Part shown: one piece after another, positions 1 to 43,472 of the stretch
Position numbering within the stretch: the stretch's first letter is position 1
Layout of the letters: every line of letters starts with the position of its first letter
Origin: a virus
Length of the DNA: 43,472 bases
Direction: 5' to 3' (one strand)
Virus genome (UHGV): UHGV-0252305
The notes under the pieces: generated by a model
Database searches by the model: none
What the model was told of the DNA's origin: nothing
Seen by the model: the letters and a program-made list of their open reading frames with translations, nothing else
Position numbers and translations under genes: made by a program

Positions 1-992
1 AAGGTAAAGATTATGTACATGTCATCGATATGGGCGAAATACTCGCTACGCATGGTGATAAAAAAATTCCAGCTCTAATCCGCAGGATGCGCGAAACCGC
101 AGGGGATGAACCTATTGGCATGGTTGCCTTCGACACCCTTAACCAGACGCTGGCCCTGACGATTGATAAGTTCGACGAGAACAGTTCATCAACAGCAATC
201 GGCATGGGTAAAGTTATCGCCATTCTGAAAGAAGTACGCGATGCAACTAAAGCCGCAGTAGGCGTTGTCCACCATACGCCGAAGGGTGGAAAGAAAGCAC
301 GCGGCAGTGGGGCGCTGTATGCGGGTGTTGACGTGGAACTGACAATCGAACGTGCAACCGACCGTCAGATAAACGTATATCACTCGAAATTCAAGCACGG
401 GCCTCAGCAGAAGACGGTTGGCATGGTGCTGGAGTCGGTACAGTTCCGTGAAGCGCCGCCGCCTAAAGAATACCGAGCGGTTGAGTTCCTGGGTAGCACA
501 GAGGAATACGGCACAATCGTAAACCTGGACCTGCCTGAACCACACAAGGCGCTTGTGTTGATGCCGTGGGGTTTCGAGCCGTTCAAAACTGACGAGGAGA
601 AAGAGCGGGAAGAAGGGTTGACGAAAGAAGGTAAAGAAAATGTACGTAAAACCGTAGAGAACGCCGTCAACAGTTCGGAGGCCACGATACTCGCGGCGTT
701 TGAACTGGCGGAAGGAACCTACAACGGCAACGAAGGCATCACAGTCGCCGCGGCGAATAAGCTCGCACAGTCAGACCCCAACGCAAAGGCGTTTAACTCC
801 AAAGAAGCCATAGAACGCGGGAAGATTAAGAAAATGGTTGAGGCTGGGTATCTTGTTCCGGGTACTGACGAAAACAATCAGATAATCCCAGGCCGTTACA
901 GACTGAACACCAAGATAACAGATAACAAGATTCCGAAGACAATATACGAACCGAATGAAATGCTGACAGTGACCGAGGAGGATTTGGAATGA
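1..992 (+). CDS. Primase-helicase, C-terminal part (RecA-like NTPase); 5'-truncated at window start, first full codon at position 3
   Basis: Frame is open from position 3 with no stop; motif VVHHTPKGGKKARGSGAL resembles the RecA/DnaB-type helicase H4 region; in frame with the ORF running off the window 3' end. Confidence 0.65.
   Translation, partial: GKDYVHVIDMGEILATHGDKKIPALIRRMRETAGDEPIGMVAFDTLNQTLALTIDKFDENSSSTAIGMGKVIAILKEVRDATKAAVGVVHHTPKGGKKARGSGALYAGVDVELTIERATDRQINVYHSKFKHGPQQKTVGMVLESVQFREAPPPKEYRAVEFLGSTEEYGTIVNLDLPEPHKALVLMPWGFEPFKTDEEKEREEGLTKEGKENVRKTVENAVNSSEATILAAFELAEGTYNGNEGITVAAANKLAQSDPNAKAFNSKEAIERGKIKKMVEAGYLVPGTDENNQIIPGRYRLNTKITDNKIPKTIYEPNEMLTVTEEDLE
975..992 (+). repeat. 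18-nt sequence identical to 3945..3962 (gene 3' end plus SD plus overlapping ATG)
   Basis: gaggaggatttggaatga at both loci; encodes C-terminal EEDLE and initiates a small ORF. Confidence 0.8.
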
Positions 993-1144
993 ATATTTAC
1001 GATTTTATAGATAACCCGTTTAAAGCAGTGAAGGCAGGATACCGCCCGTCATACCTGACATGTGTTTCCGCTGTAAGCAACAACTGGTGGACTTTTTGTG
1101 TGTGTATGCAGCGGGGATTTTTGCGGAGTTTAAAGACATTTTAG
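989..1144 (+). CDS. Hypothetical small protein (51 aa), translationally coupled
   Basis: ATG at 989 overlaps upstream stop (ATGA); strong SD GAGGAGGA upstream; codon-by-codon translation checked; not in ORF track (<60 aa). Confidence 0.35.
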   Translation: MNIYDFIDNPFKAVKAGYRPSYLTCVSAVSNNWWTFCVCMQRGFLRSLKTF

Positions 1145-1146
1145 AC

Positions 1147-1305
1147 ATGACGCTGGCAGAGATTATAAAGTGCCTTTTCAAATTAATTATATCGATAACT
1201 ATTGTTATAAGTTTTCCTGTAAGTGCGTGGTTTCTCGCCTGGATTCAGTACCTGAACGTGCAACACACTATTAAGAATTTGGAAGAACTCGATAAGTTGC
1301 TATAA
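1147..1305 (+). CDS. Hypothetical small hydrophobic protein (C-terminal part of track ORF 1060..1305)
   Basis: Hydrophobic stretch LFKLIISITIVISFPVSAWFLAWI; start uncertain, weak RBS. Confidence 0.25.
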   Translation: MTLAEIIKCLFKLIISITIVISFPVSAWFLAWIQYLNVQHTIKNLEELDKLL

Positions 1306-1311
1306 AAAGAA

Positions 1312-1328
1312 AGGGGCTTTAAGCCCCT
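1312..1328 (-). terminator. Intrinsic terminator after XRE gene
   Basis: 7-bp GC-rich stem aggggct/agcccct with T-run on - strand. Confidence 0.5.
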
Positions 1329-1534
1329 TCACCTAACGCCAGCCACTTGGCGTCTACTTCCAGAACTTCCGCCAGTTTGAACAGCGTTGCCGGGCGGACG
1401 TCCTGAGTTACTCCAAGTGCCAGTTGGTTAATCGCGCCCTGGGAAACGCCGGTCAGGGCCGCCAAACGGCGCTGGGAGATGCCGAGTTCTTTACGGCGTT
1501 GTTCTACACGGGTGCCTAGTTCAGATGGTTGCAT
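1319..1534 (-). CDS. XRE-family helix-turn-helix transcriptional regulator (Cro/CI-like)
   Basis: 71 aa; HTH signature ISQRRLAALTGVSQGAINQLALG; SD AAGGAG upstream of ATG; divergent from the + strand early operon. Confidence 0.8.
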   Translation of the reverse strand: MQPSELGTRVEQRRKELGISQRRLAALTGVSQGAINQLALGVTQDVRPATLFKLAEVLEVDAKWLALGEGA

Positions 1535-1554
1535 GTCAGTTACTCCTTAGTCAG

Positions 1555-1583
1555 TTGATATGTGAATAGTACCATATTAATTA
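1555..1583 (+). promoter_or_regulatory. Promoter-like site TTGATA-17-TAATTA (tandem with 1599..1627)
   Basis: Shares tgtgAATAGt word with next site; imperfect AATAG-N4-ATATT. Confidence 0.3.
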
Positions 1584-1598
1584 TTTTAGAAAAGCCCA

Positions 1599-1627
1599 TT
1601 GACATGTGAATAGTTCGCTATTATAGT
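1599..1627 (+). promoter_or_regulatory. Sigma70-like early promoter TTGACA-17-TATAGT with AATAG-N4-CTATT inverted repeat
   Basis: Near-consensus -35 and -10 at 17-nt spacing; inverted repeat at 1609..1622; 29 nt upstream of gene 1656. Confidence 0.6.
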
Positions 1628-1655
1628 TAGCCCATACCAAACGAGAGGGGCAGAT

Positions 1656-1883
1656 ATGAACACAATCACTGGGGCCATAGCTAAAGGTTTTCGAGCAATT
1701 TTCGGCGCTCCGCAAGAAGTGTGCACAAAACATAAATTTGTACTTTCTTGCGTAGTAGGGGATGAGTTTGATGGGTTCGATAAACTTGTTGTCTGTGACC
1801 ATTGCGGGCAAGAAGCTATTCAACACTCAAACGGTAAATTTGAACTAATAGACGATAGCCTTACTGAAGGCGACGGTGAGTAA
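1656..1883 (+). CDS. Hypothetical early protein with four Cys (possible zinc ribbon)
   Basis: First gene downstream of early promoter; Cys pattern C-x8-C ... C-x2-C; RBS GAGAGGGG. Confidence 0.55.
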   Translation: MNTITGAIAKGFRAIFGAPQEVCTKHKFVLSCVVGDEFDGFDKLVVCDHCGQEAIQHSNGKFELIDDSLTEGDGE

Positions 1884-1907
1884 CTTACACAAACAGGAGA
1901 GAAACAA

Positions 1908-2408
1908 ATGTTAGAGAAATTCTTAGTATTGCTGGAACGTTTCGTAGTTGCACATGAACTGATTGCCGCGAACAGTGCGAAACAAGTTGTTCAGGTTGCC
2001 GCGCCGCTGGAAGTAGAGACTGTATCGTACACCAAAGAAGCGGTAGCTGAGTGCGCTGAAGAAGCAACAAAAGAAATCCCGGTAGAAGGTGAAGACATCG
2101 TTGACACTAAACCGGCAGAAGAAGAGAAGCCAAAACGCAAGCCGCGTAAAGCTAAAGTAGAGGAAACGACGCCAGAGCCGGAAGAAGAGAAAGAAGAAGT
2201 AGACTATAAGTCTCTGCGCGACCAGATTCAGGCTATCGACGATGCAATTAACGAAGGTCCGAGCGATGCCGCGTGCGATGATTCTGATGAACTGCTGGAA
2301 GAGTTCACAGGTAAGAAAATGAAGATTGCAGCGATTAAAGACGAAGACCTGGCTGAATACCTGGAACGCTTGACAGCAATCAAGAACAAGTATTTCGAAG
2401 AAGAATAA
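1908..2408 (+). CDS. Highly acidic early protein (Glu/Asp-rich), hypothetical
   Basis: 166 aa with long E/D-rich tracts (EEEKEEVDYK, DDSDELLEEF); RBS AGGAGAGA. Confidence 0.6.
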   Translation: MLEKFLVLLERFVVAHELIAANSAKQVVQVAAPLEVETVSYTKEAVAECAEEATKEIPVEGEDIVDTKPAEEEKPKRKPRKAKVEETTPEPEEEKEEVDYKSLRDQIQAIDDAINEGPSDAACDDSDELLEEFTGKKMKIAAIKDEDLAEYLERLTAIKNKYFEEE

Positions 2409-2415
2409 CTATCTC

Positions 2416-2434
2416 GCGGCCTTCGGGCCGCTTT
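2416..2434 (+). terminator. Weak intrinsic terminator or attenuator
   Basis: Stem gcggcc/ggccgc, loop ttcg, followed by only TTT. Confidence 0.4.
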
Positions 2435-2451
2435 AACTGAGGGTCGGAATT

Positions 2452-2724
2452 ATGATTTACCAACTCTACCGAGCCGTCGACAGGCGGGATAACACAGAGG
2501 CGCTATGGCTATTGCGTGCTCCGTCCGGTGCGCACCAGATGGAAGAGATGGCGTACTTAGGAAAAGTACCACGGCCTAAAGATACAGGCCGTCACGTGTC
2601 ACAGATTAAGCGCACAACTTTCGCCAAGCCTGACTTTTATGTCTTCGAGTCGATGTATGGGTGGGCCATGCACTGCGACCATAAGACACGACATTTAATT
2701 GACCAGTGGGAGAACAGGGTATGA
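2452..2724 (+). CDS. Hypothetical protein
   Basis: 90-aa ORF, stop overlaps next start (ATGA). Confidence 0.5.
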   Translation: MIYQLYRAVDRRDNTEALWLLRAPSGAHQMEEMAYLGKVPRPKDTGRHVSQIKRTTFAKPDFYVFESMYGWAMHCDHKTRHLIDQWENRV

Positions 2725-3962
2725 TTCTAAAAGAACGCGGTGGCAATAATGATGTGCACGCCTTATTGTCGCCGTCAGGTGCTAAGAAGTGGCTGACGTG
2801 CAGTGCATCACTGGCCTGTGAAAAAGATATTCCTAACACGTCAGGTAAAGCTGCCGTTACGGGGACCGCCATGCACACCATAGCTGAGGTCCATCTCAAC
2901 ACCTATATACGCGGCACTGCGTTGCCGTTGGAGCGTGAAGTCGGCGCTTACGTACTGGATGAAGGCAAAGGTCAGATTAAGGCGCTAATCAGCCCGATGA
3001 AAGGCGCGGTACTGATTACGGCGGACATGATTGAGCAGGTGCGCAAGTACACCGACTACTGCAAAGCGATTATAGACGTAGCGACTTACGCCAAGCTGGA
3101 AATGCGTGTCAATCTTACTGAGGTATTGCATCCGGGGTATGAAGGCGTTGAGACGTTCGGAACCGCTGACCTCGTTGCTGTCCAGGAACTGGCAAACACC
3201 GACGAGCACATGCTCATTATCGGCGACCTGAAAACCGGGCGGCATCGCGTCGAAGCGAAAGAAAACAAGCAGCTTATGCTTTACGCTCTCGGTGTTTATC
3301 GTCGACTCAAGAGACGTTATAACATAACAACCGTTCGTCTGGTCATCTTCCAGCCTTACGCTGGGGGCGCGACAGAGTGGGACATCTCGGTTGAAGGACT
3401 GGAACTGTTCGCTAAGTTCGCACAGAAACGCGCGCTGTTAGCGCTTGATGCGTATTTCCGTGGCAAGAAGAACCTGAAAGCGTCGGACTTCAAGCCATCG
3501 GTAGATGGTTGTCAGTGGTGCCGGTTCTCTGAACAATGCGCTGCGCGTACAAAGACGGTTAATTCTGTACTGGCGGAAGAACTGGAAGACGACTTTGTGC
3601 TGGAACTGACGCCGGAGCAACTCGTAGCTGAGTATGAGAAGTTGCCGCTGTTGCGCCAGCACATCGACAAGGTTGAGAAAGCTATGGCGGCCGCGTTGCA
3701 TTCAGGTAAGAAAGTTCCTGGTTACAAGTTGGTTGAAGGCCGCCCGGGTAATCGTGCATGGAAAGACGCGGAGAAAGTAACAGAACTCTACGGCGACAAG
3801 CTGACTAAAGAAGTGCTCATGTCACCTACCGAAGCTGTTAAAGTCATACCGGAAGAAGAACTGAAAGACTTCATTACCCGTAAGCCAGGCGCACCATGTG
3901 TCGCAACGGCAGACGACAAACGTCCTGAGTGGAATCAGGTAACAGAGGAGGATTTGGAATGA
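2721..3962 (+). CDS. Cas4-like / RecB-family PD-(D/E)XK nuclease with Fe-S cysteine cluster
   Basis: D...IGDLKTG...QLMLYAL nuclease motifs; N-terminal Cys (LTCSA) plus C-terminal CQWCRFSEQC (C-x2-C-x5-C); ATG at 2721 has SD GGGAG, track GTG start at 2706 does not. Confidence 0.75.
   Translation: MILKERGGNNDVHALLSPSGAKKWLTCSASLACEKDIPNTSGKAAVTGTAMHTIAEVHLNTYIRGTALPLEREVGAYVLDEGKGQIKALISPMKGAVLITADMIEQVRKYTDYCKAIIDVATYAKLEMRVNLTEVLHPGYEGVETFGTADLVAVQELANTDEHMLIIGDLKTGRHRVEAKENKQLMLYALGVYRRLKRRYNITTVRLVIFQPYAGGATEWDISVEGLELFAKFAQKRALLALDAYFRGKKNLKASDFKPSVDGCQWCRFSEQCAARTKTVNSVLAEELEDDFVLELTPEQLVAEYEKLPLLRQHIDKVEKAMAAALHSGKKVPGYKLVEGRPGNRAWKDAEKVTELYGDKLTKEVLMSPTEAVKVIPEEELKDFITRKPGAPCVATADDKRPEWNQVTEEDLE
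3945..3962 (+). repeat. Second copy of the 18-nt gene-junction repeat
   Basis: Identical to 975..992. Confidence 0.8.
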
Positions 3963-4162
3963 TTCAAGTAAATGAAATGCCCACAGATAAAGATTTTGTG
4001 ATGATATGGCGCTGGGGCGGTTATATCCATTCGGAATCGTTTACGTTCCTGAACGGCACGATGGTGCGATACAACCATGTGGAGGATGAATTCGAACCCG
4101 TTGATATGAATGATTTCGAGAACATAGTCCGTATTGCGAAATTTTATTTGACACCTGAATAG
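3959..4162 (+). CDS. Hypothetical protein (67 aa)
   Basis: ATG overlaps upstream stop (ATGA); same SD-containing 18-nt sequence as at 975..992. Confidence 0.5.
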   Translation: MIQVNEMPTDKDFVMIWRWGGYIHSESFTFLNGTMVRYNHVEDEFEPVDMNDFENIVRIAKFYLTPE

Positions 4163-4176
4163 TTAGCTATTATAGT
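4148..4176 (+). promoter_or_regulatory. Promoter-like site TTGACA-17-TATAGT with AATAG-N4-CTATT
   Basis: Inverted repeat at 4158..4171; upstream of SSB-like gene. Confidence 0.55.
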
Positions 4177-4235
4177 TCTAATCACTGACCGGGCAGCTTC
4201 CCGGAGTAAACGAAACTTAAAAGCGAGAAATTAAG

Positions 4236-4862
4236 ATGGGTATTAAACTGAATCTGCGTAAAGTAAACACTGCTTGGGTTAACGTATTTGAACGTGAAAA
4301 AGACCGTGAAAACGATGATGGCTCAATCACTAAAGGCCAGTACAGCGCGACTATCATCCTGCCGTCTGACCATGCTCAAATCGATGCACTCTACGACACC
4401 GTTTACGCTGTAGTTGAAGAAGCGTTAGGCGCAGCCGCTGCCGAGAAATGGATGAAGTCCAACTACGGTGAAGGTAAGCACATGGATAAATGCGCGATTA
4501 AAGACATTGCCGAGCGCGACAATCCGTTTGAAGACTTCCCGGAAGGCTTCTACTTCAAAGCGAAGGCACAGAAACAGCCGCTGATTGTAACCTCTAAAAA
4601 AGGTGAGACTCAGGTAGAGCAGGACTTCAACGTAGACGGCGAACAGATTGAAGGTGAACAGGTTTACAGCGGATGCTTAGCTAACGTAAGCGTTGAAATC
4701 TGGTTCAGCCAGAAATACAAAGTCCTCGGCGTTAACCTGCTGGCGATTAAATACGTTGGCGAAGGCAAAGCGTTCGGCGGTTCTAAAGTCGCCGCGAGCG
4801 TCAATGACCTGGAAGATGACGAAGAAGATGAAGCACCGCGCCGTGAACGTCGTCGCCGCTAA
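4236..4862 (+). CDS. Putative single-stranded DNA-binding protein (DUF2815-like) with acidic C-terminal region
   Basis: N-terminal pattern resembles phage DUF2815/SSB family as I recall it; acidic tail DLEDDEEDEA; sits between nuclease and polymerase genes. Confidence 0.45.
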   Translation: MGIKLNLRKVNTAWVNVFEREKDRENDDGSITKGQYSATIILPSDHAQIDALYDTVYAVVEEALGAAAAEKWMKSNYGEGKHMDKCAIKDIAERDNPFEDFPEGFYFKAKAQKQPLIVTSKKGETQVEQDFNVDGEQIEGEQVYSGCLANVSVEIWFSQKYKVLGVNLLAIKYVGEGKAFGGSKVAASVNDLEDDEEDEAPRRERRRR

Positions 4863-4883
4863 TATCTGAATCAATTTTAACTA

Positions 4884-4905
4884 AGGCCCTTCATTGGGCC
4901 TTTTT
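4884..4905 (+). terminator. Intrinsic terminator after SSB-like gene
   Basis: Stem aggccc/gggcct followed by TTTTT. Confidence 0.65.
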
Positions 4906-4922
4906 ACTAGGGGTCAAAAATA

Positions 4923-7094
4923 ATGAGTTACCTGTTCTTAGACTTTGAAACATTCTCAGAAGCCGATTTGAAGAAAGTCGGTTCTTACGCTTACGCCGAA
5001 CACCCGTCAACCGAAGTGCTTATCTGTACATATGCTTTTGACGACGAACCTGTGCGGGTATGGGATTGCACCGACGGCAGCGACATGCCGGGGGATTTAC
5101 ACCGCGCACTGCGCCGCCTTGTTAAGCCCAACAGCCGCATCAAGATGGTGTGGCACAACGGTGGACTTTTCGATCGCCTAATCATGAAACACTGCTGGGA
5201 CTTTGATATTCCGGTAAGTAACACCATTGATACTATGATTTGGGCGTTCCGTCACGCGCTGCCGGGTTCTCTTGATGCGCTGTGCGAAGTGCTGGGCGTG
5301 TCTACAGACAACGCGAAAGATAAACGCGGCAAGGCTCTGATTAAGCGTTTCTCTAAACCGACGCCGAAGAACTACAAAATCCGCCGCTACACCGCAGAAA
5401 CTCACCCTGACGAGTGGGCGATGTTCATCAGGTACGCCGTGAGCGACATCACTGCGATGCGTGAAGTCTTCCATAAGCTGCCGCGTTGGGGTAACTCCGA
5501 GTTCGAAGACCGTGTACTGGAACTGGACCAGTTGATTAACGACCGCGGATTTAAGGTTGACGTTGCACTGGCAGAAGCCGCGATTGAAGCCGTGGAGAAG
5601 CACAAAGCGCAGCTACAGGAAGAAGCACAGCGCAAATACGGCGGCTCGCTTACTGGTAAAGACTTCCTGCCGATTCTGCGTGAACTTGCACCAGCGCACC
5701 GCATCCACAACGCGCAGAAGTCTACGCTTAACGACCTGTTGGCGGATGATGATTTACCGGACGACGCACGCACGATTATCGAAATGCGCCTCGGGGCCGC
5801 GTCCACAGCGTCAACGAAATATAACCCGCTGCTGTTAGGGCGCTCGTCGGACGACCGCCGTCGTGGTTGCATTCAGTACGGCGGAGCCAAGCGTACATTA
5901 CGATTTGCCGGTAAAGGCTTTCAGCCGCAGAACCTCGCGCGTGGGTACTATCACGATGATGAACTGGATAAAGGTATTTCAGCGTTACTTAAGGGCCGCG
6001 CCCATCGCCGTTTCGATGTGGCCAAGCTAACGGCATCGACCGTTCGTAGCTGCATCATACCGGAAGCAGGGCATAAGTTTGTCGTTGCCGATTACTCTAA
6101 CGTCGAAGGCCGCGGTCTTGCGTGGCTGGCGGGTGAAGACGATTTAATCGAAGTATTTGTAAACGGGGTTGATGTGTATAAGAAACTCGCATCAACGGTG
6201 TTCAATGTTGCATATGAAGCCGTAACAAAGGACCAAAGACAAATAGCCAAAGCAATGGTTCTGGGACTCGGCTACGCGGGGGGCGTCGGTGCTTTCGTCA
6301 CGTTTGCTAAAAACTTAGGTCTTGATTTGAATGACATGACTAACACTTTAGACGGTACATTCCCGGACCATATTTGGGCCGCTACCGCACGCGGATACGA
6401 ATGGGCGCGTATTCAGGAAGCCAAGCGACCACCACGTCCTGGTGAAAAAGATGACCGACCCTCATATATCCTTGATAAGAAAGTTTGGCGCACCTGTGAC
6501 GCTTTAAAGCGCATGTACCGGGAAGCTAATCCTGCAATAGTCCAATTCTGGCGCGATATTGAAGACGCGGCTATGGCGGCTATCCGCAACCCAGGTAAAG
6601 AGTTCACCGCAGGGCCGCGTGGCGTTAAGTTTTCGCGCAACGTGGAGACAGATAACAACGGCAACAAAGTCGCCGGTTGGTGGCTGCGCATGACGTTGCC
6701 GTCTGGTCGCGTTATGTCTTATCCAGGCGTCGGGTTGAGCGTGTCGAAAGAAACAGACGAAGATGGAAAAGTTTCTACTAACGTGCGCATCAAGTATCAG
6801 GGTGAAAATCAGTTAACCAGGCAGTGGGGCTTCCAGTACACCTACTCCGGTAAACTGGTGGAAAACTGCACTCAGGCACTGTGCCGTGACTTGCTGGCTA
6901 ATGCGCTACTTAACGTTGAAGCAAACGGCTACCCGATTGTACTTCACGTACACGATGAGATTATCTGCGAGACACCGGATTCGCCTGAATACAATGTCGC
7001 AGAGCTTGAGCGATTGATGTGCGAATTACCAGAATGGGCGGAGGGGTTCCCTCTTGTAGCGGAAGGTCAGGAGTTAAAACGCTATGCTAAGTAA
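4923..7094 (+). CDS. Family A (Pol I-like) DNA polymerase with 3'-5' exonuclease domain
   Basis: 723 aa; exonuclease motif LDFETFS (D-x-E); polymerase motifs RQIAKAMVLGLGYAGG and VHDEIICE. Confidence 0.9.
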   Translation: MSYLFLDFETFSEADLKKVGSYAYAEHPSTEVLICTYAFDDEPVRVWDCTDGSDMPGDLHRALRRLVKPNSRIKMVWHNGGLFDRLIMKHCWDFDIPVSNTIDTMIWAFRHALPGSLDALCEVLGVSTDNAKDKRGKALIKRFSKPTPKNYKIRRYTAETHPDEWAMFIRYAVSDITAMREVFHKLPRWGNSEFEDRVLELDQLINDRGFKVDVALAEAAIEAVEKHKAQLQEEAQRKYGGSLTGKDFLPILRELAPAHRIHNAQKSTLNDLLADDDLPDDARTIIEMRLGAASTASTKYNPLLLGRSSDDRRRGCIQYGGAKRTLRFAGKGFQPQNLARGYYHDDELDKGISALLKGRAHRRFDVAKLTASTVRSCIIPEAGHKFVVADYSNVEGRGLAWLAGEDDLIEVFVNGVDVYKKLASTVFNVAYEAVTKDQRQIAKAMVLGLGYAGGVGAFVTFAKNLGLDLNDMTNTLDGTFPDHIWAATARGYEWARIQEAKRPPRPGEKDDRPSYILDKKVWRTCDALKRMYREANPAIVQFWRDIEDAAMAAIRNPGKEFTAGPRGVKFSRNVETDNNGNKVAGWWLRMTLPSGRVMSYPGVGLSVSKETDEDGKVSTNVRIKYQGENQLTRQWGFQYTYSGKLVENCTQALCRDLLANALLNVEANGYPIVLHVHDEIICETPDSPEYNVAELERLMCELPEWAEGFPLVAEGQELKRYAK

Positions 7095-7215
7095 ACTGAT
7101 TATCGCGGTACTGGCGGGATTCGCCGCAGTTGTCTACTGTCACGAGGGCCAATACGGCATGATGGTCGCCGTATTGGGTATGTTAGTAGCAATTTATCTG
7201 TGGGTGCCGGAATGA
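7084..7215 (+). CDS. Small membrane peptide (43 aa)
   Basis: ATG overlaps polymerase stop; hydrophobic; first link of an ATGA-coupled chain; translation verified. Confidence 0.35.
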   Translation: MLSKLIIAVLAGFAAVVYCHEGQYGMMVAVLGMLVAIYLWVPE

Positions 7216-7301
7216 AAATTTACTGGTTATACGAAGAAGACTGCCGAATCTGTCCGCGCTGCGGGATTGAGCATACGAAACGTGAGGGGTGTGTATTATG
7301 A
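7212..7301 (+). CDS. Small Cys-rich peptide (29 aa, CxxC)
   Basis: ATGA overlaps at both ends; DCRICPRCG; translation verified. Confidence 0.3.
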   Translation: MKIYWLYEEDCRICPRCGIEHTKREGCVL

Positions 7302-7450
7302 CAATGTTTGTATTTAGGACCATAGTAACCATGCTCGCACTGTTACTCGGCGCGGGAATAGCTGCGATGTTCTGTTACGGCCTGTTCTTTAAGTTTGTTG
7401 GCGTTGCCGTTCTCGGAGGAGCGTTTATAACCTGGGTTCTGCGCTCATGA
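7298..7450 (+). CDS. Small membrane protein (50 aa)
   Basis: ATGA overlaps at both ends; two hydrophobic segments; translation verified. Confidence 0.35.
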   Translation: MTMFVFRTIVTMLALLLGAGIAAMFCYGLFFKFVGVAVLGGAFITWVLRS

Positions 7451-7731
7451 CCCCGGAAGGCAAGATTCAGAAATACGCAAAAGAGCAATTCGAGGCCATT
7501 GGCGGCCTCGTTCGTAAACTTTCGTACGAGGGGCGCTCCGGCGCCCCTGACCTGCTGGTAATTCTCCCCGGCGGCATCGTCTGGTTCGTCGAGGTTAAGA
7601 AAGACGAAAACACGAAGCCAGACCCGCACCAGTTACGTGAGCATGAGCGGATGCGTAAACGCGGTGCAAATGTTTTTGTCGTTGGTTCGTTTAAACAGGT
7701 TGACGACCTAATAGCAAACTATTATAGTTAG
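7447..7731 (+). CDS. VRR-NUC domain nuclease
   Basis: 94 aa; PD-(D/E)XK-type motif PDLLVIL...VEVKK typical of VRR-NUC. Confidence 0.75.
   Translation: MTPEGKIQKYAKEQFEAIGGLVRKLSYEGRSGAPDLLVILPGGIVWFVEVKKDENTKPDPHQLREHERMRKRGANVFVVGSFKQVDDLIANYYS
7700..7728 (+). promoter_or_regulatory. Promoter-like site TTGACG-17-TATAGT with AATAG-N4-CTATT
   Basis: Inverted repeat at 7710..7723; lies in 3' end of VRR-NUC gene, upstream of 7762. Confidence 0.55.
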
Positions 7732-7761
7732 CCATACACCAACAATATAAGGAATTGAGAA

Positions 7762-7953
7762 ATGAAACACGAATACGACCGCAAACCAGCACGTGACATC
7801 GTACCGGGCGACATGATTTTCAACGTTAAGACCCGTCGGCCTGTTGCCGTGGATACGGTGTTCGTCGAGTCGAACGGTAAACTGGTTATCGAAGACGTAA
7901 CCGGCAACGTTACCGCGTTCGGGCGTAAAGAGCTTGTTCTGGTGGCAAAATGA
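7762..7953 (+). CDS. Hypothetical protein
   Basis: 63-aa ORF downstream of promoter-like site at 7700..7728; stop overlaps helicase start. Confidence 0.5.
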   Translation: MKHEYDRKPARDIVPGDMIFNVKTRRPVAVDTVFVESNGKLVIEDVTGNVTAFGRKELVLVAK

Positions 7954-9374
7954 GTAAGTTTCAAAGACGCGAGTACCAGAAGCTCATGACCTCGTTCATG
8001 CTGCAACACCCGCGCTGTAATATCTGGTGCGGAATGGGGGGAGGTAAAACCTCCTCCACTATGTGGGTGCTCAACCGCCTGTTCCGCAACGGGCAGCTTA
8101 CGGAAGAGGACCGCGTGTTAATCCTTGCCCCGTTACGTGTTGCGTCCGGTACGTGGCCCGCTGAACAAGAGAAATGGCAATTCCCTTGTCTGCGTGTCGT
8201 AGATGCAACTGGTTCGGAGAAGCGCCGCATCGCAGCGCTGGAGTCAGATGCTAACGTGGTGTGCACTAACTACGAAGTTATCGAGTGGCTAATTGACTAC
8301 TACGGCAAAGACGACTGGCCTTTTACGGTTATCGTTGCCGATGAAAGCACGAAGCTTAAATCGTTCCGCAGCCGTTCGGGTGGTAGCAAGCGGGCAAAGG
8401 CGCTCAGCAAGGTTGCGTTCGGAAAGGTTAAGCGTTTCATTAACCTGACTGGCACGCCGTCGCCAAACGGCCTCAAGGACTTGTGGGGGCAGAACTGGTT
8501 TATCGACGCTGGCGAGCGACTCGGTTCATCGTACACAGCATTCACCGACCGCTGGTTTAACTCGGTACAGAAAGGTAAATCGGCTATGGCCCGCGAGTAT
8601 CATGCACGACCGGGTGCGGATAATGAGATTCATCAGAAGATGAAAGACATCAGCCTGACCATAGACCCTGCCGAGTGGTTTGGTTGTGAAGCGCCTGTTA
8701 TCGTACCGGTGGAAATAGACCTGCCGAAGAAAGCGCGTCAGGCGTACATAGATATGGAGGAGAAGTTATTCGCAGAACTGGAGAGCGGGGAAGTTGAAGC
8801 GGCTAACGCTGCGGCGAAGACCTCAAAGTGCTTGCAGATTGCATCTGGTGCCGTGTATGTGTCAGGGCCGGATGGCGAAGCGACCAAAGACTGGGAGAAA
8901 GTGCACGACACGAAACTGGATGCGCTCGAGTCGATTGTTGAGGAGTTGCAGGGTGCGCCGTTGCTGGTAGCCTATCAGTTTAAACACGAACTGGAGCGTA
9001 TCCTTAAGCGATTCCCACAGGCACAGGCGTTCGCCAAAGGCGCTAGGGGGAACAAGCAGATGGAAGCGTGGAACCGTGGGGAAATCGAGATTTTATGCGT
9101 GCATCCTGCGTCAGCCGGGCATGGTTTGAATTTACAGGACGGGGGTCATCATCTGGCGTTCATCTCGCAAGGCTGGAACCTTGAGCACTATTTGCAGGTT
9201 GTTGAGCGCATAGGCCCAGTCCGCCAGAAACAGGCGGGTCACGAGCGCCCGGTGTTCCTTTATCACATCGTTGCTAAAGACACTCTGGACGAGGTTGTCG
9301 CCGCTCGTACAGACGAGAAAAGGTCTGTACAGGATGAACTACTTAATTATATGAAACGTAGGAGTAAGAAATGA
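7950..9374 (+). CDS. SNF2/DEAD-like superfamily 2 helicase
   Basis: Walker A GMGGGKTS; DExx box VIVADEST; C-terminal helicase domain; 474 aa. Confidence 0.85.
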   Translation: MSKFQRREYQKLMTSFMLQHPRCNIWCGMGGGKTSSTMWVLNRLFRNGQLTEEDRVLILAPLRVASGTWPAEQEKWQFPCLRVVDATGSEKRRIAALESDANVVCTNYEVIEWLIDYYGKDDWPFTVIVADESTKLKSFRSRSGGSKRAKALSKVAFGKVKRFINLTGTPSPNGLKDLWGQNWFIDAGERLGSSYTAFTDRWFNSVQKGKSAMAREYHARPGADNEIHQKMKDISLTIDPAEWFGCEAPVIVPVEIDLPKKARQAYIDMEEKLFAELESGEVEAANAAAKTSKCLQIASGAVYVSGPDGEATKDWEKVHDTKLDALESIVEELQGAPLLVAYQFKHELERILKRFPQAQAFAKGARGNKQMEAWNRGEIEILCVHPASAGHGLNLQDGGHHLAFISQGWNLEHYLQVVERIGPVRQKQAGHERPVFLYHIVAKDTLDEVVAARTDEKRSVQDELLNYMKRRSKK

Positions 9375-9886
9375 TGGATTTCGAAGAGTTTCTACTTAAG
9401 GCGCATCTGCTGTCACGAGGTTTTGACGCAGACCGTCTCCAGGTAGTCTTAGCCCCTGGCGTTGCTACATTCTACTTGTGGGGTTTTGACGGCAGGCTAC
9501 GAGGATACCAGCATTACAAGCCGCATGCTGAAAAGAACTGTAAAAACCCTAAAGACGCGCGGTACTTTACCCGAACAACAAGGCCGTGTTTATGGGGACT
9601 TGAGTATTTGCCAAGTAGCGGGGCGGTATTTGTTACCGAAAGCATATTTAAAGCTGTTGCTTTGATGAATTGCGGGTTTAATGCAGTTAGCGCATTGGGG
9701 TCGAACATACCAGCTGACTTACGGCAGCAAATGTCACTTTTGCCGTATGAATGGGTGTGCGCCGGTGACAGTGATAAAGCGGGCTTAAAGTTCAGCAAAA
9801 CATTCACCAGAGGATTTGTATCTAACGACCTCGATGAACTTTGTGAAGAAGAAATAACGTATCTTGCGAGGAAATTTACCAGATGA
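9371..9886 (+). CDS. Toprim-domain protein (primase-like catalytic core)
   Basis: Conserved Glu (VFVTESIFKAV) and DxD (CAGDSDKAG) consistent with Toprim fold; ATGA coupling to helicase. Confidence 0.6.
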   Translation: MMDFEEFLLKAHLLSRGFDADRLQVVLAPGVATFYLWGFDGRLRGYQHYKPHAEKNCKNPKDARYFTRTTRPCLWGLEYLPSSGAVFVTESIFKAVALMNCGFNAVSALGSNIPADLRQQMSLLPYEWVCAGDSDKAGLKFSKTFTRGFVSNDLDELCEEEITYLARKFTR

Positions 9887-10020
9887 ACATCATAGCCCCA
9901 ATTCCGGCATTGCAAAAACGTATCAAGGAACTCGAAGAAGAGGTTCTGCGGCTACGTCAGCAAAGAGACGCCGCTAATGCGCAACTGGCGTTTGTACTGG
10001 AGAAGTTATCAGAAGAGTAG
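9883..10020 (+). CDS. Small coiled-coil peptide (45 aa), last gene of replication operon
   Basis: ATGA overlap with Toprim stop; translation verified; followed by bidirectional terminator. Confidence 0.35.
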   Translation: MNIIAPIPALQKRIKELEEEVLRLRQQRDAANAQLAFVLEKLSEE

Positions 10021-10025
10021 AGAAA

Positions 10026-10048
10026 AGGCCCCGTTTGGGGCCTTGTTT
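10026..10048. terminator. Bidirectional intrinsic terminator between replication operon and tailspike gene
   Basis: Stem aggcccc/ggggcct, loop gttt; A-run before and T-run after. Confidence 0.7.
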
Positions 10049-10050
10049 AT

Positions 10051-12387
10051 TTAACTGTTTGTCAGGGTAGCCACTAATGTCTCAAGCGCTATAATCCTTT
10101 TCTCTAACTGAGCTGCTTTACGTCGCTGTAACGCAGCCTCTAATATCAATACCTCATCATAACGAATACCATACCGCTCCCCTGCCGCCGTAGCTTTTGT
10201 TAATACTTCCCCAGATTCCTCATCAATAATTTCCGGAGACGCTTCCCACTTATCGTAGCACAGGAAACCGTACTTAGTCGCGTCTAACCCGTGCCGGGTA
10301 AACGCCTCAATTGCTCGTTGGGCTACTACTCCAAAGTGCCACCTAGCTGCATCCTCCCCCTTCTCTGCAACCCTATCCAGGTACTTATATTGAACTAAAT
10401 TAACTTCAGCCCAAGCGTCTAACATAGCGTCAGTTAATTCCAGGGGTAGTGTCTTGGCTCTCTCGTCAGACGTAACCGTAAACGCTGTTTGAGTGAATCC
10501 GCCGGACAAAGCGAGACTTGCCGACCCGATAGCGACGGTGTTTGCATGGGATGGTGTAATAGCCGTCGGGTCTATTTGAATATACGCCGATGTGTCAGAG
10601 GCTAAGCGTAAATTACCCTTAACCAGAGAAATAGTTCGATAAGTACCATCAGATGTGAGTAATTTTATCTGAGAGGTCGTATCTCCACCAATAGCCAAAG
10701 ATGTAGCCCCATCGGAAATTAGTCTGAATTTATCAGTTGTCTTAAAAGGCAATGCAGAAGTATCTATATACTTAGTGAACCACTCAAACCTACCGGACAT
10801 GGACCCTATGTATTGTCCTATAGCGGGGGCGTGTACCACGTTACTGGTGGTAGTACCATCAATGCTAGAGGCCCCGGTTATAGTAGATAGTGAACTAAGA
10901 AGACTGTTCTTGGGTCCAGGGTGCTTTACTTCCACAAAGTTACGGGTAGTCCCTGTCTCTAGTGTAACAACCCCGGAAGCACTATACATAGGGAAAACCG
11001 ATGCGTAGTTATTACTAGCTCCGGCTAAAAACCTAATAGAAGTCGCGGTTTGCGTTTGCCCTAAACTATTAGTTCCGCTACACCCAACCATTAGAATATT
11101 ATCAGCGGCATTATAGTTGCCTTGTAATGTAACGCCGTGTGCTTGCGTGGCCTCGGAGGAGGAGTAATCAGCTACAACATTTGTCACCAGATTACCTGAA
11201 CCCTTGCCGGCGACCACAGCGGCATACTTAGCGTTATTAGCAACAACATTACTGATAATATTACTGCTAGGGGCATTGGTCGTCTCGGTGCCATTATAAA
11301 CAACGTGCTGACAGCTTTGCCCAATGACGCCACTAACAACATTACATTTAGCATCTGTTTTCAACTCAACCGCCCCGAATTGGGGGTAGTTTCGGGCGAT
11401 AACATCGTTGATTATAGTATTACTTGCGGACTCAAACAGCACGCACCCCGCTGTTTTATTTGTAGCATACCCGGAGTAGTCGCCCCGTATGCCGCTTACA
11501 ATGTATCCAGACGGACCCCCATCGCTAGGGTATGCTATTAAACTAAATCCAGTTCCCTTTGCATTTTTAAAATCAATACCTTTAATAGTAACGTCCTGCC
11601 CACCGGCGAAGGAAACCTGCTGACCCTGTGTGGAGTCCGTTGCCTTATTTCCTACAATACTCAGGGTGCTAAGTAGCCCTCCTGCAGGTTTATCAAAGAT
11701 TAAGTGGTTTCCAGAATCGTTTGATTGTTTTAAAACCCCACCCCCTGTTCCGAATAGAGAGCATGTCGGGTGGGAGAGTAGCGACGTACTATACTCCCCT
11801 TGCGGTACAAGCACCCCGTTACTGGCTGTAAGCGCTCGGTTAAGGGCGTTTGTGTAATCAGGGTCAGTACCTAAATAGAAGTCCAGAACGGAAACTACTT
11901 CTCTATTTTTATCGTGTTGCGTCCTGCCGACAGCGTCGGTAAATGGTTGTCGGACGCCGACCATGGCATCACCTAATGTCGCGTTGTCTGTGCTGGATAA
12001 ATCATTGCGCAAATCCGGGTCAGTCTGCGGCTTCCAGTTAGCGTTACCAACCGGGTTAAACGATGCGGGGACAACAACCGGCAGAGTCCCGGTATACGAG
12101 TACCACGTCTTGCTTACGGGGTCATACACCACTTTGTCGTGGTCATTAACTGTTAACGTACCGCCGGTGGAAAAGTCCCACGATACGGGAGAAAAACCAG
12201 CGTCACGCAACACGGCAGGGAGCGTCTTCTGGGTCTGCCCGGTAACAGGGTTGGTCGCGTAATCAATATCGGCGCCACCAGCAACCCCGCCGGATTTACC
12301 GGTGATAACCTCGGCTTCAAAAATTTGGTGTTTCTTGGCGGTTTGTAAATCCGCCAGGCTTAAAACGTCACCGCATCCGCTTGACAT
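10051..12387 (-). CDS. Tailspike / tail fibre with beta-helix-like body and C-terminal intramolecular chaperone (peptidase S74-like) domain
   Basis: 778 aa; C-terminal region (SDERAKTLPLELTDAMLDAW...) matches the auto-cleaving chaperone domain of phage tailspikes as I recall it; last gene of tail module; SD AGAGGA. Confidence 0.75.
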   Translation of the reverse strand: MSSGCGDVLSLADLQTAKKHQIFEAEVITGKSGGVAGGADIDYATNPVTGQTQKTLPAVLRDAGFSPVSWDFSTGGTLTVNDHDKVVYDPVSKTWYSYTGTLPVVVPASFNPVGNANWKPQTDPDLRNDLSSTDNATLGDAMVGVRQPFTDAVGRTQHDKNREVVSVLDFYLGTDPDYTNALNRALTASNGVLVPQGEYSTSLLSHPTCSLFGTGGGVLKQSNDSGNHLIFDKPAGGLLSTLSIVGNKATDSTQGQQVSFAGGQDVTIKGIDFKNAKGTGFSLIAYPSDGGPSGYIVSGIRGDYSGYATNKTAGCVLFESASNTIINDVIARNYPQFGAVELKTDAKCNVVSGVIGQSCQHVVYNGTETTNAPSSNIISNVVANNAKYAAVVAGKGSGNLVTNVVADYSSSEATQAHGVTLQGNYNAADNILMVGCSGTNSLGQTQTATSIRFLAGASNNYASVFPMYSASGVVTLETGTTRNFVEVKHPGPKNSLLSSLSTITGASSIDGTTTSNVVHAPAIGQYIGSMSGRFEWFTKYIDTSALPFKTTDKFRLISDGATSLAIGGDTTSQIKLLTSDGTYRTISLVKGNLRLASDTSAYIQIDPTAITPSHANTVAIGSASLALSGGFTQTAFTVTSDERAKTLPLELTDAMLDAWAEVNLVQYKYLDRVAEKGEDAARWHFGVVAQRAIEAFTRHGLDATKYGFLCYDKWEASPEIIDEESGEVLTKATAAGERYGIRYDEVLILEAALQRRKAAQLEKRIIALETLVATLTNS

Positions 12388-12399
12388 ATAGAGTCCTCT

Positions 12400-14967
12400 T
12401 TAATTAAAACCATTGCTGAATCCGTCGGAGAAACCGCTGCCGTATGGCGCGACGCCGTCGTATTTATAGAATCCGTCATCATAGTTGTAGCCCGTAATCT
12501 TGACCGTGCGGTCGTCGCCGGGGTCGATTGAAGAAACAACTATCTTCTGAGCATTATGCCTTGCTTCGTTGCCGAATGAAAACTCAGTTTTTAGCGCACT
12601 ATTCCCCGTGTAGATTGCCTCCTCCGGCGCGGAGAGCATAATCACTTCGCGGTCGTGGCTTCCTTTGATAACAGAAATACTCTGCACAGAGCCGTCGCGC
12701 TTCTTAAGAATGATGGAATGGTCATCACCAGGAGTAAACGTAACAGGCTGAGACAGCGTCAGCGTAAGGCCATTGACGGCAACAACATAACCATCCTGCG
12801 GCGCGATACGCGAGCCTTTAACCACACTGATTACGCCGCCGGGAGTAGCGAGAGCGCCTTCTTCGGTAGCTTCGAACTCTACGACAACTTTACTTAACGT
12901 GTTGCGCTGGTAGCGACGCCACGCCAGCCAGTACGCTTGCTGATAGTTACGTACACCCTTCGATTCGTACTCCTCGGTGTTCGCGCCGAGTTCTTCCGGG
13001 ATATAAATCGTCTCCTGTACGTTTGTATCCGGGTCAATGTACGAGAACGACAGGCTATCGTAGGTTGTCGAATCGTTGAACGTGCGCGTCCATTTCTCCG
13101 TACCGGTCGTTTTGCTGCGGTGGGTGAAAACCATCTCAGGCCCCGCAACAGGACGGTCGAATCGCAGCATAATATCAGCACCTTTACGGTATGCCGTACA
13201 AAACACGGCTTCCGCGATGGTCTGAACGATGTCTTGCATGGTTGTGTCGTAGTCGTCGAATGTGTAGCAGAACTGCCCGGCTAATTCACTGTCAAAATAC
13301 GACTCAATTTCTTCCTGCACGGCAAGTAACTTGTCCATATTTGCCGTTGTCAGTTCCAGATTACCCACCACAGGGTCACGCGCCAGCCTGATTAGCGACT
13401 GCACGGCCTGAGTGTTCGGTGTCATTACCGTATCGAATACGCCGTTACCTAAGTATTTGTAGCACATCTCGGTAGCAATCATGCGCAGTTCCGGTTCTGA
13501 CACCTCGGCTGCACGTGGGGTTTGTTTACGGGCACAGTGCACCGTAGTGCGGTTGCCGTAGTGCGGTGTTGTGTCCAGAGACTGTCCGTACAGGTTAGTG
13601 AAAGTAACCTCGTCGCTAACAGTACCCTCAAAATCTTTATCAGTATCGGAAACACGGCGCATACGGGCGCGGAATCTGGAAGCGGTAGGCAAGCTTCCGT
13701 ATAGGGTAATACCAGTGTAATCGGTGTTTCTCCCTGTAACAGTGCCTTGCACGGTGAATATGCCACCAACGGGCTGTTTCAATTCGTCCACCATCTGGTA
13801 TTGCAGTTCCACCGTAACGGAGGCACGGTTATAATCGCCGTTATATTTATACATGCCGTTGCTGGCGGCGACATTGGCTACAACACGGTTGACCGTACCG
13901 CGGGTGATGTACGCCCATTCAGAGAGGGAAGCCGCGTAAGTGTCCGCCGGACCTATGAGATGGTTACCCTCTTCACCTATAAACCATACAGATGTTCCTA
14001 GCTGGTTCCATATTGATTGATTTGTACTGACGTCCACAATAAGGGTCGTTTCACTAACAGAAAGAACCGTGTACCTCCCGTCCAGGTTAACCTCATTACC
14101 CAAAGACCCTGGGGTTGTATCTGCATATACGTTATCGAAGTATGCCAGGTCCCCGACCGCCAAAAACTCATCGAAACCAGCGTCATCGCCTACTACAACG
14201 CCGGTTGTTCCCTGCCGCTGGACAGTGTAGTCCTGCACGTCTATAGCGATATCATTAGGGGCGGGAAGAACAGCGCCATCGACATCGGCGTTTTTAAATG
14301 TAACGTACAATTTCTGGTCTATAGGGTCGCCGATATGCAATTGTGGTGTGCTGGTGTTATTCGGCGAAGTGTAAGGAGAATACACCGTCACCGACGAGCC
14401 AGTTATCTCGCTGATTCGGGTATCTGCCTCAGTTACACCGTCTTCCTCAATATGCAGATACCCTCGACCGGCGTCATAGTACGCATATTCAATAAGCGCC
14501 CCCGTGGCGTTAAACACCTTATACGTCTGCATCAGGTCATTGGGTATAGTCTGCACTGTCCCGCAGATGTCATAAGAACGTTCATAAGGACGTGGCTTGT
14601 TCGAGCGGTCAGTAAGACTGTTGTTAGGCGACGTAGCCTGATTGTTGGTAGCGGAATAATTAGCGTTAGCTGCTGTGTTTAGCCCGAACAATTTGGCAAT
14701 TGGCTTAAGGATGAAACTGAATACACTACCGATAGCGTCGCCGATACCACCGCCTGCACCCTCGATAATGTGGTACACGGCGTCCTCGTCTTTGAGCGCA
14801 TCGAAGTCGTCTGTTACATCTGTATCATCGCCAATCTCACCGAGATAGACGCGCACTGGCACGCCGTCCGGGATACGGTTAACTACAAACTCCATCGGCA
14901 TCCCGACGTGTTTTGTACGGTCGAAAGCGCCATCAGCGTTTCGCGTGTAGTGCAGGATTATCGCCAA
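12400..14967 (-). CDS. Tail tip / host-specificity protein (lambda gpJ-like central fibre)
   Basis: 855 aa, positioned between minor tail genes and tailspike. Confidence 0.65.
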   Translation of the reverse strand: MAIILHYTRNADGAFDRTKHVGMPMEFVVNRIPDGVPVRVYLGEIGDDTDVTDDFDALKDEDAVYHIIEGAGGGIGDAIGSVFSFILKPIAKLFGLNTAANANYSATNNQATSPNNSLTDRSNKPRPYERSYDICGTVQTIPNDLMQTYKVFNATGALIEYAYYDAGRGYLHIEEDGVTEADTRISEITGSSVTVYSPYTSPNNTSTPQLHIGDPIDQKLYVTFKNADVDGAVLPAPNDIAIDVQDYTVQRQGTTGVVVGDDAGFDEFLAVGDLAYFDNVYADTTPGSLGNEVNLDGRYTVLSVSETTLIVDVSTNQSIWNQLGTSVWFIGEEGNHLIGPADTYAASLSEWAYITRGTVNRVVANVAASNGMYKYNGDYNRASVTVELQYQMVDELKQPVGGIFTVQGTVTGRNTDYTGITLYGSLPTASRFRARMRRVSDTDKDFEGTVSDEVTFTNLYGQSLDTTPHYGNRTTVHCARKQTPRAAEVSEPELRMIATEMCYKYLGNGVFDTVMTPNTQAVQSLIRLARDPVVGNLELTTANMDKLLAVQEEIESYFDSELAGQFCYTFDDYDTTMQDIVQTIAEAVFCTAYRKGADIMLRFDRPVAGPEMVFTHRSKTTGTEKWTRTFNDSTTYDSLSFSYIDPDTNVQETIYIPEELGANTEEYESKGVRNYQQAYWLAWRRYQRNTLSKVVVEFEATEEGALATPGGVISVVKGSRIAPQDGYVVAVNGLTLTLSQPVTFTPGDDHSIILKKRDGSVQSISVIKGSHDREVIMLSAPEEAIYTGNSALKTEFSFGNEARHNAQKIVVSSIDPGDDRTVKITGYNYDDGFYKYDGVAPYGSGFSDGFSNGFN

Positions 14968-15323
14968 AATTCAATCTCCGTGTACGTGTCTCTGAGGTCC
15001 GCCAGCCTGTCAAGCCGTACCTGACGTGAGGCAAGCTCACAATGACTCACCATCCCGTCGAAGTAAACTCCTGCGTGCCACACGATACGACCGCCACGGC
15101 GATACCCCATAAGCACCGCACAGAAGTTTTCAGGCCTATCAATTTTCGTAAGCCCCTTCGTGTTGCGGTGTCCTTCGTCAAACGCTTCGTTAATCGCCGT
15201 TGGGCTTGTAACGTCGAACGCCGGGGTGTCTAACCCGGCATCCGCCCGTACAATACGCACGTGATGCCAGCAATTTCGTTTACGGAAGTCGTAAGGTATG
15301 CCCGTGTAGTCGTTAATATTCAT
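14958..15323 (-). CDS. Tail assembly protein, NlpC/P60-like (lambda gpK-like)
   Basis: 121 aa; Cys-His-His candidates (NCWHH); position in tail tip cluster. Confidence 0.45.
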   Translation of the reverse strand: MNINDYTGIPYDFRKRNCWHHVRIVRADAGLDTPAFDVTSPTAINEAFDEGHRNTKGLTKIDRPENFCAVLMGYRRGGRIVWHAGVYFDGMVSHCELASRQVRLDRLADLRDTYTEIEFWR

Positions 15324-15850
15324 GTGGTCAACAGGCCGCGTAATAACGGTATCTCTTTAGGTGTCATCAGTATACCAGTGCTTCGTTGGTTCAGCATAGG
15401 TGTACCGACATCCGCAGAGAATTCGCCTTTCTCTTGGTTGATAGCCTGTAACTCGTACACGACTGGGCCGTCAGCTGGATAAGACAGGTCGGTACTGACG
15501 TAACGACGGAAGACGAACTTCGGCAACTCGGTGTTACTCATCGGTATTTTATCCATCTCATCGTCCAGTTGATTGAGAATATCCGGTAAAGTAAACGTGG
15601 TCGTCTGGTCCATATCACTGTTATTAGCGGCCCCCGACGCCTCCATCGGGGTGGGTTCGAACGTGATAGTTTCGCCTGTTTCCAGTGTTGCCGTAAGTTC
15701 CTGTAACCCGCGCACAAGATAGTACGTCTTCGACAACAACGGATGGCTGATTTGCAATGTGATGTAATCCATCTCGCCGTCGGGGTTTGAGGCCAGCTTA
15801 CGGCGATAGGCGGCTTCTACTGATTCCTGACTCATTGCATCGGGTCCCAA
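15320..15850 (-). CDS. Minor tail protein
   Basis: Position between tape measure and tail tip genes; overlapping stop/start. Confidence 0.5.
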   Translation of the reverse strand: MGPDAMSQESVEAAYRRKLASNPDGEMDYITLQISHPLLSKTYYLVRGLQELTATLETGETITFEPTPMEASGAANNSDMDQTTTFTLPDILNQLDDEMDKIPMSNTELPKFVFRRYVSTDLSYPADGPVVYELQAINQEKGEFSADVGTPMLNQRSTGILMTPKEIPLLRGLLTT

Positions 15851-16332
15851 ATTCGTGGAAACGTTGATTGTGCGGTTCCGTAGGCTTTAAGGAAACCCCC
15901 CAGCCCGTCGCCATAGCAACCATACAAATCCGGCAGATTGTTAACAAGACACTGGTTCTCAAGGTCCTGAAACGGCGATTTCTCAGCGGTTGCCGTGAAA
16001 GTAATCGTCCAGTTAATGCCATCTTCGGTAGATTCCGCGATGGTTGACGTGATGGTTACCTGGTAGTCCTCAATACCCATGCCGAAGTCATGCGCCATCC
16101 AGAAACTTGACGCACCGCCATCGACTTTTTCGAGGAACGACAGAAACGCCTGCCGCCCTAGCGCCGATGTAATCAGGGTTACACTTATCGGGAACACGTC
16201 GTAATATGTGTCACGGCCCTGACGCACCCCGCCACCGGCTAAATCGACCCTCCAGACGTTGTTACGTCGGGTCATCGAGTAGCCTTTCGATACAATTGGC
16301 TTTAAACTTGCTGGAAATTTCAAAGAAGACAT
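15832..16332 (-). CDS. Minor tail protein (distal tail-like)
   Basis: 166 aa downstream of tape measure on - strand; SD TAGGAG. Confidence 0.5.
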   Translation of the reverse strand: MSSLKFPASLKPIVSKGYSMTRRNNVWRVDLAGGGVRQGRDTYYDVFPISVTLITSALGRQAFLSFLEKVDGGASSFWMAHDFGMGIEDYQVTITSTIAESTEDGINWTITFTATAEKSPFQDLENQCLVNNLPDLYGCYGDGLGGFLKAYGTAQSTFPRIWDPMQ

Positions 16333-16367
16333 GGCAAGATACTCCTATTAGTTTAGGAGATACTAAC

Positions 16368-17018
16368 ATGATGCCAACCGAAAAAGTAGCCAAGAGCATG
16401 TGGCTGCGTGCGAATTATCCTGCGAACAAAAGCAGCAAAACTAAGCGTGCAACTATATGCGATTTTGGCATAAATGACGCCGATTATGTGGTTAGCCCCA
16501 AGATAAACGGCAACCGTGAGACGTGTCTGGCGTACGCTACATGGCGAGGGATGATCCAACGTTGCGTGGGCGCCGAGTATAAAAACAAAAGGCCTGCGTA
16601 CAGGGATGTAACTGTGTGGCATGGGTGGCAAAGGTTTATGTCCTTCCGTAGATGGTGGCTTTGTAATTATGTGGAGGGATGGGAGCTAGATAAGGATATA
16701 TTCTCTGGTATTAATAAGGTATACAGCCCTACCACTTGCATCTTCATCCCTAAATGGCTGAATGTTTTCCTAAAGGAAAAGAAAAATAGGGGAACACCTA
16801 CGGGTGTTTTTTATGAAGAATCTAGAGGTAAATTTAAAGCCTCAGTGAGCTATGATAAAAAAACTATTAATCTAGGACGTTTTGAAACTCAGGAAGAAGC
16901 GCTAGATGCTTACATTGCTGAAAAGATAAGGGTGGCGGAATCAAGAAGATGTGAGATAGAGGCGATAAGGGAAGGTATGTTCGACCGCGTTATCGCCTTG
17001 ATAAAAGAGGGTCGTTAG
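16368..17018 (+). CDS. Homing-endonuclease-like DNA-binding protein with C-terminal AP2 domain
   Basis: C-terminal GVFYEESRGKFKASVSYDKKTINLGRFETQEEALDAYIAEKIR fits AP2 fold; N-terminal YATWRGMIQRC-type motif seen in phage HNH/AP2 proteins; ATG at 16368 with SD TAGGAG (track start 16206 rejected). Confidence 0.6.
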   Translation: MMPTEKVAKSMWLRANYPANKSSKTKRATICDFGINDADYVVSPKINGNRETCLAYATWRGMIQRCVGAEYKNKRPAYRDVTVWHGWQRFMSFRRWWLCNYVEGWELDKDIFSGINKVYSPTTCIFIPKWLNVFLKEKKNRGTPTGVFYEESRGKFKASVSYDKKTINLGRFETQEEALDAYIAEKIRVAESRRCEIEAIREGMFDRVIALIKEGR

Positions 17019-17036
17019 CCCAGAGGCTGGAGAAAT

Positions 17037-17057
17037 AAGGCCCTTTCGGGCCTTTAT
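17037..17057. terminator. Bidirectional terminator between HNH/AP2 gene and tape measure gene
   Basis: Stem aaggccc/gggcctt, loop tttc; T-rich on both sides. Confidence 0.6.
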
Positions 17058-17061
17058 GTTA

Positions 17062-19401
17062 TTACTTAAAGCCAGGTGCGTTTCTTGTGGCTTTGCGGGC
17101 CTTGCTAATCTTGCTGTTACTGTTCTGCAAAGATGCAGCCACCTGCTCCTCGATGATGATACGCAAACGGCCTTCATCATCTTGCTCAGTGGACACGTTG
17201 CCGATTTGAGAACTCGTGTTGTTTACGATAGTAACATTAGACGGCCCGGAAGAAGACCCGTTTTGCCCCATAATTTCTTTCATCTGCTGTGCGGTGCGTA
17301 CACGTGACGCACCAGCGGGCATGATAACTTCTGGTTTACCGCGTTCGGCGATGGTTGAAGCCTGCCCTGCGGATAACTGTCCGCCCTGTTCACGTGCGGA
17401 CCTGATAGCGGAAATCTGCGCCATACCCGCCCCAACGGCAGCAGCGGCAGCTACAGGAGCCAGGAACGGGCCAACTACAGGGATAGCCGCTGTTGACTTA
17501 TACGCCTCAATAGCCGCGGAGTACGTGGCTATAGTGGCCTGCACGATAGCGAATGCCTTGTACGCGCCAGAAGCCTCGCCCAAAGCCGAACCGATGTTTG
17601 AGGCCATGTTACCGAAGGCGGTTGCCGTTGCGTCGGCACGCTTGGTTGCGTATTGCTCATTGATGGCGTTAAGCGCGGCCTGATACTGCTTCTCACTAAT
17701 AAGACCCTGCTCACGGTACTTATCGGCTACCGCCAGTTTCTGCTGTTCCTGGATGTCGAGAAGCTCAAGCTCAGTAGCGTTCTGGCCCATAATCTGAGCC
17801 ATGAAGTCGTCGCCTTTCTGCTTTTTCTCCTGCCGTTCTTTCTCGCGCTTATCCAATTCTTCCTGACGTGCGGTGTCCGCCTCCAGCATAATCTGCGTCT
17901 TGGCGTTTTCGTACTGCTGGTCGCTAAGAAGCTGGTTGCTGTAAAACTCTTGTAGCTTGGTTAACTGCTGTTCCTGGTTGGCTTCTATTTTCTGGAATAC
18001 GTCATCATTGAGATGAATTGACTGATAGTAGAAATCCTCCGCGGCTTTCTTCTGGCGCTCGAACGCATCCGCTGCTTTCTTAGCGGCTTTTGCACCCGCG
18101 CTATCATCTTCAGATCCGCCGCCGGTACCAGTTACCTTAAATTTACTAAGCCCTTCTTCCTTAGCGGCTTCTTTGTCGATGTCATACGCTGCGCGTTTAA
18201 GCGCGACGATATTTTGCTGAGCCTCCACCTGTTCGCGGAAACTTTTACGTGTCAGGTCCGCAACGTCGCGCTGAGTATCCAGTGCCATCCCCAGCTGGAA
18301 GTTAATATTTTTTGCTACGTCTACGGATTCCCCTGGTGTGAAGGCGGCCTTAACCAGCCGACCGGCATCCTGCGCCCCTTTAACCATATCCTCAAAGAAG
18401 CGCTCCATCGCGGTAAATTCTTCCGCGATGAAATCGAGCGCATCGGCGGCTGATTCCGCTATGGTTGTCGCCGTTTGTTCGCCGCTATCCGTGATACTTT
18501 TGCTACTAAAATCCCAAAGCTCATTTAGCCCGTTTATCGCATCACCCACGAAACCAAATGCCGCGTCGAATGACATCTCTATTGCGCTTCCTACTTCCGA
18601 CGCGATGTCACCCCACATACGCATCTCTGCGGCAAGTTCACCGGATGCAACCTGTGCGTTAAGTTCCTGGATTAAATCATCGATGTATCGGATAGGTTCG
18701 GCGAGCGCACCAACATCAAGACTGGTAGCCAGTGTCATTTTTAACTGCGACCATGAGTCGCTGGCACTGGCGATGGCCCCGTTAAGTGTGTTGGCCTGGT
18801 CCGCCATAGCCCCCGCGAAGTTTACGTTACCGATGTTGAGCAGGTATTGCTCGATGTCGGCAGCGCTCTTCTTAACTACCGTAGTAGTACCCTGGAATGT
18901 AAATTCAACATCGTTTTTGTTCTGTTTGGCCTTGATACCAAATTCTTTAAGGCGCTCAAATTCAAAAGTACTAGCGTCTGCAACCGCCTCAATCATCTGA
19001 TTCAGGTCTTTACCCATAGCAGCGGCGGTGTTTCCGTAGGAACGCAACGCTTCTTCTGACGGTGTAAGACCAAGCGCCACAAGTTTACGGAATCCCTCTA
19101 CCGCCTGTTCAAGGCCATACGGAGTGTCGCGCGCGAAGTCTTGCAGGATGCTTAACGCCTGTCTTGCACCCTGCGTGCTTCCGGTTAGTGTTTTCAGGCT
19201 GGCGGACATCTTGTCCAGTTGCCGTTGGGATTCTACCAGTTCCTGTGCGGCCTTGTAAGCGGTAGCGGCGACGATGGAAGCGAGGCCCGCTACCGCAGCT
19301 CCGGCTACCTTTGCAGACTTGGAAAGGTTATCAAGACGGTCTGATGTAGCTTTCGCGCCTTGCTCTGATACTTTTACAACTAAACTAGCTACATCAGCCA
19401 T
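17062..19401 (-). CDS. Tail tape measure protein
   Basis: 779 aa, Ala/Gln/Glu-rich coiled-coil, follows tail chaperone pair. Confidence 0.85.
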   Translation of the reverse strand: MADVASLVVKVSEQGAKATSDRLDNLSKSAKVAGAAVAGLASIVAATAYKAAQELVESQRQLDKMSASLKTLTGSTQGARQALSILQDFARDTPYGLEQAVEGFRKLVALGLTPSEEALRSYGNTAAAMGKDLNQMIEAVADASTFEFERLKEFGIKAKQNKNDVEFTFQGTTTVVKKSAADIEQYLLNIGNVNFAGAMADQANTLNGAIASASDSWSQLKMTLATSLDVGALAEPIRYIDDLIQELNAQVASGELAAEMRMWGDIASEVGSAIEMSFDAAFGFVGDAINGLNELWDFSSKSITDSGEQTATTIAESAADALDFIAEEFTAMERFFEDMVKGAQDAGRLVKAAFTPGESVDVAKNINFQLGMALDTQRDVADLTRKSFREQVEAQQNIVALKRAAYDIDKEAAKEEGLSKFKVTGTGGGSEDDSAGAKAAKKAADAFERQKKAAEDFYYQSIHLNDDVFQKIEANQEQQLTKLQEFYSNQLLSDQQYENAKTQIMLEADTARQEELDKREKERQEKKQKGDDFMAQIMGQNATELELLDIQEQQKLAVADKYREQGLISEKQYQAALNAINEQYATKRADATATAFGNMASNIGSALGEASGAYKAFAIVQATIATYSAAIEAYKSTAAIPVVGPFLAPVAAAAAVGAGMAQISAIRSAREQGGQLSAGQASTIAERGKPEVIMPAGASRVRTAQQMKEIMGQNGSSSGPSNVTIVNNTSSQIGNVSTEQDDEGRLRIIIEEQVAASLQNSNSKISKARKATRNAPGFK

Positions 19402-19753
19402 CGTTTCTACCCTCGAAAATAGCGTCTAAGCTCATGATGATGTCAGATTCAAACATGCCTATATTCTGGCCTGAAACGGTGCTGTATGCCACTAAATCCG
19501 ACCATCTTAACTGTTCGCGCGGGTACATCTTGATGCCATCGTCATCCACTCGGCGGGTAAATTTGATTTCCCGGTACTTCTCGAAGGTGGTTAATAGTTC
19601 AGGGGGGCATTCCGGCCCGGTGTCCTGCGTTGCTTCCGGCGCATCTTGCATAACCCCCATAGCAATTAGCGCGGCTTTATGCCCGTCGGCAATACTGTCA
19701 AACTCCCGCCGTTTGTGGCGGGCTATGAAGTTCCAACGGGCAAACTGGAGCAA
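19394..19753 (-). CDS. Tail assembly chaperone, T-frame (probably made as a G-T fusion by -1 frameshift)
   Basis: ORF is in -1 frame relative to upstream G gene, open 17 codons before the G stop; track start is a TTG. Confidence 0.5.
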   Translation of the reverse strand: MLQFARWNFIARHKRREFDSIADGHKAALIAMGVMQDAPEATQDTGPECPPELLTTFEKYREIKFTRRVDDDGIKMYPREQLRWSDLVAYSTVSGQNIGMFESDIIMSLDAIFEGRNDG

Positions 19754-19758
19754 CGCGT

Positions 19759-20175
19759 CTACTTTTCCTGCAATTGGTGAAGCTGTTCGTTGTGGAAAAC
19801 AACAACGTGTTCAGCGAGGCGTTTATATTGTGAAAAAAGAGTATTCAGGTTCTCTTTATTAAATTCATCGTCGAGACTCCAACCGTTAACCAGTTCAAGT
19901 GCTAACTGGCGGTTAAGGTCCGTCGCGGCGTCTTCCATCTTAATGTTATATTCCGAGAAATCTTTCAGTTCCTCGCATTTATCACGAAGCGGCTTCAGTT
20001 TACCTAACGACGCGCGGTACGCCAGGGTAAATGCACGCATGGCTTTAACCGCAACGTCTGCCTCCGGTGAAACAACGTTCAGCCACTCCCCTGAATCGGT
20101 GCCGTCTTTCAGTGGGATCGGCATACGGGCGCCTTTTTCTGCCTCAGCTTCGTAATAAAAATCAGAAAGTTTCAT
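19759..20175 (-). CDS. Tail assembly chaperone (gpG-like)
   Basis: 138 aa, acidic, immediately upstream of T-frame and tape measure; SD AAGGA. Confidence 0.55.
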   Translation of the reverse strand: MKLSDFYYEAEAEKGARMPIPLKDGTDSGEWLNVVSPEADVAVKAMRAFTLAYRASLGKLKPLRDKCEELKDFSEYNIKMEDAATDLNRQLALELVNGWSLDDEFNKENLNTLFSQYKRLAEHVVVFHNEQLHQLQEK

Positions 20176-20282
20176 TCTTTAATCCTTTGGTTAAGAGGTT
20201 ACGGGTTAAGGTTAATGCGCCAGACGGGAACCACCCGCTTTTCGTGTGCGACACTAGGCGCAAAATTATTCTATCACATTAC

Positions 20283-20311
20283 TTGCACACCCCAATATAA
20301 TAGTGTACTAT
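20283..20311 (+). promoter_or_regulatory. Promoter-like site TTGCAC-17-TACTAT with AATAG-N4-CTATT
   Basis: Inverted repeat at 20299..20311; upstream of Imm-like gene and enzyme cassette. Confidence 0.5.
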
Positions 20312-20352
20312 TCACTTACACCAACGATGTTATCCCAAACAGGAGCTACACC

Positions 20353-20544
20353 ATGACGGGTATTACTATGTTCTTCTTAATCATTATCGTTTTAGTTTAT
20401 TTTATTCCATTTCTCGTGGCGCATATGCGCGACCATAAAGCGAAATTAGCGATATTCATGGCTAATCTGTTTCTTGGATGGGTTCTGCTGCCGTGGGTAT
20501 TTATTTTAATCTGGGCTTGCAACTCGAATGTCAAAGAGAAGTGA
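20353..20544 (+). CDS. Superinfection-immunity-type small membrane protein (Imm-like, 2 TM)
   Basis: YFIPFLVAHMRDHKAKLAIFMANLFLGWVLLPWVFILIWA matches my recollection of the Imm_superinfect family; ATG at 20353 with SD AGGAG. Confidence 0.55.
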   Translation: MTGITMFFLIIIVLVYFIPFLVAHMRDHKAKLAIFMANLFLGWVLLPWVFILIWACNSNVKEK

Positions 20545-20581
20545 GCTAGTATAGGACAAATCCTAAGCACGAGGAATAAAC

Positions 20582-21712
20582 ATGGCCCGGAAGAAAATAA
20601 CCGACGAACAGTTGCAGGAAGAATTGAACGCCGGTATGAAGAATGTGGATATCGCCCGTAAATACGGCATCTCAGACCGCGTAATTCGTATCCGTAAAGC
20701 GAAGCTGGCTAAGAAAGGCGTGGGCCACGGGCGCGACGTTAGCCACCTTGTGCCAGACGGCTACAAGATTAAAGGAACGTCGTCACTTGTGGACGAGTTC
20801 GGCAACACTAAGTTGCAATGGATTAAGACTGATACCGACGCCGAACGTCAGGTTGAATTGATGAAAGCCGTAATAGAGGGCATGAAGTCAGAGATTACGC
20901 CCGTTGCGCCTGTTAAAGCGGCGCGCGCCAAACGTGACGACAAGCTACTCAATCTTTACACTGTATCTGATTTCCATCTCGGTATGCTGGCATGGGCCGA
21001 TGAGAGCGGCGACGACTGGGACATGAAGATTGCAGAAGACCTGTTCTCTCGGTGGTTCGACGCGGCGTTTCAGAAAGCACCGGATGCAGGAACAGGAGTT
21101 ATTAACCTGCTTGGGGACTTCGCACACTTCGATAGTCTTGATGCCGTTACCCCCGAGTCGCGCCATGTATTAGATGCGGATACTCGCTATCAGAAACTGG
21201 TACGTTACATGATTCGTATGGTCCGCCGTGTTGTTGATATGGCGCTGGTTAAGCATCACACAGTAAAACTTTTAATCGTTCAAGGTAACCACGACCCTGT
21301 TGGCTCCGTATGGCTTGCCGAAATGTTCACGGTTTTATACTCAAACGACAGCCGAGTGATTGTTGATACGTCGCCGGATGTTTACAAGATGGTGCAACAC
21401 GGCAAAACGACGCTGTTCTTCCATCACGGGCATAAAGCACGATTCGACGCTATCGAACCGGTTATGATTGCCAAGTTCCGTAAAGCGTTCGGCGAGAGTG
21501 TTTACAGCTACGCCCACGTAGGCCATCTGCACCACCAGAAGATTGTAGAAAGCCGTAACATGATTGTTGAGCAACACCGCACCTTAGCGGCTAAAGACGC
21601 CTACGCCTCTCGCGGCGGATGGATGTCGGGCCGCAGTGCAAATGTAATTACTTATAGCGCCGAATATGGCGAGGTCGCACGTTTAACTATTTCACCGGAG
21701 ATGCTGGGATGA
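20582..21712 (+). CDS. N-terminal HTH fused to calcineurin-like metallophosphoesterase (Mre11/SbcD-like motifs)
   Basis: HTH-like NVDIARKYGISDRVIRIRKAKL; phosphoesterase motifs DFHLG, LGDFAHFD, QGNHDP, HHGH, GHLHH. Confidence 0.7.
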   Translation: MARKKITDEQLQEELNAGMKNVDIARKYGISDRVIRIRKAKLAKKGVGHGRDVSHLVPDGYKIKGTSSLVDEFGNTKLQWIKTDTDAERQVELMKAVIEGMKSEITPVAPVKAARAKRDDKLLNLYTVSDFHLGMLAWADESGDDWDMKIAEDLFSRWFDAAFQKAPDAGTGVINLLGDFAHFDSLDAVTPESRHVLDADTRYQKLVRYMIRMVRRVVDMALVKHHTVKLLIVQGNHDPVGSVWLAEMFTVLYSNDSRVIVDTSPDVYKMVQHGKTTLFFHHGHKARFDAIEPVMIAKFRKAFGESVYSYAHVGHLHHQKIVESRNMIVEQHRTLAAKDAYASRGGWMSGRSANVITYSAEYGEVARLTISPEMLG

Positions 21713-22197
21713 AAGATATTGTAATTTTCGATTTAGACGGGACATTGGCCGACGGTACCCATCGCTTACACCTGTTACCAAAAGATAACTACGGAGAAAC
21801 GTGGGCGTGGAAGCCATTTAACATGGCCTGCAAAGATGACGCTCCGATATACGACAATATCCATTTGTGTAGCGTACTGTGGCATTCCGGACTTACTATA
21901 ATTATCCTTACCGGGCGAAGTGATGACGCTGAGGAGGAGACTCGCGAATGGTTACGAGAGAATAACGTTAGGTTTGACACGCTAATCATGCGCAGCAAAC
22001 ACGACAACAGAAAAGACATCGTAATTAAAGAAGAGGTGTTGCGTGCTTTCGGACTGGAAAGAATCTTGTGTGCGTTCGACGACTCTCCAGCGGTAATAAA
22101 GCATTTCCGTGACCTCGGCATAACCGTACACGCAGTTACCGAATACGACTGTAACGGGAACTCTACACACTTAAAACCACACGGGAGCGATAAATAA
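21709..22197 (+). CDS. HAD-family phosphatase, T4 polynucleotide kinase 3'-phosphatase-like
   Basis: Motif I IFDLDGTLA, motif II IILTGR, motif III KHDNRKDIVIKEE, motif IV FDDSP; pattern recalled from T4 Pnk phosphatase domain. Confidence 0.7.
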   Translation: MKDIVIFDLDGTLADGTHRLHLLPKDNYGETWAWKPFNMACKDDAPIYDNIHLCSVLWHSGLTIIILTGRSDDAEEETREWLRENNVRFDTLIMRSKHDNRKDIVIKEEVLRAFGLERILCAFDDSPAVIKHFRDLGITVHAVTEYDCNGNSTHLKPHGSDK

Positions 22198-22751
22198 TGG
22201 CTAAGGTAATTATTCTTAATGGCCCTGCGGGTTGCGGGAAAGACACGCTTGCTATGGCGCTGGTAGAAATGGGCTTTGCGAAAGGAACTACCAGTTTCAA
22301 GAATCCAATGTTCAATATTGCTTTGGCAGCGTTAGGCCAGGATGCTTACCACGAATTTCTCGACGGCTACGACGACCGGGCGCGGAAAGAAAAACCCGAG
22401 GGTTTTCTTAATGGGTTGTCCCGCCGCCGGTTAATGATTGCCATTTCTGAGCAATTCATTAAACCGGTATTCGGCGATGATTATTTCGGTAAGTATCTTG
22501 CTGAAAACTTGCCTGACGGCGACGAAGTTTTTGTAGTGTCCGATGGTGGATTCGCCAGTGAAGTTGCCCCTATCGTCGCCGCGGGGCATGACGTGCGAAT
22601 CGTCCGCCTCCATCGTGACGGCTATACGTTCATCTGCGATAGCCGTGGCTATCTGTACGATGTTAGTGGTGTAAAAGATTACGACACCTACATCATACCG
22701 GGTGACGTTAAATCGAACGTTATAGACATTGCTTTAAAATTAGGTTTGTAA
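22197..22751 (+). CDS. P-loop nucleotide kinase (T4 gp1 dNMP-kinase-like)
   Basis: Walker A ILNGPAGCGKDT; RRLM segment recalled from T4 gene 1 kinase; start overlaps upstream stop by 1 nt. Confidence 0.65.
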   Translation: MAKVIILNGPAGCGKDTLAMALVEMGFAKGTTSFKNPMFNIALAALGQDAYHEFLDGYDDRARKEKPEGFLNGLSRRRLMIAISEQFIKPVFGDDYFGKYLAENLPDGDEVFVVSDGGFASEVAPIVAAGHDVRIVRLHRDGYTFICDSRGYLYDVSGVKDYDTYIIPGDVKSNVIDIALKLGL

Positions 22752-22756
22752 GAAAA

Positions 22757-22779
22757 AGGCCCCGAAAGGGGCCTTAGTT
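22757..22779. terminator. Bidirectional terminator between kinase gene and major tail gene
   Basis: Stem aggcccc/ggggcct, loop gaaa; A/T runs on both sides. Confidence 0.7.
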
Positions 22780-23952
22780 TTATGCGTAGGTGATACGTTG
22801 AATTACGATAGACGACTGGTACTGATTGCCGGTAGCCTGGCCTTCAATGGACTGAGTGATTGACTCAGGCCCACCAATCTCAGGTGTAACCGCCGTAAGC
22901 TCTGCACGTTTCAAACTGAAAGACATAGCCCCGTTTACCCCTGCCAGAATAGAGTTAATCTCTACCTGCTGCTCGTTGATAAACTTCTGAATCATCGCCA
23001 TGTCGTACAGCTTGCCAGAGATAGAGAATGTGTTAGCTGCGCGTCCACGTTCGACGAACGCCACGCTACTGTTACCGAGTTCGAACTGCGCGGAAGCTCC
23101 GTTGTCGTTGGTGATGGTGAGAGTATCGCAACGCAACGGCGTGGAGCCATCGAACACCGACACATCTACCGACGAGAACGGCTCATCGGTGAACGTAACC
23201 TGAGAGAAATCAGAGCCAGACGGCGGCTCGGTAAGAATCTCCTGACTCAGGCCGATGAACGGGAAGCTGCCGGTGACCATGGCGTTAACCGCCTGCTCTA
23301 CGGTAAAGCCAGAGATTTCCACACCTTTGGTCAGCATGTACGCGCCCGGGTTACCACACTGGCCCTTGAACCACGTCAGGATGGAGAACGTCTTACACGC
23401 GTTACCGGTTTCCAGCTTGTCGCCAGTTTTTGCGTCAGTGGTTACTGTCTCTGCTGTCAGCGTGTGCTGAATACCTGCGCCCGTAACTACCAGAGCGGAA
23501 ACCGCGGTCACGATAAACGGTTTTGCGTTGTCGCCGGTTAAGCCGGTGAACGCAATAAGGTCGCCAACTTCTACACCGTCAGTAATGAAGTCACCGGCAG
23601 CGCGGGTGAATGTTTTACCTGCTGGGGCGACCGTAATTTTGGCGCCAGTAATCTTTACCCCAGCTTGCCACGTAGAAGTCATCGCTCCCGCAAGGAAATC
23701 ATCCTGGCTACGAGAGCTAAGTTCGATGGCGTACTCCCCGCTAACCTGTTTGTTACCGGTTCGGATGGATGTAGTTTCACGGCTGCCGTCCAGTTCGTTG
23801 GAAGTCAGTGCATCGCGGGTTACAGCGGGAACGCCGCCCGTGTTACGCAACGGCGACCATACCGGGTTAGTCGGTGTTACGCCAGGGGTATTTTCCGCCA
23901 CATAGAATTGCGCGGTATTCGCGCCCTTAAAAGGAGTTGTAGCCATATTCAC
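22780..23952 (-). CDS. Major tail protein (putative)
   Basis: 390 aa; first large gene of tail module after connector genes; Ser/Thr/Gly-rich. Confidence 0.55.
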   Translation of the reverse strand: MNMATTPFKGANTAQFYVAENTPGVTPTNPVWSPLRNTGGVPAVTRDALTSNELDGSRETTSIRTGNKQVSGEYAIELSSRSQDDFLAGAMTSTWQAGVKITGAKITVAPAGKTFTRAAGDFITDGVEVGDLIAFTGLTGDNAKPFIVTAVSALVVTGAGIQHTLTAETVTTDAKTGDKLETGNACKTFSILTWFKGQCGNPGAYMLTKGVEISGFTVEQAVNAMVTGSFPFIGLSQEILTEPPSGSDFSQVTFTDEPFSSVDVSVFDGSTPLRCDTLTITNDNGASAQFELGNSSVAFVERGRAANTFSISGKLYDMAMIQKFINEQQVEINSILAGVNGAMSFSLKRAELTAVTPEIGGPESITQSIEGQATGNQYQSSIVIQRITYA

Positions 23953-24365
23953 AGCCTCTTGGTGAATGCAATAAAGTTAATTGACAATGGTCGTTTGGCC
24001 CATCCGTTTTCTACAATCAGCGGCCCCAGGCTAACCGATTGAACCTCGGCGCAGATGTCGTTACGCGAAAATGCCTTACCTGATTTAAACGCCGTGTTAA
24101 GTAAGTCTGCCATTTTATTGATTGGCGCGCTACCTTTCACCGATGCGTAGTTAATGTCTATCTGATAGACACCGGCGCGTTGTTCCGTGAAGAATAAGTC
24201 AGCCTGCTCGGTATCCGCCAGCAACATGTAACTTGCCAGATACGGCGTATCTGTTGACGTCGGCGCGTCGATGTTTTCAAGCGCTACCTTGATGCCGTTG
24301 GTGGTTCCGAAGGCTACCAGCGGCACATCAAACGCTTTTGTTAAGTCCTCAAAGTAGCCCATCAT
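23949..24365 (-). CDS. Tail completion / terminator-like protein
   Basis: Position just upstream of major tail gene; overlapping stop/start. Confidence 0.4.
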   Translation of the reverse strand: MMGYFEDLTKAFDVPLVAFGTTNGIKVALENIDAPTSTDTPYLASYMLLADTEQADLFFTEQRAGVYQIDINYASVKGSAPINKMADLLNTAFKSGKAFSRNDICAEVQSVSLGPLIVENGWAKRPLSINFIAFTKRL

Positions 24366-24757
24366 CTCACCTTGCTAGCTTCTTCGTTAATGAGTTGCTG
24401 GAAGCGGGACACGTTAGTCCTGACGAATCCTTGCGGGGCCTGTTGCGACCAGCCATACTCCAGCCGTTGTGCATACGGCAGGTTATTTGTCAGCGTGAAC
24501 TCATGCCAGTCGGTGGCTTTCAGCACGAAACTTGTAGCGTTTCCGGTTGCTGTGTTTCCTGATTTATCCGTAGCATCCGTAATCCCGGAAGCAGGAGTAC
24601 CGCCAGATGCCATCCAGTTCATGCGAAACCGACCAGTATCTACCGGACTCGCCTTTATAATAGCGGAAAACAGCTTGATAGACACCTGACGCATCACCTT
24701 CTCAGGGTTCTTCTTCGCCTTTTCCACGAACTTAGAGACGTCCAGCGCGAAACTCAT
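24362..24757 (-). CDS. HK97 gp10-like head-tail connector component
   Basis: VDTGRFRMNW motif as in gp10-family proteins; position. Confidence 0.45.
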   Translation of the reverse strand: MSFALDVSKFVEKAKKNPEKVMRQVSIKLFSAIIKASPVDTGRFRMNWMASGGTPASGITDATDKSGNTATGNATSFVLKATDWHEFTLTNNLPYAQRLEYGWSQQAPQGFVRTNVSRFQQLINEEASKVR

Positions 24758-25113
24758 TTTCTCACCTGAATAAAGTAGGCCACAACATCATCGTTAACCA
24801 CCTTCTTCTCAATGGCTACGACGGACCATTGCTCGCCGCCGAATTGCACTTTGTCTTCCATCTTAGGAACGACGCTGTAATCGGCTTTAACAATCATGTC
24901 ACCAGCCTGAATCGTCGTACCGTTCACCAGACCCGCATTAACAGGAACCGGAACGGCCCTCAACGGCAACACTTCGTCCGCAGACCAGACGTACTCACCG
25001 AGAACTTCATCCCACACTTTCGAGCCAGCGCGAATCAGAGATACCGTGCTACCGAATTTGGTTAGCAGGCGTGTACCCACGCCTTGCATACGTTTACTGA
25101 AAGCAGTGCTCAT
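24754..25113 (-). CDS. Head-tail adaptor / head closure protein (putative)
   Basis: ATG at 25113 overlaps upstream stop (TGATG); position between capsid and tail modules. Confidence 0.4.
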   Translation of the reverse strand: MSTAFSKRMQGVGTRLLTKFGSTVSLIRAGSKVWDEVLGEYVWSADEVLPLRAVPVPVNAGLVNGTTIQAGDMIVKADYSVVPKMEDKVQFGGEQWSVVAIEKKVVNDDVVAYFIQVRK

Positions 25114-25727
25114 CAGGCAGCCTCCAGTCTCGAAATAACCAGTAGCGCGGACGGTGCCGTGCCCCATGCAGTTACAGTAGCCACCTGCGGGTATACGCCT
25201 CCGAAGTTAGTCCCGGCGCTATCTCGCATAATCTGAACGGCGAATGTTTGCCCGGCGGTTGGGTTAATCACTACACGGGATTCAATAGGGATGGTGGTTT
25301 CCGAGCTAACAAGTTTCGTAGCTGCTGGTGAGCCGTACTGAGCGCCGTTAATGAGGATACGCGACAACAGGATAGACGTTCCGCTAGCGCCGGAGCGACC
25401 GGCCTGTAACTTGATGCGAACGGCATAGTTACCCGCGGTGTTGAATGTAACCAGCCCCGCAGCATTAATCATTACCGGGTCAGATGCACTACCCTGAGCA
25501 GAGCCGAACGATACCTGCAACGCCGTATCTACTGCGGTAGGCGCTTGCGCTACTGTCGACGCAGCGCGGAGAACTTCAACCTCTTTAACACCCGGAGTGG
25601 CGTAAATAGGTGAGTCAGCCATCTGGGTTAATACCCCGCGCAACTTCGCAGGCGTAATAAGTCCGGTCGTGTTGTCCGGTAGCTCGGAACCGATTAGCGT
25701 GAATATCTCTGATTTAGTCTTCGCCAT
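25113..25727 (-). CDS. Structural protein, hypothetical
   Basis: 204 aa, Ala/Thr/Gly-rich, within head-tail joining cluster. Confidence 0.4.
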   Translation of the reverse strand: MAKTKSEIFTLIGSELPDNTTGLITPAKLRGVLTQMADSPIYATPGVKEVEVLRAASTVAQAPTAVDTALQVSFGSAQGSASDPVMINAAGLVTFNTAGNYAVRIKLQAGRSGASGTSILLSRILINGAQYGSPAATKLVSSETTIPIESRVVINPTAGQTFAVQIMRDSAGTNFGGVYPQVATVTAWGTAPSALLVISRLEAA

Positions 25728-25729
25728 TT

Positions 25730-26242
25730 TTAACCCCGGTACACGTTAAACGAGAAACCATTGTTAAGACCACCACACAATAACGGGCGTAAAGCGTCGT
25801 CAGCAGCGGTAATCGCGGTCGTAGCGCCACTGTTGCCATTGTTGAAGTAGGTCACTGTTACTGCACCCTCGACACGCTCAGTCTGCACGGCGCGACCGTC
25901 TGAGTTAGCCCGGACTTCGGTGCCCTCGCCATATGTAGCGGCAGCGATTACCTGCGCAAGAATCACCTGTTTCGGAATGGCGTTGTTGACCACCGGGAAC
26001 CCGTTTAACGTAACGCCGGTGCGGGGGTATGCAAGAGACTGTTCGGCGGATACTCGACGACCGCACATCTGCGGTTCTGCAAGCCCCACATAAGTAGCAC
26101 CGTTGCGTAAGGCCACCTCTGCTGCGGTATCGTCTTCCGGCAGCTCAAGGCCATAATTAGCCGCTAACGCGCGGGCGTCAGCCAGACTAATGTAACTGTC
26201 GGCATTTGGGACGATCACCCCAGTTTCCACGATTAGCGGCAT
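25730..26242 (-). CDS. Head-tail connector / DNA-stabilisation-like structural protein (putative)
   Basis: 170 aa; position after capsid gene cluster; SD GAGGAA. Confidence 0.4.
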   Translation of the reverse strand: MPLIVETGVIVPNADSYISLADARALAANYGLELPEDDTAAEVALRNGATYVGLAEPQMCGRRVSAEQSLAYPRTGVTLNGFPVVNNAIPKQVILAQVIAAATYGEGTEVRANSDGRAVQTERVEGAVTVTYFNNGNSGATTAITAADDALRPLLCGGLNNGFSFNVYRG

Positions 26243-26245
26243 AAA

Positions 26246-26425
26246 TTATTCCTCTGACTTACGGCGACGACGCTTAGTACCACCGCCGTTGTTGTGCGCT
26301 TCTTCATTGTCTGGTTGGGTTGCAACCAGTTCATCCGCTTCTACCACACCGCGAACAGGCATCACCTGTCCGTCAACAATATCAACGTGGGTGTACTTTT
26401 CGCGGATTACGTAATTATCTGCCAT
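26246..26425 (-). CDS. Small protein with basic C-terminus (59 aa)
   Basis: SD AAGGAAAGG before ATG; translation verified; ends KRRRRKSEE; not in ORF track. Confidence 0.35.
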   Translation of the reverse strand: MADNYVIREKYTHVDIVDGQVMPVRGVVEADELVATQPDNEEAHNNGGGTKRRRRKSEE

Positions 26426-26586
26426 GACCTTTCCTTATTACGGCCCCGAAGGGCCGTTGTGTTAAGACACAGTTGCTACGGTGCTACCGGAGATAATATT
26501 ACCATATACATCGTGAACAACCACTTTATACGTGCCGGAGTCGGCCGACACACCGGTAATACGACGTTTGATTACATCAACCATTT

Positions 26587-26967
26587 TTAAGCTCCTCGGG
26601 ATGCGATGATTTTAGCGGCACGAAGTTGTGCCAGTAAGGCGTTAAGTCGAGTGCCTACGGCATTAACCGCAGTCTGTGCGGACGCAGCAACCGCGGTGGC
26701 GTCCTCGCCAGTTACAGCCTGCGTGCCGACGTCTGTAACCGCAGCGCCCTGAACGAACTTATTCCCAGCCATCGCGGTAGTCGAAGTTGTTCCGATAGTA
26801 AGGTTTGACGTACCTGCGCCAATAGCGGTACGCGCTGCCTCTTGGGTCGCCCCCGCGGCGATTACCGCCGGTTTGCCGGTTACTTCTTCCCAGCCTACAC
26901 TGATGTCCAGGTCGCTAAAGTCAACGTTCTTAAGGCTGCGCGGCAAGCCTTTTCCGGTCTTAGCCAT
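26587..26967 (-). CDS. Structural protein downstream of capsid gene (possible decoration protein)
   Basis: 126 aa, Ala/Thr-rich; position. Confidence 0.4.
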   Translation of the reverse strand: MAKTGKGLPRSLKNVDFSDLDISVGWEEVTGKPAVIAAGATQEAARTAIGAGTSNLTIGTTSTTAMAGNKFVQGAAVTDVGTQAVTGEDATAVAASAQTAVNAVGTRLNALLAQLRAAKIIASRGA

Positions 26968-27026
26968 AATTTACCTCTTAGTAAATGAAAAGAGGGACCG
27001 AAGTCCCCCTCGATTATAGCTTAACC

Positions 27027-28100
27027 TTAAGCACCGACACCAGTTACCAGGAAGGCAATCGGTACGTGCTTGCGGTCAACCACACGGCTCCAGTTGGAGG
27101 CGTTCGCCAGGTCCCGCCAGGAAGCAGAGCGCGGGGTAGTCTCGGTGCCGTTGCCAGTGATTACTGCACCGGTGAAGCTGTAACCAAACGGATGTAGCAA
27201 CCAGGTCTTACGGGTCCACAGGGTTTCAACGCCGCCGCCGTTGCCGCGGGACGCTTCGCGCTCGTATTCCAGCGGGTTGGACGGAGAACCTTCACCGTAA
27301 CCGATAGCGCCGTTGCCGAAGATGATGGAGATGAACTTACGGGTCTGGGTCTGGGTCTGGGTCTGGGTCAGGCCAGTGCTGACTACGGTCATGCTGTCGT
27401 CAACAATCACGCGGTAGCCCTGGTAGGTGGCGAACATGGTGTTGTTGTCCGCGTCACGGATGAAGTCGATAAGCTGCTGCTTACGTGCCTGCGCATAAAC
27501 GAAGCTATGCATCGCGATAGCCCCCAGCACTTCACCGCCGTTGCCCATCAGAGCATCGCCCATAGTCTGGGTAGCGTCGATGAACGCGCCCGCATCGAAG
27601 CCCCGAGTAGCAGACACGTCGATTACCATGTCATTCTGCTCGTGGTATTTGTCGGTATCGGCTACGTTGTCATTGTACAGCCCGAGCGCGGTAGCAATCA
27701 GACGGCGTTGTGCCTGGCGCTGCCAGAAGTTATCCAGACGGGACGCTACGGATTGCAGCGGGTTCTGGCTGGTCAGTTCGACAGTCAAATCCGCCTGACC
27801 GAAACCTTCGTTCAGGTATGCAACGCGGGCCATCATCTCACCGGTCTGCACGTTACGCGGGGTGGCGATGTCCTGATATACATCGTTCGAGTAGTTAGGC
27901 TCGATAGAGGTATCAATCGCTTTCCAGAACGGAATATTAGCGACGTTGGACGGGCCGCGGGCAATCTCGGCAGCGTACGGGGTCGGGGTCAGAATACCAG
28001 ACTGGAAGAACGCGGTTTTTTCTACCGGGTCCTCGGTCATATAAGACGCCAGGACCGGGATGTTGCCAGTTACGATATCGCCGATAGTGGTAATTGCCAT
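27027..28100 (-). CDS. Major capsid protein
   Basis: 357 aa directly after scaffold gene; contains internal (TQ)4 repeat. Confidence 0.7.
   Translation of the reverse strand: MAITTIGDIVTGNIPVLASYMTEDPVEKTAFFQSGILTPTPYAAEIARGPSNVANIPFWKAIDTSIEPNYSNDVYQDIATPRNVQTGEMMARVAYLNEGFGQADLTVELTSQNPLQSVASRLDNFWQRQAQRRLIATALGLYNDNVADTDKYHEQNDMVIDVSATRGFDAGAFIDATQTMGDALMGNGGEVLGAIAMHSFVYAQARKQQLIDFIRDADNNTMFATYQGYRVIVDDSMTVVSTGLTQTQTQTQTRKFISIIFGNGAIGYGEGSPSNPLEYEREASRGNGGGVETLWTRKTWLLHPFGYSFTGAVITGNGTETTPRSASWRDLANASNWSRVVDRKHVPIAFLVTGVGA
27341..27369 (-). repeat. In-frame hexanucleotide microsatellite (GGGTCT)4 encoding (TQ)4 in capsid gene
   Basis: Four perfect tandem 6-mers plus partial fifth; protein reads LTQTQTQTQTRK. 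Confidence 0.8.
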
Positions 28101-28102
28101 TA

Positions 28103-28804
28103 TTATTTCCTCAGGGCTTTAAGTTGCCGTTCAAATTCGGCAGGGTTCGATTTATACAGGGCTAAACGCTCTGCTTCACTCATGTCTTTAAACGCTGGTG
28201 CGGCCCCGCCGCCTTTGCTACCGGAAGCCCCGCCGCCGGAAGCTGCATTTGCTTTGATCAAATGCGAAAACGCCTTGTGTTCGCGCAGGTATTTGCGGAA
28301 CTGTTCCGGGTCAGTCGTGATTACGTTACCGTCTGCACCAACAAACTTAGTAACCACATCATCGCCTTCGAACTCAGTCTTAACGAACGGCGCAAGAATG
28401 TCCACTGCTTCTGGGGTAATAAAGTCACCCGCGAAAGAGCCTAGCACCGCTTTACGTTCGCTGCCGAGGATACGCTCTGCCATTCTGGAGATGCGACCGT
28501 CTTTCTCGGCTAACACCGGGTCATACTGGCTACGAATCGTCTTTTCGAACTCATCCATCTTACCAGCGGCTTTTAACGCCTCCTGGTGCGCGCGCTGCCG
28601 TTCTTCTTCGGCCTCTTTTGCTTTGCGAGCGGCTTCTTTCTTCTCCGCCAACAATGCTTCCTGATTAGCCTTAAGCCCGGCAACTTCTTTCTCAATCAGC
28701 GCCTGAACTTCTTCAGCGGTGAACATTTTCGGCGCGTCACCGCCACCAGCTTTATCTTCTGCCCCAGCTTCTTCCTGGAACGGATAACGTAAAAAACGAT
28801 TCAT
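28103..28804 (-). CDS. Scaffolding protein
   Basis: Charged coiled-coil (EEVQALIEKEVAGLKANQEALLAEKKEAARKAKEAEEERQRAHQ) immediately upstream of capsid gene; ATG at 28804 with SD AGGGGA. Confidence 0.6.
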   Translation of the reverse strand: MNRFLRYPFQEEAGAEDKAGGGDAPKMFTAEEVQALIEKEVAGLKANQEALLAEKKEAARKAKEAEEERQRAHQEALKAAGKMDEFEKTIRSQYDPVLAEKDGRISRMAERILGSERKAVLGSFAGDFITPEAVDILAPFVKTEFEGDDVVTKFVGADGNVITTDPEQFRKYLREHKAFSHLIKANAASGGGASGSKGGGAAPAFKDMSEAERLALYKSNPAEFERQLKALRK

Positions 28805-28886
28805 AGTCAGTATGTCCCCTGGACGTTGGAACCCGGGCCACCCGGATTTACATGTCAAGAATAAATTATTCCAACATGCAAGGCAA

Positions 28887-29150
28887 CTATTCCAGAATAT
28901 TCCTCACGTAATCCTGCAACATGAACACTTTCAGCCGCAGCTGCCGTACGCATTCAGCGTTCTGAACGTCGATAGCTAAATCCTCGTCAGCGTCGCTACT
29001 TGGAGCTGCCAGTTTGCACGGAGGCTGCATCATCGTCGTATCCGGTAATGGAATTAGCGTTTGCGACGGCGTGGGACTTGAGCAGGACGCGAGCATCGTC
29101 GAAAGTGCACACGCTGCGACCTGGCGTTTTAATGTATTTAACGACTTCAC
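28887..29150 (-). CDS. Candidate o-spanin (Rz1-like lipoprotein) embedded out of frame in the Rz candidate
   Basis: Lipobox LASC after a signal-like N-terminus; Pro-rich mature region; starts inside 28996..29382 and extends beyond it. Confidence 0.4.
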   Translation of the reverse strand: MKSLNTLKRQVAACALSTMLASCSSPTPSQTLIPLPDTTMMQPPCKLAAPSSDADEDLAIDVQNAECVRQLRLKVFMLQDYVRNILE

Positions 29151-29382
29151 GGGTAATCACCTCTGATTTCGTCTTGCCTTCGTTGTCGGCGGCGGCGGCC
29201 TTTGATTCGTCCTGCTGCTGCCGTTGTGTTTTCTTCGCTAACTCAGCCTGCGCTTTCTGCTGTTGCTGCGAAACGAGATTCGCCCGGCCTTCGCTCCAGC
29301 CGCTGCGATACTGGTAAATGCCGTGGGCGTAAGCCAGGATGATGAAACATGCTCCTGCTACGACAGTTGCTTTAAGATTCAT
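28996..29382 (-). CDS. Candidate i-spanin (Rz-like)
   Basis: N-terminal TM segment followed by Gln/Ala/Lys-rich coiled-coil (QQQKAQAELAKKTQRQQQDESKAAAADNEGK). Confidence 0.45.
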   Translation of the reverse strand: MNLKATVVAGACFIILAYAHGIYQYRSGWSEGRANLVSQQQQKAQAELAKKTQRQQQDESKAAAADNEGKTKSEVITREVVKYIKTPGRSVCTFDDARVLLKSHAVANANSITGYDDDAASVQTGSSK

Positions 29383-29492
29383 GTTTCCCCTTTCTCGATA
29401 AGTAAAGCCCCGCCATAAAGCGGGGCGCTAGTCCTTATCATTTAAACATAGAAACGGCGTAATCTCAGTAAACCAGTTACTTTTTACACAAG

Positions 29493-29647
29493 CAATAGAG
29501 TATGGCCCTTCCGAACGCGTCAGCGTAACTACACTCAGGACTTACGTCCCGCTCCGTTACCTGCCCGCGCCGCGGTCGCTTGTTCATACTTCACAAGCTC
29601 AGGTGGAGCTTAGCACATTTTTGGTGAAAAGTCAACTATTCGAATAG
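29493..29647 (+). repeat. ~150-bp intergenic direct repeat, copy 1
   Basis: Aligns by eye with 41415..41567 at roughly 75% identity; includes 16-bp palindrome AACTATTCGAATAGTT at 29634..29649. Confidence 0.7.
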
Positions 29648-29701
29648 TTTATTCCAACATTTACAATTGAGTGGAATAACCGGAATACATAAACAAATAG
29701 T

Positions 29702-29730
29702 TTGCGCACCCCAATATAATAGGGTGCTAT
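29702..29730 (+). promoter_or_regulatory. Promoter-like site TTGCGC-17-TGCTAT with AATAG-N4-CTATT
   Basis: Inverted repeat at 29718..29731; upstream of lipoprotein cassette. Confidence 0.45.
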
Positions 29731-29757
29731 TCATTCTATCGAACCGGGGAGGCCGTC

Positions 29758-29853
29758 ATGTTAGTCGTTATTTCAGTAGTAATTGCAGTTGATGCGGTGA
29801 TGTTTCTTTGGGCTTGTAGTGGTATTGGTGACACGGGTAATGGTGAACTATGA
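29758..29853 (+). CDS. Small hydrophobic peptide (31 aa) preceding lipoprotein gene
   Basis: SD GGGAGG; ATGA overlap with lipoprotein start; translation verified. Confidence 0.3.
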   Translation: MLVVISVVIAVDAVMFLWACSGIGDTGNGEL

Positions 29854-30194
29854 AATATATTAAATTAGCAGTAGCAGGTGTTGTAGCCGTTTGTTTGAGT
29901 GGTTGCGTAAGGTCGTTGCCAGACCCGGCTTTACAGGTTTATCAGGCAGGGGATACAACGGCAACATGTAATCAGTTACTATCGAGAATCGCCACGACAA
30001 AACAAGCTCAAGCCAACGCTACGCACCGTGTTAATAAGCAAATAGGTACTAACGTTGTACTCGGTGTTACAGGCGCATTCCTGATTGTTCCGCTGTTCTT
30101 TATGGACACGGGCGCCGGGCCTTCTATGGACGAGATGACAGCCGGTAATCGTCTGTCGCAGTTACAACAAACATACGACGAGAAATGCAAATGA
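29850..30194 (+). CDS. Lipoprotein (signal peptide plus lipobox LSGC)
   Basis: MKYIKLAVAGVVAVCLSGC...; own promoter-like site and terminator; opposite strand to flanking structural genes. Confidence 0.6.
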   Translation: MKYIKLAVAGVVAVCLSGCVRSLPDPALQVYQAGDTTATCNQLLSRIATTKQAQANATHRVNKQIGTNVVLGVTGAFLIVPLFFMDTGAGPSMDEMTAGNRLSQLQQTYDEKCK

Positions 30195-30266
30195 CAAATA
30201 GTGTGATGTTTTATTTTGTTTTGTGGGTATCGGCTGCGGCTATCACCGCGATGTTCATATAAAAAT

Positions 30267-30289
30267 AAAGCCCCATAGCGGGGCTTTTT
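30267..30289. terminator. Bidirectional terminator after lipoprotein gene
   Basis: 8-bp stem aaagcccc/ggggcttt with T-runs on both strands. Confidence 0.7.
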
Positions 30290-30290
30290 A

Positions 30291-30752
30291 TCATTCCGGC
30301 TTAGTAACCTTCGCCGCTTTACTGACGGCCTCTACCCCATCGGCATCAGTAACTTTAACGAAGTATTCGCCGACCGCATTAACCGTCAGAGACAGAGCCT
30401 CCTCAGGCGCATTCACCACTTCCTTACCGTCTTTGTACCAGGTCAGAGAATACGGCGCTTTGCCTGCCCTAACCTCGACAGTGATGGTTGCGCTGCCGCC
30501 CGCCAGTTCAGCGTCCTGCGGTTGCGCAGAGAAATACACGTCGCCAGCGTCCGCCAGATACGGAATTTCATAAAGCATACCGGCGGCGGGCAACGCAATA
30601 CCGGTTTTATCTGCAAACGGCATATCATCTACCGGTGTACCGAGTACACTTTCGTCCCCAATAAATACCACGTTCTCGCCAGAGCCAGACACGCGGGCGT
30701 ACTGGACTACGCGACGAGACGGTACGTCAGTTACTTTGAAAAAGCCCATCAT
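30291..30752 (-). CDS. Hypothetical protein in head module
   Basis: 153 aa downstream of head morphogenesis gene. Confidence 0.45.
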   Translation of the reverse strand: MMGFFKVTDVPSRRVVQYARVSGSGENVVFIGDESVLGTPVDDMPFADKTGIALPAAGMLYEIPYLADAGDVYFSAQPQDAELAGGSATITVEVRAGKAPYSLTWYKDGKEVVNAPEEALSLTVNAVGEYFVKVTDADGVEAVSKAAKVTKPE

Positions 30753-31795
30753 TATTCCCCTTTCAGATAATCAGCAACACGTTTATCGAGTTCCGCCATC
30801 TGCTTAAGCGTGAGCGGATTCCCGAAACCATCTACAGATATTACGCGAAACTCTTCCGGCGATATACCGCTGTTACGGAAAATCTTACCTCGCACCGGGC
30901 CGAGCGCCTGGTCCTGAAACCACGCCGGTTGTTGTTTAAGGAACTCGTAGTAAGTGGTGTCTGCGCTTACCTGAGTGCCACCTTCCGCGCCTTTAGCCGC
31001 GCGTTTTGCGCCTTTATCGAGGAAGTCGAACTCGGAACTGATTACCGGAGCCGTGCACGACCGGCAGTTCGGATGGGCTGGGGGCATCGGCCCCTTACCA
31101 ATTTCCCACGTCATCCCGTCTCTGACCCTGCAAATCGTACTGGTGCGGCTGTCAAGCGTTGACACCCACTCGTACTTCTCGATGATGTCGTCGTTCTGGC
31201 GGTACGTCTCGTTACGGGCCTCGTTGGATACGTGGGACAGCGCGGTGCGGATTACCGTAGTCGCGTTACGTTCTGAGATGTCGGCTAGTCCACCAGCGCC
31301 AACAACATTCTTAACAATCTGCCGTGTGGTTTGACCTTGCACAAAGCCCATCTTAACTCCAGTTACAAGACGTGCTACTTCCGTTTCACCCCATCCAGAC
31401 ATCAGCTTGGTGAAATCAACGGGCTTGTCGCTCAATGATAATGGTTGAAACTCGGCAGCGGCCCATACCTGCTCAGCGGTAGGCGTAACAAATTCCGCGT
31501 CTACGTTGGCGGTCAGTGTCTTTACGTTCCACTCAGCCTCATACGCCGCCAGTTCCTTAAGGTCTTCTGTCAGCTTTGTCTGCCAGTCGCCCGTAAGCCC
31601 CACCAGTGCTTCTTCAAGGTCGCGTAACAATTTATTCAGTCGGGCAGTGCTTCGCCCGTCGTCACCGAATAACAGCACCTGCCGTTTTATTTCGTCCCGC
31701 ATCTCCTGAATGAACGGTGCTAGGTCTTTCACTTCACCAGATGCGGTGCGTTGCAGCCAAATCTGGTGGCTGATTAGTGATGTCAGTAAGCTCAT
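30752..31795 (-). CDS. Head morphogenesis protein (Mu gpF-like minor head protein)
   Basis: WVSTLDSRTSTICRVRDGM matches the conserved Mu-F/SPP1 gp7-type motif; follows portal gene. Confidence 0.7.
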   Translation of the reverse strand: MSLLTSLISHQIWLQRTASGEVKDLAPFIQEMRDEIKRQVLLFGDDGRSTARLNKLLRDLEEALVGLTGDWQTKLTEDLKELAAYEAEWNVKTLTANVDAEFVTPTAEQVWAAAEFQPLSLSDKPVDFTKLMSGWGETEVARLVTGVKMGFVQGQTTRQIVKNVVGAGGLADISERNATTVIRTALSHVSNEARNETYRQNDDIIEKYEWVSTLDSRTSTICRVRDGMTWEIGKGPMPPAHPNCRSCTAPVISSEFDFLDKGAKRAAKGAEGGTQVSADTTYYEFLKQQPAWFQDQALGPVRGKIFRNSGISPEEFRVISVDGFGNPLTLKQMAELDKRVADYLKGE

Positions 31796-31876
31796 ATACC
31801 CTCCTGTTTCGATATGACAATCATATCAGTCGGTAACGTATTGGCATAATCATACGCATTTAAGGTTAAAAAGAGC

Positions 31877-31910
31877 TTGATTAAATTCTACATTCAAATG
31901 TAGAATTTAA
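31877..31910 (+). promoter_or_regulatory. Promoter-like site TTGATT-18-TAGAAT overlapped by a 14+2+14 bp palindrome (operator candidate)
   Basis: Arms 31881..31894 and 31897..31910 are exact reverse complements; upstream of KilA-N gene. Confidence 0.55.
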
Positions 31911-31937
31911 ACGTACACTTAAACAGGAGAAATACAC

Positions 31938-32591
31938 ATGAAACTGCAAACATTAGAGTTCCCTTATGGAGAAATCACTTTTGACCGTGAAAACTTTATT
32001 AACGTAAACGAGCTGGTTGACCAGATGAACCGTTGGCGTTTAGACAACGGCATGGGGGCCAGAGAGCTTCGCCAGGTCATGGCAACGGATGGCTTCAAGA
32101 TTTTCAAGGAGGAATGCGAAAAACAACTCGGAATCGAGAATGCCATAAGGGCGACGAAAGGCCGAAACGGTCGCACCTTTGCATGTCTCCATCTGGCAGT
32201 ATATATTGCTGAGCAATACAGCGCCTATTTCCATTTCCTCGTTATCGACCGCTTTATCACACAACGGCAGGTAGAACTACGAAACATTGGCGCGGTGAGC
32301 TTTGTCGAGCTTAACGCTGCCGTTAGTCGAATGATCGAGCGCACGGAGGGAAGAATTGGCCACAGTGGACACTTCATACAGGTGGCTAAAGCGGTAAAGG
32401 AATCCGTAGATATCCGCGACGTAACGGGTTTCGATACATGGGACTCTCAGGATGCGAAGACCAATCAGTTGCGAAGTGACATCCAGAAAGCTCTGGTGAC
32501 GCTTCTTGACATGGAGGCCGTTAATACATGGGGTGAACTGAAAGAGGCGATACCTCGGGTTGTGCGTAAATGTGCGGCTAATATACGTTAA
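31938..32591 (+). CDS. KilA-N domain protein
   Basis: KGRNGRTFACLHLAVYIAEQYSAYFHFLVIDRF fits KilA-N signature; own promoter with palindromic operator; bidirectional terminator downstream. Confidence 0.6.
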   Translation: MKLQTLEFPYGEITFDRENFINVNELVDQMNRWRLDNGMGARELRQVMATDGFKIFKEECEKQLGIENAIRATKGRNGRTFACLHLAVYIAEQYSAYFHFLVIDRFITQRQVELRNIGAVSFVELNAAVSRMIERTEGRIGHSGHFIQVAKAVKESVDIRDVTGFDTWDSQDAKTNQLRSDIQKALVTLLDMEAVNTWGELKEAIPRVVRKCAANIR

Positions 32592-32596
32592 AACTA

Positions 32597-32618
32597 AGGC
32601 CCCTAGCGGGGCCTTTCT
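32597..32618. terminator. Bidirectional terminator between KilA-N gene and portal gene
   Basis: Stem aggcccc/ggggcct, loop tagc; T-rich both sides. Confidence 0.65.
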
Positions 32619-32620
32619 AT

Positions 32621-34090
32621 TTACTCCTGTTGTTGCGCGGACTGCGGAATCTCTCCCGCTACCTGAGCAACAGAACCCAACGGCAGCGGTGCGTCTTCAA
32701 TAGCGTTCTGAATGTCCTCATCTGTCCAGTCAGTCACACCTGCCTTGCGCAACGCAGCATAGTAAGCGGTGGCGGGTAGCAGGCCAGCGTTAATATCCGC
32801 CATCCACTGAGCGCGGTCCTGAGCTGTCATAGGTTGCAGGAAGAATTCCATATTCAGCTTGAACTCAATCTCAGTATCTTCACTAAGCCCAAGCATACCC
32901 GCAACCCAGCGCAACGCATCGGTATACGCCATGCTTACATTACGTGCTATTGTTGCCATGACTGACGTGTCGGCGCCGCGTTGCAGGCGGGCCGATTCCG
33001 CGGTGATTTGCTGCGTCGGGGTGATAAGCTGCGCGCCAATCTGGATGGCCTGATTCTCTTTATCCAGCATATTCTGTTTGGCGAGGTTAGTTTCCGCCGC
33101 CTGAACCAGAAACGCATTTCCGCCGGAGCCGATGTTGTGGCCTGAACGCGACCCCATGCGTATGCCGTGTGGGTTGGCTTCTTTCCACTGCTCCATGCTC
33201 ATGTTCTCGCCGGGGGCAATGAACAGTGTCGGTTGACCTACTATAAAGCTGGCCTCTTCCACATCGGCCGAATTTCTGAAGTGTCCTATATTTAGCTCAG
33301 CTAACGGCAGTAAAGGCGCATCGTCTATAGTGGCGTCGTTGTTGCTTGCGCCAATGAACGTGAACGGGATTTTACCGCGCAACTGTTCGCCGAGTTCCGG
33401 GAAGATTTCGATTACTTCATCCTGTGCGCCACCTTCGGCATCGAAGCGGTAGATGCGCTGGCGGTAGCGACCGTCAATCAGGTCAAGGACGCGGTATTGC
33501 TCGCCGAATTTTGTTTCAAACTCAGCGCCTGGTTCCGAGTATTCCCACGCCTCACGCAATACAACCATCGTCACGCGGTTCACTGAACCGATGCGGGTGA
33601 GTCTCCAGTTGATAATGTTCTCCGCGGTATAGAATGCGATTACCGGGTTTAATAATCCCGCGTTCTGCTCTGCCGCCGTTGCTGCGGCTGTTTCCGGGGC
33701 ATCCACCAGCAACCCACCGCGTCCTATCGAGTCAATCTCCATTAACGTATCCTGCGCGTGCTGCCACAGCCCTACACCCGAACCGTCAGCGTTGTGCAAC
33801 AGGTACTCAAGTTCAGGCGGGATAATCTGCTCAGGGTCTTTGCGCATCACTGACCCCGTCATCCCCGCCAGGGTACGTTTAGTGAAGTTGTAACAGATAG
33901 CACCGTTCTCGTATTCTTCCTGGCGCTGGGCTGCGTAGGTCGGGTCAGGTTCGTTCTTCCCGACGTTGCGCAGATAGCGAATAAGGTCGCCTTCCAGCGC
34001 GTGGCGTACCTTCTGCCATTTATCGAAGTGATGCAGCCATTCCCGGTGTTTTGTCTTAACACCCTGATTCTGACCGTTCATAGTTAACAT
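32621..34090 (-). CDS. Portal protein
   Basis: 489 aa immediately downstream of large terminase, upstream of Mu-F-like gene. Confidence 0.7.
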   Translation of the reverse strand: MLTMNGQNQGVKTKHREWLHHFDKWQKVRHALEGDLIRYLRNVGKNEPDPTYAAQRQEEYENGAICYNFTKRTLAGMTGSVMRKDPEQIIPPELEYLLHNADGSGVGLWQHAQDTLMEIDSIGRGGLLVDAPETAAATAAEQNAGLLNPVIAFYTAENIINWRLTRIGSVNRVTMVVLREAWEYSEPGAEFETKFGEQYRVLDLIDGRYRQRIYRFDAEGGAQDEVIEIFPELGEQLRGKIPFTFIGASNNDATIDDAPLLPLAELNIGHFRNSADVEEASFIVGQPTLFIAPGENMSMEQWKEANPHGIRMGSRSGHNIGSGGNAFLVQAAETNLAKQNMLDKENQAIQIGAQLITPTQQITAESARLQRGADTSVMATIARNVSMAYTDALRWVAGMLGLSEDTEIEFKLNMEFFLQPMTAQDRAQWMADINAGLLPATAYYAALRKAGVTDWTDEDIQNAIEDAPLPLGSVAQVAGEIPQSAQQQE

Positions 34091-34102
34091 TTAATAATCC
34101 TC

Positions 34103-35353
34103 TTAAAGTGCGAAAGTCACCGGGATGTTGATTACTGGTTTAACCACCGGCATCTCATAAACTACAGGATAGCCGAGAGCATCAGCCATATGGTCAATGA
34201 CGCCGTCTTTAGCCGGCTCTCCGTTATCGTCGTATGCCTGCTGTTCCAGCGTCTTGGCTATCTCAGGACATAAGTGGTCATTAACCCACAGCTTACCTTT
34301 TTCCAGCGCGGTGTTCACGGCTAAAACGCGGTCTTTAACCGGGGGGTTGGCTGATTTAGCGCGAACATCGAAACCCGCCTGCTGGAGTAATGCAATATCA
34401 GAGATTGACGCCGAGTTTGTCTTACGGTTCTTGCCGCTAGCGTCGGGGTAAACGACGATGCGGTGGCCTTGTGACTTCCACTTCTCGGTAATTACGCGCA
34501 CGGTGTCCGGCGTATCGAACAGGCCCTTCAGTTCTGCAACCGCGTGCCATCCATCTTTACGCTGCACATACACGGCGCTGGCGTTCTTCGTAACGTTGAA
34601 GTCCTGCCCGATGTACAGCGTGTCGCCCGGTTGAATTGTCTCTTTGCTGCGGTGCTTGCGTCGGTCGTATGTGTAATACACGCTTCCGGATGTCAGGTTG
34701 ACAAACTCACCGTTCAGATACGCGTTAATCAGTTGCGCCGGGTAAGTCTCAGTCAGCGAGCTAATGTAATCCGGCGGCAGGAATCTGGCGTTCTCGTGAG
34801 TGGACGCCTGCACCATTGAGTAACTCGGCGTCGGGTTCTCCTTGAACTTGGCGTAAACGAACTTGAACCCTTCCGGAGTCGTGGTGACGGAGATGTGGTT
34901 AATTACCCCCGGGATAACCAGACGCATGCGGGCTACGATTTTGTTCCACGCCAGCTCGGCTTTCTCACGGCTCAATACGTCCAGCTCATCCACGACCGCA
35001 GCCGCGATTTTGAAGCCGACTATCGAGCCGGGGTTATCCATCGAGCGGCAGATAACAGTTCCGAGCACCGTCTTACCGCGAGTGACCACGACTTCTTTGT
35101 CGCCAGATTTAACCAGCACATCGAGGCCGAGGAGGTTAGCCGCTTCCTCGAATGTCGGGTAGAAGATGTCGCGGATAGCCGGGTAGGTGGGGCCGAAGTA
35201 GCCCAGGCGGGTACCCGGGTTCCGGAGCATGAACGTAAGCAGGTCGAGACAGCCGACAAATGTCTTGCCGCTACCGAAGCCTCCGACATAGGCCTTGTAT
35301 TTGTTATCGCAATTCAGGAACAGTGCCTGTGGTGCGGATAGCTGAATACTCAT
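34103..35353 (-). CDS. terL: Terminase large subunit
   Basis: Walker A GGFGSGKTF near N-terminus; 416 aa; followed by portal. Confidence 0.85.
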   Translation of the reverse strand: MSIQLSAPQALFLNCDNKYKAYVGGFGSGKTFVGCLDLLTFMLRNPGTRLGYFGPTYPAIRDIFYPTFEEAANLLGLDVLVKSGDKEVVVTRGKTVLGTVICRSMDNPGSIVGFKIAAAVVDELDVLSREKAELAWNKIVARMRLVIPGVINHISVTTTPEGFKFVYAKFKENPTPSYSMVQASTHENARFLPPDYISSLTETYPAQLINAYLNGEFVNLTSGSVYYTYDRRKHRSKETIQPGDTLYIGQDFNVTKNASAVYVQRKDGWHAVAELKGLFDTPDTVRVITEKWKSQGHRIVVYPDASGKNRKTNSASISDIALLQQAGFDVRAKSANPPVKDRVLAVNTALEKGKLWVNDHLCPEIAKTLEQQAYDDNGEPAKDGVIDHMADALGYPVVYEMPVVKPVINIPVTFAL

Positions 35354-35895
35354 TCCTCTACCTCACCCATGTTCGTTGTTACGATTTTACCTACAGGCTC
35401 CGCAACACTGAAAACAATCTCAGTCGGTGCTGGTTCTTCGGTGGATGCAACCGGTTTCTCTTTGCTGAGGCCCAGTTTAGCCGCGGCAAACGTAGCCGAG
35501 ATGCCCGCAGCCCCTGTCTCAGTGAAGTATGCCTCTTCCAGCGCCTGTGCCGTTTCATAGGCTTCGGCAAATGCGGGAATCTCGCGCAACCACAGCTTAA
35601 TAATCGGGATAGTGACGCCGATGTGTAAGGCAAAGCGGGCCAGTGACGGCGGTTTATCCTGAATCAGTGGGCGTTCGTCACCCTTAGACGTAGGCACAAG
35701 TTCCCATGACGTGCGGTCGAAGAACTCGATTAAAGCGTCGCAATAGTCCGGGTCCCACAGCGCGGCGGAATTACGGGACGATTGATAAAGGCTCTGTTTA
35801 CCGCGCGGTCGTTTACGGCGACGGTTTGCGCTAACAGCTTCTTCATGTGCAGCTTGCACCACCTCTGGCGATGGCTGCTTAAGTTTCAGCTTCAT
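35350..35895 (-). CDS. terS: Terminase small subunit (putative)
   Basis: Overlaps terL start (ATGA-type); ATG at 35895 with SD AAGGGG; position. Confidence 0.55.
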   Translation of the reverse strand: MKLKLKQPSPEVVQAAHEEAVSANRRRKRPRGKQSLYQSSRNSAALWDPDYCDALIEFFDRTSWELVPTSKGDERPLIQDKPPSLARFALHIGVTIPIIKLWLREIPAFAEAYETAQALEEAYFTETGAAGISATFAAAKLGLSKEKPVASTEEPAPTEIVFSVAEPVGKIVTTNMGEVEE

Positions 35896-35987
35896 AGAAT
35901 CCCCTTGCATATGCGTCTGACCATCAGAGCGCACCAGACGCGCCCTACGCGTCTAAATGGATTATATAAGGGGATTGGGCGTGATGT

Positions 35988-36010
35988 ACAGAAAAGCCCT
36001 CCGTAGAGGG
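35988..36010. terminator. Possible terminator upstream of terminase genes
   Basis: Stem gccctc/gagggc, short interrupted T-tract; weak. Confidence 0.3.
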
Positions 36011-36117
36011 CTTGTATCAGTTATATAGGCCGTGTCGTGGTGCTCTTTTACCGTCGCCACCGTAATGGTCGTTAGCTACGGCTATAGCCCATGCGTTGGG
36101 GATGATTAGTAGCCTCA

Positions 36118-36318
36118 TCAGCAAATATCTTCCAGTACGTCGTAATTATCACTTAGATACTGGAACGCATCCCCTCTTTCTACAAACTCATCGCCAATAG
36201 CAAATGTTCCATCAGAGACATCGATTAGGAGGTCATCGCGCCCGATAAACTGGAATACCACCTGGCCTCCATCATCAAGAAGCGTATGCAGCATAAGTAA
36301 TAATAGTTTTTTGCTCAT
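36118..36318 (-). CDS. Hypothetical acidic small protein
   Basis: 66 aa; ATGA coupling with upstream gene. Confidence 0.45.
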   Translation of the reverse strand: MSKKLLLLMLHTLLDDGGQVVFQFIGRDDLLIDVSDGTFAIGDEFVERGDAFQYLSDNYDVLEDIC

Positions 36319-36551
36319 TCTCCACTCTCCTCTTTAGCAATACGTTGCTCAGTTTTAGTGATACCACGGCGCGTGAATAACACCGGGCTAGTCTTAACGT
36401 GCGTCATCAGACGATTGTTATAAATTACGTGGCGCTCACAATCAACGTCTTTACTGTACTTAGCAATCGTCATTTCGTTGATACCGGTTTGTCGGCATGT
36501 CTCCGCCATCGTACCAAATTCTTTAATCAGGTTAGGAATGCTGGTAATCAT
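36315..36551 (-). CDS. Small HTH DNA-binding protein (putative)
   Basis: HTH-like FGTMAETCRQTGINEMTIAKYSK; ATG at 36551 overlaps upstream stop (track start 36575 is GTG). Confidence 0.45.
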   Translation of the reverse strand: MITSIPNLIKEFGTMAETCRQTGINEMTIAKYSKDVDCERHVIYNNRLMTHVKTSPVLFTRRGITKTEQRIAKEESGE

Positions 36552-36718
36552 CCTAAGAAATTCCTCGTTGTCCACATCGCATTCGGATATTTGTTATCGC
36601 GGTCCTGCACCACGGCGACCATGTTACCACGTTGTACCAGGCAGAAGTGACGCTGTTGCTCACCGTTGTAGCGGCGCCAGATTGCTTCTTCGATTGCTGC
36701 GTTGATGTCACTGAACAT
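36548..36718 (-). CDS. Hypothetical small protein (56 aa)
   Basis: Verified codon by codon; ATGA-coupled; not in ORF track. Confidence 0.35.
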   Translation of the reverse strand: MFSDINAAIEEAIWRRYNGEQQRHFCLVQRGNMVAVVQDRDNKYPNAMWTTRNFLG

Positions 36719-36806
36719 TAGTATCTACCCCACAGAAATCCAACCAACAGCCCAACGAAGTAACTAAGACCAACCAGACCGATAACCACCTCGAGACTCA
36801 TACTCT

Positions 36807-36998
36807 CTACCCCACTATCTCATCACCAAGCCACGCCGTTTCTCGTATATCGTCAACCACACAGGCGGCGTGCTCACGACTAATTGCAAAAATGTAGAAG
36901 CTGAACTTCTTCCCGTCGGCGTCGATGTGGTTAACCGAGTAAGGTTTCCACAGGACGCCATCAATAACTACTGGTTCAGGCGCTTTCATGCCCGTCAC
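36807..36998 (-). CDS. Hypothetical protein
   Basis: 63-aa ORF in coupled small-gene chain. Confidence 0.4.
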   Translation of the reverse strand: MTGMKAPEPVVIDGVLWKPYSVNHIDADGKKFSFYIFAISREHAACVVDDIRETAWLGDEIVG

Positions 36999-37176
36999 CC
37001 GGGGCTTTGTTCAGGTTGAAGCGGTTAATCAGTTCACGGCGACGCTCCATAAGGATATCCACCCATTGTGCGTGATGTTTAATCCTAGCATCCAGGACCG
37101 CTATTTCGCTTCTGGCTTCGTTTGTTTTGCCGTTAACCGCCTCTACCATCATCTTTTCGTATTCACGGTCGGTCAT
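36976..37176 (-). CDS. Hypothetical protein
   Basis: 66-aa ORF; ATG overlaps upstream stop (ATGA). Confidence 0.45.
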   Translation of the reverse strand: MTDREYEKMMVEAVNGKTNEARSEIAVLDARIKHHAQWVDILMERRRELINRFNLNKAPGDGHESA

Positions 37177-37331
37177 TCTTTACGCTCTCCCCACATGCGA
37201 TTTAGATACTTGTTCTTGTCCGGCCCCGGGAAACTGTTACGTTTCATCAGTTCCTCGCGTGTCGGGAACGGGGTGTGACTGACTTTACGGCCTACGCGTA
37301 ATGGTTGGCTTACTTGGCCTTGTTCGCTCAT
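37173..37331 (-). CDS. Hypothetical small protein (52 aa)
   Basis: Verified translation; ATGA overlaps at both ends. Confidence 0.35.
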   Translation of the reverse strand: MSEQGQVSQPLRVGRKVSHTPFPTREELMKRNSFPGPDKNKYLNRMWGERKE

Positions 37332-37483
37332 TTCTTCTCTCCTGCATAAGCGGCTTTTAGTGTCTGCATCGCAGCGAACCAGAACGCGTCCGCCGGAATG
37401 CTACTGCTCAGGTTGCTAACGGCGATGCGTGCCATCAGTTGCGCGTCTTTGAATGCTTCGATATCTGTGATTTTCATATTCAT
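37328..37483 (-). CDS. Hypothetical small protein (51 aa)
   Basis: Verified translation; TAATG overlap with upstream gene. Confidence 0.35.
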   Translation of the reverse strand: MNMKITDIEAFKDAQLMARIAVSNLSSSIPADAFWFAAMQTLKAAYAGEKK

Positions 37484-37695
37484 TATCCTGCGTTGAATGA
37501 GCCGAGTACGATGCCGCTTTCTTTTGGTTTCTTGATTTCGGTAACTTTTACGTTATCGTTGAAGTTATTCATGATTATTGGGTCATCCTTAGCACGGACC
37601 AAGCTCAATGCTTCATCTGGGGACTTAGCCCACACCACAAAAGAATCGTATTGATCATAATAACACCAGTCAGCTTCTACTAAATATAATTTCAT
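37483..37695 (-). CDS. Hypothetical protein
   Basis: 70 aa; first gene after promoter-like site at 37729..37757. Confidence 0.5.
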   Translation of the reverse strand: MKLYLVEADWCYYDQYDSFVVWAKSPDEALSLVRAKDDPIIMNNFNDNVKVTEIKKPKESGIVLGSFNAG

Positions 37696-37728
37696 CTTCT
37701 CTACTCCGTTCTCGTTGTCGATGAAGTA

Positions 37729-37757
37729 AATATAATAGGGTCGAGGATAATAGTCAA
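37729..37757 (-). promoter_or_regulatory. Promoter-like site TTGACT-17-TATATT
   Basis: Read on - strand, just downstream of lysis-cassette terminator and upstream of gene 37483..37695. Confidence 0.45.
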
Positions 37758-37780
37758 CTAGTCATCACAGAAAATAGATA

Positions 37781-37810
37781 AAAAAAATCCCGGCTGGGTC
37801 AGGGCCGGGA
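37781..37810 (-). terminator. Intrinsic terminator after lysis cassette
   Basis: Stem tcccggc/gccggga followed on - strand by eight T. Confidence 0.7.
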
Positions 37811-37875
37811 TAAAACTGGAGAGCAGAGGTATGGAACAGGAGGTGATTTAAGTATCGTCGGATTAGTCTCAGGTG

Positions 37876-38361
37876 TCAACCTTTCACCGCGCGCCCAATG
37901 GCCTCAGCCTCTTGCCACGGTTTACCGTCAAATAATGCCAGTCTCCCGGCTGTACGGCGACGCAGGCCAAGTAACGGTTTGCCGTTCTGGTTGATGAACA
38001 GCGCCAGCTTAGCCCGCAGCGTTGCAATATCACCAGAACGCAGTGCCTTACCCGTGCCGGTAGTAGCAGCAATCACACCAGCACCTGCGTTGTATACCAG
38101 GTCGCACACTGCATCGAACTGTGCCTGTGTCAGTGAATGGTGTGCCGTCGCGTCAACCGCAGCTACGGCTTTAGCCATATCGCGATTAAGTAACAGGAGG
38201 CCTTGTCCTGGAGTGATGGTCTGCCCCGCCTTAACATGCGGGCCATAGCTTCCATACCCAATAGTCAGGTACTTCTCATTCGGTGTAGCGCGATACGCGG
38301 TTCCGCGGAATCCCTCGAACGCGGCGGTGAATTTGATGCCATTGTTGCTAATGTTTCTCAT
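37876..38361 (-). CDS. Endolysin, GH24 lysozyme (P22 gp19 / T4 lysozyme-like)
   Basis: ISNNGIKF...FEGFRGTAY...TIGYG and QAQFDAVCDLVYNAG...ALF patterns match P22 gp19-type lysozyme as recalled; follows holin genes. Confidence 0.85.
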   Translation of the reverse strand: MRNISNNGIKFTAAFEGFRGTAYRATPNEKYLTIGYGSYGPHVKAGQTITPGQGLLLLNRDMAKAVAAVDATAHHSLTQAQFDAVCDLVYNAGAGVIAATTGTGKALRSGDIATLRAKLALFINQNGKPLLGLRRRTAGRLALFDGKPWQEAEAIGRAVKG

Positions 38362-38424
38362 AAAGCACCTTCCCGTAATTTATGGTTCGCGAAAACCTCG
38401 CGCAGCTTATCTGCGGTAAGTCCA

Positions 38425-38697
38425 TTATCTGAAATATTTCGAGACACGCTTATGCCCTCCGTACGACAGCCACGCCTGACGAATCTGACGCAGCGCAACT
38501 AATGTGATTAATGTCTCAGGCAGCGTCGGTGACATGCTGCCCTGTAACAGGTGGATACATCCGGCGGCGCAGACAATAGCAGTCAGAATATAAAGCACAC
38601 GCCCGAACAGCCCGTCGTCCACGTGTTCGTTATACACGTTGAACAGGGACGAAGCGCCCATTGAAAGCATTACGACAAACCAGAATAGCTCAGTCAT
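38425..38697 (-). CDS. Second lysis membrane protein (holin or antiholin-like, 2 TM)
   Basis: ATG at 38697 overlaps holin stop; two hydrophobic segments; track N-terminal extension rejected. Confidence 0.4.
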   Translation of the reverse strand: MTELFWFVVMLSMGASSLFNVYNEHVDDGLFGRVLYILTAIVCAAGCIHLLQGSMSPTLPETLITLVALRQIRQAWLSYGGHKRVSKYFR

Positions 38698-38998
38698 GTG
38701 GTCCTCCTGGGCGGGCAATATCGCCGCCCGATACGATGCCAGAAAGGCGGGAATAGATAGGCATCCAGAGAATGGCAATGATGAATCCGAGGCCCGCTAT
38801 TTCGCGTTCACCTGCGATACCGAACCATTGAGCGGCGAGAGGCGCACCGAATACGGCGCACGCAAAGCCAGTGGCGAGAAAACAGAGAGCATCGACAGGG
38901 CCGGTAATAGTGGCTTTGTGTTGCCTTAGTCCGATTACCCCTCCGGCTAGTGCGGCAGCGAGAAGCCACCCCGTCACAGTTTCAGTAAATTTATCCAA
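38690..38998 (-). CDS. Holin-like membrane protein (about 3 TM segments)
   Basis: 102 aa with three hydrophobic segments and charged C-terminus, directly upstream of endolysin. Confidence 0.5.
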   Translation of the reverse strand: MDKFTETVTGWLLAAALAGGVIGLRQHKATITGPVDALCFLATGFACAVFGAPLAAQWFGIAGEREIAGLGFIIAILWMPIYSRLSGIVSGGDIARPGGPHD

Positions 38999-39073
38999 GA
39001 TGAATCCTCCAGGTGCGTATTAAGTATGCAGTAACTGGAGGATAGCACGGTTAGGAATTATCTTAATAACGGT

Positions 39074-39367
39074 TTATTTATGACGCCAGATGTATTGTCG
39101 TCTCTGCGGTTTAGTCGGAATATCATCGTATCCGAGCGATTTCCAGTAATTAAATAACCGATTAGCGATTGCCGCGCGTTCCTGTGTTTTAAACTCTCCT
39201 AGATTCACGGCCTTTCCGTTCTGGAATCCACAGGCGCGGATAGCTTTACGCCGTTCTTGTATCTCTGGGTACAGCACGTTACGGCGACGCTTGTGTATAC
39301 GTGTCTTCGCTCTCGGTGACAGCGGCGCAAGGCCGCTTCGTTTCAGGATGTCAGTTGCTAACGACAT
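39074..39367 (-). CDS. Small basic protein with AP2-like segment
   Basis: NGKAVNLGEFKTQERAAIANRLFNYW; ATG at 39367 overlaps upstream stop (TGATG). Confidence 0.4.
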   Translation of the reverse strand: MSLATDILKRSGLAPLSPRAKTRIHKRRRNVLYPEIQERRKAIRACGFQNGKAVNLGEFKTQERAAIANRLFNYWKSLGYDDIPTKPQRRQYIWRHK

Positions 39368-39555
39368 CACTCCACCCCCTCCACATGTGTAACCGACCCA
39401 CAGTTCGCGCACTCGACGTAATCAGGGTACTGGTCTTTGTATTTCTGTAACTCAGCTTCAAGTTTCGCGTAATCTTCGTAAAGCACTAACACGCCCTCAA
39501 CATCAGGAGTAAACCCGAATATCTGGTCGTAGGTATATCTCTGCACCATAATCAC
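39367..39555 (-). CDS. Hypothetical protein
   Basis: 62-aa ORF, coupled to neighbours. Confidence 0.4.
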   Translation of the reverse strand: MIMVQRYTYDQIFGFTPDVEGVLVLYEDYAKLEAELQKYKDQYPDYVECANCGSVTHVEGVE

Positions 39556-39770
39556 TTCTCCTGTTTACCAAGTCTCTTAGGTGAGCAGATAGCGCGTACC
39601 TCTGAATCGTTGGGCTTGTCACCCTGAAACAGAAAGTGCGCGTTCTCTGCAGCGCGGGCGGCCGACTGGCACGCCTCCATTGAGTAAAACGTTTCCGATG
39701 CTGCGAGTTGCATCTGGCCTGCGGACAATACCCAGATAAATAAGATGCTGGTCATTTCTTTAACCCACAT
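39552..39770 (-). CDS. Hypothetical protein with signal-peptide-like N-terminus
   Basis: MTSILFIWVLSAGQMQLAAS then Cys-containing region. Confidence 0.4.
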   Translation of the reverse strand: MWVKEMTSILFIWVLSAGQMQLAASETFYSMEACQSAARAAENAHFLFQGDKPNDSEVRAICSPKRLGKQEK

Positions 39771-39952
39771 TTAATGCACATACATGGAAACCCGACTCCG
39801 TAAAATTGACATTCGTGTTCACGCTGTTTCTCCTTCCACCGTACCCACATCCGCTGAACCTCTGGTTCAGCGTAGCCATTGTCTTTCCGGGCCGGGGTGA
39901 ACCCAAACCGGCTCCGGAACCATATTTCAAACTGCCGCAAAGTAAGTCCCAC
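39752..39952 (-). CDS. Hypothetical Cys-rich protein
   Basis: 66-aa ORF; overlaps upstream gene by 26 nt. Confidence 0.35.
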   Translation of the reverse strand: MGLTLRQFEIWFRSRFGFTPARKDNGYAEPEVQRMWVRWKEKQREHECQFYGVGFPCMCIKCGLKK

Positions 39953-40112
39953 TTCCTGGTAACTTGAAGCCGTTTTCAGTTCTCACCACGTTCCACTCCA
40001 TCCCGCCGTGGTACACAACCATGTCTTCTAAATCCAGGTCTATAATGGTTCCTACTTTGAAGATGCCTTTAGTCAGTTCACTGTCTCTTTTTGTAACTTT
40101 AACTTCTAACAT
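39927..40112 (-). CDS. Hypothetical protein
   Basis: First gene after promoter-like site at 40145..40173; SD GAGGAAAA. Confidence 0.45.
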   Translation of the reverse strand: MLEVKVTKRDSELTKGIFKVGTIIDLDLEDMVVYHGGMEWNVVRTENGFKLPGSGTYFAAV

Positions 40113-40144
40113 TTCGTTTTCCTCTGTCTCGTCTGTGTAAACGA

Positions 40145-40173
40145 ATAGTAGCCTATTCTATCTTAGTGCGCAA
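40145..40173 (-). promoter_or_regulatory. Promoter-like site TTGCGC-17-TACTAT with AATAG-N4-CTATT
   Basis: Inverted repeat at 40144..40157; upstream of 39927..40112 and the lysis genes. Confidence 0.5.
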
Positions 40174-40530
40174 GTAAATTTTATTGGTGTTTGTATTGTT
40201 GCATCTCCTGCAATAGCCGCTTCGATTGTTGCGTTTGGTGAAATAGAACAAAAATGAGAAAAATGATACGCTGCTGTGTAGCAGCGTAGGCCACTCAGTA
40301 AAATCCCAAACTATTGTTACAGTATAACATAACACTTCTGGCGGCTCGGGTAACGGCATCCAGTGCGTCACGTACTTATCGTAGTTATTCCAGAAAGGCT
40401 TTCTCCCGTCATCAGGAACGATGTAATAATCGTGTTGAACTGCGTTATTTAACGTTTCATACACCAGGAATTCTTTATCCGTATACCCGTTACCCGGCAG
40501 CATCTCACTACACTTAATCCACTCGCCCAT
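40153..40530 (-). CDS. DUF551-like protein; C-terminal ~60 codons of the ORF overlap a terminator and a promoter and may not be genuine
   Basis: N-terminal WIKCSEMLP ... VTHWMPLPEPP fits DUF551 as recalled; ORF continues without stop through hairpin at 40267..40288. Confidence 0.5.
   Translation of the reverse strand: MGEWIKCSEMLPGNGYTDKEFLVYETLNNAVQHDYYIVPDDGRKPFWNNYDKYVTHWMPLPEPPEVLCYTVTIVWDFTEWPTLLHSSVSFFSFLFYFTKRNNRSGYCRRCNNTNTNKIYLRTKIE
40250..40288 (-). terminator. Intrinsic terminator lying inside the 3' part of ORF 40153..40530
   Basis: 8-bp stem tacgctgc/gcagcgta then T-rich tract on - strand. Confidence 0.5.
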
Positions 40531-40533
40531 AAA

Positions 40534-40677
40534 TCACCCCTTATTCATCACAGCTTGCGCACCAGCTTTCCACGCCCGCCACGCGAGACGCGTCTTAACG
40601 TTCAGGTACTCTTTCTTCGAACCCTTATTAACCGGCAGACCCTCGACGATGGCCCACCGTTCGAATGCTTCTCTCAT
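40534..40677 (-). CDS. Hypothetical small protein (47 aa)
   Basis: Verified translation; G-rich SD; not in ORF track. Confidence 0.3.
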   Translation of the reverse strand: MREAFERWAIVEGLPVNKGSKKEYLNVKTRLAWRAWKAGAQAVMNKG

Positions 40678-40793
40678 ACCAACCCCCACAACGCGTGCAC
40701 CGCATAAACGGCGCTGACAATTAAGATAAACGGGTAATTATTCACGGCAACCTCCCTCAGAGTCGTCGGCACTAGCATCATGATTCGATGCCG

Positions 40794-41099
40794 TTAGTGT
40801 TTTACACATTCGTTGTAGGTCCATGTATAAAGTTCCTCGGGTGATTTTTCAGGCAACGCAAATGCGATTTCTGTCGCGTTAAAAGCGGTTGTATTAAGAA
40901 ACTTTTTAACGTCTTTGCTGGTATTCTGTTTAGAGGTAATCTCCAGCAGTCCCATATAAATAGTAGACTGACTTAACCCCATATCGCGTTGAGCGCCAAC
41001 GTTCTTAGTAATAGTTGCGAAGTTATCACACATCCCTTTATTTGCTGCCGTTGCGTTTACCGAAAATAAAATTGCTACTGCTGCTATTAACTTTTTCAT
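40794..41099 (-). CDS. Secreted/periplasmic protein with N-terminal signal peptide
   Basis: MKKLIAAVAILFSVNATA signal-like N-terminus; transcribed from promoter-like site at 41221..41249. Confidence 0.55.
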   Translation of the reverse strand: MKKLIAAVAILFSVNATAANKGMCDNFATITKNVGAQRDMGLSQSTIYMGLLEITSKQNTSKDVKKFLNTTAFNATEIAFALPEKSPEELYTWTYNECVKH

Positions 41100-41220
41100 C
41101 CGGCTTCTCTCTCTCTTAGTTAATTTAGGTTCTGCTTACCGGGCTTATCGACTCTTCGTATGCTCGTCGCCGATACTGACCTTATTAAAGGTTGGCCCCC
41201 TGCCTCGCCCAGATAAGTGA

Positions 41221-41249
41221 ATAGTAACCTATTATGTTGGGGTGTGCAA
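41221..41249 (-). promoter_or_regulatory. Promoter-like site TTGCAC-17-TACTAT with AATAG-N4-CTATT
   Basis: Inverted repeat at 41220..41233; ~120-nt leader to secreted-protein gene 40794..41099. Confidence 0.5.
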
Positions 41250-41414
41250 GAGAATAGTTACGTTGCCGTTGTGATTCTTTCGTTTCTTAAAAGAGTACGC
41301 AACGCAGTGGGTGGGCGTTAGCCCACCCCAGCGGAGTGAAGTACTCTCTACCTTGCTCACGGCAACTATAGAAACTTTTAATTATCAGTGACTTGGATAT
41401 TTAGGCGGGATTAA

Positions 41415-41567
41415 CAATAGACTTTGACCCTTCCGAAAGCGTCAGCGGAACTACACTCAAGTGCCTAATGGCACGCGTTGCGTTCCCTGCCGCTCCGCGG
41501 TCGCTTGCGATATCTCACAAGCTCAGTGAAGCTTAGCATATTTTCAAGTAAAAGTCAATACCAGTAG
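41415..41567 (+). repeat. ~150-bp intergenic direct repeat, copy 2
   Basis: Shares blocks ccttccgaa.gcgtcagcg.aactacactca, ccgcggtcgcttg, tcacaagctcag, agcttagca, aaaagtcaa with copy 1. Confidence 0.7.
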
Positions 41568-41605
41568 CATCTTTTGTATTTTAGTAACTTTGCGTGGTGT
41601 TTTGG

Positions 41606-41634
41606 TTGCTTTTACAAAGTTACCGCCTTATACT
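41606..41634 (+). promoter_or_regulatory. Promoter-like site TTGCTT-17-TATACT
   Basis: Between repeat copy 2 and AlpA-like gene. Confidence 0.35.
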
Positions 41635-41663
41635 TCGATACATATTACACAGGAGAGCGCGAG

Positions 41664-41834
41664 ATGACTATCAATGAAGTTGCAGAATTAATCGGCGTCA
41701 CCCGCCAGACGATCAATAACTGGATTAAGAGTGGAAAGTTTCCTGATTGCAGCGTTAAAGTAATGGGGCGCCGTTTACCAGGAACATTTGACCGTAATAA
41801 AGTTGAAGCGTGGATTAAGGAGAACGTGAAATGA
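41664..41834 (+). CDS. AlpA/excisionase-like small HTH DNA-binding protein
   Basis: MTINEVAELIGVTRQTINNWIKSGKFP; ATG at 41664 with SD AGGAGA. Confidence 0.6.
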   Translation: MTINEVAELIGVTRQTINNWIKSGKFPDCSVKVMGRRLPGTFDRNKVEAWIKENVK

Positions 41835-42121
41835 AAGGTGTAATTTTCCACGATAAAGAAAATGACAGTGCTTATATGGTCTATTTAGTGCAAGGTGAGT
41901 ATGCGTTGTGTTTTAACGTTTCCTGTAAACTGGACTCATATTTGCCGTTTTGCGTTACAGAAGAATTGCAGTTGATTAGTCTAAGAAGACTCAGCACAAT
42001 GTCGGCTTCCATCGATGTCTCCGACCACCTATCCTACGTTTATCAGTATTTCGGGGATGAGATTGTCGTAGATTATTACCGTAAGTACGCGCATTTGATG
42101 GAATGTCTGGCTAATAGATAA
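41831..42121 (+). CDS. Hypothetical protein
   Basis: 96 aa; ATGA overlap with upstream gene. Confidence 0.5.
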   Translation: MKGVIFHDKENDSAYMVYLVQGEYALCFNVSCKLDSYLPFCVTEELQLISLRRLSTMSASIDVSDHLSYVYQYFGDEIVVDYYRKYAHLMECLANR

Positions 42122-42178
42122 AAGAAGGCCCCAGCGTTAGAGCGCCGAGGCCAAATTACTTGCTGAAGGAAATACAAC

Positions 42179-43472
42179 ATGCCCGATGTAATTTTATCCT
42201 ACTCGTGGTCACGCCGCAACGCGCGGGCGGGAAAAAAGGATATAAATGTCAGAACCGCACACACGGCAACACTGGACGACCTGAAAGAGTTAATCCAGCC
42301 GCTCGATGCCGTTCGCGACGGGATTAACCCTAAGACCGCGCCCGGTTATATCACCGCCGCGTGCGACTCAACGCACAGCACCGTAAAAGACCCGGAAACT
42401 GGAGACTTTAAGCAAGCGCGTAAAGGTTTTTTCTACCGCTGCGATGCGTCTGTAAGCAAATCGTCGCTGGCCTATCTGGATTTCGACAGCACAACACCGG
42501 AAGAGTATCAGGAAGCGGTGCGCCTGGTTAAGCGCAGCCGCAGGGCCATGTGCCTCTATACCACGGCATCACATACTGATGAGTCACCGCGCTTTCGCGT
42601 CGTAATGCCACTGGCCCGTCCGGTGGAGGGTGGTGACATCATCCGTGTTCGTCATGGGTTGCTGGAGCACTTCTTCAAAGGCATGGGTGCGGACCGCAGC
42701 GGGTTCACTCTGTCGCAGCCGATGTACCTGCCGCCGGTCGGCGCTACCGTTATCTGGTCGCGCCGCAACGACCTGATCGACCCGAACGAGTTACTGGAAG
42801 GCATCCCAGCCGTTGACGTTAGCAGCGCATCGGATTACCAGATACCGGAAGAACTGCGCACCGCGTTTACAGACGCGTTTGAAGCACTGGCGTTTGAGTA
42901 CGGCGGCGTCATGACGCCGCGCGGCCTTAAGATGCCAGCCACACCGGAACATGCCGAAAACTACAGCGACCCGACACCGCGCCCGGACGACTTCCTGCTG
43001 TGCTTCCCGCGCGAGGGGTATGAAGCGCCAAACGTAACCATGATTCACGACACAGACATTACGGCGACAGAAGGCCTGTCACCGAAAGAGGTGTGGAAGT
43101 ACGCGTGCGATGCGACCGGGCTGCCGTTCAGTGAAGTCGCAGAGGCCATCGGTTGGGGTGCGCGTGAATCTGTCTCATGCAGCCTCGACGACCTGGAAGA
43201 CGACGAGGACTCAGAGGAGGACGAGTTACCAGAACCGGTAAAGGCTGATTTCGTCGTTGAGGGGTACATGCCGTCGGATTGTATCTGGGATATTGTCGGG
43301 GAATCCGGCACGTACAAATCATTCTATACGCTGGGGATGATGTACCTGAGCGCCGCCGGGTACCGGTTTGCGGGGGCTGACACCCAACGTTGCCACCATT
43401 TCTATATTGACGGCGAGGGTGGTGCAGCTACACGAACACGTATTGATGCACTCGCGGCTAAATATGGCGAGG
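42179..43472 (+). CDS. Primase-helicase, N-terminal part (AEP/PrimPol-like), 3'-truncated at window end
   Basis: LDFDS (DxD) motif and TTASHTDE segment suggest primase-polymerase fold; frame open to last base; SD AAGGAAA. Confidence 0.65.
   Translation, partial: MPDVILSYSWSRRNARAGKKDINVRTAHTATLDDLKELIQPLDAVRDGINPKTAPGYITAACDSTHSTVKDPETGDFKQARKGFFYRCDASVSKSSLAYLDFDSTTPEEYQEAVRLVKRSRRAMCLYTTASHTDESPRFRVVMPLARPVEGGDIIRVRHGLLEHFFKGMGADRSGFTLSQPMYLPPVGATVIWSRRNDLIDPNELLEGIPAVDVSSASDYQIPEELRTAFTDAFEALAFEYGGVMTPRGLKMPATPEHAENYSDPTPRPDDFLLCFPREGYEAPNVTMIHDTDITATEGLSPKEVWKYACDATGLPFSEVAEAIGWGARESVSCSLDDLEDDEDSEEDELPEPVKADFVVEGYMPSDCIWDIVGESGTYKSFYTLGMMYLSAAGYRFAGADTQRCHHFYIDGEGGAATRTRIDALAAKYGE

What the first reader, a model, noticed from the sequence alone, without database searches (positions are those of the whole stretch)
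1..43472. Window ends fall inside one gene: the 3'-terminal ORF continues in frame into the 5'-terminal ORF, implying a complete circular or circularly permuted genome
The ORF starting at 42179 is open to the last base; joining base 43472 (g) to bases 1-2 (aa) gives codon GAA and continues without a stop into the frame of ORF 30..992. The junction reads ...AAKYGE-E-GKDYVHVIDMGEIL.... The N-terminal part has primase-polymerase-like motifs and the C-terminal part a RecA-like helicase motif, as expected for a single ~760-aa primase-helicase. The 43.5-kb size and complete set of phage modules fit a whole genome.
Basis: partly seen in the sequence, partly recalled or inferred. Interest (0 to 1): 0.4.

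Follow-up and report, generated by a model that had tools for sequence, protein, structure and literature searches.

The report
Complete circular-map Kagunavirus phage genome
The window is one exact unit length of a K1G-like (Kagunavirus) E. coli phage genome from a circular assembly that was opened, arbitrarily, inside its primase-helicase gene; this is an ordinary linearisation artefact.

Summary
The ORF from ATG 42179 is open to base 43472. With bases 1-2 it forms codon GAA and runs on in frame to the stop at 990-992, giving one 761-aa protein.

- **One protein.** The joined protein matches the phage family 'replicative helicase-primase' end to end. One ATPase-domain match crosses the junction. 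It aligns without a gap at the junction to the single K1G protein.
- **Public record.** This exact protein is on record as one gene. Two independent public contigs cross the window's junction at 100% and 99.97% identity, with break points elsewhere.
- **Circular signature.** The ends of one contig overlap by 30 bp. Contig lengths of 43613, 43533 and 43508 bp equal the window's unit length plus 141, 55 and 30 bp.
- **Identity.** The genome is collinear with phage K1G, has all the expected modules, no integrase family among the called genes, and no match for its last 3.5 kb in complete E. coli genomes.

Corrections: the junction cuts through the ATPase domain, between Walker A and Walker B, not between the two domains. 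'Circular' describes the assembly, not the virion DNA. Headful packaging (permuted, terminally redundant DNA) is likely but unproven, and the literature disagrees. Interest is low.

The parts
42179..43472 (+). 5' part of the replicative primase-helicase gene: codons 1-431 plus the first base of codon 432
   Evidence: PHROG 3228 full-length match
1..992 (+). 3' part of the same gene: last two bases of codon 432, codons 433-761, stop at 990-992
42437..42808 (+). AEP-like primase(-polymerase) catalytic core, residues about 87-210, with conserved R87, D101, D103, H132, R140
   Evidence: Conserved columns; AlphaFold2 core pLDDT 82-96; Foldseek top hit is the S-2L PrimPol AEP domain 6zp9_A, E 3.5e-4, then RepB' 3h20
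43232..43472 (+). First part of the AAA_25 (RecA-fold, P-loop) helicase domain, residues 352-431, including Walker A GESGTYKS at 43298-43321
   Evidence: Pfam AAA_25 E 5.7e-20, one stretch 352-528. Walker A read from the sequence
1..290 (+). Second part of the same AAA_25 domain, residues 432-528, including the Walker B-like GMVAFD at 117-134 (motif assignment inferred)
   Evidence: sequence
35350..35934 (-). Small terminase subunit (longest ORF; the gene called in public contigs is 181 aa)
   Evidence: PHROG 3064 E 1.3e-72; 99% identity to SHAK7858 TerS over its first 150 residues
34103..35353 (-). Large terminase subunit, K1G-type allele
   Evidence: Pfam Terminase_6N E 1.5e-21 and Terminase_6C E 4.1e-11; 98.8% identity to K1G TerL
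32621..34090 (-). Portal protein
   Evidence: Pfam DUF4055; 99% identity to the SHAK7858 portal
22780..31795 (-). Head and neck module, mostly on the - strand: head morphogenesis, decoration, spanins, scaffold, major head protein, adaptor, neck, tail terminator, tail tube
   Evidence: Annotation transfer by tblastn from SHAK7858; Pfam families of called genes
10051..20175 (-). Tail module: assembly chaperones, tape measure, minor tail proteins, J-like tail protein, tailspike with Peptidase_S74 chaperone domain
1060..9886 (+). Replication and recombination module, mostly on the + strand, downstream of the primase-helicase: PD-(D/E)XK exonuclease, ssDNA-binding protein, family A DNA polymerase, Holliday junction resolvase, SNF2 helicase, Toprim-like protein
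37876..38998 (-). Lysis genes: endolysin (Phage_lysozyme) and two holins

Best explanation
The window is exactly one unit length (43,472 bp) of the genome of an uncultured lytic siphovirus of the genus Kagunavirus (subfamily Guernseyvirinae, K1G-like E. coli phages). It comes from an assembly that closed into a circle and was opened at an arbitrary point. That point lies at codon 432 of the 761-aa replicative primase-helicase gene, inside its P-loop ATPase domain.

The split gene encodes an N-terminal AEP-like primase core fused to an AAA_25 (RecA-fold, P-loop) helicase domain, followed by a C-terminal extension.

Inferred, not shown: the virion DNA is linear, packaged by the headful mechanism from concatemers. 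It would therefore be terminally redundant and circularly permuted, which is why assemblies close into a circle with no fixed ends.
For: **Shown**
- In-frame join of 761 aa.
- One full-length family match, PHROG 3228, residues 3-761, E 5.6e-286.
- One Pfam AAA_25 stretch, 352-528, spans residue 432.
- 100% coverage in a single piece at 95-97.5% identity to the annotated helicase-primase of Kagunavirus records, gap-free at the junction.
- The exact 761-aa sequence is on record as one gene product.
- ENA contig k141_166152 (43,613 bp) starts at window 38016 and runs 100% identical through 43472 into 1-10992.
- Logan contig DRR747909_3647 (43,508 bp) crosses the junction at 99.97% identity. Its two ends overlap by 30 bp at window 8741-8770.
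- Length arithmetic: 43,613 - 141 = 43,472. 43,508 - 30 = 43,478, which is the window plus a 6-bp repeat unit.
- The window is collinear with K1G around the whole circle, including across K1G's own record origin.
- All expected modules are present.
- There is no tRNA, no integrase family among the called genes and no match for 40001-43472 in 5,426 complete E. coli genomes.

**For headful packaging**
- TerL hits Terminase_6N and Terminase_6C, as P22 gp2 does. It does not hit the pair that HK97 gp2 hits.
- PhageTerm predicts pac packaging for the Guernseyvirinae-like phage Shashou (PMC6776780).
- K1G and K1H TerL cluster near phages with headful packaging (PMC5582158).
- PhageTerm found no obvious termini for the Kagunavirus fBC-Eco01 (PMC9825357).
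Against: - No reads were available, so neither the physical ends nor the permutation is shown.
- One paper places K1G-like TerL in the '3' cos HK97' group of a TerL tree (PMC11641727).
- Pairwise TerL comparison with P22, Sf6, SPP1 and HK97 is uninformative, with all E > 0.01.
- A Pfam family does not fix the packaging mode.
- The terminal overlaps of the 43,613-bp and 43,533-bp contigs were inferred from their lengths, not read directly.
- Loci fetched from the identical public contigs cover all of the window except about 19887-24108.
Confidence: 0.9

Rival explanations
1. The genome is complete and the window is one unit, but the virion DNA has fixed ends (cohesive ends or short direct terminal repeats). 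It would then not be circularly permuted. The circle would arise only from reads of concatemers or ligated ends.
For: PMC11641727 reports that TerL of K1G-like phages clusters with 3' cos HK97-type terminases. PhageTerm failed to call any mechanism for fBC-Eco01 (PMC9825357) and for the 43,053-bp phage vB-EcoS_179-3 (PMC13507304).
Against: The window's TerL hits Terminase_6N/6C like P22 gp2, and not PF03354/PF20441 as HK97 gp2 does. PhageTerm predicts pac packaging for a Guernseyvirinae-like relative (PMC6776780). A TerL tree places K1G and K1H near phages with headful packaging (PMC5582158). Four assemblies of this genome break at four different places: 43472/1, 38016, 38701 and 8741-8770. 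That does not suggest a coverage discontinuity at a fixed end, but it is weak evidence.
Confidence: 0.15
2. The two ends belong to unrelated genes of a linear fragment and are in frame only by chance.
For: Frame compatibility alone has a chance probability of about 1 in 6 for two ends that lie inside genes (reasoning).
Against: There is a single full-length family match and a single domain match across the junction. There is a single-piece alignment to one annotated protein in hundreds of phage records. The exact joined protein is on record as one gene. Identical contigs span the join.
Confidence: 0.005
3. The contig is nearly complete, but a piece is missing, or a few bases are duplicated, exactly at the junction inside the gene.
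For: K1G's protein is 6 residues shorter, and that indel lies only 15 residues downstream of the junction.
Against: The indel is at residues 447-452, not at 432. Both the 761-aa and the 755-aa forms exist in public data. Contig k141_166152 is 100% identical over 16,449 bp centred on the junction. The Logan circle has the same unit length apart from one hexamer repeat unit elsewhere. The window has no terminal repeat.
Confidence: 0.005
4. The sequence is a resident element of a bacterial cell, either an integrated prophage or a true circular plasmid-prophage, rather than a lytic phage genome.
For: It has a 71-aa Cro/CI-type HTH protein at 1319-1534(-) and a 56-aa HTH_17 (excisionase-like) protein ending at 41834.
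Against: No integrase or partition family appears among the called genes. Window 40001-43472 has no match in 5,426 complete E. coli genomes. The relatives are described as lytic (PMC11641727, PMC13507304). A prophage excerpt would end at attachment sites, not inside one gene.
Confidence: 0.02

Closest known systems
Escherichia phage K1G (NC_027993; Kagunavirus K1G, Guernseyvirinae) and other Kagunavirus isolates (22664BS2, SHAK7858, phiEc3/4, BEU35, fEg-Eco19)
   Same: The gene order is the same around the whole circle, and a single HSP crosses the window junction. DNA identity is 87-96% over most of the genome. The primase-helicase is 96% identical and TerL 98.8% identical to K1G's. K1G and SHAK7858 are also deposited as circular records.
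   Different: No record in the phage collection is near-identical. The best cover 69-88% of each half of the window at 93-96% identity. By the usual 95% criterion that suggests a separate species (my inference). The tailspike is not K1G's; it is 97% identical to those of fEg-Eco19 and EF2-1. The window has two extra opposite-strand ORFs, at 16368-17018 and 31938-32591.
Public metagenome contigs ENA ERZ27317564 k141_166152, Logan DRR747909_3647 and ENA ERZ28663420 scaffold_107
   Same: They carry the same genome at 100% or 99.96-99.97% identity over every stretch fetched. The unit length is the same.
   Different: The break points differ: window 38016, 8741-8770 and 38701. The Logan contig has a 30-bp terminal overlap, read directly. 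For the other two, overlaps of 141 and 55 bp are inferred from their lengths. Two of the contigs carry one more (TQ) hexamer unit in the major head gene.
AEP primase-helicase fusion proteins of phages and plasmids (structural neighbours: cyanophage S-2L PrimPol, RSF1010 RepB')
   Same: The predicted fold of residues 90-210 matches the S-2L PrimPol AEP domain, E 3.5e-4, probability 1.0. DxD, H and R residues are conserved. It is fused to a P-loop helicase domain. Distant relatives carry the same N-domain fused to AAA_25, DUF5906, VapE, DnaB_C and PriCT modules.
   Different: No Pfam primase model matches. There is no sequence-level PDB match. The TM-score is only 0.48 on the target. No activity has been tested.
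Headful (pac) packaging phages such as P22 and SPP1
   Same: TerL has the same Pfam family pair as P22 gp2. Assemblies close into a circle with no fixed ends.
   Different: Pairwise TerL similarity to P22, Sf6 and SPP1 is not detectable. No pac site or read-start data were available. One published tree disagrees (PMC11641727).

Membership tests
Closed circular assembly (one complete unit of a genome) | The two ends join without loss or gain when compared with homologues | tested here: met
   The alignment to the K1G protein is gap-free at residue 432. A single HSP to the K1G genome crosses the junction. One AAA_25 domain match spans it.
Closed circular assembly (one complete unit of a genome) | Independent assemblies of the same genome carry the junction as internal, continuous sequence | tested here: met
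   k141_166152 is 100% identical over 16,449 bp across 43472|1. DRR747909_3647 is 99.97% identical over 21,251 bp across it.
Closed circular assembly (one complete unit of a genome) | Terminal k-mer overlap in an assembler's contig, and the same unit length | tested here: met
   The Logan contig's ends overlap by 30 bp at window 8741-8770, and 43,508 - 30 = 43,472 + 6. 43,613 - 141 = 43,472 is from lengths only; that overlap was not read.
Genus Kagunavirus (Guernseyvirinae) | High nucleotide similarity over most of the genome to members of the genus | tested here: met
   Identity is 88-96% over 64-88% of each half of the window to many Kagunavirus records. 77% of the window aligns to the type phage K1G.
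Genus Kagunavirus (Guernseyvirinae) | Shared gene order and module arrangement with K1G | tested here: met
   Collinear HSPs run around the whole circle. Annotation transfer was done gene by gene.
Genus Kagunavirus (Guernseyvirinae) | Siphovirus morphology and lytic growth on E. coli | not testable with these tools
   This is a metagenome-derived sequence. The only indirect evidence is the absence of an integrase family and of an E. coli genome match.
Headful (pac) packaging, circularly permuted terminally redundant DNA | Large terminase of a family used by known headful phages | tested here: inconclusive
   TerL hits Terminase_6N/6C as P22 gp2 does, not the HK97 pair. However, a family does not fix the mode, pairwise similarity is nil, and the literature disagrees (PMC5582158 and PMC6776780 against PMC11641727).
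Headful (pac) packaging, circularly permuted terminally redundant DNA | Distributed virion DNA ends with a preferred pac start, and more than one unit length of DNA per head | not testable with these tools
   This needs reads or virion DNA.
AEP (archaeo-eukaryotic-type) primase-polymerase fused to a helicase | AEP catalytic fold in the N-terminal domain | tested here: met
   The AlphaFold2 core, residues 90-210, has pLDDT 82-96. The Foldseek top hit is the S-2L PrimPol AEP domain 6zp9_A, E 3.5e-4, probability 1.0, TM 0.48 on the target, followed by RepB'. The support is moderate.
AEP (archaeo-eukaryotic-type) primase-polymerase fused to a helicase | Conserved acidic DxD motif and histidine motif | tested here: met
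   D101 and D103 are invariant, or conserved in at least 90% of sequences, as are R87 and R140. H132 is conserved in at least 90% in the second set.
AEP (archaeo-eukaryotic-type) primase-polymerase fused to a helicase | Match to a curated primase or Prim-Pol sequence model | tested here: not met
   There is no Pfam or NCBIfam hit in residues 1-350. A profile search of the PDB gave no true hit. Only PHROG families named primase or helicase match residues 87-207.
AEP (archaeo-eukaryotic-type) primase-polymerase fused to a helicase | P-loop NTPase or helicase domain with Walker A and B | tested here: met
   Pfam AAA_25 E 5.7e-20, residues 352-528. GESGTYKS at 374-381 and GMVAFD at 471-476 were read from the sequence.
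AEP (archaeo-eukaryotic-type) primase-polymerase fused to a helicase | Primase and helicase activity | not testable with these tools
   This is biochemistry.

The most novel reading that the evidence does not exclude
Within the genus Kagunavirus, the large terminase together with the C-terminal tail of the small terminase is exchanged as a cassette. The window and K1G carry one allele. SHAK7858 and the Jersey-like phages carry another, only 54-55% identical, between flanks that are 99% identical.

The published disagreement over packaging mode (pac or headful against 3' cos) might then reflect a real difference between alleles. Close relatives would switch packaging behaviour by swapping this cassette. 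The cassette exchange itself is well supported here. A difference in packaging mode is speculation.
Probability: 0.08. Interest if true: 0.35.

Novelty: new member of a known kind. Interest (0 to 1): 0.07.

Why it matters
It matters mainly as quality control.

- **Downstream use.** The window can be treated as a complete, non-redundant phage genome. Annotation should rotate it, for example to start at the terminase genes, so that the primase-helicase is not called as two truncated ORFs.
- **Screening.** A split gene at the contig ends is a cheap completeness signal. On its own it gives only about a five- to six-fold likelihood ratio and needs homology or read support.

Biologically this is another uncultured Kagunavirus, a group of current interest for phage therapy and synthetic biology. 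It adds nothing unexpected.

Tried and rejected
1. **Terminal repeat.** A search for a direct terminal repeat of 10-600 bp in the window found none.
2. **PDB by sequence.** The whole protein gave only a chance hit. A profile of the N-domain gave only spurious repeat and low-complexity hits. A profile of full-length relatives was dominated by their different helicase modules.
3. **Homologue search, N-terminal 340 aa.** The first homologous-protein search returned only 3 proteins. The search of 50%-identity cluster representatives and a profile search were needed.
4. **Pairwise TerL comparison.** Comparison with P22, Sf6, SPP1 and HK97 gave no significant similarity to any. Only the Pfam assignments were usable.
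5. **TerL against the PDB by sequence.** Nothing was found.
6. **Far ends of two contigs.** I tried to fetch the far ends of k141_166152 and scaffold_107 to read their terminal overlaps. The look-ups collapsed them as 'similar places', so those overlaps rest on length arithmetic.
7. **T1 terminase.** The stretch fetched did not contain it.
8. **Prophage reading.** Rejected: window 40001-43472 has no E. coli genome match and the called genes include no integrase family.
9. **tRNA scan.** None found.

Full report
**Observation.**
- An ATG at 42179 follows an in-frame stop at 42164 and opens a frame that is still open at the last base.
- 42179-43472 is 1294 nt, i.e. 431 codons plus one base.
- That last g with bases 1-2 (aa) makes GAA. 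Frame 3 of the window then stays open to the stop at 990-992.
- The joined ORF is 2286 nt and 761 aa.
- At each end only one of the three + strand frames is open.

Taken alone this is weak evidence. Two unrelated genes at the two ends would be on the same strand and in compatible phase about one time in six. A random cut of a densely coding circular genome lands inside a gene most of the time. The likelihood ratio from the frame alone is therefore only about five or six.

**Is the joined product one protein?** Yes, on four counts.
- The 761-aa product matches PHROG 3228, 'replicative helicase-primase', from residue 3 to 761 against profile positions 3-766 of 766, E 5.6e-286.
- Pfam finds one AAA_25 stretch, residues 352-528, E 5.7e-20. 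This single domain match runs straight across junction residue 432.
- tblastn against 50,697 phage records gives 100% coverage in one piece at 95-97.5% identity. The matches are to the gene annotated as helicase-primase in K1G, K1H, K1ind2/3, phiEc3/4, BEU35 and other Kagunavirus records. 385 records cover at least 80% of the query in one place.
- The residue alignment to the K1G protein has no gap at the junction (...AAKYSEEGKDYVHVIDMGE...). The only indel, 6 residues at 447-452, is a natural variant, since both 761-aa and 755-aa forms are on record.

Walker A (GESGTYKS, 374-381) lies before the junction and the Walker B-like GMVAFD (471-476) after it.

**Direct evidence for the circle.** The exact 761-aa sequence is in the public protein collection as a single gene product. 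Three public contigs carry this genome.

| Contig | Length (bp) | Break point in window coordinates | Identity to window |
|---|---|---|---|
| ENA ERZ27317564 k141_166152 | 43,613 | starts at 38016; runs through 43472 into 1-10992 | 100% over 16,449 bp |
| Logan DRR747909_3647 | 43,508 | ends overlap by 30 bp at 8741-8770 | 99.97% over 21,251 bp across the junction |
| ENA ERZ28663420 scaffold_107 | 43,533 | one end at 38701 | 99.96-100% |

- The 30-bp overlap of the Logan contig is what a circular path in a de Bruijn graph leaves (k = 31 would give k-1 = 30; that k value is from my memory of the Logan pipeline).
- Removing the overlap gives 43,478 bp. That is the window's 43,472 plus the single 6-bp repeat unit by which these contigs differ from the window.
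- 43,613 - 141 = 43,472 exactly. 43,533 - 55 = 43,478.
- The overlaps of 141 and 55 bp are inferred from contig names and lengths. I could not fetch those contig ends.

Four linearisations of the same circle thus break at four different places, and the window holds one unit with nothing missing or duplicated. The window itself has no terminal repeat.

**What the genome is.**
- Megablast finds no near-identical record. Many Kagunavirus genomes match at 88-96% identity over 64-88% of each half of the window.
- Against the type phage K1G (43,587 bp, deposited as circular) the HSPs are collinear around the whole circle. They include one HSP across the window junction and continuity across K1G's own record origin.
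- Annotation transfer from SHAK7858 and K1G, plus family scans, place all expected modules:
  - packaging: small and large terminase, portal;
  - head and neck: head morphogenesis, decoration, scaffold, major head protein, adaptor and neck proteins;
  - tail: tail tube, chaperones, tape measure, minor tail proteins, J-like protein, tailspike;
  - lysis: holins, endolysin, spanins;
  - replication: primase-helicase, PD-(D/E)XK exonuclease, ssDNA-binding protein, family A polymerase, resolvase, SNF2 helicase, Toprim-like protein;
  - other: an Mre11-like exonuclease, polynucleotide kinase and dNMP kinase.
- There is no tRNA and no integrase family among the called genes. Window 40001-43472 has no match in 5,426 complete E. 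coli genomes.
- Identity times coverage to the best records is below 95%. By the usual criterion this would be a separate species of a well-known genus (my inference).

**The primase claim.**
- There is no Pfam or NCBIfam hit in residues 1-350.
- There is no PDB hit by sequence or by profile.

Other evidence supports the claim moderately.
- A search of 1.84 billion cluster representatives found 120 relatives of the N-terminal 340 residues.
- In those relatives the same domain is fused to AAA_25, DUF5906, VapE-like, DnaB_C, PriCT_1/2 and DUF3987 modules. These are the usual partners of phage and plasmid primases.
- R87, D101, D103 and R140 are invariant or nearly so, within the pattern LDxD ... 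YTTxSHTxExPRxRV. H132 is conserved in at least 90% of the second set.
- An AlphaFold2 model built on 37 sequences is confident only for residues 90-210 (pLDDT 82-96; whole model 58.8).
- Foldseek against the PDB puts the AEP domain of cyanophage S-2L PrimPol first (6zp9_A, E 3.5e-4, probability 1.0, TM 0.48 on the target). Primase RepB' of RSF1010 comes second.

So 'AEP-like primase core fused to a P-loop helicase' is supported at the fold and motif level.

**Circular, or circularly permuted?** This cannot be settled from sequence.

For headful packaging:
- The large terminase hits Terminase_6N and Terminase_6C, the same pair as P22 gp2. HK97 gp2 hits PF03354 and PF20441 instead.
- PhageTerm predicts pac packaging for the Guernseyvirinae-like phage Shashou (PMC6776780).
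- K1G and K1H terminases fall near phages with headful packaging in one tree (PMC5582158).
- PhageTerm found no obvious termini in the Kagunavirus fBC-Eco01 (PMC9825357).

Against:
- Another paper places K1G-like TerL in the 3' cos HK97 group (PMC11641727).
- Pairwise comparison with reference terminases is uninformative.

I give headful packaging, and hence permuted, terminally redundant virion DNA, about 0.7-0.75. Fixed ends get about 0.15. Either way the window is a complete unit with an arbitrary start.

**Verdict.** The matter is ordinary: a complete Kagunavirus genome from a circular metagenome assembly, opened inside its primase-helicase gene. The practical consequence is to rotate the sequence before gene calling.

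Noticed in passing
window 34103-35934 (-): Terminase cassette mosaicism. TerL is only 54.9% identical to that of SHAK7858 but 98.8% to K1G's. The flanking portal is 99% identical, and the first 150 residues of TerS are 99% identical. TerS diverges only in its C-terminal tail, next to TerL. So TerL and the TerS C-terminus appear to be exchanged together. About 74 records carry the K1G-type allele, while the Jersey-type allele is about 54% identical.
   Followed up: partly
window 27341-27369, inside the major head gene 27027-28100 (-): A perfect hexamer tandem repeat (GGGTCT x 4.8) encodes a (TQ)n run...GLTQTQTQTQTRKF.... It is one unit longer in two other public assemblies of the same genome. 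That is the only difference seen in more than 20 kb.
   Followed up: partly
window 16368-17018 (+): A 216-aa ORF lies on the opposite strand inside the tail module, between the tape measure gene and a 166-aa tail gene. It matches PHROG 953 'HNH endonuclease' (E 8.7e-64) and has a weak AP2 domain. It is probably a homing endonuclease insertion. SHAK7858 has a 465-aa protein at this place instead.
   Followed up: partly
window 31938-32591 (+): A 217-aa ORF lies on the opposite strand in an insertion of about 830 bp between the portal and head-morphogenesis genes. K1G lacks this insertion. The ORF matches PHROG 6095, labelled 'amidase', full length (E 9e-121). It has a sub-threshold KilA-N match.
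   Followed up: partly
window 10051-12387 (-): The tailspike (778 aa) has a C-terminal Peptidase_S74 chaperone domain. It is 97% identical to the tailspikes of fEg-Eco19, EF2-1 and KMB36. K1G shows no DNA match here, and SHAK7858 matches only the first 233 residues (64%). This looks like a host-range module swap, and probably not a K1 capsule phage.
   Followed up: partly
window 9371-9886 (+): A 171-aa protein matches PHROG 849 'DNA primase' and has a sub-threshold Toprim_2 match. The genome thus carries a small Toprim-type protein as well as the AEP-type primase-helicase.
   Followed up: no
window 1319-1534 (-) and 41664-41834 (+): Two small DNA-binding proteins sit in a phage with no integrase family among its called genes. 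One is a 71-aa Cro/CI-type HTH_3 protein on the opposite strand in the replication module. The other is a 56-aa HTH_17 (excisionase-like) protein just upstream of the primase-helicase operon.
   Followed up: no
L002 (OR594183.1, SHAK7858): The GenBank record of this Kagunavirus-like siphovirus genome carries the taxonomy line Autographiviridae; Studiervirinae; Kayfunavirus and the name vB_EcoM. Both look mislabelled, given its synteny with K1G.
   Followed up: no
P0016 (Escherichia phage CR01 'replicative DNA helicase', 456 aa): One public annotation of this gene is only 456 aa long, although it is 96% identical over the first 340 residues. It may be another record in which the gene is truncated or split.
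   Followed up: no

What the first reader, a model, noticed from the sequence alone, without database searches (positions are those of the whole stretch)
969..992. Primase-helicase and Cas4-like nuclease share an identical C-terminal EEDLE tail and gene-junction sequence (second copy at 3938..3962)
Two different replication proteins end with ...VTEEDLE, encoded by an identical 18-nt sequence that also carries a strong Shine-Dalgarno (GAGGAGGA) and an overlapping ATG for a downstream small ORF. The SSB-like protein also has an acidic C-terminal region. Acidic C-terminal tails are a known docking device for replisome partners (as in T7 gp4 and gp2.5), so this may be a shared interaction motif. 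Alternatively the repeat is maintained for translational coupling.
Basis: partly seen in the sequence, partly recalled or inferred. Interest (0 to 1): 0.45.

Follow-up and report, generated by a model that had tools for sequence, protein, structure and literature searches.

The report
Shared acidic docking tail on replication proteins
Two unrelated DNA-replication proteins of this phage end in the same seven amino acids, and comparison with hundreds of related phages suggests this is a conserved docking peptide, probably used by several replication proteins to bind one common partner that is still unidentified, rather than a by-product of the ribosome-binding site written into the same DNA.

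Summary
GAGGAGGATTTGGAATGA occurs exactly twice (975-992, 3945-3962). The helicase-primase and the DUF2800/Cas4-like nuclease both end in VTEEDLE*, each with an in-frame SD and an ATGA stop/start overlap.

What is conserved is the peptide, not the DNA. In about 75 related loci and about 360 protein clusters, T-E-x-D-L-E is kept through synonymous changes. Many nuclease genes encode it as GAAGAAGAT..TAA, with no SD and no overlapping start. It persists where the helicase-primase lies on the opposite strand, with the variants ASDEDL and ATDDDL matched in both proteins.

The motif also occurs in the helicase-primase linker (CSLDDLEDD), in the SSB (SVNDLEDD) and on small accessory ORFs of relatives. 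Polymerase and SNF2 helicase lack it. More distant phages with the same module have their own genome-wide tail (..DDEV, ..DDEL, ..EWD, ..DDFDDI...DLV).

Best reading: a short linear docking motif comparable to the T7 gp4/gp2.5 acidic tails. The receptor is unidentified; the candidates are the SSB groove and the polymerase. The SD/ATGA is an overlay that explains the 18-nt identity. Gene conversion, RNA structure and chance are not supported. I found no prior description in the papers searched. Binding is inferred, not shown.

The parts
969..992 (+). Last 7 codons plus stop of the helicase-primase (VTEEDLE*). Carries the in-frame SD GAGGAGGA (975-982) and the ATGA stop/start overlap (989-992).
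   Evidence: Conserved as L-[VTI]-V-T-E-E-D-L-E in 111 of 120 helicase-primase clusters.
3939..3962 (+). Last 7 codons plus stop of the DUF2800/Cas4-like nuclease (VTEEDLE*), with the same SD (3945-3952) and ATGA overlap (3959-3962).
   Evidence: V-[TS]-E-E-D-L-E in about 110 of the 120 closest clusters, D-L invariant in 239 clusters. The tail has pLDDT about 43 in the AF2 model.
43178..43204 (+). Internal copy of the motif (CSLDDLEDD) in the linker between the primase and helicase domains. It uses different codons (GAC CTG GAA).
   Evidence: C-T/S-x-x-D-L is invariant in helicase-primases only 31-38% identical. It lies in a low-pLDDT segment (323-352) of the homologue model.
4797..4820 (+). 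Motif copy in the SSB (SVNDLEDD), at the start of its C-terminal region beyond the OB fold. An acidic run and a basic RRERRRR end follow, up to 4862.
   Evidence: The equivalents in related lineages are CSDEDLGDD and ATDDDLGDD. The C-terminal tail of the homologous Enc34 SSB is disordered (PMC5686142).
42179..43472 (+). Helicase-primase gene, N-terminal part. The gene continues at window position 1 and gives 761 aa from the first ATG.
   Evidence: The primase half is a divergent allele and the helicase half is about 94% identical to known Kagunavirus-type proteins.
1..992 (+). Helicase-primase gene, C-terminal part (end of the AAA_25 helicase domain, a C-terminal domain, then the tail).
   Evidence: (phrog_3228, E = 1.9e-121).
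2721..3962 (+). DUF2800 / PD-(D/E)XK Cas4-like nuclease gene (413 aa from the ATG; the ORF opens at GTG 2706).
   Evidence: phrog_69 exonuclease.
4236..4862 (+). Enc34/T7 gp2.5-type SSB and annealing protein. It carries the motif and is also a candidate receptor through its concave beta-sheet groove.
   Evidence: phrog_112; PMC5686142.
4923..7094 (+). Family A DNA polymerase. Among the Guernsey-, Dhillon- and VLCpiS11a-type loci it lacks the motif, which makes it a candidate receptor by analogy with T7 gp5.
   Evidence: (1 motif hit in 53,674 residues).
989..1305 (+). Small ORF translationally coupled to the helicase-primase (phrog_2638 family). In this window a 2-nt insertion splits it into 989-1144 and 1060-1305.
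3959..4162 (+). Small ORF (67 aa, phrog_6314) translationally coupled to the nuclease. The family profile aligns from the ATGA start.

Best explanation
VTEEDLE is a short linear docking motif with the core [ST]-[DE]-x-D-L followed by acidic residues. It sits on flexible ends or linkers of several DNA-transaction proteins of this phage: the C-terminus and the inter-domain linker of the helicase-primase, the C-terminus of the Cas4-like nuclease, and the start of the SSB's C-terminal region.

Because these otherwise unrelated proteins carry the same peptide, they can bind, and compete for, one common site on a phage-encoded partner. In this way helicase-primase, nuclease and SSB are brought together or exchanged at the fork or at recombination intermediates. 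T7 does the same with the acidic tails of gp4 and gp2.5, which bind basic patches on gp5.

I consider two receptors most likely. One is the concave beta-sheet groove of the gp2.5-type SSB, where SSB tails are seen bound in crystals. The other is a basic patch on the family A polymerase. I rate them at roughly 0.4 and 0.35, with 0.25 for another phage or host protein.

The Shine-Dalgarno sequence and the ATGA overlap are a second, nucleotide-level layer. Where a small downstream gene is coupled, the two Glu codons are GAG-GAG and form the SD. That is why the DNA is identical over 18 nt in this genome.

Shown here: peptide-level conservation, independence from the SD, covariation between lineages, restriction to replication-module proteins, and location in low-confidence segments. 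Inferred: that the motif binds anything, and what it binds.
For: Peptide-level selection:
- 36 distinct DNA versions of each tail in Guernseyvirinae loci keep T, E, D, L and E, with synonymous variation ACA/ACC/ACT/ACG/AGT, GAG/GAA, TTG/TTA and GAA/GAG.
- D-L is invariant in 239 nuclease and 120 helicase-primase clusters.

Independence from translational coupling:
- 23 nuclease genes encode the tail without an SD and end in TAA or TGA with no overlapping start, often followed directly by a TTGACA promoter.
- The internal copies in the helicase-primase and SSB cannot serve as SDs, and they use other codons.

Independence from gene order:
- In Dhillonvirus-like and VLCpiS11a-like phages the helicase-primase gene is on the opposite strand and still ends ..ATDDDLKD or ..ASDEDLNS. 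The nuclease of the same genome ends ..ATDEDLSNE or ..ASDEDLS.

Specificity:
- Motif density per 1000 aa is 2.85 in the nuclease, 2.82 in the helicase-primase and 1.16 in the SSB, against 0.02 in the polymerase, 0 in SNF2 and 0.09 in 1,307 other ORFs.
- 11 of the 13 'other' hits are one 77-aa protein ending MTATLEDLE*, encoded next to the helicase-primase.
- A 62-67-aa ORF overlapping the polymerase start ends ..ATDEDLE* in group 2.

Wider pattern:
- The DUF2800 family as a whole has an acidic-hydrophobic motif after its DKRP box.
- In 44 distinct environmental genomes the nuclease and SSB tails resemble each other more within a genome than between genomes (0-5 of 5000 permutations reach the observed value).
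- Chi/Nazgul-like genomes have a lineage-specific terminal residue (V, L or W) shared by 3-6 proteins each.

Flexibility:
- The tails and the linker lie in low-pLDDT segments, each with an isolated helical turn on the motif.
- The Pfam DUF2800 model ends before the tail.

Precedent:
- T7 gp4 tails bind two basic patches on gp5 (PMC12593628).
- The gp2.5 tail interacts with polymerase and helicase and competes with the OB domain (PMC10359462).
- The Enc34 SSB tail lies in the neighbouring molecule's beta-sheet groove, burying 842 A2 (PMC5686142).
Against: - No interaction was measured or modelled. The tools do not allow complex prediction, so both the binding and the receptor rest on analogy.
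- The motif lacks the C-terminal aromatic residue that matters in T7 and in bacterial SSB tails (from my own knowledge).
- The polymerase is only a distant family A enzyme, not specifically T7-like.
- In Chi-like phages the tail is also on the small terminase subunit, which does not fit a purely replisomal hub.
- The permutation tests do not correct for shared ancestry of the genomes, so the number of independent covariation events is smaller than the number of genomes.
- Both AF2 models are of modest quality (mean pLDDT 67 and 56) because the alignments are shallow.
- Within Guernseyvirinae the two tails are not always identical. Jersey-type helicase-primases have TTEGDLE while the nuclease has VTEDDLE or VSEEDLE.
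Confidence: 0.65

Rival explanations
1. Cis-acting DNA-mimic tails. Each acidic tail folds back on the DNA-binding surface of its own protein, as described for T7 gp2.5 and T4 gp32, and tunes DNA binding. There is no common receptor, and the resemblance between proteins is convergent.
For: Every carrier is a DNA-binding protein: helicase-primase, nuclease and SSB, plus SNF2, VRR-NUC and TerS in other lineages. Removing the Enc34 SSB tail changes its DNA specificity (PMC5686142). The gp2.5 tail competes with its OB domain.
Against: A generic acidic tail would be enough for that role. Instead, specific residues (T, D-L) are invariant. The same variant is used by different proteins of one genome, and it changes in step between lineages: EEDLE, DEDL, DDEV, DDEL, EWD. 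The helicase-primase carries two copies, which is hard to relate to a single own DNA site.
Confidence: 0.15
2. The tails bind a host factor, for example a client of host SSB, or a chaperone or protease that reads C-termini. They would recruit or evade host machinery rather than organise the phage's own proteins.
For: In the distant clade the motif DDFDDI resembles the E. coli SSB tip DFDDDIPF (the E. coli sequence is from my own knowledge). TerS also carries the tail in Chi-like phages, so the partner need not be replisomal.
Against: Phages of the same hosts (E. coli, Salmonella) use quite different tails: TEEDLE in Kagunavirus, TD[DE]DL in Dhillonvirus and DDEV in Chivirus. That fits a co-evolving phage-encoded receptor better. 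VTEEDLE lacks the terminal I-P-F of the host SSB tip.
Confidence: 0.1
3. The repeat is kept at the nucleotide level for translational coupling (SD plus ATGA). The shared peptide is only what GAGGAGGATTTGGAATGA reads as in that frame.
For: GAGGAGGA lies 6 nt before an ATG overlapping the stop at both sites. The downstream ORFs belong to conserved families. In the nuclease gene SD-type codons co-occur with an overlapping start in 23 of 24 cases. At least four different downstream ORFs start exactly at each ATGA.
Against: 23 nuclease genes keep the peptide with GAAGAAGAT or GAAGACGAT and no overlapping start. 13 helicase-primase genes keep GAGGAGGA with a TAG stop and no overlap. Minus-strand helicase-primases and internal copies keep the motif with unrelated DNA. 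The residues T, L and the final E are not dictated by an SD.
Confidence: 0.05
4. Recent gene conversion or duplication between the two gene ends, or a conserved 'boundary sequence' that promotes exchange of the downstream cassettes. The peptide itself would have no function.
For: The two sites are 22/24 identical direct repeats 2,970 nt apart. Both lie exactly at mosaic boundaries, with at least 6 kinds of downstream sequence after the helicase-primase and at least 9 after the nuclease.
Against: Synonymous-codon identity between the two tails is no higher within a genome than between genomes (0.592 against 0.571 +/- 0.024; 957 of 5000 permutations reach it). No downstream cassette is shared between the two junctions. 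The motif is conserved in lineages whose DNA is unrelated.
Confidence: 0.03
5. Chance, or an RNA-level element such as a structured regulatory site.
For: Short 14-18-nt near-repeats are common in this region. Sharing some 7-mer between any two proteins is not very rare (null mean 0.26 per proteome).
Against: An exact 18-mer pair has an expectation of 0.02. Identical C-terminal heptapeptides in 2 of 73 ORFs is on the order of 1e-5 by my own estimate. There is no Rfam match. Neither junction folds better than shuffles, z = +1.24 and +0.11.
Confidence: 0.02

Closest known systems
T7 replisome: the acidic C-terminal tails of gp4 (helicase-primase) and gp2.5 (SSB) dock on basic patches of the gp5 polymerase
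   Same: Flexible acidic C-terminal tails sit on a helicase-primase, in a module whose SSB is of the gp2.5 structural type and whose polymerase is family A. Tails on different proteins resemble each other and are proposed to use the same site(s) (PMC12593628; PMC10359462; Pfam/PHROG assignments).
   Different: No terminal aromatic residue; the hydrophobic residue is a Leu followed by Glu. The motif is sequence-specific (T-x-x-D-L) rather than merely acidic. It is also on a Cas4-like nuclease, inside the helicase-primase linker and on small accessory ORFs. In this lineage the SSB carries it internally, followed by a basic tail. The polymerase is not specifically T7-like. The receptor is unknown.
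Bacterial SSB C-terminal tip (SSB-Ct, ..DDDIPF) and its interactome
   Same: A short acidic-plus-hydrophobic peptide at the end of a disordered tail serves as a general docking device in DNA metabolism. The distant-clade version DDFDDI is similar in sequence.
   Different: The polarity is inverted. Here many different enzymes carry the peptide, rather than one SSB presenting it to many enzymes. The window's motif does not match DDDIPF, and it is not at the SSB's C-terminus.
Tail-in-groove contacts of DUF2815/gp2.5-type SSBs (Enc34 ORF6 crystal structure)
   Same: Same SSB family as window 4236-4862 (Pfam Enc34_ssDNA-bd). The acidic C-terminal tail is disordered, and part of it lies in the concave beta-sheet of a neighbouring SSB molecule (PMC5686142). 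This gives a concrete candidate receptor site.
   Different: That paper describes only the SSB's own tail. It does not report that nuclease, primase-helicase and other module proteins carry the same tail. The Enc34-type tail ends ..DEV, not ..EEDLE.
Exonuclease-annealase pairs (lambda Exo-Red beta, RecE-RecT)
   Same: A 5'-processing nuclease is encoded next to an ssDNA-annealing protein, and a specific physical link is expected. The nuclease-SSB pairing and their matching tails are the most widespread part of the pattern.
   Different: The folds differ (Cas4/RecB-like nuclease with four Cys; gp2.5-type OB fold). In lambda the contact is a folded Red beta C-terminal domain on Exo (PDB 6m9k appears), not a shared peptide.
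Translationally coupled gene junctions (SD inside the upstream gene, ATGA overlap)
   Same: Both sites meet the anatomy exactly, and codon choice tracks the presence of a coupled gene.
   Different: Coupling explains the codon choice, not the conservation of the peptide.

Membership tests
Short linear (docking) motif | Short (3-10 residues) island of conservation inside poorly conserved sequence | tested here: met
   C-T-x-x-D-L and L-x-[ST]-[DE]-x-D-L are the only invariant residues in their neighbourhoods among helicase-primases 31-38% identical. T, E, D, L and E are invariant in 36 DNA versions of each tail.
Short linear (docking) motif | Lies in a disordered or flexible, accessible segment | tested here: met
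   Nuclease tail pLDDT about 43. Helicase-primase segments 323-352 and 725-750 have pLDDT below 50. The Pfam DUF2800 model ends before the tail. The homologous SSB tail is disordered in the crystal. The models are of modest quality.
Short linear (docking) motif | Recurs in otherwise unrelated proteins of one functional system and is rare elsewhere | tested here: met
   Density per 1000 aa: 2.85, 2.82 and 1.16 in nuclease, helicase-primase and SSB, against 0.02, 0 and 0.09 in polymerase, SNF2 and other ORFs. Extra carriers are the 77-aa and 62-aa ORFs.
Short linear (docking) motif | Binds a defined partner domain | not testable with these tools
   No complex prediction or experiment is available. 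The candidates (SSB groove, polymerase) rest on analogy.
T7-type acidic C-terminal tail system (gp4 / gp2.5 to gp5) | Acidic flexible C-terminal tail on the helicase-primase and on a gp2.5-type SSB | tested here: met
   The helicase-primase ends ..TVTEEDLE. The SSB is of the Enc34/gp2.5 type and has NDLEDDEEDE near its end. In this lineage the SSB terminus itself is basic (RRERRRR).
T7-type acidic C-terminal tail system (gp4 / gp2.5 to gp5) | C-terminal aromatic residue (Phe) as the key contact | tested here: not met
   The window tails end D-L-E, with no aromatic residue. Some distant lineages do use F or W. The requirement for Phe in T7 is from my own knowledge.
T7-type acidic C-terminal tail system (gp4 / gp2.5 to gp5) | Tails bind basic patches on a T7-like polymerase-thioredoxin complex | not testable with these tools
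   The polymerase is family A but matches only Taq/Bst/Klenow over residues 372-480, at E about 1e-10. Neither a thioredoxin-binding domain nor a basic patch could be assessed.
Bacterial SSB-Ct motif | ..D-D-D-I-P-F at the extreme C-terminus of the SSB | tested here: not met
   The window SSB ends ..APRRERRRR. The motif is T-E-E-D-L-E and sits on other proteins.
Translationally coupled junction | SD 5-10 nt upstream of a start codon that overlaps the upstream stop, with a conserved downstream ORF | tested here: met
   GAGGAGGA, 6 nt, ATGA at both sites. Downstream ORFs are phrog_2638 and phrog_6314, the latter aligned from the ATGA start. Codon choice correlates with the presence of an overlap. 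The ORF after the helicase-primase is frameshifted in this window.
Cas4-like / DUF2800 PD-(D/E)XK nuclease (identity of the second carrier) | DUF2800 and PDDEXK_1 profile matches, four conserved Cys (C..CxxC..C), RecB/Cas4-type fold | tested here: met
   Pfam E = 1.9e-68 and 2e-9. C27, C264, C267 and C273 are invariant. The best Foldseek hits are Cas4-family ACE1, AddAB, MGME1, AdnAB and type I-C Cas4. Nuclease activity and the Fe-S cluster were not tested.

The most novel reading that the evidence does not exclude
A 'tail code' operates across a large set of phages that share the DUF2800 nuclease / gp2.5-type SSB / family A polymerase module: Guernseyvirinae, Dhillonvirus, Chi- and Nazgul-like phages and many uncultured ones. 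Each lineage has its own acidic-hydrophobic C-terminal peptide. Up to six DNA-transaction proteins use it as a common address label: helicase-primase, Cas4-like nuclease, SSB, SNF2 helicase, VRR-NUC resolvase and small terminase, plus small accessory ORFs that could act as competitors or regulators. All dock on one co-evolving phage-encoded hub. This would be an inverted version of the bacterial SSB-Ct interactome, and it would link replication, recombination and packaging.
Probability: 0.4. Interest if true: 0.75.

Novelty: new variant of a known kind. Interest (0 to 1): 0.55.

Why it matters
The replisomes of these common coliphage and Salmonella-phage groups, several of which are used in phage therapy and biocontrol, have not been studied biochemically as far as I know.

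A 7-residue peptide shared by helicase-primase, nuclease and SSB gives a direct experimental handle. A peptide pull-down or a complex prediction should identify the organising hub. Tail swaps between lineages should test specificity. Small ORFs that carry only the tail (77 aa, 62 aa) could be natural regulators or competitors.

The case also shows one stretch of DNA carrying two layers of information: a docking peptide and the ribosome-binding site of the next gene. Codon choice reveals which layer is in use.

More generally, comparing the C-terminal residues of neighbouring genes is a cheap way to find interaction networks in uncharacterised phage modules.

Tried and rejected
- Chance: rejected.
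- RNA element: no Rfam family in the window, and no stable or shared structure at the junctions.
- Gene conversion between the two tails: no excess synonymous identity within genomes.
- Recombination between the two repeats, or cassette exchange across them: no downstream sequence is shared between the junctions.
- The nearby near-repeat AATGAAATGC..ACAG (954-969 / 3971-3986) is at the level of the many chance 14-18-mers in the region and was dropped.
- Host SSB-Ct mimicry for this phage: the sequence does not fit, and phages of the same host use different tails.
- The first homologous-protein search gave only 96-100% identical nucleases. It was useful only for tail statistics.
- The search for related loci with a 32-sequence alignment failed because there was no conserved stretch. 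It was repeated with 8 sequences.
- An alignment reference with a wrong frame failed.
- Sequence searches of the PDB found nothing for the nuclease or the helicase-primase.
- The AF2 models are of moderate or low confidence. I used them only for the order/disorder pattern and, for the nuclease core, for fold assignment.
- The literature search for 'EEDLE' was useless because it matches 'needle'. The other searches found no prior description of shared tails in these phages.
Full report
**1. What is in the window**

The window is a Kagunavirus-type (Guernseyvirinae) siphophage genome. Its first 8 kb match 464 phage records, mostly Escherichia and Salmonella phages, at 80-96% identity.

The replication module is on the + strand. 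A helicase-primase of the AAA_25 type (phrog_3228) wraps around the window ends, 42179-43472 plus 1-992. It is followed by small ORFs, a DUF2800 / PD-(D/E)XK nuclease (2721-3962), a small ORF, an Enc34/gp2.5-type SSB (4236-4862), a family A polymerase (4923-7094), a resolvase-like ORF and an SNF2-type helicase (7950-9374).

The nuclease has four invariant cysteines. Its predicted core matches Cas4-family proteins, AddAB/AdnAB nuclease domains and MGME1, so the label 'Cas4-like' is fair.

**2. The observation**

GAGGAGGATTTGGAATGA occurs exactly twice, at 975-992 and 3945-3962, against 0.02 expected. With the two preceding codons the repeat is 24 nt long and 22/24 identical.

Both copies encode V-T-E-E-D-L-E-stop at the end of the helicase-primase and of the nuclease. 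Both contain GAGGAGGA 6 nt upstream of an ATG that overlaps the TGA. The small ORFs that start there belong to conserved phage families, and for the nuclease junction the family profile aligns from that very ATG.

VTEEDLE is the only 7-mer shared by any two of the 73 ORFs, and the only shared C-terminal pentapeptide comes from it.

**3. Peptide or DNA?**

I fetched 74 related viral loci whose nucleases are 97% to 44% identical to the window's and extracted both gene ends.

Within Guernseyvirinae there are 36 different DNA versions of each tail. T, E, D, L and E stay fixed as residues while their codons vary: ACA/ACC/ACT/ACG/AGT, GAG/GAA, TTG/TTA, GAA/GAG. In the large protein database D-L is invariant in 239 nuclease clusters and 120 helicase-primase clusters.

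The nuclease gene provides an internal control. In 23 loci the tail is written GAGGAGGAT.. and a downstream start overlaps the stop. In 23 loci it is written GAAGAAGAT.. or GAAGACGAT.., the gene ends without an overlapping start, and a TTGACA promoter often follows directly. There is one exception. The peptide is the same in both classes.

So the SD is an overlay on a conserved peptide. The exact 18-nt identity in this genome reflects the same peptide plus the same overlay at both sites. Synonymous-codon identity between the two tails is no higher within a genome than between genomes (0.592 against 0.571 +/- 0.024). That argues against gene conversion.

**4. Deeper comparisons**

In Dhillonvirus-like phages (EK99P-1, jat) and in a group like Klebsiella phage VLCpiS11a, the helicase-primase gene lies on the opposite strand. 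It still ends in the motif, and in the variant that the nuclease of the same genome uses..ASDEDLNS with ..ASDEDLS..ATDDDLKD with ..ATDEDLSNE, and ..ATDDDLAD with ..ATDEDLE.

A 62-67-aa ORF overlapping the polymerase start ends ..ATDEDLE in one group. A 77-aa protein encoded next to the helicase-primase ends ..MTATLEDLE in 11 Kagunavirus loci.

The helicase-primase has a second, internal copy in the linker before its helicase domain. It reads CSLDDLEDD in the window (43178-43204), and C-T-x-x-D-L is invariant among proteins 31-38% identical.

The SSB carries the motif at the start of its C-terminal region: SVNDLEDD in the window (4797-4820), CSDEDLGDD and ATDDDLGDD in the other lineages. These internal copies use different codons and cannot act as SDs.

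A motif pattern scored over the window plus 75 loci gives 2.85, 2.82 and 1.16 hits per 1000 residues in nuclease, helicase-primase and SSB. It gives 0.02 in the polymerase, 0 in the SNF2 helicase and 0.09 in 1,307 other ORFs, and nearly all of the last are the 77-aa protein.

**5. The wider family**

Among 150 representatives of the DUF2800 family, the conserved DKRP box is followed by an acidic-hydrophobic motif..[ST][DE][DE]DL.. in near branches, and ..DDFEDL.. and/or a terminal ..[DE]DL[ILV] in distant ones.

In 80 environmental loci from a distant clade, nuclease and SSB share a bipartite tail, for example VEDDFEDVTSDENVEDLV and SEDEFDDIAEGATADDLV. The last residues are more alike within a genome than between genomes (0-5 of 5000 permutations reach the observed value), and polymerase and SNF2 ends serve as negative controls. 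This test does not correct for shared ancestry.

In Chi- and Nazgul-like phages, three to six proteins per genome share the tail, and the terminal hydrophobic residue is lineage-specific:
- ..DDEV in Chi-like phages, on primase-helicase, nuclease, SSB and small terminase.
- ..D[DE]L in two other groups and in Burkholderia phage AH2.
- ..EW[DN]x in one lineage.

Phages of the same hosts thus use different tails. That points to a phage-encoded, co-evolving receptor rather than a host one.

**6. Structure**

Both models are of moderate or low overall quality because only shallow alignments were permitted. The pattern is nevertheless consistent. The nuclease tail has low confidence (about 43) beyond a well-modelled core. 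In a close helicase-primase homologue, the linker with the internal motif (323-352) and the last 25 residues are below 50, and a folded domain precedes the tail. In all three places a short isolated helical turn is predicted on the motif.

The Enc34 SSB crystal structure shows a disordered acidic tail, part of which lies in the concave beta-sheet of a neighbouring molecule. The same is reported for other DUF2815 proteins and for T7 gp2.5 (PMC5686142).

**7. Mechanism**

The best-supported reading is a short linear docking motif shared by several DNA-transaction proteins. They would bind, and exchange on, one site of a common partner.

The closest known system is T7. There the acidic tails of gp4 bind two basic patches on gp5 (PMC12593628), and the gp2.5 tail contacts polymerase and helicase and competes with its own OB domain (PMC10359462).

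Two receptors are plausible here. One is the SSB groove, for which there is structural precedent in this very family, and nuclease plus annealing SSB form a natural pair. The other is the polymerase, which lacks the motif among the Guernsey-, Dhillon- and VLCpiS11a-type loci.

I cannot decide between them. The presence of the tail on the small terminase in Chi-like phages suggests that the hub is not purely replisomal. Binding is inferred throughout, not shown.

**8. Rivals**

- Translational coupling alone fails on the SD-less, overlap-less and internal copies.
- Cis-acting DNA-mimic tails do not explain why different proteins of one genome use the same specific variant, although such a role could coexist with docking.
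- A host receptor is disfavoured by the different tails among phages of one host.
- Gene conversion, a role as a recombination boundary, RNA structure and chance found no support.

**9. Novelty**

Acidic C-terminal tails as docking devices are textbook for T7 and for bacterial SSB. In the searchable literature I found no description of a shared, sequence-specific tail on the helicase-primase, the Cas4-like nuclease, the SSB and accessory proteins of these phages, nor of its lineage-specific variants. I therefore rate it a new variant of a known kind, of moderate interest, and easy to test.

Noticed in passing
window 1090-1105 (ORFs 989-1144 and 1060-1305): A 2-nt (GT) insertion in a (TG)n tract, relative to SHAK7858 and L004, splits the 104-aa phrog_2638 ORF that is translationally coupled to the helicase-primase. 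It is either a real frameshift (slippage-prone tract) or a sequencing error.
   Followed up: partly
window 1599-1628, 4148-4177, 7700-7729 (degenerate copy at 1555-1584): A repeated promoter-like element, TTGACAnnTGAATAGTTnGCTATTATAGTT (11/12 match to sigma-70 hexamers), contains the palindrome AATAG-N4-CTATT between -35 and -10. It probably marks the operator of a phage regulator. Each copy precedes a block of replication-module genes. In relatives without the small ORF after the nuclease, the TTGACA follows the nuclease stop directly.
   Followed up: partly
window 4797-4862; L051 8587-9345, L059 8640-9506, L064, L073: The SSB C-terminal region in these lineages is unusual. After the motif come alternating acidic and basic blocks, e.g. 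DDDDEDDKPRKSKKSKRS-DDDDDEKPRKRRKPR-DDEDEDDDEDEAPRKRRRR, always ending in an Arg-rich tail. The window has a single unit. Classical SSB tails end acidic.
   Followed up: no
L077 10871-11440; L160, L161, L163, L165: In Chi-like phages and one related lineage the small terminase subunit (phrog_141) ends in the same lineage-specific acidic tail as the replication proteins..VDDDEV, and ..EAEDDEL in L165. This hints at a link between packaging and the replication/recombination hub.
   Followed up: partly
L004 2969-3202 (and 10 other Kagunavirus loci); L051 9393-9581 and L052-L058: Small tail-bearing ORFs: a 77-aa protein (phrog_5169, unknown function) ending MTATLEDLE* just upstream of the helicase-primase, and a 62-67-aa ORF ending ATDEDLE* that overlaps the polymerase start. 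In L058 the rest of that ORF is different but the tail is the same. Neither is present in the window.
   Followed up: partly
window 42179-43472 versus 1-992: The helicase-primase is mosaic. Its helicase half is about 94% identical to database proteins, but the primase half is a divergent allele, giving about 66% identity overall to SHAK7858-type proteins.
   Followed up: no
window 3960-3962; L001 6975-6987; L020, L040, L044: The position of the nuclease stop varies by single-base changes. SHAK7858 reads TTA instead of TGA and ends VTEEDLELFK*; some phages stop one codon earlier (VTEEDL*); Jersey-type phages end VTEDDLEA* or ..EALTS*. Ending right after ..DLE is by far the commonest state.
   Followed up: yes
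window 992 and 3962 onward, compared with L001-L050: Both tails sit exactly at mosaic boundaries. At least 6 unrelated sequences follow the helicase-primase stop and at least 9 follow the nuclease stop in relatives, and several different small ORFs start at the same ATGA.
   Followed up: partly
L001 (OR594183.1): The closest GenBank record, Escherichia phage vB_EcoM_SHAK7858, is filed under Autographiviridae; Studiervirinae; Kayfunavirus and named 'EcoM'. Its sequence and gene content are those of a Kagunavirus-type siphophage, so the taxonomy line looks wrong.
   Followed up: no
L051 5765-6460: The VLCpiS11a-like group encodes an Nmad5 protein (nucleotide modification associated domain 5, PF18757, E = 1.7e-29) between the helicase-primase and the nuclease. 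This suggests DNA modification in that lineage. I did not look for it in the window.
   Followed up: no
L078 6270-8324; L167 6012-8033: Nazgul-type polymerases carry a C-terminal extension with a CxxC pair (..FCTKCRKEDSL*..MCAKCRRETGL*). It ends in Leu, like the tails of the other module proteins in those genomes. It is unclear whether this is a coincidence.
   Followed up: no

What the first reader, a model, noticed from the sequence alone, without database searches (positions are those of the whole stretch)
1319..1660. Switch-like region: XRE repressor gene divergent from the early operon, with tandem operator-bearing promoters
The XRE-family gene is transcribed leftward, and the rightward early operon starts 120 nt away from two tandem promoter-like sites sharing the AATAG-type operator word. 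A candidate leftward promoter (TTCACA-16-TAAAAT on the - strand) overlaps them. This resembles a cI/cro-type control region, yet no integrase or recombinase is present, which suggests a timing switch in a lytic phage rather than a lysogeny switch.
Basis: partly seen in the sequence, partly recalled or inferred. Interest (0 to 1): 0.45.

Follow-up and report, generated by a model that had tools for sequence, protein, structure and literature searches.

The report
Cro-like regulator with genome-wide operator sites
A virulent E. coli phage (Kagunavirus) carries a small Cro-like DNA-binding gene whose control region holds two copies of a 14-base palindrome, and this palindrome also sits on about eight other phage promoters, so it looks like a genome-wide transcription brake or timer rather than a local lysogeny-type switch, which makes it a tidy but fairly ordinary case.

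Summary
A 71-aa XRE/HTH_3 gene (1319-1534, minus strand) lies 121 nt from a rightward operon. The gap holds a near-consensus sigma-70 promoter (P2, TTGACA-17-TATAGT) and a 25-nt direct repeat of it.

The shared "AATAG word" is half of a palindrome, AATAG-N4-CTATT. This is the most over-represented palindrome in the window: 7 perfect copies against about 0.04 expected, plus 3 copies with one mismatch. Every copy is intergenic or at a gene boundary and overlaps a -10-like hexamer. In 36 Kagunavirus relatives the half-sites are invariant while the central 4 bp vary.

The protein is 434-Cro/P22-c2-like in sequence and predicted fold. By my recollection those proteins read 5-4-5 operators.

Comparative data support P2 but not the upstream "P1". 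That copy is better read as the operator and extended -10 promoter (TGgTACTAT) of the XRE gene itself.

There is no partner repressor and no integrase, so this is not a bistable cI/cro switch.

The most likely mechanism is an autoregulated Cro-like repressor that turns down phage promoters genome-wide (confidence about 0.5).

The main rival is a 56-aa HTH_17 protein that co-occurs with the palindrome across genera.

The motif was already published as a PHIRE "phage promoter". I score this as a new member of a known kind, of modest interest.

The parts
1319..1534 (-). XRE/Cro-type HTH gene, 71 aa, monocistronic
   Evidence: ORF. Pfam HTH_3 E 3.9e-13. 434 Cro, 434 repressor and P22 c2 are the best PDB sequence hits (E 5e-6 to 3e-3). 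AF2 model has five helices, pLDDT 77, TM 0.75-0.84 to 434 Cro and P22 c2.
1310..1330 (-). Intrinsic terminator of the XRE transcript (9-bp perfect stem followed by a T-run on the minus strand); it also ends the rightward primase operon region
   Evidence: Terminator scan. Inverted repeat I2, 100% complementary.
1564..1579 (.). O1: imperfect operator GAATAG-TACC-ATATTA (one mismatch in the right half)
   Evidence: Invariant in Kagunavirus relatives except base 1572.
1566..1574 (-). Best-conserved candidate promoter of the XRE gene: extended -10 TGgTACTAT, lying inside O1
   Evidence: Read from the sequence. In relatives the only O1 substitutions fall on the 'n' of TGn (L010, L039). Jerseyvirus has TTGCAC-17-TACTAT at the same place.
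1583..1610 (-).
   Evidence: 10/12. Its -35 is not conserved, and the site is lost in L039.
1555..1584 (+). P1-like site TTGATA-18-AATTAT (doubtful promoter; upstream copy of the 25-nt repeat)
   Evidence: 9/12. The -35 is degraded in 4 relatives.
1599..1627 (+). P2: TTGACA-17-TATAGT, promoter of the rightward replication-gene operon
   Evidence: 11/12. Both hexamers are invariant in 36-38 relatives.
1608..1623 (.). O2: perfect operator GAATAG-TTCG-CTATTA, in the spacer and -10 edge of P2
   Evidence: Half-sites are invariant; the central 4 bp and the 3-4 nt upstream vary.
1656..1883 (+). First rightward gene, 75 aa, four Cys, phrog_32657 of unknown function; accessory (absent in many relatives)
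4148..4176 (+). Type-A promoter with operator (TTGACA-cct-GAATAGTTAGCTATTA-TAGT), upstream of the Gp2.5-like ssDNA-binding gene
7700..7728 (+). Type-A promoter with operator (TTGACG-acc-TAATAGCAAACTATTA-TAGT), upstream of the small ORF and SNF2 helicase
20283..20313 (.). Operator 20298-20313 in a divergent intergenic region. Plus strand: TTGCAC-17-TACTAT. Minus strand: operator followed by TATATT and the TTGGGGTGTGCAAG block.
29702..29732 (.). Operator 29717-29732 in a divergent intergenic region (TTGCGC-17-TGCTAT on the plus strand; TATATTGGGGTGCGCAAA on the minus strand). An imperfect site lies at 29626-29641.
40143..40173 (-). Operator 40143-40158 within TTGCGC-17-TACTAT, an internal promoter of the leftward operon of small ORFs
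41219..41250 (.). Operator 41219-41234 in the divergent region between the leftward small-ORF operon (TTGCAC-17-TACTAT, minus strand) and the rightward HTH_17/primase operon
37748..37763 (-). One-mismatch site GACTAGTTGACTATTA, next to TTGACT-17-TATATT and after a terminator
41664..41834 (+). 56-aa HTH_17 (excisionase/MerR-like) protein; rival candidate for the palindrome binder
   Evidence: Pfam HTH_17 E 3.2e-10. Present only in Kagunavirus and Jerseyvirus.

Best explanation
The region is the promoter-operator module of a small 434-Cro/P22-c2-like XRE protein in a virulent Kagunavirus.

Proposed mechanism:
1. The protein is made early from its own short transcription unit. That unit runs from a promoter inside or next to O1, through the gene, to the terminator at 1310-1330.
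2. It binds as a dimer to 14-16 bp operators of the form (G/T)AATAG-N4-CTATT(A/C). The two 5-bp half-sites are read by the recognition helices, and the central 4 bp are not contacted.
3. O2 lies in the spacer and -10 edge of the strong rightward promoter P2. O1, a weaker site, covers the -10 of the XRE gene's own promoter. Occupancy therefore blocks RNA polymerase at both. This gives negative autoregulation plus turn-down of the replication operon.
4. The same operator overlaps the -10 or spacer of about eight more promoters. These are 4148, 7700, 20298, 29717, 40143 and 41219, plus imperfect sites at 29626 and 37748. The protein would thus act as a genome-wide Cro-like governor or timer of phage transcription, not as one arm of a bistable lysogeny switch.

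Shown: the gene family and fold, the promoters as consensus matches, and the palindrome's excess, its positions and its conservation pattern.

Inferred: that XRE is the binder, that binding represses, and the timing.
For: 1. Palindrome excess. AATAG-N4-CTATT is the top palindrome in the window, with 7 perfect copies. GAATAGN4CTATTA with up to 2 mismatches gives 20 strand-hits against 2.6 +/- 1.7 in shuffles, maximum 8. My arithmetic gives about 0.04 perfect copies expected by chance.
2. Position. All copies are intergenic or at gene boundaries and in fixed register with -10-like hexamers. Four have TTGAYR 3 nt upstream, at 17-bp hexamer spacing in the three type-A promoters. Four more, plus O1, carry TACTAT or TGCTAT inside the site.
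3. Footprint in relatives. In 29-36 distinct Kagunavirus sequences the half-sites are invariant. The central 4 bp and the 3-4 nt between the -35 and the site vary. Bas70 has 7 perfect sites at the same positions with different centres.
4. Family. XRE is HTH_3. It aligns over residues 6-68 with 434 Cro, the 434 repressor and P22 c2, and its model matches them at TM 0.75-0.84. By my recollection, not tested here, those proteins read 14-18 bp operators with the same 5-4-5 layout and non-contacted centres.
5. Adjacency. The only place with two sites 44 bp apart is directly upstream of the XRE gene.
6. Module inheritance. In L076 and L078 a Jersey-type XRE gene plus the whole intergenic region is joined to Kaguna-like downstream genes, with the junction exactly at P2's -10.
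7. Covariation. The operator's outer base tracks the XRE allele. It is T at 82/82 half-sites in Jersey-XRE genomes and G at 172/374 in Kaguna-XRE genomes. BCH953P1 and K1ind2 have divergent HTH_17 recognition helices but Kaguna XRE, and they keep the Kaguna-type sites.
8. Expression. In Kagunavirus K1B4 RNA-seq, an HTH gene (no. 008, three genes after the AAA primase gene) is one of only four early genes (PMC12645636). I infer from gene order that it is the XRE orthologue.
Against: - No binding data exist.
- Kaguna and Jersey XRE are only 48% identical and differ at three of six exposed recognition-helix positions (SQGAINQL against SQSLITHL). Both genera nevertheless carry the same AATAG-N4-CTATT core.
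- Cornellviruses keep an XRE orthologue at 41-44% identity whose helix resembles Jersey's. They have no perfect palindrome in about 43 kb (VSiA) or in four further loci.
- XRE is far more diverged than its neighbours (ssDNA-binding protein 76-98%, exonuclease 73-94%, HTH_17 77-95% identical). That is unusual for a regulator tied to about 10 dispersed sites.
- Operators also sit in the control regions of the structural-gene operons. Pure repression there needs an extra explanation.
- In the K1B4 study the DNA polymerase gene is classed as late, and the sampling was coarse.
Confidence: 0.5

Rival explanations
1. The genome-wide palindrome is read by the 56-aa HTH_17 (excisionase/MerR-like) protein encoded at 41664-41834. 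XRE would then act only locally or on some other target.
For: - HTH_17 homologues occur only in Kagunavirus and Jerseyvirus (443 phage records, 60-100% identity).
- The palindrome is present in exactly those genera. It is absent from Cornellvirus, which lacks HTH_17 but keeps XRE.
- HTH_17 is 77-95% identical between genera, matching the unchanged core operator. XRE is only 48% identical.
- Its own operon starts at an operator-bearing region (41219).
- MerR-like HTH proteins and AlpA act from sites between -35 and -10 (PMC9371919).
Against: - The phyletic pattern rests on a single contrast (Cornellvirus), and many other genes differ there too.
- A symmetric 5-4-5 palindrome fits a Cro-type dimer. 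By my recollection, minimal Xis- or BldC-like HTH_17 domains bind direct repeats.
- The protein lacks a MerR coiled coil. It also lacks the N-terminal ring domain that AlpA needs.
- Its recognition helix varies within Kagunavirus (TRQTINNW, TRRTLNNW, SPMTLNRW) with no change in the operators.
- The outer operator base follows the XRE allele instead.
Confidence: 0.2
2. The bound protein, whichever it is, works mainly as an activator at promoters that lack a -35. These are the minus-strand readings at 20298 and 29717 and the plus-strand reading at 41219. It would switch transcription from the divergent early units to the structural and primase units, and its role is not only to repress.
For: - Three sites lie in divergent intergenic regions and share a second conserved block, TTGGGGTGTGCAAG.
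- On the strand facing the structural and primase genes there is a -10 (TATATT or TATGTT) but no -35.
- From memory, not retrievable here: a strong promoter of the Jersey-like phage MB78 was reported to lack a -35 and to interact with a phage-specific factor.
- At 20298, an extended -10 TGaTAGAAT lies about 44 bp from the operator centre. That is a cI-at-OR2-like distance (sequence).
Against: - The -10 assignment is ambiguous, because several overlapping hexamers exist at each site.
- The downstream -10 is good only at 20298, not at 29717 or 41219.
- An operator centred at about -18 is a repressor position for Cro/CI-type proteins.
- No transcript data are available.
Confidence: 0.15
3. The region is a relic or working cI/cro-type immunity switch. 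It would allow pseudolysogeny or superinfection immunity, in line with the first reader's resemblance.
For: - The protein has a Cro/CI-type fold.
- The layout is divergent.
- The regulator and its operators are inherited as a module, and XRE alleles are highly diverged, as in immunity regions.
- Relatives are annotated 'repressor', 'Cro' or 'DicA'.
Against: - There is only one regulator gene, with no partner repressor, integrase or partition genes.
- The protein has no C-terminal oligomerisation or cleavage domain (71 aa).
- The operators are genome-wide, not confined to one locus.
- The group is described as strictly virulent (PMC9825357, PMC7203180).
Confidence: 0.07
4. The palindrome is an intrinsic promoter element, the 'phage-specific promoter' reported from PHIRE. 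It would be read directly by an RNA polymerase or a host factor, not by a phage regulator.
For: Published consensus tgAATAGTa-ccTATTat-T, 7 copies, described as promoters for a phage-encoded RNA polymerase (PMC9825357). Seven PHIRE elements are reported in phage Golestan (PMC7203180). The right half overlaps the -10.
Against: - No RNA polymerase gene is present in the window or in Bas70.
- The sites sit inside ordinary sigma-70 promoters.
- The left half-site lies in the spacer, where sigma-70 has no sequence requirement, yet it is invariant.
- Orthologous Cornellvirus promoters keep the -35 and -10 but have lost the palindrome.
Confidence: 0.05

Closest known systems
Phage 434 Cro and its OR operators (also the 434 repressor N-terminal domain)
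   Same: - Both proteins are 71 aa.
- The same five-helix HTH_3 fold: sequence E 5e-6 over residues 6-68 and 37-40% identity in the structural alignment.
- Gln at the first recognition-helix position is conserved.
- By my recollection, 434 operators are 14 bp with conserved outer bases and a non-contacted centre, and they overlap divergent promoters.
   Different: - There is no partner cI gene and no PRM/PR bistable pair.
- There are two sites next to the gene instead of three.
- The same operator is spread over about 10 promoters genome-wide.
- The host phage is virulent.
P22 c2 repressor N-terminal domain and P22 operators
   Same: Fold match at TM 0.78-0.85. Similar recognition-helix pattern, S-x-x-A-I-x-Q. 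By my recollection, P22 operators have the 5-4-5 layout TTAAG-N4-CTTAA, with central bases that tune affinity. The variable centres seen here match that layout.
   Different: Different half-site sequence. No C-terminal dimerisation or RecA-cleavage domain. No immunity function is demonstrated.
Lambda Cro's role in lytic growth (turn-down of early promoters)
   Same: A small early repressor with no lysogenic function of its own. It would lower transcription from strong early promoters and from its own promoter.
   Different: Lambda Cro has a different fold and acts at two operator regions only. Here the sites also lie in the control regions of structural-gene operons.
Controller (C) proteins of restriction-modification systems (C.AhdI, C.BclI)
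   Same: XRE-fold proteins of about 70-80 aa (structural hits; sequence E 0.06). Autoregulation through tandem palindromic boxes upstream of their own gene. They are used as a delay timer.
   Different: C-boxes are adjacent and act mainly by activation followed by repression at one promoter. No R-M genes are linked here. The spacing of O1 and O2 is 44 bp.
PHIRE 'phage-specific promoter' motif of Kagunaviruses (fBC-Eco01, Golestan)
   Same: The same sequence, tgAATAGTa-ccTATTat-T, at about 7 copies per genome (PMC9825357; PMC7203180).
   Different: The papers ascribe it to a phage RNA polymerase that these genomes do not encode. They do not link it to either HTH protein or note its palindromic, operator-like conservation pattern.

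Membership tests
XRE / Cro-CI type HTH (Pfam HTH_3, PF01381) | Sequence match to the family model above the curated threshold | tested here: met
   E 3.9e-13, 49.6 bits against a cut-off of 23, covering residues 11-65.
XRE / Cro-CI type HTH (Pfam HTH_3, PF01381) | Five-helix globular fold, with helices 2 and 3 forming the HTH | tested here: met
   AF2 model with helices 5-17, 21-28, 32-39, 48-57 and 62-66, pLDDT 77. Foldseek TM 0.75-0.85 to 434 Cro, 434 repressor, P22 c2 and SinR.
Lambdoid Cro/CI operator system (434/P22 type) | Dimer binding to a 14-18 bp two-fold symmetric operator with conserved half-sites and a variable centre | tested here: inconclusive
   A palindrome of that geometry exists, is highly enriched and shows that conservation pattern. 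That XRE binds it is not testable with these tools.
Lambdoid Cro/CI operator system (434/P22 type) | Two antagonistic repressor genes transcribed divergently from a shared operator region (bistable switch) | tested here: not met
   Only one HTH gene is present at the locus. The rightward genes at 1656, 1908 and 2452 have no Pfam family and unknown-function PHROGs.
Lambdoid Cro/CI operator system (434/P22 type) | Association with lysogeny functions (integrase, or a repressor with a cleavable C-terminal domain) | tested here: not met
   No integrase or recombinase in Bas70 or in the window's ORFs. The protein is a bare 71-aa domain.
Lambdoid Cro/CI operator system (434/P22 type) | Specificity covaries with the recognition helix | tested here: inconclusive
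   The outer operator base (G against T) follows the XRE allele. However, the core AATAG is shared by alleles with different helices, and Cornellvirus XRE has no such sites.
Q/AlpA-type promoter-loaded antiterminators (considered for the HTH_17 rival) | HTH that reads an element between -35 and -10, plus an N-terminal segment forming a ring in the RNA exit channel; the protein is about 150 aa | tested here: not met
   The HTH_17 protein is 56 aa (at most 86 aa from an upstream TTG) and consists of the HTH alone. The requirements are taken from PMC9371919.
Phage-RNA-polymerase promoters (the published reading of the motif) | A phage-encoded RNA polymerase is present | tested here: not met
   No such gene in the 83-gene annotation of Bas70 or among the window's ORFs.

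The most novel reading that the evidence does not exclude
A single 71-aa Cro-like protein would be wired to essentially every promoter of a virulent siphophage. At the three divergent intergenic sites (20298, 29717, 41219), one operator would shut off an early promoter (TTGCAC-17-TACTAT) while enabling the opposite promoter that lacks a -35 and drives the structural or primase genes. The whole early-to-late programme would then run on one repressor/activator and graded operator strength, with no phage sigma factor, RNA polymerase or antiterminator.
Probability: 0.15. Interest if true: 0.6.

Novelty: new member of a known kind. Interest (0 to 1): 0.35.

Why it matters
Guernseyvirinae (Kagunavirus and Jerseyvirus) are among the phages most often proposed for therapy and food biocontrol. 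Several hundred genomes are deposited: 443-544 phage records matched. I found no experimental study of how they order gene expression, apart from one coarse RNA-seq time course (PMC12645636).

Reading the published "phage promoter" motif as the operator of a Cro-like protein gives a concrete and cheap hypothesis to test. It names about 10 defined sites and two candidate binders.

It also corrects an annotation error, since these phages encode no RNA polymerase. It bears on safety calls as well, because "repressor", "Cro" and "excisionase" labels in these genomes do not imply lysogeny.

The promoters could also be reused as compact repressible parts.

Tried and rejected
1. Distant XRE homologues with the same recognition helix in unrelated contexts, to test operator linkage independently. 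The word-indexed protein search returned only relatives at 77% identity or more. The genome-contig scan returned one Jerseyvirus contig plus unrelated XRE proteins with other helices and no palindromes.
2. De novo search for an alternative palindrome or repeat in Cornellvirus. Nothing was enriched, and only decayed 1-2-mismatch remnants remain at orthologous promoters.
3. AlpA/Q-like antitermination as a role for HTH_17. I rejected it because AlpA needs an N-terminal ring domain and this protein is 56 aa.
4. Per-gene expression values for the K1B4 phage. The supplements held as text contain host tables only.
5. MB78 promoter literature. It is not in the library, so it is cited only as recollection.
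6. Rfam scan of the whole window. There were no matches, so no known RNA element is involved.
7. Host-factor boxes recalled from memory (ARG box, IHF, TyrR and others). None matches AATAG-N4-CTATT. This was not tested further.
8. Consistent assignment of a -10 downstream of the TTGGGGTGTGCAAG block. It works at 20298 (TGaTAGAAT) but not at 29717 or 41219, so I left it unresolved.
Full report
**What the window is.** The 43.5-kb window is essentially a whole genome of a Kagunavirus (subfamily Guernseyvirinae), a virulent E. coli siphophage. Bases 900-2500 match 443 phage records. Identity reaches 99% to phages Bas70 and KMB35, over the 75% of the query that they share, and the weaker hits are Salmonella Jerseyviruses. 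The Bas70 annotation and the ORF map give this layout:

- a rightward operon for an HTH_17 protein and the helicase-primase, running across the window ends to a hairpin at 1310-1330
- the leftward XRE gene
- a rightward replication operon: DUF2800 exonuclease, Gp2.5-like ssDNA-binding protein, DNA polymerase, SNF2 helicase
- two leftward structural blocks (tail; head and major tail), each starting in a divergent intergenic region at about 20.3 kb and 29.7 kb
- a long leftward block from 41.1 kb: small ORFs, lysis genes, terminase, portal

No integrase or recombinase is present.

- The ORF 1319..1534 (minus strand, 71 aa) is a clear HTH_3 protein (E 3.9e-13).
- The gap to the next rightward ORF (1656) is 121 nt.
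- The consensus scan finds P2 = TTGACA-17-TATAGT at 1599..1627 (11/12), P1 = TTGATA-18-AATTAT at 1555..1584 (9/12), and the leftward TTCACA-16-TAAAAT at 1610..1583 (10/12).
- P1 and P2 sit in a 25-nt direct repeat, 21/25 identical and 44 nt apart.
- The shared 11-mer with up to one mismatch occurs 4 times in the window against 0.53 expected.
- A 9-bp perfect hairpin followed by a T-run on the minus strand (1330..1310) ends the XRE transcript. The gene is therefore a monocistronic unit.

**The "operator word" is half of a genome-wide palindrome.** The two extra 11-mer hits (20307, 41215) led to GAATAG-N4-CTATTA.

- With up to two mismatches this pattern gives 20 strand-hits against 2.6 +/- 1.7 in shuffles, with a maximum of 8.
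- An unbiased count of all 5-N-5 palindromes puts AATAG-N4-CTATT first, with 7 perfect copies at 1609, 4158, 7710, 20299, 29718, 40144 and 41220. The other top palindromes are terminator stems.
- About 0.04 perfect copies are expected by chance (43,472 x 4^-10, my arithmetic).
- One-mismatch copies lie at 1565 (O1), 29627 and 37749.
- All ten are intergenic or at gene boundaries.

**Two promoter contexts.** Type A is TTGAC(A/G)-N3-[GAATAG-N4-CTAT(TA]TAGT). It is found at 1599, 4148 and 7700, all rightward in the replication operon, and more weakly at 1555. Here the site fills the spacer and touches the -10.

Type B is TTGC(A/G)C-N17-T(A/G)CTAT, with the -10 inside the palindrome. It is found at 20283-20311 (plus strand), 29702-29730 (plus), 41249-41221 (minus) and 40173-40145 (minus). 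I read these. They score 8/12, below the scan's threshold.

Three type-B sites lie in divergent regions and carry a second conserved block, TTGGGGTGTGCAAG. On the other strand a TATATT or TATGTT hexamer follows the palindrome with no -35. Several -10-like hexamers overlap at each site. Which ones fire cannot be settled without transcript 5' ends.

**Comparative footprint.** Thirty-seven IMG/VR loci encode XRE at 78-99% identity. Their intergenic regions (38 distinct sequences) and alignments around four other sites show one pattern:

- The -35 and -10 of P2 and both half-sites are invariant.
- The central 4 bp vary (TTCG, TTCA, TTAG, CTAG, TTTG, CTCG).
- The 3-4 nt between the -35 and the site vary in sequence and length.

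Bas70 has 7 perfect sites at the orthologous places but with different centres. The left half-site lies in a promoter spacer, where sigma-70 has no base preference. Its conservation next to freely varying bases therefore points to a protein-binding site.

- P1's -35 is degraded in four relatives.
- The leftward TTCACA loses its last two bases in most relatives, and in L039 the whole TTCACA-16-TAAAAT arrangement is gone.

By contrast, the minus strand of O1 reads TAATATGGTACTATTC, which contains an extended -10, TGgTACTAT. The only O1 substitutions in relatives fall on the "n" of TGn (L010, L039). In Jerseyvirus the same TACTAT is preceded by TTGCAC at 17 bp. I therefore read the upstream repeat copy mainly as the XRE gene's own type-B promoter and operator.

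**The protein.** The best solved relatives by sequence are 434 Cro, the 434 repressor DNA-binding domain and P22 c2 (E 5e-6 to 3e-3, residues 6-68). The AF2 model (pLDDT 77) has five helices. It superposes on 434 Cro, the 434 repressor, P22 c2, SinR and C.AhdI at TM 0.75-0.85.

By my recollection, 434 and P22 operators are two-fold symmetric with about 5-bp contacted half-sites and a non-contacted 4-bp centre. That is the geometry and conservation pattern seen here.

In an RNA-seq time course of Kagunavirus K1B4, an HTH gene (008) is one of only four early genes (PMC12645636). Its position three genes after the AAA primase gene matches the XRE gene. That equivalence is my inference.

**Who binds the palindrome? 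The main uncertainty.** The evidence splits.

Against XRE:
- Jerseyvirus XRE is only 48% identical, with helix SQSLITHL against SQGAINQL. Yet SETP3 and ten other Jersey loci carry the same AATAG-N4-CTATT.
- Cornellviruses (VSiA, ZS, L080-L083) keep an XRE orthologue at 41-44% identity. They have no perfect site, no enriched palindrome, and only 1-2-mismatch remnants at orthologous promoters.
- A 56-aa HTH_17 protein (41664-41834) is present in exactly the palindrome-bearing genera, at 77-95% identity. It is absent from Cornellvirus.

For XRE:
- The site geometry fits a Cro-type dimer.
- Two sites sit next to its gene.
- In L076 and L078 a Jersey-type XRE gene and the complete intergenic region are spliced to Kaguna-like downstream genes exactly at P2's -10. 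The regulator and these operators therefore travel as one module.
- The base 5' of AATAG is T at 82/82 half-sites in Jersey-XRE genomes and G at 172/374 in Kaguna-XRE genomes.
- BCH953P1 has a Jersey-like HTH_17 recognition helix (TRRTLNNW), and K1ind2 has a 64%-identical one (SPMTLNRW). Both have Kaguna XRE and keep Kaguna-type GAATAG sites.

So variation in HTH_17 does not track the operator, while the XRE allele does. This signal is confounded by phylogeny. I put XRE at about 0.5, HTH_17 at about 0.2, and the remainder on other readings.

**Mechanism proposed.**
- XRE is made early from a promoter inside or next to O1.
- Dimers occupy O2 (a perfect site in the spacer and -10 edge of P2) and, at higher concentration, O1 (one mismatch, over the -10 of its own promoter).
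- This represses the replication operon and XRE itself.
- The same occlusion applies at the other operator-bearing promoters.
- The result is Cro-like negative feedback or a timer over the whole phage transcriptome.

Shown: the family and fold, the consensus promoters, and the palindrome's excess, positions and footprint. Inferred: binding, the sign of regulation, and timing. How the structural operons escape or exploit the sites at 20298 and 29717 is unexplained. An activator role at the promoters lacking a -35 is possible. I recall a report of such a promoter in the related phage MB78 that interacts with a phage factor, but I could not retrieve it.

**Comparison with what is known.** The module works like the Cro side of a 434/P22 immunity region but fails the membership tests for a cI/cro switch. 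It has no partner repressor, no lysogeny genes, and operators that are not confined to one locus.

GenBank records already call the gene "transcriptional regulator", "repressor", "Cro" or "DicA". The motif was published from PHIRE as tgAATAGTa-ccTATTat-T and ascribed to a phage RNA polymerase (PMC9825357; also PMC7203180). These genomes encode no such enzyme.

The new points here are:
- the motif's reading as a palindromic operator embedded in sigma-70 promoters
- its conservation pattern
- its loss in Cornellvirus
- the two candidate binders
- the modular inheritance with XRE

**Verdict.** Interest is modest at 0.35. It is a clean, testable regulatory hypothesis for a practically important phage group, but it would not surprise a specialist.

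Noticed in passing
window 989-1305 (+): Two overlapping ORFs in different frames (989..1144, 51 aa; 1060..1305, 81 aa) match consecutive parts of one family. They hit phrog_2638 at profile positions 2-35 and 29-96. This looks like a single gene of about 120 aa split by a frameshift, whether a mutation, a sequencing error or programmed. Relatives annotate a '13.88 kDa late protein' here, and Bas70 lacks the gene.
   Followed up: partly
window 20282-20295 (-), 41237-41250 (+), 29701-29714 (-): A 14-nt block, TTGGGGTGTGCAAG (exact twice, 2 mismatches once), lies 3-4 nt from three palindromes in divergent intergenic regions. A degenerate copy is at 40159-40174. Part of it is the -35 (TTGCAC) of the opposite-strand promoter, but the conservation of the whole block is unexplained.
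   Followed up: partly
L076 and L078 (IMG/VR Jerseyvirus contigs) against window 1479-4160: Recombination junctions between Jersey-like and Kaguna-like sequence fall exactly on promoters, at the -10 of P2 and near the -35 of the promoter upstream of the ssDNA-binding gene. The conserved promoter and operator sequences may act as crossover points for module exchange.
   Followed up: partly
L043 and L044 (Cornellvirus ZS, VSiA), about 20000-22900: In Cornellvirus the helicase-primase lies on the same strand as XRE, directly downstream. The HTH_17 gene is missing and the palindrome network is gone. Downstream of the primase gene is a G-rich repetitive stretch (GGGGAG-type runs) that holds two copies of GTGAATAGTTAT, one extended to the 12-bp palindrome GAATAGTTATTC.
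   Followed up: no
window 1656-1883 (+): The first gene after P2 (75 aa, four Cys in a possible zinc-ribbon pattern, phrog_32657 of unknown function) is present in only some Kagunavirus relatives. In most of the others the 166-aa acidic protein gene (1908-2408) follows P2 directly.
   Followed up: partly
window about 4884, 10026, 22757, 32597: Four copies of the same GC-rich hairpin (AGGCC(C)-N-(G)GGCCT) sit at the ends of gene blocks. They look like shared, probably bidirectional, terminators.
   Followed up: no
window 31938-32591 (+): A 217-aa ORF with a weak KilA-N match (E 4.6e-4) lies on the opposite strand inside the leftward head-gene block. It is 76% identical to SETP3 ORF4. At the same place VSiA carries a different 377-aa 'transcriptional regulator'. 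This is a third possible DNA-binding protein whose distribution matches the palindrome.
   Followed up: partly
Literature (PMC9825357): The Kagunavirus PHIRE motif is described as a promoter for a 'phage-encoded RNA polymerase', although no such gene is annotated in these genomes. This is probably a carried-over annotation error.
   Followed up: yes

What the first reader, a model, noticed from the sequence alone, without database searches (positions are those of the whole stretch)
1599..41249. A 14-bp inverted repeat AATAG-N4-CTATT is embedded in at least seven promoter-like sites on both strands
Perfect copies occur at 1609..1622, 4158..4171, 7710..7723, 20299..20311, 29718..29731, 40144..40157 and 41220..41233 (plus an imperfect one at 1565..1578). 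Each lies in the spacer/-10 part of a TTGACA- or TTGCRC-type promoter, 28-120 nt upstream of a gene start. For a pattern with 10 fixed positions, far fewer than one chance occurrence is expected in 43 kb. This looks like a shared operator or promoter-specificity element coordinating early genes, morons and the lysis operon. Candidate binders are the XRE protein (1319..1534), the AlpA-like protein (41664..41834) or the small HTH protein (36315..36551).
Basis: seen in the sequence. Interest (0 to 1): 0.65.

Follow-up and report, generated by a model that had tools for sequence, protein, structure and literature searches.

The report
Cro-like repressor operators in phage promoters
The repeated 14-bp palindrome is real and is most likely the binding site of a small phage-encoded 434-Cro-like repressor that sits on seven to nine early and middle promoters of this E. 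coli phage; that is an ordinary kind of gene switch, not yet tested experimentally in this phage group.

Summary
AATAG-N4-CTATT occurs 7 times (0.03 expected), plus 3 one-mismatch copies, all in promoter regions. The window is a complete kagunavirus genome (Guernseyvirinae, Jersey/K1G-like siphophage).

The sites fall into two promoter contexts. In one the dyad fills the spacer of TTGACA-17-TATAGT promoters in the replication module. In the other it overlaps the -10 of TTGCRC-17-TACTAT promoters for small early genes and moron islands. The dyad's position relative to the -10 differs by 6 bp, and its flanks point in opposite directions, so it is not a fixed promoter element.

Across about 75 related genomes and contigs, the arms are substituted at 0.8%, the 4-bp centre at 26% and the flanks at about 10%. 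Other lineages use symmetric variants (AATAC-N4-GTATT in Pantoea phage AH01) at the same junctions, tracking the recognition helix of one protein: the 71-aa XRE/HTH_3 protein at 1319..1534. Its closest solved relatives are phage 434 Cro and repressor, which bind 14-bp dyads. Two dyads sit in its own divergent promoter region in all but one lineage. The AlpA-like and NinH-like candidates are absent where the variant motif persists.

The repeat was already listed in two genome papers as an uncharacterised PHIRE hit, once mislabelled "phage RNAP promoter". No RNAP is encoded. Verdict: a new member of a known kind, of moderate interest.

The parts
1609..1622 (.). Operator O(rep1), AATAGTTCGCTATT. 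It fills the spacer of the class A promoter at 1599..1627 (+) and abuts the -35 of the divergent XRE promoter.
   Evidence: present in 41 of 41 kagunavirus loci at the same distance from XRE
1565..1578 (.). One-mismatch operator AATAGTACCATATT, 30 bp upstream of the XRE start codon, at or near the start site of the XRE promoter (autoregulatory site).
   Evidence: a proximal dyad is present upstream of XRE in all but the Klebsiella-type lineage, which has a single dyad
1319..1534 (-). XRE/HTH_3 protein, 71 aa, 434-Cro-like: the proposed binder.
   Evidence: Pfam HTH_3 E 3.9e-13; 434 Cro and 434 repressor E about 5e-6; five-helix AF2 model with TM 0.80-0.87 to 434 Cro; homolog in 489 phage records
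1583..1610 (-). Candidate XRE promoter, TTCACA-16-TAAAAT, back to back with the class A promoter.
   Evidence: consensus match only
1599..1627 (+). Class A promoter TTGACA-17-TATAGT, driving gene 1656 onwards (replication module).
4148..4176 (+). Class A promoter TTGACA-17-TATAGT with operator 4158..4171, driving the Gp2.5-like SSB (4236) and DNA polymerase (4923..7094).
7700..7728 (+). Class A promoter TTGACG-17-TATAGT with operator 7710..7723. It lies inside the last codons of the resolvase gene and drives gene 7762 and the SNF2 helicase (7950..9374).
20283..20312 (+). Class B promoter TTGCAC-17-TACTAT with operator 20299..20312 over the -10. It drives the Imm-like gene (20353), a DNA repair exonuclease and kinases.
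20268..20295 (-). Divergent, overlapping extended -10 promoter of the tail operon (TTGGGG..TGaTAGAAT). The operator is centred about 44 bp upstream of its inferred start.
   Evidence: the TGnTAGAATAATTTTGCG block is conserved in AH01, Hafnia TS33 and the cornellvirus
29702..29731 (+). Class B promoter TTGCGC-17-TGCTAT with operator 29718..29731, driving a 31-aa membrane peptide (29758) and ORF 29850..30194.
40144..40173 (-). Class B promoter TTGCGC-17-TACTAT with operator 40144..40157, driving the Gp54-like gene 39927..40112.
41220..41249 (-). Class B promoter TTGCAC-17-TACTAT with operator 41220..41233, driving the leftward small-gene cluster (40794..41099 onwards).
37749..37762 (.). One-mismatch dyad (ACTAGTTGACTATT on the - strand) overlapping the -35 of promoter TTGACT-17-TATATT (37729..37757, -), after the endolysin terminator.
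   Evidence: the same near-site is conserved in jerseyviruses
29627..29640 (.). One-mismatch dyad overlapping the -35 (TTGACT) of the promoter of a candidate small RNA, next to an everted palindrome AACTATTCGAATAGTT. Membership of the regulon is uncertain.

Best explanation
The 14-bp dyads are operators for a homodimer of the phage's own 71-aa XRE/HTH_3 protein (1319..1534), a relative of phage 434 Cro. Each monomer would read one AATAG arm, and the 4 central base pairs are not read. Every operator overlaps the core of a sigma-70 promoter: the spacer in class A, the -10 in class B, and the -35 or start site at the near-sites. A bound dimer should therefore exclude host RNA polymerase. Two operators lie between the XRE gene and the divergent replication operon, so the protein would also limit its own synthesis. 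The predicted outcome is a Cro-like turn-down of seven to nine early and middle promoters (replication module, host-takeover genes, moron islands) once XRE has accumulated. The motif-free late promoter upstream of terS would stay unaffected. Shown here: the sites, their promoter context, selection on the arms, lineage-specific half-sites that track the XRE helix, and the protein's family and fold. Inferred: that XRE binds these sites, that it binds as a dimer, and that the effect is repression.
For: Enrichment: 7 copies against 0.03 expected, and 10 against 1.18 with one mismatch. All copies are at promoters. Selection: in BLAST-anchored syntenic alignments the arms are substituted at 18 of 2176 positions (0.8%), the centre at 224 of 868 (25.8%) and the adjacent flanks at 9-11%. 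Not a fixed promoter element: the dyad centre lies at about -18.5 in class A and about -12.5 in class B, and its extended flanks are in opposite orientation relative to transcription. Family consensus AWTAS-N4-STAWT is about 10-fold enriched in every tested Guernseyvirinae genome with an XRE homolog except the Klebsiella type, and is absent from Serratia Eta, which has no homolog. Half-sites track the XRE recognition helix over 75 loci: SQGAINQ uses AATAG at 389 of 392 arms, SQSLITH at 96 of 118, TQGGIGH uses AATAC at 19 of 24, and TQSAISH uses a mix of ATTAG, AATAC and ATTAC. The G-to-C change in AH01 is symmetric in both arms at syntenic junctions. XRE is the only one of the three candidates present in all motif-bearing lineages, and it is present in 489 phage records. 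A family-type dyad (at most one mismatch) lies within 150 bp upstream of XRE in 72 of 75 loci, as a pair in all lineages except the Klebsiella type. XRE has HTH_3, its best PDB matches are 434 Cro and 434 repressor, and its five-helix AF2 model has TM 0.80-0.87 to 434 Cro. The invariant Gln32 aligns with the first Gln of the 434 recognition helix. The 434 operators are likewise 14 bp, ACAA-N6-TTGT, with an uncontacted centre (established knowledge).
Against: There are no binding or expression data. The only transcriptome paper on a kagunavirus is coarse and has no start-site mapping. The co-variation rests on about five independent lineages, so any co-diverging phage protein would show the same pattern. 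Kagunavirus and jerseyvirus XREs differ in the recognition helix yet share AATAG. The Klebsiella-type phages keep XRE but have almost no dyads beyond the one next to the gene. The class B -35/-10 assignments are consensus-poor (about 7 of 12), so repression by occlusion at those sites depends on unverified start sites. At the tail junction the same site lies about 44 bp upstream of a divergent promoter, where a bound protein could activate rather than repress.
Confidence: 0.65

Rival explanations
1. The dyads are operators, but the binder is a different protein: another small phage protein of unknown function, the AlpA-like or NinH-like protein, or a host transcription factor.
For: No binding data exist. 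The AlpA-like (HTH_17) and NinH-like proteins are encoded in the window. Kagunavirus and jerseyvirus XRE helices differ although both use AATAG. The left flank TGAAT resembles half an ArgR box (from memory, not tested).
Against: AlpA-like and NinH-like homologs are absent from AH01, which keeps variant dyads at the same junctions, and AlpA-like is absent from the cornellvirus type. A host factor should not change specificity between phages of the same host genus, yet Salmonella jerseyviruses use AATAG and Salmonella cornellviruses use ATTAG and AATAC. The conserved dyads in XRE's own promoter region are the usual mark of the autoregulated binder.
Confidence: 0.15
2. Dual-function switch: the same XRE-operator complexes repress the early and middle promoters and also switch on divergent, overlapping late promoters. 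They would do this either by direct contact from about -44 or by removing competing RNA polymerase, in the manner of lambda CI at PRM or of restriction-modification controller proteins.
For: At 20299 the operator covers the -10 of the class B promoter and lies about 44 bp upstream of the inferred start of the conserved extended -10 tail-operon promoter on the other strand. The 25-nt spacing from operator to that -10 is identical in the window, AH01 and Hafnia TS33 although the intervening sequence differs (read). The top fold matches include controller proteins C.BclI and C.AhdI. Both late-operon restarts (20175, 29382) sit beside a class B site.
Against: No comparable promoter could be identified at the same spacing at 29718 or 41220. 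The fixed spacing may simply be inherited together with the class B promoter. There are no start-site data.
Confidence: 0.12
3. Promoter-specificity element: the 20-mer tgAATAGTAccCTATTATat is itself a promoter recognised by a phage RNA polymerase or by phage-modified host polymerase, as annotated by PHIRE in PMC9825357.
For: PHIRE recovers it as the top repeated element, and two papers list it as a phage promoter or regulatory element. It always lies upstream of genes.
Against: No RNA polymerase or sigma-like gene is present. All large ORFs have other assignments, and no relative annotates one. The element is dyad-symmetric, occurs in both orientations relative to the downstream gene, and sits at two different registers relative to good sigma-70 hexamers. 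Symmetric arm changes in AH01 are not expected for an asymmetric promoter.
Confidence: 0.05
4. There is no separate function: the palindrome is carried along in promoter cassettes that spread by duplication or recombination within and between genomes, or it acts as a DNA or RNA hairpin.
For: Class B sites share about 35 bp (TTGCACACCCCAAYAT..CTATTCAC), and both classes share a leader (ACACCAAC / ACCAAACGAGAGG), which suggests common descent. The genes flanking the sites differ between genomes.
Against: Arms are 30-fold more conserved than the centre and more than 10-fold more than the flanks. Common descent alone would conserve the centre equally. Hairpin energies are only -0.9 to -2.5 kcal/mol at five of the seven sites.
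Confidence: 0.03

Closest known systems
Phage 434 Cro / 434 repressor and their 14-bp operators (ACAA-N6-TTGT)
   Same: The protein is a 71-aa single-domain HTH_3 protein. It has 38-40% identity and E about 5e-6 to 434 Cro and repressor, and the same five-helix fold. The operator is a 14-bp dyad with conserved outer arms and a free centre. The sites overlap sigma-70 promoters, and the regulator's gene is transcribed divergently from a regulated operon.
   Different: There is no OR1-OR2-OR3 tandem array. Single sites are scattered over seven to nine promoters around the genome. No partner CI repressor, integrase or lysogeny module is present. The arms are 5 bp (AATAG) with a 4-bp centre, rather than 4 bp plus 6 bp. 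The phage is classed as virulent.
Mycobacteriophage L5/Bxb1 repressor 'stoperators'
   Same: One phage repressor has many copies of a short site dispersed over the whole genome.
   Different: From established knowledge, stoperators are asymmetric 13-bp sites in one orientation relative to transcription, mostly inside transcription units, number about 24-30, and belong to temperate phages. Here the sites are palindromic, lie at promoters and number 7-10.
Restriction-modification controller (C) proteins and C-boxes
   Same: They share the XRE fold: C.BclI and C.AhdI are the top Foldseek matches. They also bind dyad sites in their own promoter region, and a dual activating and repressing role is conceivable here.
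   Different: There is no restriction-modification context, sequence identity is only about 20-28%, and the sites are spread across many operons.
PHIRE-reported 'phage promoters' in kagunavirus fBC-Eco01 (PMC9825357) and the 'regulatory element' in jerseyvirus SGP-C (PMC8790156)
   Same: They are the same element: consensus tgAATAGTa-ccTATTat-T with seven copies, and TAATAGTACCCTATTATGTT.
   Different: Those papers list the repeat without analysis. One assigns it to a phage RNA polymerase that these phages do not encode. Neither paper mentions a binder, dyad symmetry or lineage variation in the passages read.

Membership tests
434-type Cro/cI (XRE, HTH_3) repressor-operator system | HTH_3 DNA-binding domain | tested here: met
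   PF01381 E 3.9e-13, 49.6 bits against a cut-off of 23
434-type Cro/cI (XRE, HTH_3) repressor-operator system | Sequence homology to solved 434 Cro and repressor over the whole domain | tested here: met
   1zug/2cro/3cro E 5.1e-6 and 1per E 5.3e-6, covering residues 6-68
434-type Cro/cI (XRE, HTH_3) repressor-operator system | Five-helix globular fold | tested here: met
   AF2 pLDDT 84 with five helices. Foldseek TM 0.80/0.87 to 2cro, with 434 repressor, P22 C2, SinR and C proteins also matched.
434-type Cro/cI (XRE, HTH_3) repressor-operator system | Dyad-symmetric operator of about 14-17 bp with conserved arms and a variable centre | tested here: met
   (arms 0.8%, centre 25.8% substituted); symmetric arm variants in other lineages
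434-type Cro/cI (XRE, HTH_3) repressor-operator system | Operators overlap core promoter elements, including the regulator's own promoter | tested here: met
   By sequence only. Start sites are not mapped.
434-type Cro/cI (XRE, HTH_3) repressor-operator system | Tripartite OR/OL arrays and a partner CI repressor forming a lysis-lysogeny switch | tested here: not met
   Most promoters have a single site, and there are two sites 44 bp apart (start to start) at XRE. No second XRE-type repressor and no integrase appear in the window or in annotated relatives.
434-type Cro/cI (XRE, HTH_3) repressor-operator system | Physical, sequence-specific binding of the protein dimer to the sites | not testable with these tools
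   Needs EMSA, footprinting or ChIP
Phage-RNA-polymerase promoters (label used in PMC9825357) | A phage-encoded RNA polymerase | tested here: not met
   Pfam assigns other functions to nine of the ten large ORFs scanned. The 855-aa ORF, which has no Pfam hit, and the remaining large genes correspond to tail and other non-polymerase genes in relatives. No RNAP is annotated in 12 related genomes.
Phage-RNA-polymerase promoters (label used in PMC9825357) | An asymmetric element in fixed orientation and register relative to the start site | tested here: not met
   The element is a palindrome, its flanks are in opposite orientation in classes A and B, and the register relative to the -10 shifts by 6 bp.
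Mycobacteriophage-type stoperators | Asymmetric sites, orientation-locked to transcription, mostly within transcription units | tested here: not met
   The sites are symmetric and all lie at promoters.

The most novel reading that the evidence does not exclude
These nominally strictly virulent, therapy-candidate phages carry a working genome-wide repressor circuit. XRE bound at its 7-10 operators shuts the early and middle promoters, and at the two junctions where late operons restart it flips overlapping divergent promoters towards late transcription. If expressed alone, it could hold the genome in a repressed episomal carrier state that confers immunity, as claimed for the jerseyvirus SGP-C in PMC8790156. 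The symmetric half-site switches between lineages (AATAG, AATAC, ATTAG) would then define natural immunity groups.
Probability: 0.15. Interest if true: 0.6.

Novelty: new member of a known kind. Interest (0 to 1): 0.38.

Why it matters
Guernseyvirinae (Jersey, SETP3 and K1G-like phages) are widely used as biocontrol and therapy candidates and are treated as simple lytic phages, yet their transcription programme has not been studied. This analysis assigns a likely function to a repeat that two papers listed without explanation, one of them wrongly as a phage-RNAP promoter. It names the probable regulator, defines its regulon (replication module, early small genes, moron islands, and its own gene), and predicts which promoters are outside it.

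The lineage-specific symmetric half-site changes, paired with recognition-helix changes, offer a compact natural series for studying how specificity evolves in 434-type HTH proteins. The practical consequences are modest. The operators and XRE could serve as orthogonal repressor-promoter parts. The presence of a repressor circuit also bears on claims of pseudolysogeny in this group.

Tried and rejected
- **Phage RNAP promoters:** rejected, because no RNAP is encoded.
- **RNA or DNA hairpin:** rejected, because the folds are only -0.9 to -2.5 kcal/mol at most sites.
- **Known RNA family:** there were no Rfam hits in the window at gathering score, and none at E<=1 in 29400-29660.
- **AlpA-like and NinH-like proteins as binders:** rejected as general binders, because both are absent from AH01, and AlpA-like is absent from several lineages.
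- **Class B sites as promoters in the opposite orientation:** no consistent -35 was found at 29718, 40144 or 41220. Only the tail junction has a convincing divergent promoter.
- **Alternative class B promoter ATCACA-17-TATAAT:** rejected, because that -35 region varies between genomes whereas CTTGC is invariant.
- **Start-site or time-resolved transcript data:** the only paper found is a coarse RNA-seq study without start sites.
- **Experimental work on the regulator or repeat:** none was found.
- **Replacement motif in the Klebsiella-type phages:** none was found. They keep only one near-dyad beside XRE.

Full report
**1. The observation.** An exact scan finds AATAG-N4-CTATT seven times, at 1609, 4158, 7710, 20299, 29718, 40144 and 41220. 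The chance expectation is 0.03, and no shuffle reached seven. Allowing one mismatch gives ten sites against 1.18 expected; the extra ones are 1565, 29627 and 37749. Sixteen two-mismatch matches are mostly within coding sequence and look like background. An unbiased count of all 5-N(0-10)-5 palindromes puts this one first in the window. All ten sites lie in non-coding DNA or within the last few codons of the upstream gene. The seven perfect copies end 26-120 nt before a start codon.

**2. What the window is.** It is a complete, circularly permuted genome of a kagunavirus (Guernseyvirinae, the Jersey/SETP3/K1G-like siphophages). It is about 93-96% identical in parts to Escherichia phages SHAK7858 and the BASEL phages Bas70-76, and is cut inside the helicase-primase gene. 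The gene order is as follows:
- a + strand replication module at 1656-9886, with the XRE gene divergent at 1319..1534;
- tail genes on the - strand at 10051-20175;
- a + strand island at 20353-22751 (Imm-like protein, repair exonuclease, kinases);
- head and tail genes on the - strand at 22780-29382;
- a small + strand island from 29758;
- a long - strand unit from 41099 through small early genes, holin and endolysin (about 37876-38778), more small genes, terminase, portal and head genes down to 30291.

**3. Two promoter contexts.**
- Class A (1609, 4158, 7710) reads TTGACA-N4-[dyad]-ATAGTT. This is a -35, a 17-bp spacer filled by the dyad, and a -10 TATAGT that starts on the last T of the dyad. 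These are the three best sigma-70 matches in the first 20 kb. They head the three transcription units of the replication module.
- Class B (20299 and 29718 on +; 40144 and 41220 on -) reads TTGCRC-N10-[dyad]-CA. This gives TTGCRC-17-TACTAT, with the right arm inside the -10. By consensus these are weak, and the scanner did not call them. However, CTTGC is invariant across genomes, while the alternative upstream hexamer varies.

With these assignments, both classes place the shared leader ACACCAAC 6-7 nt after the -10. The dyad centre is therefore at about -18.5 in class A and about -12.5 in class B. Its extended flanks (GTG..ATA) point with transcription in class A and against it in class B. 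An element that keeps its own symmetry but changes register and orientation relative to the polymerase hexamers behaves like a protein-binding site laid over promoters, not like a promoter element.

**4. Selection.** I located the syntenic regions in 13 fetched genomes and 63 IMG/VR contigs by BLAST of 134-bp segments, not by searching for the motif. I then counted substitutions per position in the unique sequences. The arms differ at 18 of 2176 positions (0.8%), the four central positions at 224 of 868 (25.8%), the 20 bp on either side at 9-11%, and more distant flanks at 4-5%. Conserved arms with a free centre are the classic footprint of a symmetric dimer that reads two half-sites. This result also rules out simple hitch-hiking in duplicated promoter cassettes. 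Hairpin formation is negligible at most sites.

**5. Comparative evidence and the binder.** The seven positions are syntenic in five kagunavirus genomes, which carry 6-8 perfect copies each. Jerseyviruses carry TAATAG-N4-CTATTA at the corresponding promoters. Pantoea phage AH01 carries AATAC-N4-GTATT five times, plus hybrids, at the same junctions: the XRE divergent region, upstream of SSB, the tail-chaperone junction, and the spanin and scaffold junctions. That is a G-to-C change made symmetrically in both arms.

The family consensus AWTAS-N4-STAWT is about ten-fold enriched over first-order Markov controls in every Guernseyvirinae genome tested with an XRE homolog except the Klebsiella type. 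It is absent from Serratia phage Eta, which has no XRE homolog.

AH01 lacks both the AlpA-like and the NinH-like protein. XRE homologs occur in 489 phage records, about as many as match the genome backbone.

Grouping 75 loci by XRE recognition helix gives distinct half-site usage:

| XRE recognition helix | Loci | Half-site usage (arms) |
|---|---|---|
| GVSQGAINQLALG | 41 | AATAG 389 of 392 |
| GVSQSLITHLATG | 13 | AATAG 96 of 118 |
| GMTQGGIGHIVTG | 2 | AATAC 19 of 24 |
| GVTQSAISHLCCG | 6 | mixed ATTAG, AATAC and ATTAC |

A family-type dyad (at most one mismatch) lies within 150 bp upstream of the XRE start codon in 72 of 75 loci. In every lineage except the Klebsiella type, which has a single near-dyad, it is one of a pair. 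The caveat is that this amounts to only about five independent lineages.

**6. The protein.** The 71-aa product of 1319..1534 has an HTH_3 domain. Its best matches among solved structures are phage 434 Cro (also 71 aa) and the 434 repressor DNA-binding domain, at E about 5e-6 over residues 6-68. P22 C2 is more distant. A single-sequence AlphaFold model (pLDDT 84) is a five-helix bundle that superposes on 434 Cro with TM 0.80-0.87 and 38-40% identity. It also superposes on other XRE-fold proteins such as the controller proteins C.BclI and C.AhdI, HipB and SinR. Gln32 is invariant in all lineages and aligns with the first glutamine of the 434 recognition helix. From established knowledge, 434 operators are 14-bp dyads (ACAA-N6-TTGT) whose outer base pairs are read by that helix and whose centre is not contacted. 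Here the outermost A and T of the dyad are likewise invariant across lineages.

**7. Most likely mechanism.** XRE is made from a weak promoter that diverges from the first replication promoter; the candidate is TTCACA-16-TAAAAT at 1583..1610. As XRE accumulates, dimers occupy the dyads and exclude RNA polymerase from the three replication promoters, the four class B promoters, probably the promoter at 37729..37757 (near-site over its -35), and its own promoter (near-site 1565 at the start region). That is a Cro-like turn-down of early and middle transcription.

The late promoter upstream of terS has no dyad. It follows a terminator, reads TGTACA-18-TATAAT, and its TATATAATCC block is conserved across genera. 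I put the probability that the dyads are protein operators at about 0.85, that XRE is the binder at about 0.7, and that the net effect is repression at about 0.65.

One elaboration cannot be excluded. At 20299 the operator also lies about 44 bp upstream of the inferred start of a conserved extended -10 promoter (TGaTAGAAT) that drives the tail operon on the other strand and overlaps the class B promoter. Binding there could favour late transcription.

**8. What is already known.** Two genome papers found this repeat with PHIRE. The fBC-Eco01 paper gives the consensus tgAATAGTa-ccTATTat-T, lists seven copies, and labels them promoters for a phage-encoded RNA polymerase (PMC9825357). [quoted passage not shown] It also calls the XRE homolog Cro-like and reports unstable lysogens (PMC8790156). 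Neither paper analyses the element. No RNA polymerase is encoded here or in relatives. I found no experimental work on the regulator or on start sites.

**9. Verdict.** The finding is real, and the operator reading is well supported. The system is a new, experimentally uncharacterised member of the well-known XRE/434-Cro repressor-operator kind. Its sites are dispersed singly over many promoters of a nominally virulent phage rather than clustered in an immunity region. Interest is moderate.

Noticed in passing
window - strand about 29635..29500 and about 41558..41425: Two paralogous non-coding elements, 78% identical over 147 nt. Each has a conserved extended -10 promoter (TTGACT..TGnTAAGCT). 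There are 22 unique copies in 25 kagunavirus loci. A consensus fold of 12 copies gives 27 pairs, 5 with compensatory double changes (for example CG, UA and AU at one pair). There is no Rfam match. This is a candidate structured small RNA. Bas70 annotates a 36-aa ORF inside one copy. Similar paired elements were seen at the spanin and early junctions of Klebsiella phage 37P2.
   Followed up: partly
window 35930..35990 (- strand): Likely late promoter upstream of terS. It consists of a terminator hairpin, then TGTACA-18-TATAAT, then an inverted repeat AGACGCGTAGGGCGCGTCT. The TATATAATCC block is conserved in the cornellvirus, Klebsiella and Hafnia relatives. It carries no AATAG dyad, and its regulator is unknown.
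   Followed up: partly
window 39927..40112 (-): A 61-aa protein matching Pfam PF25180, 'Phage antiviral trigger protein Gp54' (E 1.9e-26). It is the first gene downstream of the 40144 operator/promoter.
   Followed up: no
window 20268..20295 (-): Conserved extended -10 promoter of the tail operon (TGnTAGAATAATTTTGCG). It overlaps the class B promoter face to face. In the window, AH01 and Hafnia TS33, its -10 starts exactly 25 nt after the dyad.
   Followed up: partly
window about 29636..29651: A perfect 16-bp palindrome, AACTATTCGAATAGTT, with the two half-sites everted (CTATT-CG-AATAG), directly upstream of the small-RNA promoter.
   Followed up: no
window 29407..29426 (-): A strong terminator-like hairpin (GCCCCGC..GCGGGGC followed by T-rich sequence) only 25 nt upstream of the spanin start codon. 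Transcripts reaching the spanin-scaffold-capsid operon must either start in that 25 nt or read through the hairpin.
   Followed up: no
downstream of the dyads at 1622, 7723, 20312, 40144 and in relatives: Both promoter classes share a leader motif (ACACCAAC / ATACCAAACGAGAGG / ATCGAAACGAGA) ahead of the ribosome-binding site, which hints at a common origin or an RNA-level signal.
   Followed up: no
L002 (OR594183.1, SHAK7858): The GenBank taxonomy line places this kagunavirus-like siphophage in Autographiviridae/Kayfunavirus. Its XRE gene (32743..32955) is not annotated, although it is 98.6% identical to the window's.
   Followed up: no
L009 and L068-L074 (Klebsiella-type Guernseyvirinae): These phages keep the XRE gene but have almost no family dyads other than GATAC-TATA-GTATT beside the gene. 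Their spanin and early junctions carry repeats of TCGCAAAATTTTGCGA-like palindromes instead.
   Followed up: partly

What the first reader, a model, noticed from the sequence alone, without database searches (positions are those of the whole stretch)
16333..17057. AP2-domain homing-endonuclease-like gene on the opposite strand inside the tail module, sharing a palindromic RBS with the divergent tail gene
The gene is inserted between the tape measure gene and the minor tail genes, which is typical of free-standing homing endonuclease genes. Its Shine-Dalgarno (TAGGAG at 16352..16357) and that of the divergent tail gene on the - strand (complement of CTCCTA at 16343..16348) form an inverted repeat TCCTAttagttTAGGA, so the two start regions can pair in RNA or be co-occupied.
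Basis: partly seen in the sequence, partly recalled or inferred. Interest (0 to 1): 0.4.

Follow-up and report, generated by a model that had tools for sequence, protein, structure and literature searches.

The report
Mobile homing-endonuclease gene in phage tail operon
A selfish, mobile endonuclease-type gene of a known phage family (IPA-HNH with an AP2 DNA-binding domain) sits between the tape-measure gene and the first minor-tail gene of this E. coli Kagunavirus; it is an ordinary though very clean example, and the 'palindromic ribosome-binding site' is most likely a side effect of two genes starting back to back.

Summary
A 216-aa ORF (16368-17018, + strand) lies in a 729-bp insert (16333-17061) placed exactly between the tape-measure (TMP) stop codon and the minor-tail start codon. 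In about 71 related Kagunavirus records these two codons overlap (TAATG). Only 7 records (5 phages) carry this cassette. There it is 97-100% identical, while the flanks are 79-91% identical. Two other phages carry an unrelated T5orf172/CapR endonuclease gene at the same site, and one phage carries a 45-bp scar of it.

The protein belongs to the 'IPA-HNH' homing-endonuclease family (BLASTP 6e-22 to ICP1 gp209) and has a confirmed C-terminal AP2 domain. Its N-domain has an invariant D-K-D where canonical HNH enzymes have D-H. Pfam and profile-profile comparison do not detect it as HNH, and the fold search gives only a weak PacI match.

All HNH-bearing alleles, including four lineages whose proteins are 56-67% identical, recode codons 2-10 of the minor-tail gene. 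This is the probable target and immunity signature.

The inverted repeat CTCCTA/TAGGAG (16342-16347 / 16354-16359) exists and can fold. It follows from two head-to-head Shine-Dalgarno sites and is not kept as a perfect palindrome in diverged cassettes.

Verdict: a new member of a known kind, of modest interest.

The parts
16368..17018 (+). Free-standing homing-endonuclease-type gene, 216 aa, of the IPA-HNH family with a C-terminal AP2 domain
   Evidence: ORF and translation. phrog_953 'HNH endonuclease', E 9e-64. BLASTP 6e-22 to ICP1 gp209. Annotated 'HNH endonuclease' in TH07 and SHAK7693.
16449..16796 (+). N-terminal 'DKD' domain (about residues 28-143), the putative nuclease domain. Invariant residues are D108-K109-D110 (nt 16689-16697) and N132 (nt 16761-16763).
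   Evidence: Invariant columns in a 37-sequence alignment. All 268 sampled family members carry x[L/I/M]DKD and none has DH. The domain defines 20,990 clusters at 50% identity. There is no Pfam HNH_3 hit. hhalign against the HNH_3 N-region gives E 0.71. The best fold match is PacI HNH at E 2.4.
16800..16943 (+). AP2/ERF-type DNA-binding domain (residues 145-192: three strands plus a helix)
16333..17061 (.). 729-bp insert that is absent from empty alleles, where the TMP stop and the minor-tail start overlap as TAATG
   Evidence: Alignments with P AB-2017 and 22664BS2.
16299..16332 (-). Recoded first 11 codons of the minor-tail gene (ATG TCT TCT TTG AAA TTT CCA GCA AGT TTA AAG). This block is strictly linked to the HNH cassette. 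It is the probable recognition/immunity region and part of the mobile unit.
   Evidence: 16 of 33 nt differ from empty alleles (p<=1e-5). The block is 100% identical in the four other HNH+ Kagunaviruses compared with the window. The same variant occurs in four diverged HNH+ lineages but not in their empty relative VLCpiS11a. It never occurs without the insert.
17062..17087 (-). Last codons of the TMP gene in the 'inserted-type' variant (…GCA CCT GGC TTT AAG TAA); right edge of the conserved block
   Evidence: The link to the insert is not exclusive, because the empty alleles ZCEC5 and EcoPhCCP1 also encode Ala here.
16342..16359 (.). Inverted repeat CTCCTA-ttagtt-TAGGAG. The left arm is the complement of the minor-tail SD and the right arm is the SD of the endonuclease gene.
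16312..16340 (+). Weak sigma-70-like promoter candidate for the endonuclease gene: TGGAAA-17-CAAGAT, 7 of 12 matches. It is homologous in position to TGGAAA/TTGGAA-17/18-TATAAT (10 of 12) in diverged cassettes. The predicted transcript start lies just 3' of the left arm.
   Evidence: The tool's thresholds did not flag it in the window itself.
17037..17054 (+). GC-rich hairpin followed by a T-rich tail: terminator-like element for the endonuclease gene, just before the TMP stop codon
15832..16332 (-). First minor-tail/virion structural gene (166 aa). The insert uncouples its translation from that of the TMP gene.
   Evidence: phrog_384; annotations in relatives.
17062..19401 (-). Tape-measure protein (TMP) gene
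   Evidence: phrog_1538, E 3e-207.

Best explanation
This is a free-standing homing endonuclease gene (HEG) cassette of the IPA-HNH family, resident in a Kagunavirus (Guernseyvirinae).

Inferred mechanism: during co-infection the 216-aa protein uses its AP2 domain, and probably parts of the N-domain, to recognise the uninterrupted TMP-stop/minor-tail-start junction of HEG-less relatives. The key bases are most likely those just after the minor-tail ATG (ATG AGY GAY TTA…). Its N-terminal 'DKD' domain then cuts or nicks nearby. Repair from the HEG-bearing genome copies a roughly 790-bp unit (about 16299-17087). That unit holds the gene, its own weak promoter, its SD and its terminator, a new strong SD for the now-uncoupled minor-tail gene, and the recoded tail codons 2-10 that make the carrier allele uncleavable.

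Shown here: the insertion polymorphism, the mosaic conservation, the linkage of the recoded block to the insert, family membership and the AP2 domain.

Inferred, not shown: cleavage, the target bases, promoter use, and catalysis by Lys109/Asp108/Asp110/Asn132 in place of the HNH His.

The SD/anti-SD inverted repeat is best read as the geometric consequence of packing two divergent translation-initiation regions into 35 bp. Any regulatory effect, such as damping translation from read-through transcripts, would be secondary.
For: - Empty versus filled sites: 7 records carry the cassette and about 71 have an intact junction. The closest relative, 22664BS2, is empty.
- Cassette versus flank identity: recoded block 100%, insert 97-100%, flanks 79-91%. 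The window's right flank is 98% identical to an empty phage.
- The same site is used by a T5orf172/MUG113+CapR HEG in fFiEco02 and DUEC01. UTI89UKE1 has a 45-bp scar made of that cassette's two ends.
- Diverged homologues (56-67% aa identity) sit at the same site in the same orientation in four other lineages. One of these is 94% identical in its flanks to the empty Klebsiella phage VLCpiS11a.
- All 9 HNH alleles share the recoded tail 5' end, with switches between codon families (Ser AGY->TCT, Leu CTN->TTR, Arg CGN->AGR). No HEG-less allele has it (statistics).
- Family: BLASTP 6e-22 to ICP1 gp209, a type member of IPA-HNH (PMC10448857). The phage distribution matches that paper: Rheinheimera Barba phages, Pseudomonas KIL phages and ICP1, with several copies per genome.
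- The ORF is intact and carries every invariant family residue.
- A promoter-like element sits at the same position in three diverged cassettes.
Against: - No nuclease activity has been shown for any IPA-HNH protein, here or in the literature searched.
- The canonical catalytic His is replaced by an invariant Lys.
- Pfam HNH_3 never matches.
- The N-domain alone shows no profile-profile similarity to canonical HNH_3 (E 0.71).
- The fold search gives only non-significant HNH hits: PacI at E 2.4 and colicin E9 at E 8.9.
- The recoded block could be donor-lineage sequence that hitch-hikes with the promoter rather than a selected immunity change.
- The promoter in the window itself is weak (7 of 12) and was not flagged by the scan.
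Confidence: 0.78

Rival explanations
1. The protein is a sequence-specific DNA-binding protein with no nuclease activity, for example a transcriptional regulator or anti-defence repressor built on AP2, like the CasPRs. On this reading it is a 'moron' cassette that spread among Kagunaviruses by ordinary homologous recombination and positive selection, not by homing.
For: - There is no catalytic His and no HNH signal by Pfam or hhalign.
- AP2 proteins of phages can act purely as repressors (bioRxiv 10.64898/2026.02.23.707548).
- The only confident structural or sequence match to known proteins is the AP2 domain.
Against: - The D-K-D and N132 residues are invariant in 268 of 268 members, at the end of a beta strand and in the following helix, the layout of a beta-beta-alpha metal finger.
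- The gene occurs in many copies per genome in several phage lineages.
- The insertion lies exactly between two overlapping codons of essential genes, and the adjacent codons are recoded by codon-family switches in every carrier.
- An unrelated GIY-YIG-type HEG targets the same junction.
- A second IPA-HNH copy is inserted head to head with another tail gene in L012.
- All of these are hallmarks of homing elements.
Confidence: 0.12
2. The palindromic SD pair is a functional RNA switch; this reading can coexist with the homing explanation. In the tail-operon mRNA, and in any + strand read-through RNA, the CUCCUA arm sequesters the UAGGAG SD. This would throttle minor-tail and endonuclease translation. 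Only transcripts that start between the arms, from the cassette's own promoter, would translate the endonuclease. From my own knowledge, this resembles the hairpin-gated translation of T4 I-TevI.
For: - The hairpin folds at -8.1 and -8.8 kcal/mol, better than shuffles (z -2.4 and -3.0).
- In five diverged cassettes 87% of the stem cells pair. Only 5 of 500 shuffles reach that, and slid-register controls give about 50%.
- The promoter-like -10 box in L011, L012 and L015 places the predicted transcript start just 3' of the left arm.
Against: - Two SDs on opposite strands are complementary by definition, and equal SD-to-ATG spacing puts them in register, so pairing and apparent covariation are expected without selection on structure.
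- The perfect 6-bp palindrome is confined to the Kagunavirus version. Diverged cassettes fold weakly (-3.4 to -6.8 kcal/mol, mostly z > -1.7).
- A second IPA-HNH cassette in L012 has the same head-to-head layout with a TATAAT box, but its two SDs are 27 nt apart and form no tight hairpin.
- Only five sequences were available, and the tool's documentation warns of 5-25% false positives at this level.
Confidence: 0.2

Closest known systems
IPA-HNH homing endonuclease genes (ICP1 gp59, gp115-116, gp209; Barth, Dunham & Seed 2023, PMC10448857)
   Same: - 34% identity and E 6e-22 to gp209 across the N-domain and the AP2 domain, including the LDKD motif.
- About 200 aa, with an N-terminal domain that Pfam HNH_3 does not see and a C-terminal AP2 domain.
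- Free-standing and located next to essential (structural) genes.
- The same phage distribution: Barbaviruses, KIL-like Pseudomonas phages and ICP1.
   Different: - The host lineage is a Kagunavirus. The parts of that paper read here name other lineages (ICP1, Barbaviruses, Flaumdraviruses), not Kagunaviruses.
- This copy is antisense to the operon it interrupts.
- Here the empty, filled, alternative-HEG and scar alleles and the recoded target can all be seen at one site.
Canonical HNH_3 + AP2 homing endonucleases (Magnani et al. 2004 class; for example fEg-Eco19 gp26)
   Same: The same two-part architecture and a homologous AP2 domain (hhalign probability 98%, E 4e-15 over 80 columns). Both types occur in Kagunavirus genomes.
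   Different: - gp26 has EIDHIDGNPLNNRIENLR and Pfam HNH_3 at 6e-23. The window protein has ELDKDIFSGINKVYSPTTC with no His and no HNH_3 hit.
- The N-domains alone are not detectably similar (E 0.71).
- The window has no gp26 homologue.
T5orf172/MUG113 (GIY-YIG superfamily) + CapR homing endonuclease genes
   Same: In fFiEco02 and DUEC01 this HEG occupies the identical TMP/minor-tail junction. It has the same antisense orientation, supplies a replacement SD for the tail gene, and has a GC hairpin at its 3' end.
   Different: - The protein is unrelated.
- It recodes codon 2 of the tail gene and the TMP 3' end, not tail codons 2-10.
- This suggests a different recognition half-site.
Free-standing HEGs of T4-like phages (seg and mob genes; I-TevI translational control). 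Comparison from my own knowledge.
   Same: Intergenic insertion between conserved essential genes, target-site polymorphism that protects the carrier, co-conversion of flanks, and possible SD sequestration in read-through transcripts.
   Different: Different nuclease families. The T4 examples are mostly co-oriented with their neighbours and use phage late or middle promoters. Here the gene is antisense and apparently relies on a sigma-70-like promoter embedded in the host gene's 5' end.

Membership tests
IPA-HNH homing endonuclease family (Barth et al. 2023) | Sequence homology to the ICP1 type members (gp59, gp115-116, gp209) | tested here: met
   tblastn hit in ICP1 that maps to the gene 'previously called GP209'. 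BLASTP gives E 6e-22 and 34% identity over residues 56-212.
IPA-HNH homing endonuclease family (Barth et al. 2023) | N-terminal domain too divergent for the Pfam HNH_3 profile, combined with a C-terminal AP2 domain | tested here: met
   No HNH_3 hit in the window protein or in any of 37 relatives; AP2 found in 20 of the 37. AP2 confirmed by profile and by fold.
IPA-HNH homing endonuclease family (Barth et al. 2023) | Site-specific endonuclease activity | not testable with these tools
   No biochemical data for any member were found.
HNH / beta-beta-alpha-metal nuclease superfamily (Pfam HNH_3) | Catalytic His at the end of strand 1 (the D-H motif) | tested here: not met
   The position holds an invariant Lys (D108-K109-D110). 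268 of 268 family members have DKD and none has DH.
HNH / beta-beta-alpha-metal nuclease superfamily (Pfam HNH_3) | Detectable sequence or profile similarity of the nuclease domain to HNH_3 | tested here: not met
   Pfam gives no hit. A profile search of PDB sequences gives none. hhalign of the N-domain against the N-region of 36 canonical HNH_3-AP2 proteins gives E 0.71. Barth et al. report HHsearch hits, which I could not reproduce with shallow alignments.
HNH / beta-beta-alpha-metal nuclease superfamily (Pfam HNH_3) | Beta-beta-alpha fold with a metal-binding Asn or His in the helix | tested here: inconclusive
   The model shows strand 105-108, strands 117-119 and 125-128, then helix 129-135 carrying the invariant N132. 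The N-domain Foldseek search returned only 7 hits. Three are HNH nucleases, but none is significant: PacI at E 2.4 (TMq 0.47) and colicin E9 at E 8.9.
AP2/ERF DNA-binding domain (PF00847) | Three-stranded sheet packed on a helix, with the YRG/RAYD-like sequence signature | tested here: met
   Pfam E 2e-4, below the gathering score. The family profile finds WRI1 at 3.9e-7. The model matches ERF1 1gcc with TMt 0.71 and rmsd 2.2 Å. hhalign to canonical HNH-AP2 proteins gives probability 98%.
Free-standing homing endonuclease gene (functional class) | Presence/absence polymorphism at one precise site among close relatives, with the cassette more conserved than its flanks | tested here: met
Free-standing homing endonuclease gene (functional class) | Carrier allele differs from empty alleles in the sequence next to the insertion (self-immunity) | tested here: met
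   Tail codons 2-10 are recoded in all 9 carriers across 5 lineages and in no non-carrier, with p<=1e-5. That this confers immunity is inference.
Free-standing homing endonuclease gene (functional class) | Cleavage of the empty allele and super-Mendelian inheritance in co-infection | not testable with these tools
   This needs enzyme assays and phage crosses.

The most novel reading that the evidence does not exclude
The N-terminal 'DKD' domain may not be a decayed HNH. It could be a distinct, biochemically uncharacterised catalytic domain: either a beta-beta-alpha-type nuclease that uses Lys109 with Asp108, Asp110 and Asn132 in place of the canonical His, or a different fold altogether. The domain defines one of the most abundant phage mobile-gene families, about 21,000 clusters at 50% identity. 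This locus would then be a ready-made test system. It offers natural empty, filled, rival-HEG and scar alleles and a target candidate of about 33 bp. Its compact head-to-head promoter/SD/anti-SD module may also gate expression of the endonuclease.
Probability: 0.3. Interest if true: 0.55.

Novelty: new member of a known kind. Interest (0 to 1): 0.3.

Why it matters
In itself this is a routine selfish element. Relatives already annotate it as 'HNH endonuclease', and its family was named in 2023.

Its value is as an unusually clean natural experiment. One junction between two essential, translationally coupled tail genes shows four allelic states: empty, IPA-HNH, T5orf172-CapR and scar. The IPA-HNH cassette is sharply bounded and nearly identical in phages from four continents. 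A recoded block of 10 codons points to the recognition site.

That makes three open points directly testable:
- whether IPA-HNH proteins, which lack the HNH histidine, are really nucleases, and how they cut;
- how two unrelated HEGs compete for one site;
- how a phage tolerates an antisense gene and a hairpin in the middle of its tail operon.

For genome annotation, the case shows that 'HNH endonuclease' labels on this family rest on weak evidence.

Tried and rejected
- **Known RNA element.** I looked for one under the palindrome or the insert. Rfam at E<=1 found nothing.
- **Linking the N-domain to HNH.** None of these gave a significant link:
  - Pfam on 37 members and NCBIfam (no hit).
  - PDB sequence profiles (only AP2 and chance hits such as deoxycytidine kinase).
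  - Foldseek with the full model (only AP2) and with an N-domain-only model (PacI at E 2.4).
  - hhalign against a purpose-built canonical HNH_3-AP2 alignment. It aligned only AP2 plus the tail of the motif, and nothing when AP2 was removed.
- **Intermediate sequences.** The exhaustive representative search was meant to find members with D-H. It lists only the top 150 of 20,990 hits, and all of those have DKD.
- **A second + strand 217-aa ORF** (31938-32591) looked like a possible second copy. It is an amidase (phrog_6095), unrelated to this gene.
- **- strand promoter-like hit** inside the gene's 5' end (16377-16350). I considered it as a restart promoter for the tail genes and rejected it. 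It is one hit against 2.2 expected, and its predicted transcript start falls inside the tail SD.
- **The GGCCC hairpin** shared by the HNH and T5orf172 cassettes. I considered it as proof that one cassette replaced the other. The few bases next to the TMP stop are similar, but the hairpins could be independent, so this is left as a suggestion.
- **TMP 3' recoding as HEG-linked.** Rejected as exclusive, because the empty alleles ZCEC5 and EcoPhCCP1 share part of it.
Full report
**What the window is**

The region matches Kagunavirus genomes (Guernseyvirinae, K1G-like E. coli siphophages). The closest record is vB_EcoS-22664BS2, at 97.4% identity over 85% of an 18-kb query. The finding lies in the - strand tail block. 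The TMP gene is 17062-19401 (phrog_1538, E 3e-207). The first minor-tail/virion structural gene is 15832-16332 (phrog_384). Further minor-tail and tail genes follow downstream.

**Checking the observation**

The + strand ORF runs from ATG 16368 to TAG 17018 and encodes 216 aa. It is the only + strand gene between 10051 and 20175.

The inverted repeat is real: CTCCTA 16342-16347, loop ttagtt, TAGGAG 16354-16359. The right arm is the SD of the ORF, 8 nt before the ATG. The left arm is the complement of the SD of the minor-tail gene, 9 nt before its ATG at 16332.

The pattern occurs once in the window, against 0.18 expected by chance, and 17 of 100 shuffles have at least one. As a motif it is not significant. 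Two consensus SDs placed head to head form such a repeat automatically. The 38-nt intergenic RNA folds at -8.1 kcal/mol (+ strand) and -8.8 kcal/mol (- strand), with z -2.4 and -3.0.

**It is an insertion**

In phage P AB-2017, in 22664BS2 and in about 71 records overall, the TMP stop and the minor-tail start overlap as TAATG. In the window, 729 bp (16333-17061) separate them.

Only 7 records carry this insert. They represent 5 phages, from the Philippines, Egypt, China, Australia and one other source.

| Segment compared with the window | Identity to the four other HNH+ carriers compared |
|---|---|
| Recoded block 16299-16332 | 100% |
| Insert 16333-17061 | 97-100% |
| Flanking 450-510 bp | 79-91% |

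The window's right flank is 98% identical to the empty phage 22664BS2. The conserved unit is therefore about 16299-17087 and sits in at least two different TMP and minor-tail backgrounds. That is the signature of a cassette moving horizontally.

**A hot spot with several allelic states**

fFiEco02 and DUEC01 carry a 905-bp insert at the same junction, in the same antisense orientation. It encodes a 248-aa protein with MUG113/T5orf172 (GIY-YIG superfamily) and CapR domains. This is the other ICP1-type HEG family described by Barth et al. 2023.

UTI89UKE1 has only 45 bp between the two genes. Those 45 bp consist of the left and right ends of that T5orf172 cassette, so they are a deletion scar.

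**What the protein is**

- Pfam finds only AP2 (E 2e-4, below the cut-off). PHROGs places the protein in phrog_953 'HNH endonuclease' (9e-64).
- A 37-sequence family alignment used as a profile hits plant AP2 structures, with WRI1 at 3.9e-7.
- The AlphaFold model (pLDDT 95) superposes on ERF1 with TMt 0.71. The AP2 domain is therefore confirmed.
- tblastn finds relatives in 1,407 phage records. They are enriched in Vibrio, Rheinheimera 'Barba' phages, Pseudomonas KIL phages and ICP1, often with several copies per genome.
- The ICP1 hit is gp209, at BLASTP 6e-22. gp209 is a type member of the 'IPA-HNH' HEGs defined by Barth, Dunham & Seed 2023 (PMC10448857).

Membership in that family is met.

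**Is the N-domain an HNH nuclease?**

This is the weak point.

- The family has an invariant D108-K109-D110 and an invariant N132, and no histidine at the HNH position. All 268 members sampled have DKD.
- No member hits Pfam HNH_3, and there is no NCBIfam hit.
- For comparison, I built an alignment of canonical HNH_3+AP2 proteins around fEg-Eco19 gp26 (EIDHIDGNPLNNRIENLR; Pfam HNH_3 6e-23).
- hhalign aligns the two families through AP2 and a little upstream of it (probability 98%). The N-domains alone show nothing (E 0.71).
- An N-domain-only model (pLDDT 85) gives just 7 PDB hits. The best is the HNH enzyme PacI (E 2.4, TMq 0.47), and colicin E9 also appears (E 8.9). None is significant.
- The predicted topology is a strand ending in DKD, two short strands, then a helix carrying N132. 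This is compatible with a beta-beta-alpha metal finger.
- By eye, the spacing from the conserved Gly to the final Asn equals that in gp26. That is my reading, not a test.
- The domain is extremely common: 20,990 clusters at 50% identity with E<=1e-3.

Nuclease activity is thus inferred from the behaviour of the element, not from recognisable catalytic motifs.

**The recoded flank**

All five Kagunavirus carriers start the minor-tail gene with ATG TCT TCT TTG AAA TTT CCA GCA AGT TTA. Empty, scar and T5orf172 alleles start with ATG AGC/GGT/ACT GAY TTA TAT TTC CCA CGT AGC CTT. That is 16 of 33 nt different against a background divergence of 8-16% (p<=1e-5). The recoded variant never occurs without the insert.

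More diverged homologues of the gene (56-67% aa identity) were found on metagenomic contigs L011, L012, L014 and L015. They sit at the same junction in the same orientation. All have the same tail-gene variant, ATG TCT TCT YTN AGA TTT CCA RCM AGT TTR.

L011's flanks are 94% identical to Klebsiella phage VLCpiS11a, which has an empty site and the 'empty-type' codons ATG AGT GAT TTA CGA TTT CCA GCC TCT CTG. The TMP 3' ends of L011 and VLCpiS11a are identical.

Many of the changes are switches between six-fold codon families (Ser AGY to TCT, Leu CTN to TTR, Arg CGN to AGR) that keep the amino acid. I read this block as the endonuclease's recognition region, rendered uncleavable in carriers. That is inference. 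It could also simply be donor sequence that travels with the cassette.

**Expression signals and the palindrome**

In L011, L012 and L015 a sigma-70-like promoter (TGGAAA/TTGGAA, 17-18 nt spacer, TATAAT; 10 of 12 matches) lies at the same place on the + strand. Its -35 box is inside tail codons 6-8. Its -10 box is between the tail ATG and the complement of the tail SD.

The predicted transcript start falls just after the left arm, so the gene's own transcript would lack the anti-SD arm. The window has a degraded version, TGGAAA(16312-16317)-17-CAAGAT(16335-16340), with 7 of 12 matches. The scan did not flag it.

A GC hairpin with a T-rich tail (17037-17054) ends the gene.

The head-to-head SD layout is kept in all diverged cassettes. 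The stem pairs in 87% of cells, which only 5 of 500 shuffles reach, and slid registers give about 50%. But the arms differ between cassettes, and their hairpins are weak (-3.4 to -6.8 kcal/mol). Symmetric SD-to-ATG spacing explains the register.

A second IPA-HNH gene in L012 (E 3.7e-44 to the family) is also head to head with another tail gene and has a TATAAT box in the spacer. Its two SDs are 27 nt apart and form no tight hairpin.

I conclude that the compact head-to-head module is a design feature of these antisense cassettes. The module comprises a replacement SD for the uncoupled tail gene, the endonuclease gene's own promoter and its own SD. The perfect palindrome is most likely incidental. 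A regulatory role is possible; I put it at about 0.2.

**Comparison and verdict**

This is a new member, in a new host lineage, of a known family, and relatives already annotate it as an HNH endonuclease. I found no paper that describes this locus. Nuclease activity, the target and the role of Lys109 remain to be shown experimentally.

Noticed in passing
L003:3667-4413 (fFiEco02) and L009:2678-3424 (DUEC01); equivalent to window 16333-17061: An unrelated HEG (248 aa; Pfam MUG113/T5orf172 plus CapR) occupies exactly the same TMP/minor-tail junction in the same antisense orientation. It changes tail codon 2 and the TMP 3' end, but not tail codons 3-10. Two HEG families may therefore compete for this one site.
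   Followed up: partly
L010:2536-2580 (UTI89UKE1): A 45-bp spacer lies between the TMP stop and the minor-tail start. It is made of the left and right ends of the T5orf172 cassette, so it is a deletion scar and evidence for HEG loss at this site.
   Followed up: partly
L012:2133-2759 (also in L013): A second IPA-HNH gene (208 aa, CLDKD motif, hhalign E 3.7e-44) is inserted antisense between two other minor-tail genes of the same contig. It is again head to head with the downstream tail gene and has a TATAAT box in the 44-bp spacer.
   Followed up: partly
window 15832-16332; compare L004:2569-3966, L007:547-1947, L008:562-1947, L009:1147-2544: The first minor-tail gene is 166 aa here, but about 461-466 aa in 22664BS2, XY1, SHAK7693 and DUEC01. 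The first roughly 160 aa are shared and are followed by a C-terminal extension of about 300 aa. This length polymorphism is independent of the HEG state.
   Followed up: no
window 16666-16693 (- strand); L012:4326-4299; L015:3326-3299: A sigma-70-like element on the - strand (TTATCA/TTGTCT-16-CATAAT/TATAAT, 9-10 of 12 matches) sits at the same codon position inside the endonuclease gene in L012 and L015, over the conserved NYVEGWELDK codons. A weaker version is present in the window (TTATCT-16-CATAAT). It could restart tail-gene transcription, or it could be a by-product of the conserved coding sequence.
   Followed up: no
L018 (ZCEC5) and L019 (EcoPhCCP1), the empty junctions: Some empty alleles have unusual junction sequences: tail codons 2-5 are AGC GAT TAT TTT or ACT GAC TTA TTT, and the TMP gene ends GCG CCG GGG TTC AAR. 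The junction seems more polymorphic than its surroundings, as expected if HEG pressure selects escape variants.
   Followed up: no
L008 (OR594180.1, vB_EcoM_SHAK7693): The GenBank record is classified as Autographiviridae; Kayfunavirus and named 'EcoM'. Its tail region is collinear with, and about 88-98% identical to, Kagunavirus siphophages, so the record's taxonomy is probably wrong.
   Followed up: no
L017:11334-11840 (fEg-Eco19 gp26); absent from the window: fEg-Eco19 also carries a canonical HNH_3+AP2 endonuclease gene near the capsid genes. The window has no homologue of it, nor of the T5orf172 gene (tblastn). HEG content therefore differs between otherwise similar Kagunaviruses.
   Followed up: partly
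window 9371-9886 (+): A 171-aa ORF directly after the helicase gene has a weak Toprim_2 match (E 4e-4, just below the cut-off). fEg-Eco19 annotates an 'HNH homing endonuclease' after its helicase gene, but tblastn with that protein found no match in the window.
   Followed up: no
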